A stretch of DNA of 64,000 nt from Oculina patagonica (GCF_052425735.1 NC_135765.1:3038001-3102000), one strand, 5' to 3'. Numbered from the stretch's first letter, positions 1 to 64,000 are shown. The notes: a model not told the origin generated them from the letters alone. A program made the numbers and translations.

Positions 1-466
1 CGCTAATTTTAGTCCTTTTTGCCGAAAAGAAGAAAAATCTCCTTGACAGTGTTTTTTAACGAGAAAGAGAACAGTAAAGGGCGCACATCTCTAGCTCACT
101 CCCATTCAATAACTCTCAGGTTTGTGAGGCGATACACTAGGCAAGAGTTTTCGCTCCGCGCATCGCACCATCGGCATCGTCGTTTAGTCTTCGTTTGGCC
201 GACCTCGAATTAACCTGAGATCGTGTCCTTCCTCCCTCCTTACTTATCACGAAAAAAAGAACGCCAGATCACAGGTTAACCTCGAATTATAGCCGATGAG
301 AGGCTTTAAGATCAAGAAGCGAACTCAGTCGAGCTACCCTGTGAAATTGGTTAAACTGGGGAAATGGGGGTGCGAGCACGAACGACTCCCTCGCGCGGTA
401 CGTCCTTTAATCTAGGACCTCACATAAAGCAACAATCGAGCTTCCAATACTTGCACTACTACATAC

Positions 467-527
467 CTCCACGATGAATAAAGAAAACCACAATGATCAA
501 GAGAAATTGGAAATAGCCGACAGCCAT
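467..527 (-). CDS. Ly6/three-finger array copy 0: signal-peptide exon 1 (exon 2 would lie left of the window)
   Basis: ATG at 527; 61-nt exon MAVGYFQFLLIIVVFFIHRG+G ending at a GTATGT donor; same length and phase as the other five first exons. Confidence 0.75.
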
Positions 528-630
528 TTTCACTGCTTGCTCTGGGCACTTCACAAAAGATAAAAGCGTACACGAAGACAATCCGAGCAAGGTCACGCGA
601 TATATTTCTATCACGCGATGGGACACGTCT

Positions 631-640
631 CCATATAAGG
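631..640. promoter_or_regulatory. CArG box upstream of copy 0
   Basis: CCATATAAGG matches CC(A/T)6GG; 104 bp from ATG; positionally conserved in all six first exons. Confidence 0.6.
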
Positions 641-1199
641 TATGGGTGTGTGGAAAAGCGATACCAATTAAAAGGATGGGGTTGACCGATAATGCACGCA
701 TAATTAAAGGAGCTAGTCACGGAGATTTCGGCGACTTTTGGTCTAAACTGTGCTGAAATTAGTAGTAGGCAACTTAACCGATGAAATCAATCAGTCAATC
801 AATTTATTAATGTCATGGCGCGGGATGAGAGTTTTGAAGGTCGGAGTAAACCACGAGAGAGACGTCCTAGGGCATGAGGGTGAATCATCTCTTCTAAAAT
901 CTATCAATATCTTGAGGCTAAAAAGCTTAGAATTTTAACTGATAGCTGAGGAATGGGCCCAATTTTCTGATAGCTGAAAATCGAGCACCCTCTCTTCCAT
1001 TTTCAGATATTTCCTTGTAATGAAAATTGCGTTTGTAAGAAAATGTAATCATGTTTCGTTTAGTTCATCAATGAAAATAAAACCTACAACTTGCTTTTTA
1101 CTATTTGTCCTGTACGACACGAAAAGTAAAGTATGATTTTGAAACATGTTCTTAAAACCCTAGGACAATGTAGCATCGGGCGATACTATATCGGGTTAA

Positions 1200-1752
1200 A
1201 GTTGTATGCGATTTTTGCATGACGCGGTGTCGCTCTGTTGATGCTACTGCCCTGCTCTGCCTGCTGATGTGCCGTGGGTTGTTTGTTCCTGAGTTTATAA
1301 TACCGCTGCAGTTGTCGCCAGAACAGCAGTTTTCTTCGAAGGTGAAAGTCCACCACGGAGGCCAAGGGCAACTGAATGTGGCACATCTTCTATGGCGAGT
1401 CTACAGCCTTCATATGCATTCGGAGAGCTACACCTTTTGTAGCAGTAGTTTCCATTAGATCGCCTGAAGTGCAATTCATCCTACCCCGATTAGACATGTT
1501 GATGATTTCGATGGGCATGCAGTTTTTGTCCTCTTTGAGTTGCAGTCATCCCAGGAATCTTCGCTTGTTCATTTGTAACAGCTCAGGCAATCTAGAGGAA
1601 ACGACGAATCGGTATTAAAACCTGGATCAACTCGTCAAGCTACCAGGCGAACACGGTTTATCTCAGGGAGCGAACGCGGAAACATGAACGACTACCTGGA
1701 GAGTACGCCCCCAGAATGCATCGACTTGTCTTGGTCAGACTTGCTCACCTCC
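1200..1752 (-). pseudogene. Ly6/three-finger array copy 1, pseudogene
   Basis: Acceptor ctctag|AT at 1591 as in paralogs, then DCLSCYK*TSEDSWDDCNS. TGA replaces Cys2 at 1569-1571, followed by several frameshifts. Only GGAG|GTGAG of exon 1 survives (about 1744-1752) next to a TIR element. Confidence 0.85.
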
Positions 1753-1755
1753 CAC

Positions 1756-2180
1756 CCCGGGGGGGTACTCCCTATAATGGCCTATACGGGGAGGCTCCGC
1801 CCGAAAGGGGTACCTTTTTCAGGCTTCAGGTATATAAAAGGGTAGGGATTTCACAATATTAGGTATATGAAAGGGTATAGAAATCTGATATTTAGGTTTT
1901 TCAAAGGGCCTTTAATTAAAAAATTTCGAACAGATGCAATTCAAGCTAATTCGTGGCTGTAATATTTCAACTTATTAAGCGCTACATGAAAATGACAAGA
2001 AAACGTCTTGATCTAAGTCTATGCCATGTCTTTCAGGTATATGAAAGGGGAACCTTTTTTAAGTGAAAGGTATACGAAAGGGGTACAATTTCTGTCAAAA
2101 ATGGTATATAAAAGGGTAAGGGGTTAGAGCTCGGGGCGGAGCCTCCCCGTACAAATCTTCTTTGAGTACCCCCCCCCGGG
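1756..2180. mobile_element. Non-autonomous TIR element at the site of the lost exon 1 of copy 1
   Basis: Inverted termini CCCGGGGGGGTACTC / GAGTACCCCCCCCCGGG; internal AAAGGG(G)TA repeats; no ORF. Confidence 0.7.
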
Positions 2181-2744
2181 CCCCCCACCCCGCACGGAAC
2201 GGGAAGCGGGAGGTTCAGACCCCCTTTCCACCCCCTAAAATCAGTCAGTCTGTCATCACTCAATTAATAAATCAATTAATCAATCATTTTATTTGTCGTA
2301 AACAAACTAATGACAGGAAAAGTGTTCCTCTACAATATATATATAATATAATGCTTATTCGGCGCAAATTAACATATAAATATGATCAAATGCGCCTTAC
2401 ATCAAATTAATTAAAAACCTAACAATTTACAATAGAATATATAACATTCCTAGAATAAAAAGTAAAAACTTAAGATTAAAATTAAAACTAAATCTAAAAC
2501 TAATATTCGTGAGAAGTCATGCTAAGAGAGGCTCTAGCTGTAACAAGCAAATGTTCTTTTAAACAAGTACGTCTTAATTGCTCATTTAAAAAGTTCAACA
2601 ATTCATATACCGCTGTTATTAAAGTATTTTGCTAGTTTATATCATAACTACAACAAAATAGATATAAAAGTGATTATATAGTTTCCTTGTTATACATTGA
2701 TCGCACACTGACGTACAGCATAGCATCTCATCCTCCAGCAAGAT

Positions 2745-4753
2745 TCAATGCATAACAGCTATAGCCCAGAGGGTCAGCGCCATGCATATTCCCAGCATCG
2801 CTTTGCTGATGCTGTGCGATGATCCAGAGTTGCAATTGTCTCCAGAACAGCAGGTTTCTACGTCGGAGTAACTCCACGACACAGACGGCGACTTCGGGCA
2901 TGAAGGAGAGTCTCCTGAGGCGGTTTCACAGTCTTTTTCTGGGGCGCTACACCTCTTGTAGTAGACAGTTTTCTCGATATTGCCTGCGGGGCATGACAGC
3001 GTTCCTTCAAGACACTGTAATGATCCCAATGAACATTTCATTGTTGTCATTTTTGAGTTGCAGTCATCCCAGGAATCTTGGCTTGTACATGTGTAGCAGC
3101 TCAGGCAATCTAGAGACGACGAAATCAATATTTAAACCTGGATCAACGTACAAAGTAATACAAACCCGGTGTCCTAGCGGATTTGGACCCCACCCCCAGC
3201 AGATATATGGACCCCCCGGTCCAAATCCGCCATGCGTTTTATATGCATATTCGCTACTCTCTCCTCCGCAGAGGCCTCTTTCGTGTTTCGTATGGGCTGG
3301 GAAATTGGGAGAGGTGAAAAGTAAGCGCGCGGAGCCTGGGGAGAAGGAGCCTCTGCGGAGGAGAGAGTATTTGCTAGCAGATTCCGACCCCCCTACGCGA
3401 AATTGGACCCCCAACAAAAGTAATCATACTTAACTTTCCTACACTTTCAGTTTGAGTCATCAACGAAAAAAAAGCAAAGCTTTTTTAATGTCATTGCGAA
3501 TATTTCATGGACTTTGAAAAAATGAAATAGACAACGTACGCCCAGGTGTAAACACGGTTGAAAATCCTTCAGCATACAATATAAAAAAATAAATAAATGA
3601 AGATCTGTAAATAAAATGTAAAATGTAGATAAAATGTACAGCATGCGCATCACAATTATGTAATTCTCAACATCCTGTAGCAACGTTTTCCAAACGAGAA
3701 TCAAGTGTGATCAGTTGTTGACCCAAGTGAAAGCGCAGAATCAAATATGCATTTGTCTTGATCTTTAGTAACGAATTTGGTGTTGTGAATCGAGGGAAAG
3801 TTGAAAAAAAAGTGTAAATTCTGAACTCAAAGAGTGCCATTTAACCGAAATTAGTTTTATCTGTCGAATGGAAATTATTCCTTTGAGCAACAGCGTAATA
3901 TTAGAAATTTTCGTAGGAATTTTTATGCTAATTCACGCATCAACAAATTTAATTGCAATTTGGTGGCCAAAGACTGTTGAATTCCCTGCAAAAATGTACG
4001 CGGTAAATTTCTAAGAGCTTGGACATTAAAATAAAATAGCTTTCAGGACGGCAAGCCTTGATTATTCTGTAAAAGTAACATTTTTTCAATCTTTTGAGCT
4101 ACATGGTTTTTCCACGCCGTGGCACGCTTCAATGATGCTGTCTCAACTCGGGTAAAACAACTAGAAGGGCTGTGAACTCTGCATGTAAAGGCGGGCTATG
4201 TTTCAGCCCTGCAAGCCGTGTAACTCGGTTAGCCAGGGCACCCTCCCTCCATGTAAACAGGCCCTAACTCTCAGTTTTAACCCGTTTGTCAGGCGATAGA
4301 CCAGTCTCGTTCCCAGAGCCTGCGTTCCCCTTGACCAGCGGTCGGGAATCCGTGGCGCAGACCAGAAGGATCGCGGCCTCTGGGGACGAGATTGGCGATA
4401 GACGAGAATTCTCGCTCAGCTCTGCGCATGGCACCACTGACGTAGCCATCGTTTAGTCTTCGTTTGGCCGACTTCGAATGATAGTCGATGAGAATTCAAC
4501 CCTTGTCATATCAATCTCATTAGGCAAGGGCTTTAGAAAGCGAACTCGGTCGAGCTTCCAGGCGAAATCGGTTAAACTGGGGAAATGGGGGTGTGAACAC
4601 ACACAATTCCCTCGCGTGATACGTTCTAGGACCTCTCATAAAGCAACAGTGAAGCAACAATCGAGCTCGCAACGCTCGCAATCACTAAATACCTTCTCGA
4701 TGAATGAAGAGAACCACAATGATCAAGAGAAAATGGAAATAACTGACAGTCAT
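2745..4753 (-). CDS. Ly6/uPAR (three-finger) GPI-anchored protein, copy 2
   Basis: Exon 1 4753-4693 (MTVSYFHFLLIIVVLFIHRE), phase-1 intron, exon 2 3109-2745 (DCLSCYTC...KRC...CCSGDNCN, then small-residue omega region and hydrophobic tail MLGICMALTLWAIAVMH). LxCYxC start and CCxxDxCN end are LU-domain hallmarks. Confidence 0.85.
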
Positions 4754-4852
4754 TTTCACTGCTTGTTTTGAACTCTTCACAAAAGCTAAAAGCGTGCACG
4801 AAGACAATCCCGGTAATATTTTTATCACGCGATCGGATTAATTAACACGTCC

Positions 4853-4862
4853 CCATATAAGG
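4853..4862. promoter_or_regulatory. CArG box upstream of copy 2
   Basis: CCATATAAGG, 100 bp from ATG. Confidence 0.6.
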
Positions 4863-4960
4863 TATGGGTGGGTGAAAATTGATACCAACCCATAATACAC
4901 CTTGCTTATCCGCCAAAATATTTACATAAGCATTGCTTTCAATTTCTCTTGGGACGATTG

Positions 4961-6695
4961 CAGAGATTTCAACCCTCCCATTTTCGGTGTTCCTTTCCGG
5001 CCTCCCGTTTTTCCTCAATATTCTCCCGTTTTTTGTAGCTTTCCTTTAGCAAAGTAAGATAGTGTTTTCTCTGCTACACTAGCCATTTTTGCACGATTCT
5101 TCATCGGTTTTCTATTGTATCTTGGCCAATCATCTTGGGCTTCCTAGCATCAGTCCGTGGTTTTTGGGCGGCGTTGACAAAACCTGGATCGGATCGGATC
5201 GGATCGCGGATCGGATCGCGGATCGGATCACGGATCGGATCACGGATCGGATCACGGACCGGATCACGGATCGGATCACGAAAAATAAAAAAATTAAAAA
5301 TAAGAAAAAAAAATAAAAAATAAAAAATAAAATACAATAAAATAAAATAAATAAATAAATAAATAAATAAGCATAAACAGAATAAAACAAAAAGTAGTAC
5401 TTTATTATGACAGGACGACATTTAACATTTAACTACGCCATGAACGAAACTTTTTTATTCAAGATCTGTTTTCTTATTGTGTTAGTTTAATTACATTTCT
5501 CAACTCATCTGAATAAAACAAACCAAGCTTTGAATATTTGAAAAAGATCTCATCTTTGTAGAAAATGTCATCGACTGTTTTTTTATTTAACGAGAGGATT
5601 AAGGACAATAACAAATTCTGAACGATGACTCAACGCAACTAGAGAGTAAAAAAGGAACTTGTGTCTATTTCATGCGCATACAAGCAAGAGTAAAAGACGC
5701 GTTCTCTAAATCTGAAGACAATCTCTTATTTTGTCATACAATTTTTTTTATATTTTTAATAAAAATAACAATGATAATAATATGTTCGCTTTAATTATCG
5801 ATATTTTATTCGCTTTTATAGTTCTGCATAATTCGCTGTCACTTCTAGGTTTGAAAATCCTAATCGATTCAAGTTTGAGTAGTTTAACGTGTTTAATCAA
5901 TACGAATAAACCTATTTGATTTCTTAGGTTATGATAATTTTCTAAATACCAAAACGTGATTTGTACTTAAGCAACGTACACGTGCCAGAACATGCGACTG
6001 ACACATGCTTGCAACGATTTGCATTTTGTTTTGCAAGCTGGAAAATGTTTCTCGTAGGGAAATTTCCAGGCCCTAATCCCTTTTCCTTTGATTCCAGATC
6101 GATTTGATTACTCCTCGTAAACAGCTATTGCTTGGCTTAATTCAGCTAACCAAAACAATTAATGTTTTTTTACTTTATTTTCTTCATNNNNNNNNNNNNN
6201 NNNNNNNNNNNNNNNNNNNNNNNNNNNNNNNNNNNNNNNNNNNNNNNNNNNNNNNNNNNNNNNNNNNNNNNNNNNNNNNNNNNNNNNNNNNNNNNNNNNN
6301 NNNNNNNNNNNNNNNNNNNNNNNNNNNNNNNNNNNNNNNNNNNNNNNNNNNNNNNNNNTGATCCGATCCGCGATCCGATCCGCGATCCGATCCGCGATCC
6401 GATCCGTGATCCGATCCGTGATCCGATCCGCGATCCGATCCGATCCGATCCAGGTTTTGTCAACGCCGGTTTTCGGGCGCTGTAATGCGGTGGATTGCCT
6501 CGACTTCGGGGTCTTGCTTCATTTTGTATGGTTTTTAGTTGGTAAATTTCCATTGACTATGATCTCAAAACGCAGGAAATGGCATCTAAGAGGCCTATAT
6601 TTTTAATATTTTCCCATGGTGCATGCCGCTGGACCCCCCTAGAGGCTCGCGACCAAAATTTCCCGTTTTTTCATCTCAGTGGATTGGAATCTCTG
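4961..6695. mobile_element. CAG...CTG TIR element inserted in the 4889-6783 MITE
   Basis: Termini CAGAGATTTCAACC / GGATTGGAATCTCTG; CGATTG duplicated on both sides. Confidence 0.65.
5170..6467. mobile_element. Foldback/Mutator-like element with TIRs built of 12-bp tandem repeats
   Basis: TIR GGCGTTGACAAAACCTGGATC followed by (GGATCRCGGATC)n on both ends, inverted; flanking direct repeat GGTTTTYGGGC (5159-5169, 6468-6478); N-gap at 6188-6358. Confidence 0.75.
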
Positions 6696-6784
6696 CGATT
6701 GTCCGTCATTGTAAGTCCCAAGAGAAATTGAAAACAATGCTTATGCAAAAAAAAAATAAGGGTTAAACAAGATGTATTGTGGGA

Positions 6785-7545
6785 CAGGGACGGCGGAGTC
6801 GGGGGGGCTGGGGGGCTTTAGCCTCCCCCCCCCAGTTTTGAGGAGGATTACATTTTATTTTGTTTTAGTATATGGTACGGATAAAAAAATTTAAAAAAAG
6901 GAGAACTAGAAAACGAATTATAGCTAATTATTATTTTTAGTTTTTTAGGTATCAAATTTGTAGTTACCGTTATTGAACGTTATTGCCATTCCAGATGCAT
7001 GTTTTAGCAGGGGATCGTTTCTCAAAGCATTGTTGACTTAATAGCAAACTACTTCTGTTAATGTTATTTCGATTCTTGTACAGTAGTTATTCGAGAAAAT
7101 GCATAAGAGTATTTGCCGGATGAAACTAGTGTTTAAATTGTTATTGCTTGATTAAGTCACAAGAATTAACGAAGCTACAACTTTATACAAACCTCGTCGG
7201 AAAAGTTTCGCTTTTACGTAGTTTTAAAATTTTCTCAGCGTGTGCTTGCTTCCCACAGACCGGAAGCGTGTGTCAAAAATCCGCAGGTTAGCGTAGAAGA
7301 CCGTAAGGCCGAGAAATAACCTCCAAAACATAGCTGTAAGCACTAAAAGTACCTTTTATTTCACGCTTTATCCGGGCTAATTATTTCAAGAAGTATCTCG
7401 TGGAGAATGCTGCAAACACGATTTCCAAGCTTCTACATTTCAAAATTTTCTCCTCTCCCAGGCCCCCCCAACAAACTCGCGCCTTCGGCGCTCGCTTTCA
7501 ACCCCCCCCTCCCCCCCCACTTCAAAATACACTCCGCCGTCCCCG
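6785..7545. mobile_element. Non-autonomous TIR element
   Basis: Termini CAGGGACGGCGGAGT / ACTCCGCCGTCCCCG; TGGGA duplicated on both flanks. Confidence 0.65.
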
Positions 7546-7915
7546 TGGGAACGGTAAAAACAGCGTATTGTGCAGGCATAATTAAATGATAAAAAAATGA
7601 CATAAAACTAACATAAATATTGATGGTTCGGTGCGGTTAAAAGCCCTCTCCTTCCCTTCTTTCGACTTTTTTTTGCTTGTTTACAAGCAAAAAGAAGGAG
7701 AATAGCAGTTATGTGGGGTAATCTGGAACCGGAAATGGAACCGGAAGGAACCACATTCTTGTTAACTCTCAAGGGACTGTTTTAATTTCTCAAGGGAATA
7801 CTTTCCGCTGTGGGTGATTAAAGCGCGTGACTTGTAAAGTGTCACTCTATAGTTGTGCTTCAGCACTTCCGTTCTTGTAGAAAAAACGTGACTTGTCAAA
7901 TTTACAAACGTTATA

Positions 7916-8091
7916 CAGTGGAACCCCGATATAGCGATATGCCAAGGGGGCAGTAAAATTATATCGTTATATCGAGGAATCGTTATATCGGGGTTCTGTC
8001 CCATACATTTTACTTTTGCCGGGACATAACATATTCATCGTTATATCGGGAATATCGTTATATCGAAGATCGTTATATCGGGGTTCCACTG
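7916..8091. mobile_element. Tc1/mariner-pogo-type MITE
   Basis: TA|CAGTGGAACCCCGATATA ... TATATCGGGGTTCCACTG|TA with internal ATCGTTATATCG repeats. Confidence 0.8.
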
Positions 8092-8117
8092 TATAACAAT
8101 CAAAAACGTGAGTAGCC

Positions 8118-8163
8118 TAGCCTGTTCCAGGCGTTCGGTTAGCCGAACGCCTGGAACAGGCTA
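8118..8163. mobile_element. 46-bp hairpin mini-element with 9-bp TSD
   Basis: TAGCCTGTTCCAGGCGTTCGG-ttag-CCGAACGCCTGGAACAGGCTA flanked by TGAGTAGCC on both sides. Confidence 0.75.
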
Positions 8164-9460
8164 TGAGTAGCCCAAATCTTACGTCACATAACCAATTAAG
8201 AATGTAAGGGGTTCAGCGCTCGAAGGCAGCGAAGTTTAAAACGATTAAGAACGCAATTTGTACTGGTACAAGTCTTTAGGCGCTAATATTAATTTAACCT
8301 AAAACGATTAACAACGCAAATTTGTACTGGAACAAATCTTTCACACACTAAAACGTTGCTAATAGTTAACCAAAGGGAACTCATTTCGTGACAATTGATT
8401 ATTTCTGCTGAGTTGCACAATTTAGAATTGCAACATCATTAAATGTGTTAAGTGATATTTACAAGTGTTTTTGTAGCCTGTTGTGAAATTACTTCCGGTC
8501 GAAGCAGTAAACGCTAAAACAATGTGCTAAACGTTTTTGCTTCTGTTCAGAAGTTAATGCATCGCCATTAGAAAAATAAACAGCAACTGTTTTACTGGAA
8601 ATGTAGTCGTTAGAAATGGCATGTGTAGCCGTAAGGTAAAGAATAACGCGAGGAGAAGCGGCTTTTGGTAATATCCAAACGAAAATTTACTTCTCCGTTG
8701 TGGGGTTAAGATTGCGTGACGAGACAAAAGGTAACTCTGTCGTGCGTAACCTTTATCGGGAACCCTGCATTAAGCCGAGTAGAAATCTTTCTAACTCGAA
8801 AGAAAACAACTATTTCGATTAAAGGCAAACGTCAAAGTTTACTATTTTTAACCAAGCCAAAGTATATGAGTCGTAAAGCACCCAGCCGTCGCGACTGACA
8901 AATACAGCATTTCCTCCGCGAAAATAAAAAAAATGCTTGAACTGAAAGACGTTTGAATTCTTCCATGATATGTTCGAACAACAATGCCCAGGATAAACCT
9001 TCTACTCATACTAACTTCATGCAAAAAAGTCGATATCTCGAAGAGATCTTTTTTTCTCCGTTTACCGTCGATTGCGTTTCCTAATTTGGGTCGGTCGGTT
9101 GGCTGAGACCCAGCCCCTGGATCACGCTATCAAGTTTGTTGCATCGTGACATGATATTTAGTTGTCAATCATCAGTCAATCAATCAATCAATCAATCAAT
9201 CAGTTAGTCAATCAATCGTTTTATTTGTCCTTATCAAACTAATTACAGGATAGGGTTTTCTCTACAAGAACTCAACTAATTACAAGAAAAGGTTTTCTCT
9301 ACAACAACTCAAATACCACTGTAAGATCTGTAATAAAAGTCTTTTCCAAGTTTATAAAATAACTACATGAAAAATGAATACACTGAAGTGATCGTAATTT
9401 CCTTGTTACACGCTGATCACACACTGACGTACAGCATAGCATCTCATCCTCCAGCAAGAC

Positions 9461-10825
9461 TCAATGCATAACAGCTAGAGCCCAGAGGGTCAGCGCCATA
9501 CATATTCCTAGCACTGCTCTGTTGATGCTGTGTGATGATCCAGAGTTGCAATAATCTCCAGAACAGCAGTCTTCTGAGGCGATGTAATCCCACCTCACAG
9601 ACGTCTTCGGGCATGGGGGCCTATCTCCTGTGGCGGTGTCACAGTCTTTATTTGGGGCGCTACACCTCTTGTAGTAAATAGTTTTCTTGACATCGCCTGC
9701 GGTGCACGTCAGTGTACCCGTAAGGCATTCCGTTGAATTTGAGGGGCACGTAATTTTTGTCATCTTAGAGCTGCAGTCATCCTCGGAATCTTCGCTTGTA
9801 CATTTGTAACAGCTCAGGGAATCTAGAGGAACCGGACAAAATCAATATTTAACCCTGGATCAACAAAGGCGTACACGCAAAATTAAATCTACTTGATAAA
9901 TAAGCCTGTTTCAGCTCGGGGATTGAAAAATTATTGCTTCAGAAAGTTCTTTCGTCGAAGCGATAAAAGAATTAGATAAACTTCGGTAATTTCTTGACAT
10001 TCTCTGTCTTTGCTATTCCTTGAACGCACGATTTTGGAGTTAAAATATTAAAAATATCTTTGTTTACTGCTATAAATTTCGCTGAAATCTCAGCCTTGTC
10101 AGGCATGTTCCGCCATCTTGGATTCAAGATGGCGGAACATGCCTGACGAGGGCTGAGATTTCAGCGAAATTTATAGCAGTAAACAAATTTAAAGATATTT
10201 TTAATATTTTAACTCCAAAATCGTGCGTTCAAAGAATAGCAAAGACAGAGAATGTAAGAAATTACCGAAGTTTTTGAAAAATTATTCCGACACAAGAGAA
10301 ACTTCGAATTACGCCATGCCTCGAGTCCGCGCTCGCTTTATATAGGGTTTTTCTTGTAGGTCGTCTAATCGGAGTCGAGTGCGCAGATTTCTCACTCATT
10401 CGCATCGACTCTCGCCGTGCATATTGCGATTTTGTCAAATTTATACTCTTGACATCCTGATTTGGCCGACCTGGTATAAACTGATAAGAGTTCAACTCTT
10501 GTCAACTCTTGTTAACGCTCTTGTTAAATTTTTGTAAACTCTGTACAACTCTAGATCCTGCCCCAGGCATTTTCAATCTCGTTTGGCCTGGGCTTTTAAA
10601 AGGGAGTGAATTTAGTCGAGCTACCAGGTGAGAGCGAGCAAACGTCGGGTAAGGGAAGATGTGAATACGAACAGTTTTCTCGAGATGGTATCCTTCGTTT
10701 CAATCTAGGACCTCTATAAAGATAAAGAAACGATCGACATCCCAACATTTGCACTCCTACATACCTCCTCGAGGAATGAAGAGGACCACAATGAACAAGA
10801 GAAAATGGAAATAACTGACAGCCAT
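9461..10825 (-). CDS. Ly6/uPAR (three-finger) GPI-anchored protein, copy 3
   Basis: Exon 1 10825-10765 (MAVSYFHFLLFIVVLFIPRG, GTATGT donor); exon 2 9822-9461 (DSLSCYKCTSEDSEDDC...CCSGDYCNSGSSHSINRAVLGICMALTLWALAVMH); in frame, 12 Cys. Confidence 0.9.
9978..10273. repeat. ~295-bp near-perfect palindrome in the intron of copy 3
   Basis: ~145-bp arms centred on CCGCCATCTTG-gatt-CAAGATGGCGG; insertion bounded by direct repeat TTGAAAAATTATT (9923-9935, 10274-10286); absent from the homologous intron of copy 4. Confidence 0.9.
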
Positions 10826-10937
10826 TTTCACCGAGCTCTTCACTGCTTGAACGTTTCACAAAAGATAAAAGCGTGCACGAAGACAGTTCTTAAAAGTTCA
10901 TGCGAAATATCAGGCAACCGGATTAATTAACACCTCC

Positions 10938-10947
10938 CCATATTAGG
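10938..10947. promoter_or_regulatory. CArG box upstream of copy 3
   Basis: CCATATTAGG, 113 bp from ATG. Confidence 0.6.
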
Positions 10948-12096
10948 TATGTATATAAGTGACCTGTCGAAAAGTGCAAGGACCACTTGAACAAACACCC
11001 GGGGGGGGGGGGGCGGGAACAAACAGCAGCGAAGTAAAGACGGATCTTGGCATAGAAAATCATATTCCAATCATATATTATCTTTTTTATAAGCATCATT
11101 TCAAATATTGTACCCGTCTATTTCCAATTTTACTTACCTTTTTTTGCGGTCCCTGAAGGAGGTTAGCGAGTTTAATTTTGTCAATCCGAAATATTGGGCA
11201 ATAAAACTAGCCCCTTTTGCTAACCGATCAGTCTTGCATTTGTTTTTATTTCTGATCTGATAGGGGCTGGCACGTTATTCCTGCATAATTTGGGGCATAA
11301 TACCATAGTTGGCAGTCAGATTTTGCAGCAAAAATGAATATCAAATTGAAATAATAAAAATATAGTAATAATTGATGATTCTGTGCGGTAAACATGTTAT
11401 ATATCTCTTGACCCTTGTTTTTGTTAGTACTACAACACATGTAAGTTCGATCTCAGTGCGTTTTCTTCTGGGAAGACGGAAGGTGGCCATTTTACTGATG
11501 GGACAGCATTTTTCCGGCATAATTCGGAGCATACTTTAGTGCTGCCGAGCATAATTTGGAGCATAAGTACTCCTTTTTCGAGGATGACGCCAAGAAGACT
11601 CAATGGTAACAATGTGTCAATTCCTAATACCAATATCACCTGACAAGAGCAACGATGTGTTAAGATACATGTGCCTATGTTTTTTTTTCAATAAAAATTC
11701 GAGGGGATCAGTCTTTCTCTCTTGCGCAGTCTCCTCTAACCATACAACAAATTGATTTTCGCAGGTTAGATTATCGCTGTAAAACAAATTATAAAAAGGC
11801 GGGGCAGCTTTATAGTGAGAACTATTACTAGTAAGGTATAAAAGTGCCAACACAAGACATTCAAACACTTAAAACGTTTCGGGCTTCGCCGTTCATCAGT
11901 CAAGTAAAATCTAGCCTGTTCTACGACTGTTATCAAATGATTTTTGTACATATCTTCACGATCCTTTCTTGGTTTTCCTAGCTAACCTAAGTACAAGTAA
12001 AACAGAAAATAAAATTGATCATTTGAAGTTCTATTGTTATTTCATCAGTGACTGAAAGCATTTTAGCCCAGTCTTCCAGCAGAAGTCAAGCAGGTC

Positions 12097-13548
12097 TTAA
12101 TGAATAAAAACTGGAAGCCAGAGGATCAGTGTCATGCTCATTCCCAGCATCACTCGGTTGCTTCTCAGTGTGGTGCCGTGTGAAGGTCCAGGGTTAGGAT
12201 TGCTGCATTGGTCTCCGGCACAGTTGCAATAGTCTTCACCGCAGCAGTCTGTCGAGTCAACTTGCAACCACCCACCCGACGGAGGGCATTTGGGCGAATC
12301 TGCTTTTGAGGTTTCACAGTATTCAGTATTTGGGGCGCTACACCTCTTGTAGTAGGTAGTTATCATGACATTGCCTGAAGTGCAGTTCTTCATTCCCGTG
12401 AGACAGTTGAATGACCCCGATGGACATGTAATTTTTGTCGCATTTGAGTTGCAGTCATCCCAGGAATCTTCGCTTGTACATTTGTAACAGCTCAGGGAAT
12501 CTAGAGAAAACGACAAAATCAATATCAAACCCTGAATCAACGAAAGCGTGCAGGCAAAATTTTAGATTTAAAAATCTACTCAGTTGATAAATTAGTCTGT
12601 TCCGGCTCGGAGATTGAGCTTGGAAAAAATTTTTCGACAGGAAGAGAAACTTCGATTTACGCCATGCCTCGCTCGCTATATATAGGGTTCATTGTAGGTC
12701 GTCTAATCGGAGTCGAATGCGCAAAGCTCTCGCACACTCATCGACTCTCGCCGCGCATTACACTCTTTTATTTCTATATTTCTAGAAGAATATATTTTAT
12801 AAGAATAGAGAGGCTGAAATTTGAAGAAGATTTTAAGAATAAACCCGAGGCTGAGATTTTGAAAAGAACATAATTTTGTGTAAATGTGTAAATACAATAC
12901 AATTATATGTTTTCAACTAAACCGTTAAAATTCTTCTTTTCTCTTAATGACAAAACTAGCTAAATAGCAACGAAAGCAGTACTAGCCGTACGCTTGATGC
13001 TAACAACGTTTCTTCAAGAAGTTATATGTACACTTGTTATTGATACCCCAATACATTCTAAAACGGAAATACGTTATAATCTAAGAATATTCAAAAGAAT
13101 ATTTCAGCCTAAAATCGGCAGAAAAAATAAGAATATTCAGCCTGAGCCGAAAAAATAATATTCTTATAGAAAAAAGAGTGTACGCAATTTTGTCAACTTT
13201 GTACTCTTGGCATCCTGATACAACTCTTGTCAACTCTTGTTATCTGTCTTGTTCAACTTTTGTTAACTCTGTTCAACTCTTTCCTCAGGCATTTTCAATC
13301 TCGTTTGGCCTGAGCTTTTTAAAGGGAGTGAATTCATGTCGAGCTACAAGATATGATGAGAGCGAGCAAACGTCGGGTAAGGAAGGGTGTCAACACGAAC
13401 GATTCCCTCGAGATGGTGTCTTTCGTTTCAATCTAGGACCTCTCATAAAGAAACGATTGACATCCCAACACTCGCAATCCTACATACCTACTCGAGGAAT
13501 GAAGAGGACCACAGTGATCAAGAGAAAATGGAAATAACTGACAGCCAT
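12097..13548 (-). CDS. Ly6/uPAR (three-finger) GPI-anchored protein, copy 4
   Basis: Exon 1 13548-13488 (MAVSYFHFLLITVVLFIPRV, GTATGT donor); exon 2 12500-12097 (DSLSCYKC...CCGEDYCNCAGDQCSN... hydrophobic tail); 14 Cys. Confidence 0.9.
12761..13180. mobile_element. TA-flanked MITE in the copy 4 intron
   Basis: TA|CACTCTTTT ... AAAAGAGTG|TA; absent from the homologous position in the copy 3 intron. Confidence 0.7.
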
Positions 13549-13660
13549 TTGCACTGAGCTCTTCACTGCTTGAACGTTTCACAAAAGATAAAAGCGTGCA
13601 CGAAGACAGTCCTTAAAAGTTCATTCGAAATATCAGGCAACCGGATTCATTAACACCTCC

Positions 13661-13670
13661 CCATATTAGG
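13661..13670. promoter_or_regulatory. CArG box upstream of copy 4
   Basis: CCATATTAGG, 113 bp from ATG. Confidence 0.6.
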
Positions 13671-14005
13671 TATGTATATAAGTGACCTCTCGAAAAGTGC
13701 AAGGACCACTTGAACAAACACCCGGGGGGGGGGGGGGCGGGAACAAACAGCAGCGAAGTGAAGACGGATCTTGGCGTAGAAAATCGTATTCCAATCATAT
13801 TACATCTTTTTTATAAGCATCTTTTCAAATCTCGTTGCCGTTTATTTCCATTTTTACTTACCTTTTTTTTTGCAGTCCCTGAAGAAGGTTAGTTTTATCT
13901 ATTCGAAATATTGGGCAATAAAATTAGCCCTTTTAGCTGTCCGATCAGCCTTGCATTTGGTTTAATGTATATGAGTGGGTGGATATGCGATACCAATCTG
14001 ACAGG

Positions 14006-14659
14006 TACAGAGCCCAGTTAGGGCCACTTATTTTCCCTCGTCAACTTTCCCTTTCACGACTTTTATTTTTTATGAAACGACTTCTGAATTGCTTTAGCAC
14101 AACTCTATTTTCTTGTGGCACGACATCACGACTTCAACTTTTTTTTAGCAAGATTTCAACTTTTTGGCATGACTTTTAGTTTTTGGCACGTCTTCAACTT
14201 TTTGACACGATTTCAATTTTTTTTTTGGTACGACTTCAACTTTTATGCACGACTCATTATTTCTCGGCTCATTTTGTGAGCCGCTGGGAACTTTCACTCC
14301 CGAAGGCAGCCAAAATGGCGGCTACAATGCTCGCACAGTTACGGATGTTACATTTTTTTTTGCAATTCTTACATTGAACAGCGGTCATGCAGAACGTGAC
14401 GAACTAAGCGAACGTCACTTCACACAAAAGACTTCACTTTGTATCACTTGCTTGTCAATATCAATAATAATTGTTACATTGTTGCTGATTATTAATTTTT
14501 TCTTTGAAAAACGGCAATCATGCCAAAAGAGTTGAAGTCGTGCCATAAAACGAAAAGTCGTGCCAAAAAAAAAAGAGTTTAGAACTCGTTTTATAGAAAA
14601 ATAAGTCGTGAAAGGGAAATTTGACGAGGAAGAATGGATGGCCCTAACTGGGCCCCGTA
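14006..14659. mobile_element. TIR element with GCACGACTTCAACTTTT subterminal repeats
   Basis: TACAGAGCCCAGTTAGGGCC / GGCCCTAACTGGGCCCCGTA termini; interrupts the block otherwise colinear with 11250-11770. Confidence 0.75.
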
Positions 14660-16784
14660 GATAGGGGCTGGCACGTTATGCCTGCATCATTTGAGGCATA
14701 ATACTATAGTTGGCAGTCAGATTTTGCAGCAAAAATAAATATCAAATGGAAATAATAAAAATATCGTACAAAATTGATGGCTCGGTGCGGTTAACATGTT
14801 TTATTTCTCTTGACTTTGTTGTTTTGTGGATAAAATTTGTGAAATTTCGATACTGCAATTGGCTGCTGCTGTTGTTGTAACTACAACACTGTAGGCTCGA
14901 TTTCAATGCGTTTTCTTTTATTTCCTGTGTATTTGGGAAGACGGAAAGTGGCCATTTTACTGATGGGACAGCAATTTTCCGGCATAATTCGGAGCATACT
15001 TCAGTGCTGCCGAGCATAATTTGGAGCGTAAGTACTCCTTTTTCGAGGGTGACGCTAAGGAGACTCAATTTCAACAATGTGTCAATTCCTAATACCAATA
15101 TCAGTTAACAAGAGCAACGATGTATTAAAATACATGTGCCTAAGTACTTTTTCAATAAAAATTCGAAGGGATCAGTCTTTCTCTTTTGCGCAGTCTTCTC
15201 TAACCATACAACAAATTGATTTTCGCGGGTTAGAAAGGATTAAATACTCTCGCCTTTTCGAGAATTGCAAGGCCTTAATTCCACTGCTGATTTACCTGTT
15301 TAATGTTTTCAACCGTTGGTGAGCGACAATACTCCTACTTGTGAGCGCAAAACAGTCAACACTTTGCTCGTCTCGCTGCAAAACGATTTCTCGCGGATTC
15401 CGGACCGGCATGTCCTGATATAAAAAAGTTGACGCTTGACAAGAAATGTATTTCCTTTTCACTGGCTCCGCTTAGGTTGCATTTATTATTCAGATATTTC
15501 TTCACCATTTTCGTTGTAGCTTATATTTAGCTTATTCCAGTGCTGAAACTGTAACTTCAGTTCTGACTCAGTATTCGCTTTTATCTCTGTATTAAATTGA
15601 TGTAATAAACTCGATCTCTGTTGTTTGCGTCTTTACTTATGATAGAAATGTCAGTTTCTATTCGGCTGAGCGAAGCGAAAGAGAATTGAACGCATAGCAG
15701 AATATGAGACTAGCTAGCAAGGTGTTTGATGTAACGCTGTCTCGAGTATTTGATATCATCTCCTCAATCGAAACAAAAGTTTTTTTTCCAGGGGTTTTAG
15801 GGAACAAGGAAACATGGTCATAAAACAATTGGGAACAAGGGAACAAAAGCTGTGTTTCCGATATTTTAGGGAACAAGGATGTCAAAATCGACAAAATACT
15901 TTTAGGGAACAAGGAAACACAAGGGAAATTTTTTGGGGGAACAAGGGAACGTGCTCCCCCCCCCTTCCCCCGAGAGGGGCTTTATCCTATCTTGACCACG
16001 GTTGTGATTCCCTTTTCTTGGTCTTTCTTAAACTCAATGAATTATTATTGAGTCAATCAATCAATCAATCAGTCAGTCAGTCAGTTTCATTGCTTTCCCC
16101 TCTATAACGCAATTGAAAGTAAGCTATTTTTTTCTTCAAAACTCACTCGTATTGTCAGGTTTAAAAGTGATTTATATCATGAAAAAGTAATTTAGCCTTC
16201 GTTAAAATGGAGAACTACGCACACTCTTTACTGTAGGGGTATTGGGTACGCACTTTTTTGGCATAATTTTGAAAAATGAGCATAATTTCAGCGTTTTTGA
16301 ATGATCACGAACACCACTAGGAGCAGAAAATACCAGTTTTTCTAGCACGATCGGGAAGAGCCTAAAACTGGGCAAGCTTGCAAGAAACTCTTGCAAAAGG
16401 CGCATTCCATTTTCGTTATTGTACGGACGAGACTTGAAAATGCTGAGCAGTCGATAGCTTTACGTGTGTAAGGTGATTGCTGAAGCTAGTTGTGAGTGAA
16501 ATTGTAGGTTCCTGCGGTTCTTTGGAGGTAAGAAATACAAGTTTACGTCTTTTGAGGCCGAGAATCGTGGGCCCATACTGTGCTCTCAATCTCGTTGGCC
16601 CGAGCTTTAGGGAGCGAACTCAGTCAATCTACGAGGCCAACTTAGCTGAACTTGGGAGCTTACGCGAAAGGTAGGGCGTGAACGCGGACGGTTCCTTCGA
16701 GACAGTACGCCCATCAATTCTAATAATTATTAGGACCTAAAATACAACGACGATAAACCTCCCAACACTTGTACCCCTGCTTAC

Positions 16785-16845
16785 CTCCTCTAGGAATGAA
16801 GATAAACACGGTGATCAAGGAAAAACAGAAATAACTGACAGCCAT
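16785..16845 (-). CDS. Orphan Ly6-array signal-peptide exon (copy 5); no cognate exon 2 seen
   Basis: Intact 61-nt exon MAVSYFCFSLITVFIFIPRG+G with GTAAGC donor, CArG box and conserved intron start; no LSCY..CCxxDxCN exon between 13548 and 16785. Confidence 0.6.
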
Positions 16846-16952
16846 TTTTACTGCTTGCGCTGAACTCTTCACAAGGACAAAATCGCACTTGACGAAACGT
16901 GGACTATCAGAGTGGAATGTAAGGTCACGTGATCAGATTGCTAACACGGTCT

Positions 16953-16962
16953 CCATATTAGG
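16953..16962. promoter_or_regulatory. CArG box upstream of orphan exon (copy 5)
   Basis: CCATATTAGG, 108 bp from ATG; GTCACGTGA E-box at 16924-16932. Confidence 0.6.
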
Positions 16963-18635
16963 TAAGGGCGGGTGAATAGCGATATAGCCTTCGAACTTTG
17001 ACGGATTTCCGGTTGTTGTTTCATTTTTTTGCGGTGCGAAACAACAACTGAAAATCTGTCTGTGTTCGCTGGCTAAATGAACGGCGGAGAAATCTATGCA
17101 CTAACCGCGAGCCAGAGCGGGAGAAGGCTGGGCAGCCTTCTCTCGCCTTGACAAATTCACGGAATTTGATTTAAGGTGGCTAGTAATAGTTTAAATATTC
17201 TCGTCTTTGGCATTCTCTTGCTGCTACACATGTAATGTCGAGGTTTAACTTTCAGAACATCCTTGTATAGCTTTTACTAATAAACAACCTGGAGTCACTC
17301 TGACGTCAAAATTCGTTGCCACGGCAACTACAAAAGTGGTCAAAGATACCTTATTTTTGACTGTTTAAGGCTAATTACTCTAAAACTAGACGGTAAAAGT
17401 TTTTGTTTTTCATATATTTTTGTCTAAAGGACAAAAGAAACGATCTGACAATTTTTTAAAAAATTCTGTCAGAAATGTTCAGAGCCACCTTAAATTTAAG
17501 CAAAAAGAACGTAGCTCCGAATCCATTTGATAAATTTCTTTAAAAAATTGCAAAAATGTTTATTTTGGGGTTAGCCTCGAAAGGTCCAAAATAGTGTATC
17601 TTTAACCTCATATGACGTTGCCATGGAAACAGATTTCGACCTCACCATGACCTCAAATTGTTCATCGGTAAATCTTAAAGATTTTCCTTAACGTTATTGG
17701 TATAGCTGTGATGGAATACCAAAGACAGGTTAAACCTTTTGAAAATACAGCGTGCGTTCATGCCTCGGGGTATGCATGATGCTTTGCGGCCTCTTGGCTT
17801 AAATTCTTGGGTTTTGCCTCGATTACTGTCATCTTTGCCGGCGTTCCGGTGGAGGAAGATTTTGTCGCCCCACCCTCCTTCCCTAGTGCCGGTTGACGGT
17901 GCTACCCTTGTTGCCCGCTGTATTAACTAGATGCCACAGTAGTCGTGGACTCCTCCAACAACTTAGACTACCGTGATGTGGTAATGGGGTATGCAGTGAG
18001 GATAAATTACAATTTCCGCTTGAGTTTAGGAGAAAGAAAGAGGAAATTAAACTTCTGGTAGAAAGGTAGGCAAATGTTAAATAAACACAATACAAATGCT
18101 AATTTGTGACAGAGAATAAATCAAGGCTCGTTCGGATTCATTCTCGTCCCCAAAGCCGCTTTTCCCTTTCAGGTGACTGAGCCTTGGGCACACATGTTTC
18201 GCCGAATTACCTAGATTTTTAACAAAGAGAATTTAAAACTAGTCAATCCAATCAACCGTAGTAAAATCCCTTACAACAAAGGGATTTTAAAGCGGTCGAT
18301 TCAATTTGTCAAATTAAAATTTCCTCTGTTGAAGATCTAGCCATTCAAATCATGTGTCCCCAGAGCCACTTGTTCCTCGCCCCATAAACGTGCCAAAAAA
18401 GTTAGTTAACGACCAAACGTTTCGGGCTTCGCCTTTAATCAGTCAATGAAAATCTAGCCTGTCGAACAGGCACTAACGTATCTTGTACATATCTTCACGA
18501 TCCTTTCTTGGTTTTCCTAGCTAACCTAAGTTCAAGTTAAAAGAACATAAAAATTGATTATTTGAAGTTTCATTGTTATTTGATCAGTGACTAAAAGCAT
18601 TTCAGCCCAGTCATCCAGCAGGAGTCCAGCAAGAC

Positions 18636-20100
18636 TCAATATAGAAAAGCTAGGAGCCAGAGGATCAGTGTCATGCTCATTCCCAGCATCACTCGGTTAC
18701 TCCTCAGTGTGGTGCCGTGTGATGGTCCAGGGTTAGGATTGCTGCATTGGTCTCCAGCACAGTTGCAATAGTCTCCAGAGCAGCAGTCTTCTGAGTCAAA
18801 ATCCCACCACGCACCCGTCGGAGGGCATTTGGGCGAATCTTGTTTTGAGGTTTCACAGTCTTCAGTATTTGGAGCGCTACACCTCTTGTAGAAGGTAGTT
18901 ATCATGGTATTGCCTGAAGTGCAGTTCTTCATACCAGTAAGACAGGTGTATGTTCCTGATGGACATGTAATTTTTGTCGCATTTGAGTTGCAGTCATCCC
19001 AGGATTTTTCGCTTGTGCAATAGTAACAGCTCAGGGAATCTATATAAGAAACGACGAAATCAATGTTATATACCTTGATGAATTTAAGGAGGCTCACAAC
19101 GGTTTCCAGCACTTTCCAGCTCTTATACTTAGATGAGTCAGTACTACAAATCTTTAACAGTTGCTGCTACAATAATGATATCGAACAAATTTTCAATCAT
19201 GACTGAACAAGTTGTGGCATTTTCATGACATCACTGGTTGCCGTAACAACAGTATAACCTGTTAAACACACCCTTAATTTTCTCTTTAAGCGCTTAGAAC
19301 CCAAAAACGGGCCCGGTGACCCCATTTTTTATTATCGAGAAATGATCAACATGTTAACATACAACTTTTCACAAAATTAAAAAAAATTTCTCCAGAGCAG
19401 TTTCAGAACCACCTTAAATTTTCGGAAATTTAAGGTGGCCTTGAAACCGTTGTAAGCCTCCTTGTAAATCTGACAAGAAACTGTCAAAGGAGAGTAGGAA
19501 CTACTCAGTTCACAAGCTAGCCTGTTTCTGGCTCGCAGATTTGGCTGTGAAAGTTTGAAAAAAAAAAGAATTTCAGAATTTGATGGGTAGAAAGTTAGAT
19601 TTATATACGCTCCGCTTCGAGTCCGAGTTCGCTCCCCAAGCTCAATCGCTTTGTAGATCGTCCGTCTTTTTGAAGAGTTATTCTGCAGCTCACGCTCTTC
19701 GCTCTTGCTCATGCTCGCGTCGGCTTTTGTCATCTTCCGGTTCTCACTCCGAGCATTGCGTGACTTCTGACAACTCTCTTGTACCCTTGGCTGACCTTGA
19801 ATGATAGTCGATAAGAGTTCGACTCTTATGAATTCTAATGTACTATCAAAACCGTTTGGCCCGGGCTGTAAATAGGGAGCAAACTTTGTCAACCATGGCC
19901 AGCAGGCGAACACGGTTGATCTTAGGTAGCGAACACGAAAGTAAGGATGCGAACACGGACGACTACCTAGAGATGGAACGCCCCCACAATTCGGTCTAGG
20001 ACGATCGACTTGTCTTAGTGAGACTCGTCCCCTTCTTACCTCCTCGAGGAATGAAGAGAACCACGATGATCAACACAACATGGAAATAACTGACAGCCAT
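18636..20100 (-). CDS. Ly6/uPAR (three-finger) GPI-anchored protein, copy 6
   Basis: Exon 1 20100-20040 (MAVSYFHVVLIIVVLFIPRG, GTAAGA donor); exon 2 19039-18636 (DSLSCYYC...CCSGDYCNCAGDQCSN...MLGMSMTLILWLLAFLY); 14 Cys. Confidence 0.9.
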
Positions 20101-20209
20101 TTTCACTGCTTCAACTCTGCAGAGACAAAGACACAAGCGCGCTAGACGAATGTATAACGTCTGAGGTCGAGAAAGAGTTGGAGGATCACGCGACTAGATT
20201 TATACCTCC

Positions 20210-20219
20210 CCATATAAGG
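20210..20219. promoter_or_regulatory. CArG box upstream of copy 6
   Basis: CCATATAAGG, 110 bp from ATG; TATAAAT on the minus strand just downstream. Confidence 0.6.
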
Positions 20220-21411
20220 TAAGGGTGAGTGGATGCTGATACCAGATATCGGTTGACCTGACATTCAGTCAAAAGTAACCGAGACTTTGAAGGTCTATAA
20301 AAAAAGATGTGTTTATTTGTTTGTTTTTTCGAACGATGTTAATGTTAAGAAGGATTTTAAGATTGTTAAGGTCATTGCCCTGTATTGCATTGCGCAACCT
20401 TACTGCGCAGAATTTTACGCGTAATTAGCGCGCACACATAAACAAAATGGCGGCTTTTTTTCTATGTGGCTTAGTCCTTGTCCGAGAGAGAAGTAAATTG
20501 TCGCTTTCTCGTAAACGAGTCTGGTGACCTATCAATTTTTTCTCATATTTTGGGTGTAGCGATCAAATTCGTTCTGTAAAATGAAAACAGATCAATTCTT
20601 GTTGTATCGGTCTCTGCTTTTCAATTTTACTTTGCCAGTACTCGCAGAAGAATTTTAAAGGAATTATATGGAATATACAAGGTCTTCCCGCTCCTAAACG
20701 AATCTGGTGACCCCCCTTTCTTATTTCAAAATTTAAGTTCCCTTAAAGTAATAAACCAGTAGGTGAAGTTTGGTTAAAAATCTATGTTCAGTTCTATTTC
20801 AGGGTTGTCAAGTCTATTTTTGGCGATTTTACTAAACTAAACAACCTGGCCGTAGAATTTTCGGGGATCATTATTTTCGAAACACACACTGTAACCGTGG
20901 TCCCAACTTCACAACTGTACTCGCGAAAAAATTGAGTCACGGGCTAACTCACAAAGCGGCGTAAAACGTCGAGGAAAACGCTTCTGGTATCAGGTTAGGC
21001 AAATACGCCAAAAACTGCGTAAATCCATGCCGTGCTCATACTGCTTCGCGCACACGCTCAAATCCCCTCGCCAAGCAGCCGGGCTCCTCAGGTTTCCAAA
21101 AGAAAGTTTACACTCTAAAGTTTTCGATTTATAGCAAAATTTATTGTGCTAAGATTCTAGCTAGTGTTTTGGGGCCCAGTTGTTAATTTAGCTTAATTTG
21201 AAATACAAAAATTATCGTATTGGCTGAGAAACTAATGTCACATAACAATAGTTTTTTAAAAGACGGAATCCACTAGGAAGTCGAGTAAAACTTATTAAAG
21301 TTGGACAAAAATCAAGTACCAGAATAATTTAAATCCTATTGCGTTATTTCCTACCCTTAATCAAAGGTAAAGATGTAAGTAATTATTCGTGATAACACCA
21401 ACAACAATTTT

Positions 21412-21820
21412 TTATCAGAGTCTGAGAAAATGAATTTCAAAGTTCACCTCACGTGTAGCCATTTTGTAAATTCGTCTTTAAGCGATTCAGTGGAATTCAG
21501 CGGAACTTCGAAATTTGTTTTCGATGTTTGGTGTTGTTAGAAAAGATTTCTTTTGATAAGATATTTGAAGCAGTAACAAAAAAGTTTGCAATAAGGTGGA
21601 AATAATTTTGGTAAGACAATTTCTTATCAGAGTCTGAGAAAATGATATTCAAAGTTCACAAGCTATGGGCAAAAGCTCACATCTTTTAAGAGATACGTGG
21701 GAATTCAGTGGAACTTCGAAATTTGTTTTCGATGTTTGGTGTTGTTAGAAAAGATTTCTTTCGATAAGATATTTGAAGCAGTAACACAAAAGCTTGCAAT
21801 CAGGTGTAAATAGTTTTGGT
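21412..21820. repeat. Two-copy ~210-bp tandem duplication between the Ly6 array and UFC1
   Basis: TTATCAGAGTCTGAGAAAATGA... and GGAACTTCGAAATTTGTTTTCGATGTTTGGTGTTGTTAGAAAAGATTTC each occur twice. Confidence 0.85.
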
Positions 21821-22465
21821 ACATAATTTTGTCCAATAACTACTCGAAGTCCTGGATTTCCTCTTAATATGGATTCAGGCAAGCCTGACCAATAAGCCTG
21901 GGAAAATATTACGCAAAGTTGAGAAGTTCCGCTCAATTTCTCGCAGTTCCCGCCCGAATAAAATCAGCACTGCCGCCCCCCTATCGGTTCCCGTCACCTT
22001 GGAAAAACCACTTTCCTCTTTCTTTTCTCCCTTGTCCGTACCCATCCAGACTCCATTCTTCCAACAAAACATGCAAGACATTGAGCTTGCGCCTAAACTA
22101 GAGACCTCTAGAAAAAGAAATTAACACTCAGCTTAACTTTTAACGAACTCAGATTTAAGAAAACAAACAACATCTATCGACGTATTTTATCCTTGGTTGA
22201 ATAGTACAAATTTTATTCTTTTGCTTTTAGGTATGGAGATGTGTGATTATGAGTTTAAAACAAAGGGGAGAAAGCTGAATCAAAGATAAAATGAACCACA
22301 ACACATGTTTGTACCGGCGAACATTAACGAAAACATTACAGTTTTTGAAGATTTCTACAAATCAGAAAGAGGGTGAAACAAGGTACGGAATCCCCGGCCG
22401 GGAACTGGGTACTATTTCATTCTGTGCCAGTTTACATGAAGGACAATATTCAGATCAGATCAAAG

Positions 22466-25400
22466 ATGGTGGACGAGGCGACAAAGAGAACGGTAGCATC
22501 TATTCCCACTTTAAAAACAAAAGCTGGGCCACGCGATAGCGATGCTTGGGTGCAGAGGTTAAAAGAAGAATATACCAGCTTAATCAAGGTGGGTTATGTT
22601 TTGATCTTGGGGTTAAATTAAAAGAAGTAAGGCCAATTAAATGTAACACTAAATAGCTGTTTTACGCCTACGTGTACTTTATAGCTTATAATATAAGCTT
22701 ACTTATATTTTTTCTGTTCCTTTTAGTATGTAAGTAACAACAAAGAAGCTGACAACGACTGGTTTAGGCTTGAATCAAATAAAGAAGGAACGAGGTGACT
22801 TATAGTTTGTCGCTTATTTTGGTCTCGATCCGGATTTATTAATATTATAACACTAGAAAGCTGGTACACTAACTTATAAATCAGTCAATTCCAAGCGAGA
22901 TCATGTCCCCCAGGGCATTTGACTTTTCTCAAAATATCTGATCAAATTCGCCACTATGTGGGCCGGTTGCACAGTCAAATGCCCCACCAGTCGGAGCTGA
23001 AATGTCATTGTGAGTTGGGTCTTCTTGGTAAAATTAGGTCTAAACTGACACTAATGCCCTATTAATCAGCAAATTTAAATAGGAAAAGGTACATTTAAGC
23101 TGCTTTACATTAACTTAACTAAATACTTACTTCACGTGCTTGAGCTCACTAGCGTTTTATAGTTTTTGACACATTTTTCAATGGTCAAATGCGCGACCAT
23201 CCGGGCTCTGTTATTAAATTCCCTACTATCTGGGCCTCAGTAGCGGTCAAATGCCTGGGAGGGGTGATCCCGCTTGGAATTGACTAATACATTAGAACAA
23301 ACACCTCTAAACAGATTTCAACAACTTACAGATGCCAGAAACTTACAAACGACTTATTAACAACATAAACAAAACCGAAAAGCGGAATTCAAACGTAAAC
23401 ACAACAACTTAATTTGACTAACAATAGATGGATCGAAACGTACTGTGGATGCTTATAATTTCATTGACTGACCAGTGGAAGTAACTGTTGTTAGCATAAC
23501 CCAGCGACTGACTATTGGCAAAACACGTAATCTGATTGGCTACTCAGGTGCCGTCTATTGATGGAAAGATGGCTCTTAGAGGAAGCACTCAATTTTTTTG
23601 TGTGCACTCAATGAAAACCTTTAATAAATCAATTCTAACAAGAATGACAATGCCTTTCAACTTCCAAGGTTATTTAACGTCCAATTATATCTGTCAAAAT
23701 TCTATTGTTCTTCATTGTAACTGATTAGAAACAGAAACACAACAGTCCTGTACGCACTCTGTGGGATATGATAATTAAAATCAAAACAACAGAGAAACAC
23801 CATAATAGGTCATAATAAATAAATGCTTTATTCTGTAACGCTCTATAAAAGACTGCTAAATTTGGACGAAATGACTATTTGAAAAGAGAAAGGATTCAAA
23901 ATGCCCCCTGATTTATAAATTAGGAAAACTCCTATATTTGGTGTTCAGAGTTTGGTAAATATGCATTTACACATATACATTCATTCTCCTTAATTTTTTT
24001 TTCTTTGTAGATGGTTTGGTAAATGTTGGTATGTCCACAACCTTTTGAAGTATGAATTTGACATCGAGTTTGATGTAAGTGTCATTTTATTTAGTAGAAT
24101 CTACAAACATTGGCTGCTTTTCATAATAATTATTGTACTTAATTCATTAATTGTCTTATGGCTAAAAAAGTACCGTAATGATTTCATTTAGCGCCTGGGG
24201 TGCTGATTTACTTTTGGCACCTCAAGGGAGGGTGCTTATTCCAGACAGGGGGCTTATTTGGGACAGGGCGCTTATTCGAGACAGGGCGCTTATATTTAAT
24301 AAATAAATATTAAAATAACTTACAAGAACAGTAACAAATTGTTGAAAGTTCAGTTACTTGTAAAAGAATGGTTCATTTTAGCAGTAAATGTATACCTGTA
24401 GGGTACGGTGAATGTTCATGAGTTTATCTATTTGACGTTGATGACTTCAATAGGGGCAGTTATCCACAATAGGGGCGCTTATTAGAATAGGGGCTCTTGT
24501 AAGAATAGGGACGCTTATTAGAATAAGGGCGCTTATTGGAATAGGGGCGCTTATTGACAAAAACACATTTGAGGGGGGGGGGGCTTAATCAGAAGGGAGC
24601 ACTTATTGGAAGGAGGGCGTGTAATCAAATCATTACGGTACTTAAACAACACCTGTCAGTAAACTAGGGTCTTAAGGATCTTATTCTGTTTGTGCTAAAT
24701 TAAAGGGATACTTTAGATCAGCTTTCAACATTTGCTAAACATGTAGCAATTGCACTATTAAACCAATTGAGAAACATCTGAAGCTTGACAGAAGAAATCA
24801 AAAGTAGACATTTCCTTATCTCTCAACCTTAATGTGATTCCTTTTGTTTTATTCCCCAAGCCTCAAAACCAACTAAGAATTTTGATATCTTGAGAATGGC
24901 CTATTAAACTGCTCATTATCAACTTGCATCAATTGATAGTCAAGGGAAAAAAGCCCTAAGTCGACTATCAAAAGAAAAGAAACCTGACAGTCAGCAGTCT
25001 AATGTTGTTAAATATGTAGCTAGATGATAGTGAGAAATATTTTATTTTATTTTTAAGATTCCCATTACATATCCTACAACTGCACCAGAGATAGCCATTC
25101 CAGAACTTGATGGTAAAACTGCAAAAATGTACAGGTAATACTGATGAGCAATTCTAGTTAATTGGACTGAGTGTTGTCCAGTTCAGGGAGTAATCAAGTG
25201 AGTAATTTCAAAGTGCATGCTCAGCTGATCTAAAATTACAAGAATGATTACTCTCTGGAGTGAATTGTATCAAATGTTACATGGTTCATCAACTGATAAA
25301 TTGTATCAAAAACAAATTTTGCGGTTGGGAAAGTCTATCAGAACCCCTTTGCAGTGAAAAAGTCAAAGTTATATTCAATCAGTTTTACAAACAGTAGGAA

Positions 25401-27326
25401 AACAGCAAGAAAGAACCCATGGATCTAAGTGCATGTGATTGACAAGGCAAGTTTGAGCTTTTTTCTCTGAGTATTGTGGCTAATCAGGTCATTTCCTAAT
25501 TCTGCTGTTCATGGATAGTGTCAAGAAACTTATATTAATATCGAAATTTATTAACCAAGTGTAAGGGCTGTACTGGGGGAAAATTGGCTCTAGGTCTCCA
25601 CAGTAATGTTTAAGTGTACCAAGGTCTGAACAGAAAAGACTATTGGCCAACATTCTACCAGTGCAGTCCCAAGCTGTCTTGGGAAATATTTTTTTACATG
25701 ACTTCCCAGGGGGTACTCGAGATTTCAAGTGTCAGGGATGATCGAGGGATTTTTTGGTGTTTGAAAATTTCGATTCCAGAATTTCTTTGGGTAAGAAAAT
25801 TTGGCAAGTGTTTTTTTGGGGGTGGCTTGATTAAGTACTAGGGATTTTTGTGGGTATTAAAACAATCTAAAGATTTGTGGTAGTGCCTTGGCTGAGCTTT
25901 TTGATTGTGTTATGTCCTTCCCCCTTTCTGGATTTTTTTACAGGTCAGAGATTCAGCATGGGATGTTTTGGGGTTAATTTTTTGGTCCAGGGATTTTTTT
26001 GGATATTGTTGGAAGCCCTAGAGATTTTTTGGTGTTTTTTTTTTTGCCCCCATCCTTACCTCTTGAAATCCACAGTACCCCCCCCCCCCCTGGGCATGAT
26101 TGTATCATCGAAGAAGAGCTGAAGAAACCGAACCCAGTCTAATGTTTAGATAATAGTTGACTGGCATAACTATGATTTGATTGGTTAATTTTAGTTGTTC
26201 ATCCTCAAAGCTGTCTCAGTTGTGTAATAATCTATGAACTTTTTACATTTCAGAGGTGGAAAGATTTGTATGACAGATCATTTTAAACCTCTCTGGGGAA
26301 GGAATGTTCCCAGATTTGGAATAGCACATGCCATGGCTCTAGGGGTGAGTACTTTCTCTGGCAGGCCACTGTGTTGGCTTGGGTTTTTTATTTACTGAGC
26401 TTCAATAGGATGCGATAAGTCTATCACAAGTTTGAACCTAGTTATATGACCAAGCTTCTACAGTTCTCCTGGAGCTGGCCTTGGACCGATGTACTTCTGT
26501 TGGAAGGGGGCCGGGGGGGGGGGGGGAGGGGTGTTCCGGTGACATGCTCTCCCGGGAAAATTTGGATTTCAATTTCTCTTAGATACCAGAAAATGCACTT
26601 GAAATTAAAAATTTAAACGTTCAGCGCTTAAATTGTTTTTTAAAAGAATTGATTAAAACGACAAAACGTTGCGATAAAGAGACGTTGCTCCACAAATCGT
26701 TCGATACAATTACTCACTGACCCTTTAAACCTTACATCAAGGCAAAAGCCTTGTCTTGTTGTTGAGATACCCGCAACTGAGATGTTACCAGAACGAATGA
26801 AAAGAGAAAATACAATTTCACTTTCATTGTTACCAAATAAATTACCTTTAGCACGAGCTCGAAAACAAACAGTATTGTTTTATAAACTTCACCCATTTGT
26901 TCGAATCGAAACTGACCAATGATGAAACAGGCCATTTTCATGAAAGAACCACTCGCCCTATAAAAGCCAGCTTTTTTCAGTAATAAAAGGCATGATCCTG
27001 TAGTAGCCTAATATGTTTTCTTTTTGACTACATTTTTTCACTGATCAAAATCCTATACATAATTTACTCTCAGTTGAACCTCCCATAAGCAGCCACCCTT
27101 GGTAGCTGACAAAGTGTCCACTAAGGACACTTTGCCTCTGTTTCAAGACGAGTCTACATGCAAAACCATTCAAATGAAAATAAGTTTGATTTACATGAAA
27201 ATGGACCTGTAGGTGAAACTCATTTCCATATGAATGGTTTTGCACAGACTCGTCTTGAAACAGAGGTAAAGAGTAACTCAAAAATGGCCTATTAAAGGCA
27301 GTAAATTATTTTATTGACAATAAAGC

Positions 27327-27361
<35 letters not shown>

Positions 27362-27496
27362 GAAACCAACTTTTAAAACCACCGTGGTAACAACATTATT
27401 TTTATCTTGTAGCTTGGTCCCTGGTTAGCTGTGGAGATCCCTGATCTAATAGACAAGGGATTAATTGAATACAAAGAAAAATCTGCAAGTAAATAG
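22466..27496 (+). CDS. UFC1: Ubiquitin-fold modifier-conjugating enzyme 1 (E2 for UFM1), 168 aa, six coding exons
   Basis: Exons 22466-22588, 22727-22794, 24011-24074, 25058-25134, 26254-26344, 27413-27496, all GT-AG, total 507 nt. Translation MVDEATKR...AGPRD...[18 protein letters not shown]...[25 protein letters not shown]...[15 protein letters not shown] motif at 106-108 and catalytic Cys at 116; AATAAA at 27524. Confidence 0.97.
24173..24638. mobile_element. TA-flanked MITE in UFC1 intron 3
   Basis: TA|CCGTAATGATTT ... AAATCATTACGG|TA with repeated AGGGCGCTTATT subterminal motifs. Confidence 0.75.
27327..27362. repeat. (TTG)n microsatellite in UFC1 intron 5
   Basis: About 12 perfect TTG units. 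Confidence 0.9.
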
Positions 27497-27972
27497 TTTA
27501 GAAATGGATGTCTGGAAAAAAAGAATAAATTCTTTAATCTGGAGAGTTTTGCGTCCAGTTTAATAAGTGTTTTAAATCAATAACTTGACTGTAGTGACAA
27601 TAATGTGAGGGATGGATCATTATATTTTTGAGGGGTGTTAGCCATTACCAAAAAATTACTGTACAGCAAAAACAGAGAAAAAAAATCGCCTTAGCCGCGA
27701 AAAAAAATATGTTGAACAAGCCTGAAAAACTGTCTATGAAAAACTGTTATCTCCCTCCACAGCAGAAAGAAAACTTATTGAATATGGGGTAAAAAAGAAC
27801 AATCTGTGTAAGGTTTATCTTTTACCTTTTAACGTTACAAAAGAAACCAAAATGGTGATGTTCCAGTACAAGATCATACATCGCATCCTGCCTACGAATA
27901 GCTTATTACATAAGATGAAGAAAGTTGACTCCCCAACTTGTCCTTTTTGCCCTACCGAGCTCCATACCATCT

Positions 27973-29171
27973 TCGGGGGTGGAAGAGGAATTATTGGAAG
28001 TGACTTATTCATTATTCCTTCACATTTTTCACGACTTATTCATTATTCATTTTCAGACTTTTCTTGTTATTCATTATTCCCTATTGCCTAAATAAAGTAA
28101 ACCTTCATTTTGTATGGGATGGGGTGGAATTTGATCGACAGTGCCTGAAAAATGCGTTTACCCTCCTTCGTTATCAGATATTTTTACCCTGTCCCCCCTT
28201 CGTAAATCCTAATTTGTTATACAGTAAAAACCCGCGTGTAAGAACCTATTTTTTTAGAGTTTGGCAAAACAGGTTCTTGTATTATGGGGTACTTATTGAC
28301 AGTTTAGGCTAAGTAGGTTCTTAATCAGGTCCTTAATTTCTACAGAGTAGACATTGTTGTTGATTATCAGAAAATAGTATAAAATCTGGTCTGTTCTTCA
28401 TTATAAATATTTATTAATGTACCCATGTTACCAAAAGTCCAACAACATACTGTATATACCCCAGTAACATCACCTTAATCTGGTTTTTGGTAAAAAATAT
28501 ATATAAATTAAATAGTTAAACCCTACATATAAGAACCTGTAGGAATTTGTTTGGCTAAACAGGTTCTTATATTTTGGGGTATTATAAAAGCAAATTTCTG
28601 CCAGAAGGTTCTTAAATGCCTAGGTTCTTACACGCGGGTTTTTACTGTATATATGACCCCCCTCCTCCCCAAAAATGAAAACGTATCAAGCTAAATTTCG
28701 AATATCAGACAAAATTGCAGTTTAAAGTGATAACAAAAATACTGTAGTGTATTGATGGGACGTGATTGTCACTGTGTCGATAACTGTGGTTCAGCTTAGA
28801 TTGTTTGCAACCAGATAGTTAGAGGGATGGACTTGATGCTGCCTGATAAATAACAAAGTAGGGGGGTCCGGGGGCATGCTCCGCCGGAAAAATTTTATTA
28901 TTTGAACCCCAGAAACGCTATTTTAGGCATTCTGGTAGAAGTCTTGCACTATTTTAGATGCCCATCATACAATTAATTATTTTGAGTGTCCCACTCTCTC
29001 TTTGGCCTGAAGATAAAAGATAAAGTTTGAGCACGGTGAATAACCACTATTCATTATTCCTTTACTGGAAATGACTTATTCATCATTCCAAGCATTGAAC
29101 CTTAAATATTCCTTATTCATTTTCTGTTTTAGCCCGTTATTCATTATTCATTATTCCTCTTCCACCCCCGA
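27973..29171. mobile_element. DNA transposon derivative with 8-bp TSD (hAT/P-like) inserted in the LINE zinc finger
   Basis: TIR TCGGGGGTGGAAGAGGAAT / ATTCCTCTTCCACCCCCGA; TSD TACCATCT; TTATTCATTATTC subterminal repeats. Confidence 0.8.
28222..28647. mobile_element. Tc1/mariner-pogo-type MITE nested in 27973-29171
   Basis: TA|CAGTAAAAACCCGCGTGTAAGAACC ... GGTTCTTACACGCGGGTTTTTACTG|TA. Confidence 0.85.
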
Positions 29172-30078
29172 TACCATCTGACACCTTTTTATAGAGTGCA
29201 CTCAAGCAAAAACTTTCTGGGTAGATTTTCAAGATTGGTACAATATTCATAGTAGAAAAAGAGTCCATCTTTCGAACTTAGATGTCTTATATGGTATATT
29301 GGACTCTGCTCGTGGTTGTTTAGCCCTAAACCATCTTATTACATTAGGAAAATACTTTTTATACCTTAACACCGGCCAAAAAAATAAAGTTCAGTTTAAT
29401 AAGTACATATCCCTCGTTCGCGACAATTATCGTTAGAAAAACATATTGCTATCAAATCTAGTAAATACGATAACTATATCAAGAAATGGAATTTTTTACA
29501 AAACATTTAGTTTCCTTTTGTTTTTGTTTTCTATTTTTTTCACACTGTCTGAGCTGTACTGTAAAGTAGCTCCTTTTGTAAAGTTAGTGATCTATATTTT
29601 GTAATCATCGTAATGTTGTATGTTTAATGTTGTAAGTACTTGCAATTAAAAAAAAAAAGCCTGAAACAAAATTCTGCTCAGAAAAATTGCCCACCCCAAC
29701 ATCTCGTAAAAACTAAGTTTTGGCGATAGCCAAGGACCGACTTTGTTGCTTGTTTGTTTCAAAAAACGACTGTTAAATTAAGTTCAAAGATGCACAACAC
29801 TAAGACCAATTTAGCCACTATCCCGCCAACATGACACGGCAAGCGTTGGTCCACATTGACTAGTAGACACTCATCGTTTTCTTAAAATCCGCGAATTTGA
29901 TTGGTTGTCTCATTGGATATTCGCCCTGGATAATCGCGCGCGTTGTCCATGAAAGGGAAAAATCATCCTAAGTTTTGGCTTTAAAACAAAAGATGTGACG
30001 CCGTGAATCCTGACCGGTGAAAGGAACTTCGAATCCCACCTAAGCCAATGAATTTCTTTTACGGTGCTCAGGAGTTAA

Positions 30079-30467
30079 AGGGACTGTGTCACGACTAAGT
30101 TAATCTTATGTTATTAAATTTTGCCAAATATTCGCTATGAAACTTAATGTTTGCAAAGAAATTAATTCTATGATTCTAAATGACAAAACCATAGCTTCAT
30201 TGCAGTCAAATGTGTCTCCCGGGCGTCATAAATTAAAGTTACAAGCAGACAAGATCAACTTTGAAAACTGTTCCGCCGGACCATATTTCAAAAGCCCACA
30301 TCGCAATCCGTTTCAATCTTCGACTTTTGGCCATCCGTACCTTCTTTTGCATTTGGTGTGTTATTTAAATATTCCTTCACTTTTTAAGAGGTTATTTTAT
30401 ACATTTAAACAAATTTGATGGTTATTTCCTATGCCTAAGTTTGGCTAAAATCCGTGACACGGTCCCT
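30079..30467. mobile_element. TTAA-flanked MITE (Kolobok/piggyBac-like)
   Basis: TTAA|AGGGACTGTGTCACG ... CGTGACACGGTCCCT|TTAA. Confidence 0.75.
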
Positions 30468-32514
30468 TTAAGTCCCGGGCAGGTTCTCCCATATATGAGC
30501 TATAAAGTTATCCCCTGCTGTGAAGGGTATGATTTTCAAGCAGTTTAGTCTGGGATAGGGTATAGAAATAAAAAAGTTTGGTCTAGAATAGGGTAGCATT
30601 TGCCAGGAAACTTTGCTATTCTGTGACATTACAAGTGCACGCCTATTTGCCAGGAAACTGATCATTGGTATGAAGAATATGAATAGAAACTCGGAAGAGA
30701 AAGAGGGTTTTCTAAACATAAATAAAATCATCGCGGCTACATAGTTGACAGACCTTAGTCGTTTACCTCACATTTCTGGTTAACGAAGGAGGCACAGGAT
30801 TGTCTCCTCCCCCGCTTGGGCTGCCTTGGGACTCCCCTCCCCCTCCTCGAGAGTCTGTAGGCGAGCGCGGGCGTACGCACCAAAATTTTCGGACTCCTGG
30901 GTTTACAAAAATTCTCACGTACCCGCATTACCCATGGTGCTCCGCGCGCGCTAGCCCGCCCAGGAGCTCCGGTAATAATTTTTAGGTGTTTTTCCATTTA
31001 ACAAGGACAAAACTTGAAAAAATCAGCCTGACTTTTTCAAGTTGAGATCTAAAGTTCTTGATGGCATAACAATAATATGACTTGTTTATCGCTTCAGTAC
31101 ACCTGCATGGTGATTTTTAACAAAATTGGACCACTATCCGTAGTTTCCAAATGTCTTTCGGCTCTTGAGTTTTTAGGCTCTTGTCCTTTAGTCAATGATC
31201 AGCAAATAAGAGATAACAAACCTCAACATTTTGTCGTAAAGTGGCAAGCAAGAATCTCTTCCGTAGAAAGCACACTTTTAAAATTATTCGATTTTACCGG
31301 CAAGCAGAATGCAAACAGACTAGCCGTGATCTCTGGGCAGAATTGTCGGCAGGACCCTCAATCATAACATGACACATGATCTGAGCAGAATTTGTGATTT
31401 TTAAATAGTTTTATAAGTTTAAATATTTTTAACTTTTACTAATTTTAGAATCAAATACAAATGTAAATAGCCTAATTAATTGTAAATATTTTTAACTTTT
31501 AATACTTTTAATTTACACGACCCCACAAGCTGTAAGCTTTTATCCAAATCGTGTTTTTAAATAAAGGCAACTTACTTACCTACTTACTTAATTTACAGTA
31601 AAACAATTTTTCCGAGCGGAAATCACGTCAAACAGAATTGCCATTGCTAAGTAGAATTTACTTCACAACAAATATTTCTGCACAGAATTGAAAACAAAGA
31701 TCAATTAGAGCCTTATTGAAATTAAAGCAGTATATATTTTTAGGCAGATTTGCCTTCTTGCCTGCAAAAAAGCTATCACGTACTGAACAGAATTTCCAGC
31801 AGAACAGATCACACCTAAAGAGTTTTTTTACGAGCAGGATAAAACTGTGATATCTTAGAAAGTGATTTTCTACTTTAAATATTATCCTTAAGATTTTTTT
31901 ATTTAGTTCTTAAATTAGTATGTAAATAAGTAAATAATTGCTCATGTATTTTATTATTTTTGGTCCGATTTTTTACTTGAATGTGCCTCAGCCTCGGGAA
32001 TTAAATTAGGCAATCACAAGACTAATGCCATTGAAATAAAATAAAATAAAGTATTCACTATTGACAATATCTGAGAAGTATATTGCCTGTTAAAAAAGCT
32101 AGTTACTGAGAAGAATTTTTCTGCAGAGTGCATGGATCATATCTAAACATATCTGAGAGCAGAATTTAGAGTTTTAATTTGCTTAGAAATCACGCGGCCG
32201 CACATAATAATAGCCTGCGAGCATATATCTTCCTTTCGGTTAAGAGCACATGTTTGAAGCGTCGGTAAAACTCCTGGGAGATGACTGACTCAACATCTAA
32301 AGGCAACCAATAGTACAAACTCGTGAGGTCATAGTAACAATAGAAAAGCTAGCTGTCAGCTTTATTCTCGATTGCCCGTGCTTTTATCAGAAGAGCACAG
32401 TGTTTCAGCAACCGAGACGAAGTAAGTTTTTGTGCATTTGCGTTGTATTTTTTCTGTCCTTTTATTCAATATTTACGTTTTCTAGCTAATTGTTCTTGTT
32501 TTCATTCTTTGCAG

Positions 32515-32592
32515 CCGTTTGTAACGTTTTGAAACTGAAGCAACAACCTTAACGTCTTTTTACTTAAAGTTGAAATCAGAGCAGTATTTTGG
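32515..32592 (+). other. Candidate non-coding 5' UTR exon of the + strand GPCR
   Basis: Short intron 32422-32514 (GTAAGT ... CTAAT branch, pyrimidine tract, GCAG), then a 78-nt exon ending in GG|GTGAGT; a TTTGTACAG acceptor lies at about 36145, before the GPCR ATG. Confidence 0.45.
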
Positions 32593-33249
32593 GTGAGTTT
32601 GTTACAGTACCGTAAATGATCCATTAAGCGCCGCGGCGATCCGTGTTACCCATGGTGCTCCGCTCGCGGCACCTGCCTTGGGAGCTCCGCTAAAAATAGT
32701 AAGTCTGTTATAGGTAGGGATTTTCTGTGTCTAGTCTAGTATAGGGTTGCAAAATCAGCTGAACATGGTCTGGTATAGGGTAAGGGTTTCAGAGTCCCAG
32801 CAGCACACCCCAACTTAAAAATATACAGAGTGCTCCCCCCTGGAGTTAAGTGCGGTCTCATCATTTGTCACCAATTTGGCTTCAAAAAGCCTAAACGTGT
32901 GGACTTGTAGCTTTTATGCTACTGAAACATTTGGACTACTCGCCCTCATAGCATGTAGTCTAATTGTTACATTGTGACGAGAACAGGAAACTTTACCGCG
33001 GGAAATATTCGTTTTATCTGGGAGTGAAAACACCTTTAATGCCGTCAAGCATTAGGCGCACGAGCCCATGATAAGTTTTATATGGAATGATTGACAGTCA
33101 AAAAATGTTATAAAAGACAAATTAATTGCCATTAAAAGCGATCTTGTTGTTGTCTGCCTGGTGTTTTCAAGAATCCCAGAGCGTACTGGACGCAGCAGTT
33201 TTAGTCGACGTGGGAACGAGGTTGGTCCTAGTAAGGTCCGAGTTGGCCC

Positions 33250-33508
33250 CATTCTCGTTCCCAGAGCCGCTCGTCCCTCTTAGGCGGCTGAGCCTGGGGC
33301 AGGAGGAACAAGTGGCTCTGGGGACACATGATTTGACTGGCCGGATTTCAACAAAAGGAACAGCCAATCAAATGAAACGTTTTAAAATCCCTTTGTTATA
33401 CGTTTGTTCAAATCTGGCCAATCAAATCATGTGTCGCCAAAGCCACTTGTTCCTCGTGCCCCAGGCTCAGCCGACTAAGAGGGACGAGCGGCTCTGAGGA
33501 CGAGAATG
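33250..33508. mobile_element. Palindromic MITE with ~9-bp TSD
   Basis: CATTCTCGTTCCCAGAGCCGCTCGTCCC ... GGGACGAGCGGCTCTGAGGACGAGAATG, flanked by (G)AGTTGGCC; related copies near 4302-4395 and 18139-18380. Confidence 0.8.
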
Positions 33509-36308
33509 AGTTGGCCTTGATCCGCAAACTCGCTCCAGTCCCTCCACACCTGCTGTGCGCGTGTCGTGCGCGTGCACATTTTGAAAAAGAAACTGCTGAC
33601 AGTCTATGTGTATGCTTTGGTGTTCTCGTACCCAGATCTCGTACCTATTTTGATTTTATGATTTGTCTTGTATTTCGTGCCTAAATTTGAAAAACGATTG
33701 AGTTGCAAACAGTCAGAAACCATCACGAATCTTCTATCTATCCGTCGTGGATCACGACACTGGCCTACATATCTCATGACACCAGTGAATTCCAATTACT
33801 GTGACATTGTTATAAAAACTTCATTAAATCACTTGTTTGTACAAGCATTGTCATTCTGCCGGAAAAAATAAATAGAAAGTAAGATGGAAAAAGGATATCT
33901 TGGTAAACTGAAAGACGTGCAAACAAGCATACACTTTCAAGAATACTTAGGAAATGGTCGAAAACCATCGTTCTCTTTATAAACTGGCAGGACTGTGTGT
34001 TGGAAAAAAATGCGTTTTATAGTGAACGAAGATGAAACGCGAGCTTCTACTAATGAAGTTTCCAAGCTTTTCTTTCTAATTATTTCTTTATGCTGAAGCA
34101 AAAATATTATCTTAAATGTTTGCAGACAACGCGCGACTTTGTTTGAAACTCGAAAGACGTGCTATACTTTCTCCAACATCGGGGCAAACAACTTACGTAA
34201 ATCTTTGCCCAGAAATGAAGTTTGAAAAGCAGTAAATGAATTGAAAGGTCGTTTGTAGGAATCCGTGCTAAATGCTATCGCTTACTTAGTGCAAACATTA
34301 AGCTGAAAGATGTCAAACTAACCATCTTCGCTTAAGCTTATCTTTCCATTTTGCCGTACGAATTAGAGAAAGGCCGGTTTCGCTTTGAGCTGCCGTTTGC
34401 CGTTTCAATTACGTGCACTTGGCTTAGTAAGTGTTGAAATGTCTTAATCCTGGCCGTCTTGCTTCCCTTCTTATCTTAAAAGTGTTTTTAAGTGCTAAAA
34501 TTTCTTTTTTTTTTTCAACCCGCTCATAACCCTTCATTTCGCAATTTCATATTTGTTTTTTAAGAGTGCGCGCAATGCCATTGGCAGCCGTTCTCTGTCA
34601 ATTCAAAATTGAAGACTGTAAATGATTTTTTTCTATGAAAGTTAATATTATATAAGAGCAAGCTCTTAATCGCTTAAAGCGAATTAAAATAATTTTATCC
34701 AAAGACGAAACTTCGAGTTAAAGAAATAAATTTATTAGTGGCATGTCATTGCCAAAGTAATTTCAAACTTGAAATGTAAATTCACAAATCCGCTTTTCTT
34801 GTCGGGGATTACCGGGTCATCTAAAACGAAATTTGCTCACAAAAACTAATTTTCACACCTTTACTAAAAGTTTTCATATCCGTCAATTTAAGTAATAGCA
34901 AAAAAATGCTCGGTGATTGGAGAAAGGTTAATGTCTTCAGTAAATTGTAACATTAACTTTAATTTGCCTCGAAGTTCGCATTTATTAATTTTGTTCGAAA
35001 AATTTTCTTTTTCTTCAGGGAGAATAAAATACGTGCTCGATTTCGCAGATCGAACTTTTGCGAATTTGCTGCATTTAATGAAGTACCTCCAGTTTCTTAA
35101 TATTAATAAAAAAAGATGATGTTTTCAAGTAGCTTGCATCCGACGTTAGCCATCAAGAAAGCTGGCCCTTGTGTACAATTATCAAGAAAAGATGTATATA
35201 TTTATATGTATATATCAATTTTCTGATAATCTACTTATTTTCCCCTTTAGCTTTCGAATAGTTTTTGTGTGACTGTGAATTCGGTTGGCAGGTGAACATT
35301 TAAAGTCTTTGACAAGTGACATTTTGTTCTGTTCAATTCACGGAAACGTTTAAAGATATTCGCTTTCTTTTGACTTGAGGCAAACGTGACTGCAATAATT
35401 GTCAAGAGGTATTTTTTATCGCAAAGACAACTTTTCCCGTTAATGATGTAGACGGCGTTTTTTTCTTCTTGACTGATATTGGGAGAAATCCGAAGAATCT
35501 TATATCGCTGGATTGCATAAGCAACATTTAAATTGATGAAGATTAGATCCTGGCCGGAATCACTAATTCTCAAAGTCAGGTCCGCCGGCATCAAAGTCGA
35601 CGAGAAAGTACAAGCTTCCATTATCAATATCTCTGCCAAACGATAACTACATTATATTAGCGCAGCAAGAAAAAGCATTTTAAAACTTGTGGGTGATAAG
35701 ATTTATGTGTTACCAGCAAATATAACAGATTGCACCTTCGCCGTGAAAAGTTAACAGCAAGGTTTCAAGTCAAGCTCACAGATTGCTAATTCGTCGCTGT
35801 TAAACTCCGCTACAAAGAACAAAAAGTCGAAATCAATTACTGACAGCGCAGCAAGGTAGTTAGTATATAAAGGAACCGCTACAGGTTTTATTAATTTGTT
35901 ACTTGAAATTGCAGTGCTTTGCACTGTTCTTGACAAAATTACTTTTCTGCGTTAGTAGGCGTCTGTTTGTTTATCTGCGGCAAACAAATTGAAAACTACT
36001 TATAACTTTGGGCTGTGGTTGCGGCAGACGACGCTCAAGAAAGCCTCCATTATATTGGTCAAAATAAGCTTCTGTGGACGCGAAAGGAAGCCAGAAGAAC
36101 CTTTTAGCGGCGAGCAACACTTGTCGCTGAAATTGTATTTGTACAGCTGAACCATTATAGATAGAATCAACAACGAGATTCGATCAGAAGTTACGGTTGA
36201 GTTACAAGCAACATTTTCAACCGAGGTCTTCAACCACAATTTATCCTGCTATTGGTAAAATACCGCCTTCAAAAAATCGCTTGAAGTCCTCCAAGCAGCG
36301 ACGAAAAA

Positions 36309-37559
36309 ATGCTAGCGGCAAACAATTCAAATATTCTCGTCGCTGCAACTTCGGAATCGACAAAAGCCGAAGCGGACCCGAGCCTATCCGAACACGTCGC
36401 GCTCGCGTCAATTCCATTGGCTTTTCTGATCGTGTTTACAATTTTTGGAAACATTTTGGTGTGTGCTGCGTTCTATCTTTGCCGAGATCTGCGAAATGTA
36501 ACAAACTACTTCGTCGTTTCGCTTGCTGTTGCGGACTTGCTGGTTGGGTTTGTGTGTATGCCCTTCTGGTTCACTTATCTTATCAAACAATGGCCCGACC
36601 CGGGGCGAAATTACGAGTTTTACGCACTGTGGATTTGCTTGGACATTGTGAGCGGGACATCCTCAATAATGAACCTGGTAGCTATCAGCGTTGATCGCTT
36701 CTACGCCATTACATCTCCATTCAATTATCACTTAAAACTAACTAAAAACCGTGCTCGCTTTTGTATAGTATTGGTGTGGCTGTATTCCCTGCTAGTGGCA
36801 GGTCTTCACATTAACAGAAAGGGGAACTGGTATGCTTATTTTGTAGCGTGTGCAAGCTTTTTTCTTCCGTTACCAATTCTTGTCTATTCCTACGCAAGAA
36901 TATTTCGTGTTGCACACGCGCAAGCCTTGAAAATGCGCTCAGAAAACTATGGCCACGAATTGTCAGAATTCGAACCAGAGAAAAACGGGGAGACTACGGA
37001 GACAGAGGCGTTTGTGAATGCCAAGTCAAGAGCGTCTTACAGCATGGGTACCACCCGAAGCTCATCCAGTGGAAGTCGCTTCATCTTCCATAAAGTGCGC
37101 CCGCGTTTGACCAGTCAGAGCTCCGTGCGTCAAATGCGTCGTGTACTCCAGACTGATTTGAAAGCCGCTAAGACCCTAGCGATTGTAATGGGCGCCTTTC
37201 TGGCGTGTTGGTCTCCCTACATCATCAGCATGCTAGTAACAGTGTCGTGTAGAACTTGCATACCATATCAGACTAACCTGCAGATTGCCAAAGCTGTCAA
37301 GTGGCTGCATTATTCTAATTCAGCGGTAAACCCAATCATTTACACGCTTCTTAATCGGCACTTCCGAGCGGCATTCCGAAGGATTCTGTGTCGGTACGTG
37401 TCGGGCCGAAGATTCTCGTACGTGACTCGGCTGCTGTCGCACAGTACACCAAGGAGTAGCAGCCGAAGCAGTGGAAATCCCGTCGTTGGTTTAGACAAAG
37501 CTAATTCTAAGACCTCAGTAGAGATTCTCGTATGCACCGAAGTTGTCTCTGTAGTTTAG
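36309..37559 (+). CDS. Class A GPCR, aminergic-like, 416 aa, intronless CDS
   Basis: Seven hydrophobic segments; GNxxV, LAVAD, D3.32, DRF, FFLP, KAAKTL, CWSP, NPIIY and helix-8 FRAAF motifs; long ICL3. Confidence 0.95.
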   Translation: MLAANNSNILVAATSESTKAEADPSLSEHVALASIPLAFLIVFTIFGNILVCAAFYLCRDLRNVTNYFVVSLAVADLLVGFVCMPFWFTYLIKQWPDPGRNYEFYALWICLDIVSGTSSIMNLVAISVDRFYAITSPFNYHLKLTKNRARFCIVLVWLYSLLVAGLHINRKGNWYAYFVACASFFLPLPILVYSYARIFRVAHAQALKMRSENYGHELSEFEPEKNGETTETEAFVNAKSRASYSMGTTRSSSSGSRFIFHKVRPRLTSQSSVRQMRRVLQTDLKAAKTLAIVMGAFLACWSPYIISMLVTVSCRTCIPYQTNLQIAKAVKWLHYSNSAVNPIIYTLLNRHFRAAFRRILCRYVSGRRFSYVTRLLSHSTPRSSSRSSGNPVVGLDKANSKTSVEILVCTEVVSVV

Positions 37560-38237
37560 AATCGTAGTGGTAGTCAGGCTATCAAGTGTCATTCTTGGCA
37601 AATTTTCGTTGATACACTCGAAATGTTTCCGATTCTTATTATCCAATCAAAAGAATAGCACTCGAGACTACTCCAATCGTACCCGGCTTTCCCTTCCCTT
37701 TTTTTGCGCCCCCCCCCCCCCGGGGGGGGGGGGAAAGTTGTTACGTCATCATGACGAAATCAGTTGCTAAGAAACATCGAGACAACACTGCGGGCTCAGT
37801 CTGGTCTTGGTGACCGTCAACTAGTACTTGTTCCCGTACAAGTCTGATAAACATAGCAGACAGGTGAAGATAAAAAAAATCACAAAAAAAATCATTCATT
37901 AAGTACGGAAAATTGTCTTGATGTAGCGCTAGACTCTTAGAATTTGCATAAAATGAAAGGTGTGACAATGGCTAAGGAGAACTAACATTTCAATCTTTGG
38001 ATTGAACAACTATAGCCTGAGTAAACAGAACTCTTACTTCGCTCGCTCGAGCCGAGAGATGCCTGGGACTCAACACTAAAAATTCCATTCTGATGACGTA
38101 ACTTCACAGAGATCTACTGTTGTCGCTGATTGGTCGTTGCTCAGTTTTAAATATTTCGTGCTTGTGTAACAACCAATCAGAGACAGTATATGGATCTTGT
38201 CCCTTTTTCAGGTCTCCCAGGCGCTCAGAGTTGTTAA

Positions 38238-38427
38238 AGGAGCTATGTCACCGTATTTTAAGTCATTTTTCGTAAAGTTAAATTGAAGAAACCTCAAATA
38301 GAGTGAAGAAACACAAGGAGAACTAAAAAGGATGGTTTTGACTGACAAAGATTAGGACGGATTATGAGATCAAATCTGAAAAAGTTGGCCAATTTTTTCA
38401 AGTTGGGTTGTCCGTGACGTAGCTCCT
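38238..38427. mobile_element. TTAA-type MITE
   Basis: TTAA|AGGAGCTATGTCAC ... GTGACGTAGCTCCT|TTTA; similar left end at about 704-722. Confidence 0.6.
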
Positions 38428-39572
38428 TTTAGTAGAGGGTCCCTTTATAGCCTGCGTGGAGGCGTGGAAAGGGAGGGGTAGGGAGGGAAAGGAAGAGGGG
38501 GACTTCTCCCTCGCGTTTTTTTCTCGCTCCCCTCCCCCTTTTTACGCCTGTCACACAGGCTGAATGTATATGACTGACTGACTGACTCAGGGACCGCGAG
38601 GAAGAATTTGAGTGAGTGGGGGGGGGGGGGGGGGGGGGGGGGTGAGGGGTGACTTGAAATGTGGCATAGGCAAGGTGGGGTAGAGCCCTAAACTGTTGAG
38701 CATAGTGGCCCTGAGCCTTCTTAAACTGCATCATATAAGACATTCGATTGAATTGGGTAGTATGTTTGATGGTACCTATTATACTTTATTGTTGGTAAAT
38801 TTACAAGCGAATAATTATATTGCGTACATTCGCTGATACACATAATCCGGCTCACACAAAGTGAAACTGTAATAGTTGTTGTTATGGTTGTTATTCTATA
38901 AGTGTAGTTGTAAAACTTTGAAAGGTTTACTATCTTTTTGAGCTCGCTATACGCTATACGTATTTTAAACTACTCCTTATGTAAAAGTGCATAAATTTAA
39001 TGCAATTGTATTATCACACAATAAACCAATCAAATGTAAGAATACACTAACAGTGTTTTTGATTATGCACCTAGCACAACACTGTCCCCAGGATCTTGTT
39101 AGAGATGCTTTTCAAAATGGCAGCTTGAAAAGCATTTCCGAAGAAGATCCTGATGATTTCTTTTATGTGTTAAGGGGGAGCCTTTAGCTACAAATTGGTT
39201 GTTTTTGTTTTTTAATTTTTTGGGCCCTTTTTTGTTTTTTTTGTTTTTTTTTGCTTTTTTGTTTCTTTGAAAGAAAAAAAAAACCCCTTTTTTTTTAAGA
39301 AAAAAAAATATATTTATTTTTTAAAAAAAAATTTTTTAATTGGTGAGCGTCTTTCCATTGAATTTCAGGCAACCTTTTCTCCAGGTTTTCTTCCGTGAAA
39401 TGACATTGCCCGATTTAAGGTAAAGCCCTGGGATAGGCAACCTCGTTTCCAGACCCTCTCGTCTTTTCCTCTCTTGTGAGGAGAAAAAGGAGAGAGGAGC
39501 CTGGGAACGAGGGATTGGCACTAGGTTTATCTTTCAAAGGACCCTCCGTCGCACCATCCTTCTTCTGTGCCT

Positions 39573-40601
39573 CTAAATTATTTTTTCCTCGAGCTGTTGA
39601 CCTGTCCAAGAGACTCTGTGCTGCGCGTCGCATCCCGCATTGTTAACAGAAGTTGTAATTTGCCTTGTAGTGACGCTGTGCGCCTGCATCACTCTCCTGT
39701 TCACACTGATTCTCCTCAGCACGTCCTTGAAGGCGGCCCTGAAATTCCTGTTCAGACAGCTGTAGATAAGCGGGTTTAGTGCCGAGTTCCCATAGTGTAA
39801 CCACTTGATCATGACGAATACTTCGCTGGGAACCCTGCAAGTTTTGCAGTAGGTGTACATCAACGTGACCACGAAAAACGGGCACCAGCACGCGACAAAC
39901 GCACCAATCACAATGCTGAGTGTTCGGGCGGCCTTTATGTCACGATTGAAGTTTTCCGCCACTCGCCGATGAGTTGTCGATTGGCCCGGATGCACACGAC
40001 GGATGCTGCGCGCGTGTGTTAAGGCCACGTGGAATATTCGAGAATAAGCGACAACCATGATTAACAAAGGAACGAAAAAAGAAGCTAAGGAGACAAATAA
40101 CGGATACCCTGGCCATTTTAGTGGATTTATAGCCGCTATCGTCACAGAATAAATCCAGATGATTGCAATCCCAATCGCGATCCGATTGCGTGTCACTATG
40201 ATTGGATAACGAAGCGGATGATTGACAGCCAGGAAGCGGTCGATGCTTATGAATACAAGATTCATGATGGAAGCGGTTCCACAGACGATATCGAAACACA
40301 ACCAAGCTTTGTAAAATGTTGGAAAATTCACCGCATCAGGCTTTCCTGTTAGATTAACAGATAGCCACACAGGCATGGAAATAGCACCAACTAGAATATC
40401 ACTCACTGCAAGACTGATTATAAAAGCACTGGTGAAACTTTGAAGCCGCTTCGACATCACACAAGCCAAGCACACCAAAGTGTTGCCAAACACAGCGAAA
40501 ATTATTACCACGACAAGGAAGACATTGGTGACAATGAAGGCAAGATTGCGATTGCTGTTGGTTACTTGACGGGAAGAATTTGAAGGAACTGATTCGTTCA
40601 T
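39573..40601 (-). CDS. Class A GPCR, aminergic-like, 342 aa (copy A)
   Basis: N-terminal sequons, GNxxV, LAVSD, D3.32, DRF, SFFVP, CWCPFF, NPLIY, FRAAF; intronless CDS. Confidence 0.95.
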   Translation of the reverse strand: MNESVPSNSSRQVTNSNRNLAFIVTNVFLVVVIIFAVFGNTLVCLACVMSKRLQSFTSAFIISLAVSDILVGAISMPVWLSVNLTGKPDAVNFPTFYKAWLCFDIVCGTASIMNLVFISIDRFLAVNHPLRYPIIVTRNRIAIGIAIIWIYSVTIAAINPLKWPGYPLFVSLASFFVPLLIMVVAYSRIFHVALTHARSIRRVHPGQSTTHRRVAENFNRDIKAARTLSIVIGAFVACWCPFFVVTLMYTYCKTCRVPSEVFVMIKWLHYGNSALNPLIYSCLNRNFRAAFKDVLRRISVNRRVMQAHSVTTRQITTSVNNAGCDAQHRVSWTGQQLEEKII

Positions 40602-40741
40602 GTTTTGGCTGGCGGTTGGTTTAAATATTGCTGTTAACCTTGGGTCTCAGCAAAGCCAAAGCGTAGACGAGAAACCTTAATGAACTGCCGGATAGAAATA
40701 ACTCAAGATCAGAACACACATAATTAATAATTTACCTTAAT

Positions 40742-40850
40742 AAAAGGTAAGGTATAGTCTAGACTAGCCTCGTGGCCCATTACGCCGGAGCTTATCCCGG
40801 TTTCCATAGCATGAAGCGGCTAGGAATATTTCTACCCCCCCCCCCCCGGA
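40742..40850 (-). mobile_element. 3' fragment of a SINE (also at about 53019-53125)
   Basis: Minus strand reads ...TAGCCGCTTCATGCTATGGAAACCGGGATAAGCTCCGGC...GGGCCAC...TACCTTACCTTT, resembling 3' ends of cnidarian SINEs (recognised from memory, not searched). Confidence 0.45.
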
Positions 40851-43800
40851 CCCATTTGACACCCTCTTTCTACTTCCCAAATCTCAACCGAAGGGAAGTT
40901 AAAAGAGGCTCTGTTCGCAGGGTGCCCATTTGAGAGTTAACTATCTTAAGTTGAAAAGTTGAAAATTTGGGTCTTTTTTCACCGTTAGGCCCCCAACGAA
41001 AGTCAATCGCACGCCTTTCATTTGCATTTTAATTCCATTTTGACCGCCTTGAAACAGCTTTTTTTGCAACTTGTGTGCACTTGGGGAACACTTGTCAGCC
41101 TGACACAATCCACTATCCCGAGTCCCTGACCCAACATTTCCTAATATCGATTTTCCACTATTCCCGCGGAATCGTTTTTAGAAACATTACTTTGTGACAG
41201 AAATGAAATCGACGTCATTCCCTGGAGCTTTTTTCCTGCGAAATCCTCTCCATGGAAAATACGCGGATACGTGGTTTTCATTAGAAAATTATTATTTGCT
41301 TCCTTACTCTGCTACGACTTACACTATACCCTCTTCGCAGAAAAACCGGTGCCTGAAACTTCCCCCCTGATAATAAAGGGATTTAATTCTTCTAGGGTGA
41401 ACAGGGGAAATTCAGGTAGTGGACGCCTGTATATCAAGATCAAAACCCTTTCTGCCTGGAAAACTTAAAACGTGCTCGTACTTCCTGCCCTGAGAACACT
41501 TGCAGCCTTCATATCTTTTGACGTCTCAGGAGGAATCCACACAGTCAGCCCCGAGGATTTTATTAACCGAGAAAAACGCGGTACCAAAAATTTGGTAGTG
41601 CTTTGTTGTAAGTGTATGACAATCGATGTCTTTACTGAAGAAAGATCTGGTTCACTTTACAAGCTTGGGTTGCGCTTAAAGATCTGCTCGAAAAGAAAAA
41701 ACATTTTGATCCCTTACCGTGTGTGTCCCAAACGGGCTACCTGATTGAAACTAATTATGCCTTCTTTTCGCTTAGTTGCAGTTTGTTTCAGTTTTCTGCA
41801 GTTTTCATTCTTTCTTACAGCGTAAAACAGCGCGAGATTTTTCTGCTTGAAAAGCAAAAAGAAACATTTTTGATCCACTTCCTAGTGTACTATATTTGTC
41901 TCAAACGGGCTACCTGATTGAAACTAATTATGCCTTCTTTTCACCTAGTTGCACTTTGTTTTTCTCCGGGTTTCATTCTTTCTTACAGCGTAAAACAGCA
42001 CGCGATTCTATCAGGGAGAACAAACTTTCTTTGAGCTCATTGACTTTCTAAAACTGTGAATCAAAAATAAAAAGCTGACTTTCTTGAAAACGTCACTGAT
42101 CATTTCCGCCGTAAAACGGAAAGCTATCGGCTGTTTTTCGCACTGAAAAAGCTTAAAGGAACCGGTTGCATGTATTTTCTTTCATTTTTGATGTCTAAAA
42201 CCATAACCGCAGCCTTGTGATGCCTTCAATTTCTAGTACGAGGCATTATTTACAACAACAAGAGCATGTTTTGTTGTAATGTTAAAGAAAATTGAACTAA
42301 CTTACCTTGTGTGGGAGTGCCAGAGTTTCGTTTAAACTGAAAATAAAACTAGTAAAATATTCGGCTTTCCCTAGAGCTTGCTGTTACTAATTACGTGACG
42401 TTTTGGCGAAAGGTTGTATGATGTTCTCACCGACCGATGCCGTCGTGGCTTTCTACGAAAGTTGTTCCTCCAAGCAAAACAAGCTGCGCTTTGTAGCCAA
42501 GGCGATCTGTAACAAGATTTAAATGGACGCGAACTTTTAAAGTGACTTATTCTGAAATCGGATCCTGGGAATGCAAATACTTTAGGCACCTGCATTTTAA
42601 TGTTTTAGCTACAGAGTACGGTGAAGGACTTTAATTGCTGTTATCAGTCGCAAATCTATAAAAAAAGTTCAAACATCTAACTAGCAAAGCTTTTGAGTAG
42701 TTTTTTTTTTTTTCACGCCCAAATCTTTGCCGGTTTTTTCTTAACGTTTATCTGATAACAATGTAATCAAATCCTCTACAATCTATTTTTGTGGCAATTT
42801 CAAACGCTGTTTTCCAACAGGCGATAAAATCGTCACGTAAAGGCGAGGCTTAGGAACTCTGCGTATGAAAAAATTAAGGTCATTTCTTTTTTTTTTTTTT
42901 TAAAAAAATTACTTAGTTCAAAAGCGAGCAAAATAATAACAAAATCGATCAAGGGAAGGACCACGAACTCTTTTACCAATTGTCAAAGCGGTTCTTTTTT
43001 TTCAACTATGCGAAGTAACAAAATTGTCTTTAGAATAGAAACGCTGCCTAATGTGTTTGATTCGCTCCGTAAATACATTTTAGAGATAAAAGCCATTAAA
43101 GTGCCGAGGGGTTAAAAACTAATAACGAATTTGAAGATTTTTTACATGAGACATTTTTTGTGTCAGAGAACATCCTTTGAATTAAAAGTGAAAAAGCCAT
43201 TCATTTCCGGGCGTGATTATTCAACAGACTAAAGCAAATAGCAAGGTGGAAATTAAAAGAAATTAAAAAAGCGGATTACTGTCAAATGTCAATAGAAAAT
43301 TTCTTGTACAATTAATACTGCAGGATTATACATATTACAAGTTCTTAGTTCCGGTGAATTTTACATGATTTTTCCAGTAAATGATGACACTATTTTTCTT
43401 TTTCTGTTTCTTAAGAAAGGGTCCCCGCCATAATATACGTTTGTGGCTATTTTTGCCGTGCATTTTCATTGGTAATTGTTATTTTTAATCTTTTGTTGTT
43501 AATAATGGGTTGTATTTCTTAAAATAATATTTGAACATCAAACCTCAATTGAAAGTCTTATGAAGGAGGGAGGGCGAGGCACACTGATTCAGAGAAAAGT
43601 CTTCTGGCGGTAGGCAGCTCATTTACACCCGACCAATTTGACACTAACTTGACGTTAAATGAAAATAATTCTTTAATTTAGACTTTACTGAGCAAGCATC
43701 CCTAGAGTCAATTTGTCAGTCTTAATACATGTTTATGTAGTGTGAGCAAGCAAAGTTTTACATTTTTGCCTAAGAAGGAAACCGCTTTCAAAACTTTGAA

Positions 43801-44340
43801 CCAACTATCTCTTCAAATGTAGTCTCCCTGCTTTCGCATAAAAACAATTTTTGTCTAGTTACATCCTTTATAAATACATTTTCGCCTTGCTTGGCTCCGA
43901 ACCACGCTAAAACTTTTCTTTCTCTGCTAGTTAACTGCCCAGTGTGATCGTTCAACTGTCGTTGGCAATGACCTTTGCAATCATAATTTGCAGTGCAATC
44001 AGAAAATTTGTTTGTCCTCGAAATTGCAGACTGAAGTCTGTTTGTTATTATTCTTTGCACCATTATGGCGCCAACTCGAGAGATAAAGAAATACATGTTT
44101 GCTATGTTTCACACAGGGTTATACATTCCGCGATTCCAGTGTTCCTAGTTATCCTGCTGATTCCGAAATGTAAGACTTACACCATCCCCCTCCCATATTT
44201 AAGCTTATTTCATGTCCTTCGTGAGGAATTGTGTGTAGATGCTATTGTTCTAAGCGATTGCTTAGGGCCTAGGGATATATTGTGCTGAAAACTTTTTCTT
44301 TTTAATCGCTCGATTATAGTTAGTTTGCTTCAGTTTGGAT

Positions 44341-44932
44341 TAGGGCTGTCCACAAGTTGCTCGGCAACTTTTTGGCAACTTTTCATATTTCGAGCAACTT
44401 TTTCCCCTTCGAGCAACTTTTTTCCTCTCGAGCAACTTGTTGCATTTTGAGCAATTTCCAGACCGAAGATCCCTGAAGACTATCCGAGTTTCGTTCAAAG
44501 ACTATACGAACGTTTCCGAAGATTTACGAGGTTTGCCGAAGATTTTCGAGGAACATCTGAAGACCAACTTTCGGCTCATTCTTCATTAAAACATTACAAA
44601 ACTCGTCAGCAAACATGACGTCATCCATATCTTCACGATTTTTTTCGAGCCGGTTAAAGAAATTAAGAAATCCTTGTTATTAAACAAATTTTCCCCTATA
44701 TGTTATTTAGATACTTCTTTTGCTGTAAAATTGCATAAAACTGATTAGAAATGTTACCCTCAAAGAAAAATTAGCACATATTTAGATAATTTTTTTTTAT
44801 TAGAAGCAGCGTTTTGTATTTTTTGGGGCAACTTTCGAGCAACTTTTTTTAATCAGAAGCAACTTTTTGGATTTTTGGAGCAACTTTTGAGCAACTTTTT
44901 GAGAAATCTCAAGCAACTTGTGGAAAGCCCTA
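44341..44932. mobile_element. hAT-type MITE (copy A)
   Basis: TIR TAGGGCTGTCCACAAGTTGCT / AGCAACTTGTGGAAAGCCCTA; 8-bp TSD GTTTGGAT; GAGCAACTTTT subterminal repeats. Confidence 0.85.
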
Positions 44933-47900
44933 GTTTGGATAGGGGGTGCACAAAGGCACTTTTATACTGTATAAATAGCGATTGACCAGAAATGCGCAAT
45001 GATGAAGTTCTTCAGCTAGGGGATGACCAACGCTTTGCCGATTGGTCAATGTGCGATTTCTCTGGAACGCTCGCTCTAAGAATTTACAACTGATAAAAAA
45101 GGTAGGTTTATATGACATCTAACAAGTTTAAAAAAGTCCAAAGCCTGCTACACAGTGTTGTCGAGGTATACGTATATGATTTTAACACTAACTTTATGAG
45201 CCTTATTAAAAATTAGCAATGTTATATTACAATTGCTGAGTTTTGATTGGTTAACAGACAGTGGTATACGACCTCATATACCATGGGCAAGAAATATGGT
45301 AGGTTAACGCGTCAACGAGAACAGCCGGGGAGCTCAAATATTAAAATTTTTGGGTGTTTTGCGCTTGTTGGATATGAGATAGTTAGAGCCGTTTTCACTG
45401 AGGCGAGCGCGGGGGCACACGCCGGAGACCGGACCCAGCCGGACCACCACGGACCGCCACGCGCCGCGCCGGCCACGACGAGCCGAGGAGGCACGGGGCG
45501 GAGAGGGAGACGGGGCGCAGAACGCAGCCACGAGACGCACGCGCCCGGGCACCCCACTCATATTCAACACGTGCTCATGGAATGAAGTTGCCTCGTTTTC
45601 ATTTCTTAAGAGAGCGACATAGAGACCTGGGCATGAGAATGGTTGACAGTCCGCCCGGATCCATTTTTTTATTCATCGGAAATTAATCATTTATTGGGGT
45701 ATTTCGATTCTAAACGATTAGCTGACAATATAAAGACAACATGTAAAAAATTAATCAAATAAACGGGAAGCAAACAATTGAACTATGATAACAGGTACTT
45801 CAAGATTTATTTACGTTCACCGGGCACTGAAAAAAAATCAGTGGCATTCTAAATTTCCGATTTAATGAGCAAAGAGTTACACTTCCTTGCCGGTAAGATC
45901 AGTTTTTATAATTTCGATATGCAAATGTTTTGGTTTAACCTTTCATTTCAGTTAATATCAACAAGTGCCCCGCTGGTTGTTTGAAGTTAACTGATTCGGG
46001 AAAAAAATAAAATATTCAAGACCATCCAAGTTTTGTTTTGAACGTGTATTTTTAGAGTTAACTTCTAAATGACGCTTTACTTCAAATACACACAGAGGCA
46101 AATACGTCAAACGGAAAGAAAAAGACGAAAGCTACACTTAAACCTTTTAAATTTATTTTTATAATTATGAATTTGGGGGCGTTTTTCCGCAATTTAAAAA
46201 ATCAATAAAATCACATCTTGACGATAAAAAATAAAAATACTAAAAGCCTGATTTCATGCAACTTTTTCCAGAGTAATTAATCATAATTCTCATAACATTT
46301 TGGTTTATTAAGTGGCTAGTAGCAAATTCGTTGGTTATATACAGCTGTTATTGACAAACTAGCGCGAATGTTATTTTACGATGGAAATTTTGCGGTGATC
46401 TCACTCAGCGAGACAGGAAAACAACTGGCTATAGATTGATCGTGAAGCTCGGCAGTTTTCCATTTAAACAGACTCGAGGTAGGTACAAATTACCTTTATT
46501 TAAATTCAAATCTATAAAGACCTGCGCTTTATCTTTTTTATGAATAGAAAATCACAAAGTCAGGCAAACGAGTTTTTATGGCGCGCGAGACATCTGAAAA
46601 CCTGCGTATAAAATATATTAGGAATTGTATTCCTTTTTTGAGCAGATGGTTTCATCTGAAGTCTTTCCCTGGGAGATCGTTAATTTCATTTTCAAGTAAA
46701 GCTTTGTATTTTAAATGACCAACAACTGGCCTTGTCGAAACCTTGGTCTACTATTTGACACTTTATGTTTGTGAAATCTTGCACGCCTCGTAAAGTTTCC
46801 ATAATGCATAAAATACACAAGCTCCTTTAGTTTACCACGGATTTTCACAACAACGCTTTTTGTGCGGAAGTCAGTCAAATTCGGCAAATGGTACTGTCGA
46901 AAATTTCACCGGCTATTTTTTTATTTTCAAACGACGTGAATCTCGAATGATTTAGTTTAAAATCATTTGCAAGACTAAAGGTCCCTAAAACTAATAACAG
47001 TCTCGGTGATAAGTTGGTTGGAGGAAATATTTTTATTATGCGGCAAGAATTATTTTGATGTCGTGAGACCACAATCTCTCCTGCCGGTAATTTTCGTCAA
47101 GATTGGATGGAATATTGAAGGTGCGTGGTGCATATTTAAACAAAATTACATAATTTTGGAGGGTTTTTTTAATCGAAATTTGAGGAAGATTTCTCTTTTT
47201 TAATCAGTTGCAACAAGAAAAAATATTATTTGCCGTTCACCGTTTTAAAAGGGCATTTAAAAATATTTGTCGACTGGAAACGGGCCTCTTAATACATGCG
47301 ATCATATTTTTTCTTCTATAAACAATGTTTTGTTTTTCCAAGCTTCTTTCTGCCAAGCGGTAAATAATTCATAGCTTTTAGTTCTAGATTTTGATGTCTG
47401 CGAGGGCGATAGGCCCGAAGGAGCGAAAATCACTTGATTAGGGCGTTACCTTGGTTACGCTGACGTAATTGTGACGCATCGGTGCTTTTGAATGGCGAAA
47501 GCCTTGATTCACATCCTACAACGGCTATGGGGGTGGACAGAATATCAAACGGTGATAGAGTATGAAAAAGAAGAGAAAAAATTGCATAACCTTATGCAGC
47601 CGTGGATAAGAGGTATTTTTCTATGCAGTTAACTGTCAGTTTGTAGCTCTTGTCGCTGCAAGGTGGTTGAAAACAATCTGGCGCTGTTTTTCTATCCACT
47701 TGACATCTCGCCATACAAGCTTGATATTGAAATGAAGCATTGTCCACACTTCGCCTCTAACAAATGAAAATTGGACATGCATTGAAATGTTCATTTATTC
47801 AAATCGTCAATTACAGTCATCGGAGGAAATTTCAATTACTTTGCGTTTCATTGTTTTTAAGTTTTCGATGCAGCTTTCATGACTCTTCGAGCGGCGGCAG

Positions 47901-50900
47901 GAAAGAAAAATTCCGCGGGAAGGAAAGATTTCATTTCGCGTGTGCGGCGCACAAAATTTTACCTGAGAATCTTATCAAAAACTTCAGATTGCTTTTCTGA
48001 CAGATTACTATCGCTGCAGGGAGTTGGTGAAAATGTATTTCCGTAAACAGCGTAAACATGTGCAGTTGTTTGGGTTTTAAGTGATCTTCATTTTTCGCAC
48101 GTCAAAACTCTTCGTCAGTTGCTTTTGTCAAACATCGTCTTTGGACAACTCGTTTATAGCCAGTGAGTTTTGTGTCGTGTTTATTGAACGTGAGATAAAC
48201 TAAAGCTCAACAGTTTAATTCCTGAAGCAAGGTAGATTAAATTGTCCAAATAGGAACCAGGAAATATGGGAAAATAAAAATTAAACGGGCTATCAGAACT
48301 TAGCCTTAACTCGGTCTTTGTAATCTTGCTCAAATTTTCGGAGATCCTAGTTACGTTTTGATGTTTTGCTTTCAATGGGCTAAACTACTTTTAGGCATAA
48401 TTTGCCGTGAATATTTCATGACATAAACGAATCATATTTAGCTAACACATGTCTGTTTGTCTTATCCAATTTTCAGCCGCCGAAAATGAACTGGCGTAGA
48501 GGAAGAAAGACGTTTTCATCGAGGCCACCACTTCGAAAATGTCTGATCTTGTGTCGTCGTATTTTGGTGATATCATTGTTCGTTGGTTGCGGTTTAATGT
48601 TGAAAGCAGCAGCCGACGGCTTAGAATTGACAGACGGTAAGAATTTCAGCTCTTTTTGTCCACGTTTTAACAACAAAATTATTGGATTTTAATCTGTCTC
48701 GTGGTTTATCGGTCTTATGGTTTACAGTAAATGCCTAAGAAACTACGTAAGCAATAAAGACGCCGAAACAACGCGGCGCATTTCAATTCCTCCAGGTATA
48801 TTCGGCCAATTTTCATAAAATATTAAGTTTTGAGGTAAGCAATGTCTTCTCGAAATCTTCAGCATTCTTGCTTGGATTTGACAGAGTGTAAAGCCCCATA
48901 AATGCGAATTTTTAAACTTTACGTTTCGTTTAAAAATGATGTTTTAAAGTTTGCAGTGCTCAAACCGGAACCTTGCCAATTCACGGCGAACAAACAAGAA
49001 AAAATAACCACATCATCAGACTTATAATAAATATATTTTGCAAAACATTTCCCGGCGTAAGTAAATTTTCCAAAAAATAAAGCATTTATACCTTAGTGCA
49101 ATCAATAAACATCCTTCCTGAATCTGTTTAACTTTAATTTAGCGAAGATCTCGCCAAATTCAGTAAAAATAATTGTTACCACTGCCGAAAAAATAAATAT
49201 AAAAGTTTGACGGGAAAATCTGTTGTAAGTGGCAATTAGAGAAGTGAAGCACATCGCCACAATTTAATGTCAGAACGGTTTCCTGACAAAGAAGTAAGTA
49301 ATTGCCTATGGTAATTTACTCGCTTAAAGAAAGTACCGATTATATTACTATTACAAAATAGCTTCCAGATGTCTTGCCTCAAGAAAAAAATAGAAATAAA
49401 AAACAAAACAAAAAGCAGGCAATTTGTTTGTTTGTAAGTAGTTGGACAATGCGCACAAGCATAAAATTTGTTTCATTTGTAGTTGCACTGACAGACTCCT
49501 TCGCTTCTTCGCTCTTCTTCCGGCTTTGCGTCAAATACAAACTTAGGAAAACGTGCTTTAAAAACTTAAGAACAAAACAGACCACTAGCACCTTGAAAAC
49601 AATACGTAAGAAACGGGTCTTGTATGAACCAAGTTGTGTAATCAAATGTATAACATTTGCCATTAAAAACATTTCACTCTGTTTCCCTTTTCCCGCAGGA
49701 AAACGCAATTAGATGCCTTAATAATTCTTGCTTGCCTAGCTAGCTGACGTGTTTCGTTTTCATGTTTTAGAATGTCATCACAGTTAGAAACTTATTGTGA
49801 CCTGTATACTATTTTCGGCAAAAAATTTAAATTTGAATCGAGATTTTTATCATCATTAATTACACATAAGACACTATACAGGCATTAAAATATCCGAAAT
49901 AAAAATTGTGCCATAAAGATTTGCTTTGCTATACAGAATATAGCGATGTTCAACGCTCTGTATTGGCCTTAGTGTTCACTTTACAAAACAATTTATGCAT
50001 GGCTCTAAAATTTGATGGGACCCCATACCGCAGCCTAATCCCATTATTGTTCAAAGCCTTTTTCTCAGAAGACAAATTTTTTATATTCTATTTTGCTTCT
50101 GCTCTTGTACAAAAACAATCACTGGTAAGGTGTTAAGTACTGCCATTTCAAAGGACCTGTCACTTTATTACTAAAATGCAAATTTTATTATTTTTCGCAA
50201 GGGGTTCTATGTGTTGAAACGAGCACAAGAACAAAGCAAGTTTTGGTCGTCGACATAAACTGCTTTTCATTTTCACCCAAAGTAATTTCCTCCCATGAGT
50301 AATAAAGATGTCCAGATAAAGGGTTTAAAGGAAAAACAATTAAAGCGAACTATAATTATACAACAAATAAAAGAGTCCGAGAAAAATATTGTCTATTATT
50401 GGTTTTATAAACCAAGATTTTTTTTTGTTGTCTATGTGTTGCTATTTAATCAGAACCTTTTATGCAGGCTCAAACAGTAGTCAAAATATATTTTAACATT
50501 TAGGCGTTCCTAATTTTATGTCATCTGAAATGCAGATTTTTATTTACGAAACCCAACATTAATAATTAGATTTCGACAACTGCATCACCTGAACAAAACG
50601 ATTGTCCTCTAGTCTCAATTACCTCGGTCACAACGAAAAACAAATTAATTGGGCATTCCACACAATAGTGCAACAATCAAGCCTTTAAATGTCAATATTT
50701 GTTGAAGAGCAAACGTTGCATTTATCTTATCATTTTTCTTCAAGATTGCATCAATTGAAGCAAACTACGGTACGTCAATGTTTTTATTCGTTAAAAATAC
50801 CGCGTCGTTTTCCCGATAAGACTTTGTGAACCTCGATGCTGCTTTTGGTTTAACACCCACATAAAAGCCACGTTTATTAAATTTTGTGAATTGTTGTCAG

Positions 50901-51136
50901 CTATTGTATTCACTTGTTAGAAATCCTATTTACCGTTCTTAGGAAACTAAATAAATTTTTAATTATTTATGGGACAGGCGCAACGAACACCTCTTCTTGT
51001 TTTGGCGTTTAACTGCAAAGTAGTCTTTATTGCCAGAAGTGACAAAAAATTATATTTCAATTAATGAGTTACACAAGAACTAAATGAATTGCACGAGCTA
51101 GCCTGAACGGTTTTGCGTTCCCGAACCGCCTCTACG

Positions 51137-51636
51137 NNNNNNNNNNNNNNNNNNNNNNNNNNNNNNNNNNNNNNNNNNNNNNNNNNNNNNNNNNNNNNNN
51201 NNNNNNNNNNNNNNNNNNNNNNNNNNNNNNNNNNNNNNNNNNNNNNNNNNNNNNNNNNNNNNNNNNNNNNNNNNNNNNNNNNNNNNNNNNNNNNNNNNNN
51301 NNNNNNNNNNNNNNNNNNNNNNNNNNNNNNNNNNNNNNNNNNNNNNNNNNNNNNNNNNNNNNNNNNNNNNNNNNNNNNNNNNNNNNNNNNNNNNNNNNNN
51401 NNNNNNNNNNNNNNNNNNNNNNNNNNNNNNNNNNNNNNNNNNNNNNNNNNNNNNNNNNNNNNNNNNNNNNNNNNNNNNNNNNNNNNNNNNNNNNNNNNNN
51501 NNNNNNNNNNNNNNNNNNNNNNNNNNNNNNNNNNNNNNNNNNNNNNNNNNNNNNNNNNNNNNNNNNNNNNNNNNNNNNNNNNNNNNNNNNNNNNNNNNNN
51601 NNNNNNNNNNNNNNNNNNNNNNNNNNNNNNNNNNNN
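51137..51636. other. 500-N scaffold gap
   Basis: Run of N separating the two duplicated blocks. Confidence 1.
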
Positions 51637-51849
51637 CTGAATTTCAGGCAACCTTTTCTCCAGGTTACCTTCCTTGAAATGGCATTGCTCCAGATTTAAG
51701 GGAAAGCCCTGTGATAGGCAACCTCGTTCCCAGACCCTCTCGTCTTTTCCTCTCTTGTGAGGAGAAAAAGGAGAGAGGGGCGTGGGAACGAGGGTTTGGC
51801 ACTTTATCTTTCAAAGGACGCTCCGGTGCGCCATCCTATTTCTGTGCCT

Positions 51850-52878
51850 CTAAATTATTTTTTCGTCGAGCTGTTGACCTGTCCAAGAGACTCTGTGCTG
51901 CGCGTCGCATCTCGCATTGTTAACAGAAGTTGTAATCTGCCTTGTAGTGACGCTGTGCGCCTGCATCATTCTCCTGTTCACACTGATTCTCCTCAGTACG
52001 TCCTTGAAGGCGGCCCTGAAATTCCTGTTCAGACAGCTGTAGATAAGCGGGTTTAGTGCCGAGTTACCGTAGTGTAACCACTTGATCATGACCAAGACTT
52101 CGCTGGGAACCCTGCAAGTTTTACAGTAGGTGAATATCAACGTGACCACGAAAAATGGGCACCAGCACGCGACAAACGCACCAATCACAATGCTGAGTGT
52201 TCGGGCGGCCTTTATGTCACGATTAAAGTTCTCCGCTACACGCCGATGAGTTGTCGATTGGCCCGGATGCACTCGACGGATGCTTCGTGCGTGTGTTAAG
52301 GCCACGTGGAATATTCGAGAATAAGCGATAACCATAATTAGCAGAGGAACGAAGAACGAAGCTAAGGAGACAAATAACGGGTAACCTGGCCATTTTAGTG
52401 GATTTATAGCCGCTATCGTCACAGAATAAATCCAGATGAATGCAATTCCAATCGCGATCCGATTGCGTGTCACTATGATTGGATAACGAAGCGGATGATT
52501 GACAGCCAGGAAGCGGTCGATGCTAATGAACACGAGATTCATGATGGAAGCGGTTCCACAGACGATATCAAAACACAACCAAGCTTTGTAAAATGTTGGA
52601 AAATTTACCGCATCAGGCTTGCCTGTTAGATTAACGGATAGCCACACAGGCATGGAAATAGCACCAACTAGAATATCGCTCACTGCAAGACTGATTATAA
52701 AAGCACTGGTGAAACTTTGAAGTCGCTTCGACATCACACAAGCTAAGCACACCAAAGTGTTACCAAACACAGCGAAAATTATTACCACGACAAGGAAGAC
52801 ATTGGTGACAATGAAGGCAAGATTGCGATTGCTGTTGGTTACTTGACGGGAAGAATTTGTAGGAACTGATTCGTTCAT
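51850..52878 (-). CDS. Class A GPCR, aminergic-like, 342 aa (copy B; paralog or allele of 39573-40601)
   Basis: Same motifs; 9 aa differences from copy A. Confidence 0.93.
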   Translation of the reverse strand: MNESVPTNSSRQVTNSNRNLAFIVTNVFLVVVIIFAVFGNTLVCLACVMSKRLQSFTSAFIISLAVSDILVGAISMPVWLSVNLTGKPDAVNFPTFYKAWLCFDIVCGTASIMNLVFISIDRFLAVNHPLRYPIIVTRNRIAIGIAFIWIYSVTIAAINPLKWPGYPLFVSLASFFVPLLIMVIAYSRIFHVALTHARSIRRVHPGQSTTHRRVAENFNRDIKAARTLSIVIGAFVACWCPFFVVTLIFTYCKTCRVPSEVLVMIKWLHYGNSALNPLIYSCLNRNFRAAFKDVLRRISVNRRMMQAHSVTTRQITTSVNNARCDAQHRVSWTGQQLDEKII

Positions 52879-55800
52879 GTTTTGGCAGGCGGTTGGTGTA
52901 AAAATTGCTGTTAACCTTGGGTTTTGGCAAAACCGAAGCGTAGACGGGAAACTTTAATGAACTGCCGGATAGAAATAATTCAAGATCAGAACACACATAA
53001 TTAATAATTTACCTTAATAAAAGGTAAAGTATAGTCTAGACTAGCCTCGTGGCCCGTTACGCCGGAGCTTATCCCGGTTTTCATAGCATGAAGCGGCTAG
53101 GAATATTTCTACCCTCCCCCCTGGACCCATTTGACACCCTCTTTCTACTTCCCAAATCTCAACCGAAGGGAAGTCAAAAGAGGCTCTGTTCGCAGGGTGC
53201 CCATTTGAGAGTTAACTATCTTAAGTTGAAAAGTTGAAAATTTGGGTCTTTTTTCACCGTTTGGCCCCCAACGAAAGTCAATCGCACGCCTTTCATTTGC
53301 ATTTTAATTCCATTTTGACCGCCTTAAAACAGATTTTTTTTGCCACTTGTGTGCACTTGGGGAACACTTGTCAGCCTAACACAATCCACTATCCCGAGTC
53401 CCTGACCCAACATTTCCTAATATCGATTTTCCACTATTCCCGCGGAATCGTTTTTAGAAACATTACTTTGTGACAGAAATGAAATCGACGTCATTCCCTG
53501 GAGCTTTTTTCCTGCGAAATCCTCTCCATGGAAAATACGCGGATACGTGGTTTTCATTAGAAAATTAGTATTTGTTTCCTTACTCTGCTACGACTTACAC
53601 TATACCCTCTTCGCAGAAAAACCGGTGCCTGAAACCTCCCCCCTGATAATAAAGGGATTTAATTCTTCTAGGATGAACAGGGGAAATTCAGGTACTGGAC
53701 GCCTGTATATCAAGATCAAAACCCTTTCTGCCTGGAAAACTTAAAACGTGCTCGTACTTCCTGGCCTGAGAACACTTGCAGCCTTCATATCTTTTGACGT
53801 CTCAGGAGGAATCCACACAGTCAGCCCCGAGGATTTTATTAACCGAGAGAAACGCGGTACCAAAAATTTGGTAGTGCTTTGTTGTAAGTGTATGACAATC
53901 GATGTCTTTACTGAAGAAAGATCTGGTTCACTTTACAAGCTTGGGTTGCGCTTAAAGATCTGCTCGAAAAGAAAAAACATTTTGATCCCTTACCGTGTGT
54001 GTCCCAAACGGGCTACCTGATTGAAACTAATTATGCCTTCTTTTCGCTTAGTTGCAGTTTGTTTCAGTTTTCTGCAGTTTTCATTCTTTCTTACAGCGTA
54101 AAACAGCGCGCGATTTTTCTGCTAGAAAAGCAAAAAGAAACATTTTTAATCCACTTCCTAGTATACTATATTTGTCTCAAACGGGCTACCTGATTGAAAC
54201 GAATTATGCCTTCTTTTCACCTAGTTGCACTTTGTTTTTCTCCGGGTTTCATTATTTCTTACAGCGTAAAACAGCACGCGATTCTATCAGGGAGAACAAA
54301 CTTTCTTTGAGCTCATTGACTTTCTAAAACTGTGAATCAAAAATAAAAAGCTGACTTTCTTGAAAACGTCACTGATCATTTCCGCCGTAAAACGGAAAGC
54401 TATCGGCTGTTTTTCGCACTTACAAAGCAAAAAGGAACCGGTTGTATGTATTTTCTTCCATGTTTGATGTCTAAAACCAAAACCGCAGCCTTGTGATGCC
54501 TTCAATTGCTAGTATGAGGCATTATTTACAACAACAAGAGCATGTTTTGTTGTAATGTTAAAGAATTGAATTAAACTTACCTTGTGTGGGAGTGCCAGTG
54601 TTTCGTTTTAACTGAAAATAAAACTAGTAAAATATTCGACTTTCCCTAGTGCTTGCTGTTACTAATTACGTGACGTTTTGGCGAAAGGTTGTATAATATT
54701 CTCACCGATCAGATGCCGTCGTGGCTTTCTACGAAAGTTGTTCCTCCAAGCAAAACAAGCTGCGCTTTGCAGCCAAGGCGAACTGTAACAAGATATCAAA
54801 TGGACGCGAACTTTTAAAGTGACTTATTCTGAAATCGGATCCTGGGAATGCAAATACTTTAGGCACCTGCATTTTAATGTTTTAGCTTCAGAGTACGGTG
54901 AAGGACTTTAATTGCTGTTATCAGTCGCAAATCTATAAAAAAGTTCAAACATCTAAATAGCAAAGCTTTTGAGTAGTTATTATTTTTTTTTTCACGCCCA
55001 AATCTTTGCCGGTTTTTTCTTAACGTTTATCTGATAACAATGTAATCAAATCCTCTACAATCTATTTTTGTGGCAATTTCAAACGCTGTTTTCCAACAGG
55101 CGATAAAATCGTCACGTAAAGGCGAGGCGTAAGAACTCTGCGTATGAAAAAATTAAGGTCATTTCTTTTTTTCCTTTTAAATAATTACTTAGTTTAAAAG
55201 CGAGCAAAATAATAACAAAATCGATCAAGGGAAGGACCACGAACTCTTTTACCAATTGTCAAAGCGGTTCTTTTTTTTCAACTATGTGAAGTAACAAAAT
55301 TGTCTTTAGGAATAGAAACGCTGCCTAATGTGTTTGATTCGCTCCGTAAATACATTTTAGAGATAAAAGCCATTAAAGTGCCGAGGGGTTAAAAACTAAT
55401 AACGAATTTGAAGATTTTTTACATGAGACATTTTTTGTGTCAGAGAACATCCTTTGAAATGAAAAGTGAAAAAGCCATTCATTTCCGGGCGTGATTATTC
55501 AACAGACTAAAGCAAATAGCAAGGTGGAAATTAAAAGAAATTAAAAAAGCGGATTACTGTCAAATGTCAATAGAAAATTTCTTGTACAATTAATACTGCA
55601 GGATTATACATATTACAAGTTCTTAGTTCCGGTGAGGTTTACATGATTTTTCCAGTAAATGATGACACTATTTTTCTTTTTCTGTTTCTTAAAAAGAGGT
55701 CCCCTCCATAATATACGTTTGTGGCTATTTTTGCTGTGCATTTTCTTTGGTAATTGTTATTTTTAATCTTTTGTTGTTAATAATGGGTTGTATTTCTTAA

Positions 55801-56618
55801 AATAATATTTGAACATCAAACCTCAATTGAAAGTCTTATGAAGGAGGGAGGGCGAGGCACACTGATTCAGAGAAAAGTCTTCTGGCGGTAGGCAGCTCAT
55901 TTACCCCGACCAATTTGACACTAACTTGACGTTAAATGAAAATAATTCTTTAATTTAGACTTTACTGAGCAAGCATCCCTAGAGTCAATTTGTCAGTCTT
56001 AATACATGTTTATGTAGTGTAAGCAAGCAAAGTTTTACATTTTTGCCTAAGAAGGAAACCGCTTTCAAAACTTTGAACCAACTATCTCTTCAAATGTAGT
56101 CTCCCTGCTTTCGCATAAAAACAATTTTTGTCTGGTTACATCCTTTATAAATACATTTTCGCCTTGCCTGGCTCCGAACCACGCTAAAACTTTCCTTTCT
56201 CTGCTAATTAACTGCCCAGTGTGATCGTTCAACTGTCGTTGGCAATGACCTTTGCAATCATAATTTGCAGTGCAATCAGAAAATTTGTTTGTCCTCGAAA
56301 TTGCAGACTGAAGTCTGTTTGTTATTATTCTTTGCACCATTATGGCGCCAACTCGAGAGATAAAGAAATACATGTTTGCTATGTTTCACACAGGGTTATA
56401 CATTCCGCGATTCCAGTGTTCCTAGTTATCCTGCTGATTCCGAAATGTAAGACTTACACCATCCCCCTCCCATATTTAAGCTTATTTCATGTCCTTCGTG
56501 AGGAATTGTGTGTAGATGCTATTGTTCTAAGCGATTGCTTAGGGCCTTAGGGATATATTGTGCTGAAAACTTTCTCTTTTTAATCGCTCGATTATAGTTA
56601 GTTTGCTTCAGTTTGGAT

Positions 56619-57212
56619 TAGGGCTGTCCACAAGTTGCTCGGCAACTTTTTGGCAACTTTTCATATTTCGAGCAACTTTTTCCCCTTCGAGCAACTTTTT
56701 TCCTCTCGAGCAACTTGTTGCATTTTGAGCAATTTCCAGACCGAAGATCTCCTGAAGATTATCCGAGTTTCGTTCAAAGACTATACGAACGTTTCCGAAG
56801 ATTTACGAGGTTTGCCGAAGATTTTCGAGGAACATCTGAAGACCAACTTTCGGCTCATTCTTCATTAAAACATTACAAAACTCGTCAGCAAACATGACGT
56901 CATCCATATCTTCACGATTTTTTTCGAGCCGGTTAAAGAAATTAAGAAATCCTTGTTATTAAACAAATTTTCCCCTATATGTTATTTAGATACTTCTTTT
57001 GCTGTAAAATTGCATAAAACTGATTAGAAATGTGACCCTCAAAGAAAAATTAGCATATATTTAGATAATTTTTTTTTATTAGAAGCAGCGTTTTGTATTT
57101 TTTGGGGCAACTTTCGAGCAACTTTTTTTAATCAGAAGCAACTTTTTGGATTTTTGGAGCAACTTTTGAGCAACCTTTTTGAGAAATCTCAAGCAACTTG
57201 TGGAAAGCCCTA
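56619..57212. mobile_element. hAT-type MITE (copy B)
   Basis: Same TIR and GTTTGGAT TSD as 44341-44932. Confidence 0.85.
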
Positions 57213-57663
57213 GTTTGGATAGGGGGTGCACAAAGGCACTTTTATACTGTATAAATAGCGATTGACCAGAAATGCGCAATGATGAAGTTCTTCAGCTAGG
57301 GGATGACCAACGCTTTGCCGATTGGTCAATGTGCGATTGCTCTGGAACGCTCGCTCTAAGAATTTACAACTGATAAAAAAGGTAGGTTTATATGACATCT
57401 AACAAGTTTAAAAAAGTCCAAAGCCTGCTACACAGTGTTGTCGAGGTATACGTATATGATGTTAACATTAACTTTATGAGGCTTATTAAAAATTAGCAAT
57501 GTTATAATACAATTGCTGAGTTTTGATTGGTTAACAGACAGTGGTATACGAGCTCATATACCATGGGCAAGAAATATGGTAGGTTAACGCGTCAACGAGA
57601 ACAGTCGGGGAGCTCAAATATTAAAATTTTTGGGTGTTTTGCGCTTGTTGGATATGAGATAGT

Positions 57664-57943
57664 TAGAGCCGTTTTCACTTGAGTGTCGAAAGTAATTCGC
57701 GTTTGTTTTGGTTTTGCATTACTACGCTTCGTGATTGTTTTAAAAATCTCGCGCCACTTTCTCAGCCAATCAGAAGTAAAACCAAAACCAATCGTGACTC
57801 GCTCACGCACGTTTTCCCGCGCTTCGTGCCTACGACATGTATTTGCTTCGAGTTATGATTGGCTAACTGGTTGGTCTGTGTCTTTTATGATTGGTCAGAG
57901 TAATTACTTTGGTTTTGGTTTTACGCAATTGAAAACTGCTCTA
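57664..57943. mobile_element. TA-flanked MITE inserted in a small palindromic repeat
   Basis: TAGAGCCGTTTTCACTTG ... CAATTGAAAACTGCTCTA termini; splits host palindrome GTTGGATATGAGAT...ATCTCATATTCAAC. Confidence 0.8.
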
Positions 57944-60900
57944 TAGCCAACGAGACGCTACGCGCCTCGTTGGCTACCTTCCATCTCATATTCAACACGT
58001 GCTCATGGAATAAAGTTGCCTCGTTTTCATTTCTTAAGAGAGCGACATAGAGACCTGGGCATGAGAATGGTTGACAGTCCGCCCGGATCCATTTTTTTAT
58101 TCATCGGAAATTAATCATTTATTGGGGTATTTCGATTCTAAACGATTAGCTGACAATAAAAACAACACGTAAAAAATTACTCAAATCAACGGGAAGCAAA
58201 CAAATGAACTATGATAACAGGTACTTCACGTTTTGTTTACGTTCACCAGGCACTGAAAAAAATAGTGGCATTCTAAATTTCCGATTTAATGAGCAAAGAG
58301 TTATACTTCCTTGCCTATAAGATCAGTTTTTATAATTTCGATATGCAAATGTTTTGGTTTAACCTTTCATTTCAGTTAATATCAACAAGTGTCCCGCTGG
58401 TTGTTTGAAGTTAACTGATTCGGGAAAAAAATAAAATATTCAAGACCATCCAAGTTTTGTTTTGAACGTGTATTTTTAGAGTTGACTTCTCAATGACGCT
58501 TTACTTCAAATACACACAGAGGCAAATACGTCAAACGGAAAGAAAAAAACGAAAGCTACACTTATACCTTTTAAATTTATTTTTATAATTATGAATTTGG
58601 GGGCGTTTTTCCGCAATTTAAAAAATCAATAAAATCACATCTTGACGATAAAAAAAAAAATACTAAAAGCCTGATTTCATGCAACTTTTTCCAGAGTAAT
58701 TAATCATAATTCTCATAACATTTTGGTTTATTAAGTGGCTAGTAGCAAATTCGTTGGTTATATACAGCTGTTATTGACAAACTAGCGCGAATGTTATTTT
58801 GCGATGGAAATTTTGCGGTGATCTCACTCAGCGAGACAGGAAAACAACTTGCTATAGATTGATCGTGAAGCTCGGCAGTTTTCCATTTAAACAGACTCGA
58901 GGTAGGTACAAATTACCTTTATTTAAATTCAAATCTATAAAGACCTGCGCTTTATCTTTTTTATGAATAGAAAATCACAAAGTCAGGCAAACGAGGTTTT
59001 ATGGCGTGCGAGACATCTGAAAACCTGCGTATGAAATATATTAGGAATTGTATTCCTTTTTTGAGCAGATGGTTTCATCTGAAGTCTTTCCCTGGGAGAT
59101 CGTTAATTTCATTTTCAAGTAAAGCTTTGTATTTTAAATGACCAACAACTGGCCTTGTCGAAAACTTGGTCTACTATTTGACACTTTATGTTTGTGAAAT
59201 CTTGCACGCCTCGTAAAGTTTCCATAATGCATAAAATACACAAGCTCCTTTAGTTTACCACGGATTTTCACAACAACGCTTTTTGTGCGGAAGTCAGTAA
59301 AATCGGCAAATGGTACTGTCGAAAATTTCACCGGCTATTTTTTTATTTTCAAACGACGTGAATCTCGAATGATTTAGTTTAAAATCATTTGCAAGACTAA
59401 AGGTCCCTAAAACTAATAACAGTCTCGGTGATAAGTTGGTTGGAGGAAATATTTTTATTATGCGGCAAGAATTATTTTGATGTCGTGAGACCACAATCTC
59501 TCCTGCCGGTAATTTTCGTCAAGATTGGATGGAATATTGAAGGTGCGTGGTGCATATTTAAACAAAATTACATAATTTTGGAGGGTTTTTTTAATCGAAA
59601 TTTGAGGAAAATTTCTCTTTTTTAATCAGTTGCAACAAGAAAAAATATTATTTGCCGTTCACCGTTTTAAAAGGGCATTTAAAAATATTTGTCGACTGGA
59701 AACGGGCCTCTTAATACATGCGATCATATTTTTTCTTCTATAAACAATGTTTTGTTTTTCCAAGCTTCTTTCTGCCAAGCGGTAAATAATTCATAGCTTT
59801 TAGTTCTAGATTTTGATGTCTGCGAGGCCGATAGGCCCGAAGGAGCGAAAATCACTTGATTAGGGCGTTACCTTGGTTACGCTGACGTAATTGTGACGCA
59901 TCGGTGCTTTTGAATGGCGAAAGCCTTGATTCACATCCTACAACGGCTATGGGGGTGGACAGAATATCAAACGGTGATAGAGTATGAAAAAGAAGAGAAA
60001 AAATTGCATAACCTTATGCAGCCGTGGATAAGAGGTATTTTTCTATGCAGTTAACTGTCAGTTTGTAGCTCTTGTCGCTGCAAGGTGGTTGAAAACAATC
60101 TGGCGCTGTTTTTCTATCCCCTTGACATCTCGCCATACAAGCTTGATATTGAAATGAAGCATTGTCCACACTTCGCCTCCAACAAATGAAAATTGGACAT
60201 GCATTGAAATGTTCATTTATTCAAATCGTCAATTACAGTCATCGGAGGAAATTTCAATTACTTTGCGTTTCATTGTTTTTAAGTTTTCGATGCAGCTTTC
60301 ATGACTCTTCGAGCGGTGGCAGGAAAGAAAAATTCCGCGGGAAGGAAAGATTTCATTTCCCGTGTGCGGCGCACAAAATTTTACCTGAGAATCTTATCAA
60401 AAACTTCAGATTGCTTTTCTGACAGATTACTATCGCTGCAGGGAGTTGGTGAAAATGTATTTCCGTAAACAGCGTAAACATGTGCAGTTGTTTGGGTTTT
60501 AAGTGATCTTCATTTTTCGCACGTCAAAACTCTTCGCCAGTTGCTTTTGTCAAACATCGTCTTTGGACAACTCGTTTATAGCCAGTGAGTTTTGCGTCGT
60601 GTTTATTGAACGTGAGATAAACTAAAGCTCAACAGTTTAATTCCTGAAGCAAGGTAGATTAAATTGTCCAAATAGGAACCAGGAAATAGGGAAAATAAAA
60701 ATTAAACGGGCTATCAGAACTTAACCTTAACTCGGTCTTTGTAATCTTGCTCAAATTTTCGGAGATCTTAGTTACGTTTTGATGTTTTGCTTTCAATGGG
60801 CTAAACTACTTTTAGGCATAATTTGCCGTGAATATTTCATGACATAAACGAATCATATTTAGCTAACACATGTCTGTTTGTCTTATCCAATTTTCAGCCG

Positions 60901-63900
60901 CCGAAAATGAACTGGCGTAGAGGAAGAAAGACGTTTTCATCGAGGCCACCACTTCGAAAATGTCTGATCTTGTGTCGTCGTATTTTGGTGATATCATTGT
61001 TCGTTGGTTGCGGTTTAATGTTGAAAGCAGCAGCCGACGGCTTAGAATTGACAGACGGTAAGAATTTCAGCTCTTTTTGTCCACGTTTTAACAACAAAAT
61101 TATTGGATTTTAATCTGTCTCGTGGTTTATCGGTCTTATGGTTTACAGTAAATGCCTAAGAAACTACGTAAGCAATAAAGACGCCGAAACAACGCGGCGC
61201 ATTTCATTCTTCCAGGTATCTTCGGCCAATTTTCATAAAATATTAAGTTTTGAGGTAAGCAATGTCTTCTCGAAATCTTCAGTATTCTTGCTTGGATTTG
61301 ACAAAGTGTAAAGACCAAAAAATGCGAATTTTTAGACTTTACTTTTCGTTTAAAAATAATAATTTAAAGTTTGCAGTGCTCAAACCGGAACCTTGCCAAT
61401 TCACGGCGAACAAACAAGAAAAAATAACCACATCATCAGACTTATAATAAATATATTTTGCAAAACATTTCCCGGCGTAAGTAAATTTTCCAAAAAATAA
61501 AGCATTTATACCTTAGCGCAATCAATAAACATCCTTCCTGAATCTGTTTAACTTTAATTTAGCGAAGATCTCGCCAAATTCAGTAAAAATAATTGCTTAC
61601 ACTGCCGAAAAAATAAATATAAAAGTTTGACGGGAAAATCTGTTGTAAGTGGCAATTAGAGAAGTGAAGCACATCGCCACAATTTAATGTCAGAACGGTT
61701 TCCTGACAAAGAAGTAAGTAATTGCCTATGGTAATTTACTCGCTTAAAGAAAGTGCCGATTATATAAGTATTACAAAATAGCTTCCAGATGTCTTGCCTC
61801 AAGAAAAAAATAAAAATAAAAAACAAAACAAAAACCAGGCAATTTGTTTGTTTGTTAGTAGTTGGACAATGCGCAGAAGTATTAAAATTTGTTTCATTTG
61901 TAGTTGCACTGACAGACTCCTTCGCTTCTTCGCTCTTCTTCCGGCTTTGCGTCAAATACAAACTTAGGAAAAGGTGCTTTAAAAACTTAAGAACAAAATA
62001 GACCACTAGCACCTTGAAAACAATACGTAAGAAACGGGTCTTGTATGAACCGAGTTGTGTAATCAAATGTATAAAATTTGCCACTAAAACATTTCACTCT
62101 GTTTCCCTTTTCCCGCAGGAAAACGCAATAAGATGCTTTAATAATTCTTGCTTGCCTAGCTAGCTGACGTGTTTCGTTTTAGAATGTCATCATAGTTAGA
62201 AACTTATTGTGACCTGTATACTATTTTCGGCCAAAAATTTAAATTTGAATCGAGATTTTTATCATCATTAATTACACATAAGACACTATACAGGCATTAA
62301 AATATCCGAAATAAAAATTTTGCAATAAAGTTTTGTTTTGCTATACAGAATATTAGCGATGTTTAACGCTCTGTATTGGCCTTAGTGTTCACTTTACAAA
62401 ACAATTTATGCATGGCTGTAAATTTTGATGGGACCCCATACCGCAACCTAATCCCATTATTGTTCAAAGCCTTTTTCCCAGAAGACAAATTTTTTATATT
62501 TTATTTTGCTTCTGCTTATGTATAAAAACAATCACTGGTAAGGTGTTAAGTACTGCCATTTCAAAGGACCTGTCACTTTACTACTAAAATGCAAATTTTA
62601 TTATTTTTCGCAAGGGGTTCTATGTGTTGAAACGAGCACAAGAACAAAGCAAGTTTTGGTCGTCGACACAAACTGCTTTTCATTTTCACCCAAAGTAATT
62701 TCCTCCCATGAGTAATAAAGATGTCCAGATTAAGGGTTTAAAGGAAAAACAATTAAAGCGAACTTTAATTAAATAACAAATGAAAGAGTCCGAGAAAAAT
62801 ATTGTCTATATATTGGTTTTATAAACCAAGATTTTGTTTTGTTGTCTATGTGCTGTTATTTAATCAGAACCTTTTATGCAGGCTCAATCAGTAGTTAAAA
62901 TATATTTTAACATTTAGGGGTTCCTAATTTTATGTCATCTGAAAGGCAGATTTTTATTTACGAAACCCAACATTAATAATTAGATTTCGACAACTGCATC
63001 ACCTGAAGAAAACGATTGTCCACTAGTCTCAATTACCTCGGTCACAACGAAAAACAAATTAATTGGGCATTCCACTCAATAGTGCAACAATCAAGACTTT
63101 AAATGTCAATATTTGTTGAAGAGCAAACGTTGCATTTATCTTATCATTTTTCTTCAAGATTGCATCAATTAAAGCAAACTACGGTACCTCAATTTTTTTT
63201 ATTCGTTAAAAATACCGCGTCGTTTTCCCGATAAGACTTTGTGAACCTCGATCCTGCTTTTGTTTTAACACCCACATAAAAGCCACGTTTATTAAATTTT
63301 GTGAATTTTTGTCAGCTATTGTCTTCACTTGTTAGAAATCCTATTTACCGTTCTTAGGAAACTAAATAAATTTTTAATTATTTATAGGACAGGAACAACG
63401 AACACCTCTTCTTGTTTTGGCGTTAAACTGCAAAGTGGTCTTTTATTGCCAGAAGTGACAAAAAATTGCATTTCAATAAATGAGTAACACAAGAACTAAA
63501 TGAATTGCACGAGCTGGCCTATATTGTTTTGCGTTCCCGAACTGCCTCTATGAAAAAAGGGAATAAAGTTCTTTTTTTAGACTTGTAGGATAGCAAAGAA
63601 TAACTGAGATATATAATCACGATACGGAGGCTTATTTCCTTTATAATAATAACTTTGTATGTTTTATATATCCTTCTCGGACTTCACTGAATATTGTAAT
63701 TTGTTTGGAGGTATTCAAACATCAATAATAATACAAAAGTTTGAATTAAGGGTAAAGAAAGGAATGAACGATAAATTAAATGACGATTTTTTTACGTTGG
63801 GCGCGCTCATACAAGACAACTAAGAGAACTACAACTAACCGGCTGTTAAACCGGCCTCCTAAGAGCACAAATTTCGTGGCGTACTATTTACTCTACTGGA

Positions 63901-64000
63901 GCTGGGTAATAAAACAATGTATTTTCAATGTATTTTATACTGTCTTCGGCTTATAGCTGTAGCAACAACCTTCGCATATAAATAGATTCTTATAAAAACT

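Follow-up and report, generated by a model that had tools for sequence, protein, structure and literature searches.

Gene organization at the locus

The window, by which we mean the whole 64,000-nucleotide stretch of DNA from the stony coral Oculina patagonica that was analysed, contains the right-hand arm of a ~75-kb gene cluster (C8:2983510-3058106). The entire cluster comprises 12 intact two-exon genes with a Ly6/uPAR (LU) domain, three LU pseudogenes and two orphan first exons, arranged in two inverted arms. The array is larger than an earlier note on this DNA described.

Within the window, all on the minus strand, are six signal-peptide exons of exactly 61 nt (ATG..G|GT) and five LU exons, each of the latter preceded by a polypyrimidine tract and an AG (Table 1). 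Four LU exons are intact; the fifth, running from 1591 to ~1170, has decayed and is without any first exon. The tally is four complete two-exon genes (g09 to g12), g08 (whose LU exon falls beyond the left edge of the window), a single orphan first exon and an LU pseudo-exon. In every gene, the last G of exon 1 and the opening AT of exon 2 form an Asp codon at the junction, which places the intron in phase 1; intron length in the cluster ranges from 0.7 to 2.6 kb. Each of the 15 first exons in the cluster has an element, CCTWATATGG, 104-122 nt to its 5' side. The gene array proposed by the earlier note thus holds in substance, with repeated two-exon units on the minus strand and with every peptide string quoted there found in the window, but to count seven or more units and give both exons to each was loose, given the four complete genes present, and the invariance that it ascribed to the signal exon needs qualification.

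Table 1. Features of the LU gene array in the window (positions counted from the first nucleotide of the window)
Feature	Position	Strand	Remarks
g08 exon 1 (MAVGYFQFLLIIVVFFIHRG + G, 61 nt)	467..527	-	own LU exon beyond the window, C8:3035835-3035450
CCTTATATGG element of g08	631..640	-	113 nt 5' of g08 ATG
Decayed LU exon (pseudogene)	1170..1591	-	AG acceptor kept; stop after 6 codons, then more stops and frameshifts; 6 stops inside
g09 exon 2: LU domain, GPI-type tail, stop	2745..3109	-	product 141 aa; Pfam UPAR_LY6 29.3 bits
g09 exon 1 (MTVSYFHFLLIIVVLFIHRE + G, donor GTATTT)	4693..4753	-	
CCTTATATGG element 5' of g09	4853..4862	-	
Assembly gap, intergenic, g09-g10	6188..6358	.	
g10 exon 2 (ACROYT_G027150): LU domain, GPI-type tail, stop	9461..9822	-	140 aa; Pfam 36.1 bits; AlphaFold model; contig coverage and splice joint
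g10 exon 1	10765..10825	-	joint 9822->10765 in contigs
CCTAATATGG element 5' of g10	10938..10947	-	
g11 exon 2 (ACROYT_G027151): LU domain, additional C-terminal Cys pair, GPI-type tail	12097..12500	-	154 aa; Pfam 20.8 bits
g11 exon 1	13488..13548	-	g10/g01-like part of mosaic
CCTAATATGG element 5' of g11	13661..13670	-	
Orphan first exon (MAVSYFCFSLITVFIFIPRG + G, donor GTAAGC)	16785..16845	-	no LU exon before next gene
CCTAATATGG element 5' of orphan exon	16953..16962	-	
g12 exon 2 (ACROYT_G027152)	18636..19039	-	154 aa; Pfam 21.4 bits
g12 exon 1 (MAVSYFHVVLIIVVLFIPRG + G, donor GTAAGA)	20040..20100	-	
CCTTATATGG element 5' of g12	20210..20219	-	

Splicing and public annotation

Transcript-like sequences were taken from four sequencing runs that are stored as contigs and presumed to be RNA. 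Contigs of runs X3 and X5, which belong to two studies, join the exons of g10 on the minus strand, skipping 942 nt between GT and AG borders. Of the complete window genes, the coverage check took in g10 and g11, and g10 is the only gene seen spliced; a g01-like paralog is probably spliced in the contigs too, and g11 has zero coverage in the contigs of the four runs. A contig of run X1 joins an orphan-type first exon to exon 2 of g10, and a 30-mer of the orphan exon occurs, genome-wide, in the two orphan exons only. The orphan first exon of the window is probably still in use.

The spliced models are identical to the NCBI proteins ACROYT_G027150, ACROYT_G027151 and ACROYT_G027152. This identity and the g10 joint bear out the structure originally proposed, namely a two-exon gene in which a single exon holds the entire LU domain. 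A further public model (G027149/XP_078379266.1) pairs exon 1 of g09 with the LU exon of g08, leaving g08 exon 1 unused, and exon 2 of g09 is absent from every public model retrieved. They are real genes of a family that is well known, and public annotation already includes them.

Family membership and fold

The proteins of the array are members of the Ly6/uPAR three-finger family. All 12 intact paralogs share an LSCxxC start and a CCxxxxCN end, with 12 cysteines from the start to the closing CN. Two of the four window genes, g09 and g10, score above the 24.8-bit gathering score of the Pfam model UPAR_LY6 (PF00021); g11 and g12 score below it (E 4-5e-4) and are tied to the family by 47-53% identity to g10. 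Searched against the PDB, the family profile matched uPAR (1.6e-14) and CD59 (2.5e-7), as well as CD177, C4.4A, LYPD6, PSCA and SLURP1. The AlphaFold2 model of g10 (mean pLDDT 88.9; 93-97 in the LU part) has a three-finger fold: a structural search returned 182 chains with Z>=5, and all 50 of the matches listed are three-finger proteins, aligned to model residues 22-117. Its best structural match is uPAR domain 3 (rmsd 2.8 A, 81 residues), which, along with C4.4A (LYPD3), LYPD6 and LYPD6B, provides the best profile or structure matches (VIA Z 9.0, 8.4, 7.6). The Pfam search, the PDB profile search and the model with its structural matches therefore agree on the Ly6/uPAR identity that had been read from the sequence.

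Two other classes were tried and rejected. A snake-toxin-like assignment falls because the best score against Toxin_TOLIP (PF00087) was 20.7 bits, under the cut-off of 21.2, and the window genes keep a hydrophobic tail; nor does anything point to expression in venom. An LYPD6-type LU domain (PF16975) was scored at 7.9-12.7 bits, far under the cut-off of 31.5 bits.

The h-region of the predicted signal peptide has a mean Kyte-Doolittle value of 2.8-3.4 over residues 6-17, with a helix predicted at 4-15, and in a rule-based reading small residues occupy positions -3 and -1 (G-D-S/C) directly before the LSC. A GPI-type tail, composed of S-G-S-S, a spacer of 7-12 aa and a hydrophobic C-terminus of 18-21 aa, is recognized by rule of thumb in all four complete window genes and in nine of 12 overall. 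GPI anchoring, which the earlier note had claimed for the array as a whole, is thus suggested for these nine but not for g04, g05 and g07, which lie outside the window and have lost the hydrophobic tail by a common deletion; the products of these three are probably secreted.

Conservation and selection

Across 66 pairs among the 12 paralogs, the most strongly conserved part of the gene is exon 1, with nucleotide identities of 82-100% (mean 90.7%) as compared with 75-83% for the exon 2 coding sequence and 75-81% for the intron ends. To call the signal exon near-invariant was nevertheless to overstate a range of this width. Its synonymous sites are conserved too (dS 0.11 versus 0.29), which indicates a nucleotide-level cause or homogenization rather than selection acting on the signal peptide as a protein. 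For the whole mature domain, omega is 1.00 and indistinguishable from neutrality. By region, purifying selection acts on the C-terminal tail (omega 0.29-0.61), finger I and the first strand of finger II give 0.43-0.64, and finger III gives 1.7-2.2, the last at nominal p 0.018-0.036 for a region picked post hoc in an array that recombines. The case for diversifying pressure, as first proposed for the family, is therefore only suggestive.

The speed of finger III and the conservation of exon 1 could also result from relaxed constraint together with recombination or gene conversion, with no need for adaptive diversification or signal-peptide selection; we consider this quite possible, if not the better bet. 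The neutral value for the mature domain, the nominal and post hoc tests on finger III, and an exon 1 low in dS and dN alike (0.108 and 0.099) are in keeping with it, and the existence of three LU pseudogenes shows that copies are dispensable. Recombination finds a clear example in g11, where exon 1, ~460 nt upstream of it and ~330 nt of the intron are 85-99% identical to g10/g01, and exon 2 is g12-like from ~75 nt inward, making the gene a recombinant mosaic with a g10-type 5' half. This reading, however, sits poorly with the retention of 12 of 12 cysteines in every one of the 12 intact genes, and also with low omega in the tail (0.3-0.4), finger I and the first strand of finger II, from which it follows that the genes are constrained and that the excess of replacements is regional. 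It also sits poorly with the 84-85% identity between exon 1 of g12 and that of g10, two genes whose promoters and introns have diverged beyond alignment.

Comparison with known systems

Vertebrate GPI-anchored Ly6 proteins (Ly6E, PSCA, Lynx1, CD59, Bouncer) resemble the coral proteins in layout, which in the latter comprises a predicted signal peptide, one LU domain and a putative GPI signal, in their LxCxxC start and CCxxxxCN end, and in matching over the whole length of the structure. Clustering in arrays is also common to both; the vertebrate clusters (human 8q24, mouse chr15) hold GPI-anchored beside secreted members (PMC4839075). In vertebrates the LU domain is typically split within a gene of three exons (PMC4839075), in contrast to the two exons of the coral gene, one of which encodes all of the mature protein, a difference that the earlier note had pointed out correctly. 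The coral proteins further differ in having 12 cysteines rather than 8-10, and identity is only ~20%. Among the closest matches, uPAR and C4.4A are multi-domain, unlike the single-LU coral proteins. Snake three-finger toxins share the fold (muscarinic toxins, erabutoxin and alpha-neurotoxins match at Z 6.4-7.9) but are without the GPI-type tail that the coral proteins retain.

Nearer at hand is Pdcyst-rich of Pocillopora damicornis, a 147-aa protein that combines a uPAR/Ly6/CD59 domain with a signal peptide and, by prediction, a GPI signal. It was immunolocalized to granules of the calicoblastic ectoderm, and heat stress lowered its expression 100-fold (PMC2728513). We found no other coral LU protein with both localization and expression data. 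Orthology was considered and rejected: the published peptide is absent from P0015 (the Pocillopora ortholog), from P0016 and from all 128 proteins fetched, so Pdcyst-rich represents a different LU gene or branch of the family. The same absence weakens the idea that the array mainly encodes secreted matrix or granule components of the skeleton-forming calicoblast cells instead of surface receptors or modulators. Although the location of Pdcyst-rich, the fold matches to LU-like parts of the Acropora millepora skeletal matrix proteins B3EWZ7 and B3EX01, and the loss of the anchor signal in three paralogs lend it some appeal, the Acropora matches are at the level of fold (17-18% identity), and we think this role unlikely.

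We give still less credence to CD59-like shields of coral cells against pore-forming proteins of coral or foreign origin. The predicted architecture is identical (signal peptide, one LU domain, GPI signal), and the profile match to CD59 noted above is accompanied by an alignment of the model (Z 6.5), but uPAR, C4.4A, LYPD6B and toxins match equally well or better, and a common fold is uninformative on function. The channel-modulator or recognition role suggested in the earlier note found no support.

A cnidarian survey (Acta Naturae 2026, PMC13719153) gives an average of ~43 LU-domain genes per genome, many of them functionally uncharacterized and with signal peptides and GPI signals, and the Oculina array forms part of that three-finger repertoire. 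The words 'tandem' and 'exon' were not found in a word search of the survey, so array anatomy and turnover are seemingly not covered there.

Assembly and evolution of the array

The assembly gap among the window genes lies 1,435 nt upstream of exon 1 of g09 and, on the other side, 3,103 nt past the stop codon of g10. As it overlaps no modelled exon or intron, no reading frame is at issue. T-rich sequence borders the gap on the left and a 12-mer tandem repeat (GATCCGATCCGC, 6360-6451) on the right, a pair that mirrors 5186-5393; at 4,708 nt, the gap-bearing interval is similar in length to the corresponding interval of the opposite arm, which measures 4,886 nt. Two 500-N gaps lie elsewhere in the cluster, at C8:2985757-2986256 and, between the arms, at C8:3015469-3015968, and the relative orientation of the arms crosses the latter scaffold gap. 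Despite these two gaps and the colinearity of the arms in mirror order, it is very improbable, and the least probable of the alternatives weighed here, that the inverted arms and the size of the array are an artefact of two haplotypes assembled head to head, as the arms are only 80-95% identical (far beyond the divergence that we would expect between alleles), differ in gene content (g11 as a whole is without a counterpart) and in the way exon 1 and exon 2 blocks are paired, and include a 5.9-kb BTG+LU block repeated in direct rather than inverted orientation.

The LU pseudogene of the window has a twin in the other arm (C8:3005681-3006015). The birth-and-death turnover first proposed from the sequence is substantiated by the pseudogenes and orphan exons, by the inverted duplication of a segment and by the recombinant gene g11. 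The fetched loci of Orbicella, Stylophora and Pocillopora contain one LU exon each, as against the array in Oculina, and expansion within the lineage is confirmed to that extent. In Orbicella the lone LU exon adjoins BTG, and in Oculina BTG adjoins g06; the array probably arose from a single gene beside BTG, as in Orbicella.

Proposed model

With high confidence, we regard the locus as the right arm of a cluster of two-exon LU genes for predicted GPI-type surface proteins, probably grown from a single neighbour of BTG and still turning over. The path that we infer for the products runs from signal cleavage through GPI anchoring and surface display to ligand binding and a physiological role. 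Each intact gene has its own promoter-proximal CCTWATATGG element, with exon 1 encoding most of the predicted signal peptide and exon 2 the 12-cysteine LU domain with its putative C-terminal GPI signal. The precursor would enter the ER, where the signal peptide is predicted to be cleaved after GD(S/C), leaving the canonical LxCxxC start, and the hydrophobic tail would be exchanged for a GPI anchor near S-G-S-S. A three-finger domain of ~92 aa would thereby be exposed on the outside of the cell membrane and, by analogy with other LU proteins, its loops, chiefly the second strand of finger II and finger III, may bind a putative protein partner. The array itself would have grown by tandem and inverted segmental duplication from one gene beside BTG, with continuing turnover through pseudogenization, orphaning of exons and recombination between members; such recombination, and possibly also shared splicing or regulatory needs, would help to keep the first exons similar.

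Gene structure in the window

A combined pattern and BLAST scan of the window, which spans C8:3038001-3102000 in the Oculina patagonica assembly, recovered six 61-nt first exons on the minus strand, each extending from the ATG to a G followed by GT, and five exons encoding the Ly6/uPAR three-finger (LU) domain, each preceded by a pyrimidine tract and AG and beginning with ATT(G/C)CCTGAGCTG at the 5' end. These make up four complete genes (g09 to g12, in our numbering of the intact paralogs), an orphan first exon lacking an LU exon, an LU pseudo-exon, and the first exon of g08, whose LU exon lies 2.2 kb to the left of the window. At every junction an Asp codon is formed by the final G of exon 1 and the leading AT of exon 2, and the intron is therefore in phase 1, as the earlier note had read it.

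Features of the array and its surroundings. Positions are those of the window, except those marked C8 (contig NC_135765.1), which lie outside it.
Feature	Position	Strand	Remark
First exon, g08	527-467	-	pattern + BLAST
First exon, g09	4753-4693	-	pattern + BLAST
First exon, g10	10825-10765	-	pattern + BLAST
First exon, g11	13548-13488	-	pattern + BLAST
First exon, orphan	16845-16785	-	pattern + BLAST
First exon, g12	20100-20040	-	pattern + BLAST
LU exon, g09	3109-2745	-	intact
LU exon, g10	9822-9461	-	intact
LU exon, g11	12500-12097	-	intact
LU exon, g12	19039-18636	-	intact
LU exon, decayed	1591 to ~1170	-	stop after six codons, then further stops and frameshifts
CCTWATATGG	631-640, 4853-4862, 10938-10947, 13661-13670, 16953-16962, 20210-20219	-	
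Assembly gap (N run)	6188-6358		between g09 and g10
12-mer tandem repeat	5186-5393, 6170-6451		inverted pair
Deep contig coverage	9968-10109, 11672-11955, 12808-13233		
Intronless ORF	36309-37559	+	
Intronless ORF	39573-40601	-	342 aa
Intronless ORF	51850-52878	-	342 aa
500-N gap	51137-51636		
Tail-less paralog g04	C8:3011031-3011356		ACROYT_G027143
Tail-less paralog g05	C8:3014171-3014493		ACROYT_G027144
Tail-less paralog g07	C8:3032615-3032290		ACROYT_G027148
BTG-family gene	C8:2980125-2980676		
BTG-family gene	C8:3025561-3026109		

The assembly gap between g09 and g10 lies 1.4 kb from the first exon of g09, on its upstream side, and 3.1 kb past the stop of g10; frame continuity is not in question there, because none of the models has an exon or intron that spans it. 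The g09-g10 interval measures 4,708 nt versus 4,886 nt for the equivalent interval of the opposite arm of the cluster, and this near-equality makes it unlikely that the gap hides a large segment. The gap is flanked by a T-rich run and a 12-mer tandem repeat, mirroring the first member of the repeat pair listed in the table. The repeat, GATCCGATCCGC in about eight copies, adjoins an A/T-rich run at each of its two positions, the second of which includes the gap, and the inverted pair may represent the ends of a foldback-type element. Elsewhere in the window, three intronless ORFs of 342-416 aa resemble, on visual inspection, seven-helix class-A receptors, with DRF/DRY-like and NPxxY motifs; the two 342-aa ORFs are nearly identical and lie on either side of a 500-N gap.

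Family membership and the putative C-terminal anchor

Profile and fold searches bear out the Ly6/uPAR identity that had been proposed for these genes. The Pfam UPAR_LY6 model scores g10 at 36.1 bits and g09 at 29.3, above its cut-off of 24.8 bits, and g11 and g12 at 20.8 and 21.4 bits, below it. A 59-sequence family profile searched against solved structures matched uPAR (1.6e-14) and also CD177, C4.4A, CD59, LYPD6/6B, TEX101, PSCA, LYPD1 and SLURP1. AlphaFold2, run on the 59-sequence alignment, returned a model of mean pLDDT 88.9, with residues 21-110 at 93-97. Foldseek found nothing in the PDB for this model at E<=0.001 (best 1.6e-3), its weak matches being exclusively three-finger proteins, and re-alignment with VIA gave a Z of 9.0 to uPAR domain 3 (rmsd 2.8 A, 81 residues) and Z>=5 in 182 chains, model residues 22-117 being covered in 50 of the 50 matches listed. 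Among Swiss-Prot models the full precursor aligns with Ly6E, PSCA, Lynx1, Ly6D and Bouncer, which share the layout of a signal peptide, one LU domain and a GPI signal.

The LSCxxC motif, 12 cysteines and CC-x4-CN are conserved in all 12 intact paralogs of the cluster. Nine of them, including all four complete genes of the window, end in a hydrophobic stretch of 18-21 residues preceded by small residues and a 7-12-residue spacer, and these tails have the usual look of a GPI signal. A common deletion of roughly 28 nt has removed the hydrophobic tail from g04, g05 and g07, which terminate in ...NRAVLV and keep every cysteine despite the loss; from their sequences these three are predicted to form a secreted subclade rather than a GPI-anchored one, a division that resembles the SLURP/Lynx split of mammals.

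Extent and origin of the cluster

Used as a genome query, the g10 LU exon produced 14 matches in C8:2983510-3057037, along with more distant LU clusters on other contigs, and inspection of the flanks brought the cluster to 12 intact genes, three LU pseudogenes and two orphan first exons. The earlier note was right to describe an array of real genes and underestimated its extent. In one of the pseudogenes the acceptor AG has become AA and an in-frame TGA is present, and in one of the orphan first exons the ATG has become CTG. The cluster has a plus-strand left arm and a minus-strand right arm, in mirror order, with a blockwise identity of 80-95% and a 500-N gap (C8:3015469-3015968) separating them; another gap occupies C8:2985757-2986256. 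Because both the pseudo-LU exon and the orphan exon are matched by a twin in the opposite arm, both states are older than the inverted duplication; tblastn detected no LU remnant behind the orphan exon (13623-16750) or its twin at E<=1e-2 or 1e-3. A 5.9-kb block comprising a BTG-family gene and an LU gene is, in addition, repeated in direct orientation. The possibility that the arms are haplotype copies was rejected on the strength of their divergence, their unequal gene content and this direct repeat.

In Orbicella faveolata, a 70-kb locus holds a single LU exon convergent with BTG, and the Stylophora and Pocillopora loci contain one LU exon each, again within a two-exon structure; the Stylophora ortholog is XP_022801468.1. 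Both Oculina BTG copies encode proteins 86-88% identical to that of Orbicella, have a minus-strand LU gene adjacent, and mark the ancestral position of the array; g06, which adjoins BTG in the Orbicella arrangement, is the likely positional ortholog. The 12 Oculina genes do not form one clade in a maximum-likelihood tree, and the AU test does not reject a single clade (p 0.147). Expansion within the Oculina lineage is likely, its date relative to the Oculina-Orbicella split not being fixed by the tree. In the public Orbicella model (MZGG01000310.1), 50 kb containing ELO and Ets genes separate the signal exon from the LU exon downstream, and a 2.7-kb Logan contig carries the identical 141-aa CDS uninterrupted; as this locus includes 3,845 N, the 50-kb intron may be a quirk of annotation or assembly.

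Nucleotide conservation, recombination and the promoter element

Averaged across the 66 paralog pairs, nucleotide identity is 90.7% in exon 1, 87.7% in the first 60 nt of exon 2, 75-85% in the 150 nt upstream of the ATG, 70-81% at the intron ends and 75-83% in the exon 2 CDS. The contrast drawn earlier between signal and mature exons is genuine, 'near-invariant' being too strong a term for the former. Exon 1 is low in dS (0.108, versus 0.287 in the mature part) as well as in dN (0.099 versus 0.232); what is conserved is therefore the nucleotide sequence, which points to a cause acting at that level rather than to protein-level selection on the signal peptide. Recombination is one visible cause. 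In the mosaic gene g11, a segment that starts about 460 nt before the ATG and extends about 330 nt into the intron shows 85-99% identity to g10/g01, as do the final 100 nt of the intron together with the opening 75 nt of exon 2. The remainder of exon 2 and the adjoining 250 nt match g12 at 83-96% identity. Some direct constraint must also act on exon 1, since that of g12 is 84-85% identical to that of g10 although their flanks are unalignable.

Each of the cluster's 15 first exons, those of orphans and pseudogenes among them, has the sequence CCTWATATGG 104-122 nt upstream of the ATG, within flanks that diverge between copies. This sequence agrees with the CArG consensus. Transcript-like contigs reach 58 nt or further upstream of an ATG, which would put the TATATGG core about 25-50 nt before the transcription start, and the element may be a plain TATA box of the core promoter.

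Selection on the mature domain

Under a GY+F3X4 codon model, with tests against omega = 1, omega is 0.88 for the whole CDS, 1.00 for the mature domain with its invariant cysteines, 1.34 without them (p 0.06), 1.70-1.76 for finger III (p 0.023-0.036) and 2.2 for the finger III tip (p 0.018), the finger III p-values being nominal for a region picked post hoc, with a gapped loop alignment and recombination present in the array. Sliding windows put omega at 0.43-0.64 where finger I ends and finger II forms its first strand, at 1.2-2.4 in the part that starts with the second strand of finger II and includes finger III, and at 0.29-0.61 over the C-terminal tail. The pattern fits diversification of a single binding face while the scaffold stays fixed and the anchor signal functional. 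The diversifying pressure put forward in the earlier note is suggested, not shown.

Transcripts, public models and cross-gene joints

The spliced product of g10 is identical to NCBI protein ACROYT_G027150 (140 aa), and those of g11 and g12 equally match G027151 and G027152 in full. Contigs from four public sequencing runs, which are only presumed to be RNA and from which, stored as contigs, neither levels nor transcript ends can be read, were aligned to window positions 9400-13650. One contig in run X3 and one in run X5, from two studies, join 9822 to 10765, skipping 942 nt bounded by GT..AG on the minus strand; the shorter side of the joint spans 85-89 nt, and the junction coincides exactly with the one predicted for g10. 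A commoner spliced contig, in which a first exon differing from that of g10 at two to four positions precedes an LU exon start of the DCLSCYTC type, most likely derives from g01. Contig coverage of g11 was zero in the four runs, which does not amount to silence. Three stretches in introns and intergenic DNA of the array show very deep contig coverage (up to ~1,400) with many loose ends and are probably transcribed interspersed repeats; the third occupies a portion of the g11 intron that aligns with neither g10 nor g12.

Two observations cross gene boundaries. The public model G027149/XP_078379266.1 combines the first exon of g09 with the LU exon of g08, bypassing an intact LU exon; the g09 LU exon and the g08 first exon appear in none of the public models retrieved. 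This pairing may be a homology-driven annotation error or else another cross-gene splice. A contig of run X1 carries the g10 LU exon preceded, precisely at the exon boundary, by 28 nt of the orphan-exon type with one mismatch; the 28 nt match nothing genome-wide except the two orphan exons, and the first exon of g10 itself has zero coverage in this run. The orphan exon of the window, which retains its ATG, reading frame, GT donor and upstream element, is either an alternative first exon acting across about 7 kb or part of a rearranged haplotype in the X1 individual.

Structural polymorphism between individuals and homology-driven annotation are the simpler accounts of these joints. The X1 joint and the cross-gene model also led us to propose that the array is a combinatorial unit in which first exons, orphans included, each with its own promoter, splice to the LU exons of downstream neighbours, an idea that we hold to be quite improbable. 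Such interchangeable first exons would uncouple promoter choice from LU-domain choice, in a mirror image of the clustered protocadherin or UGT1A loci. If true, the proposal would explain the nucleotide conservation of exon 1 and the first 60 nt of exon 2, the phase 1 of all junctions, and the retention of the ATG, donor and promoter element by the orphan exon. The public annotation of the array has two problems, one being an intact LU exon that is unannotated along with a first exon left unused, the other an orphan first exon that may be functional.

Function and significance

Ly6/uPAR proteins are versatile surface binders that serve as receptor modulators, complement inhibitors and gamete-recognition factors; to our knowledge, their roles in cnidarians are essentially unknown. 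By analogy with LU proteins already characterised, the array would likeliest encode lipid-anchored binders (soluble in three members) of another extracellular protein, contacted through the variable fingers. A 2026 survey counted about 43 LU genes per cnidarian genome, of unknown function (PMC13719153), and the typical vertebrate Ly6 gene has three exons and is clustered (PMC4839075). The only coral LU protein for which we found localisation data is Pdcyst-rich of Pocillopora, which is calicoblast-granular and strongly heat-repressed (PMC2728513); it is a separate gene, because its antigen peptide is absent from the family studied here. Our literature search found no coral-specific study of this LU subfamily and no paper mentioning its Orbicella, Stylophora or Oculina accessions.

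The array is real, well supported, of a known family and already annotated, and is not a new kind of system; its interest is moderate and comes from gene turnover, the mosaic gene g11, the subclade without an anchor and the hint that first exons may be interchangeable. The array illustrates the growth and diversification of the Ly6/uPAR family in a coral, from one ancestral gene beside BTG, through inverted and tandem duplication, the recombination of one gene from two others and the loss of the anchor in one subclade, with replacement changes concentrated in the C-terminal fingers, and it supplies concrete candidates for expression and binding studies.
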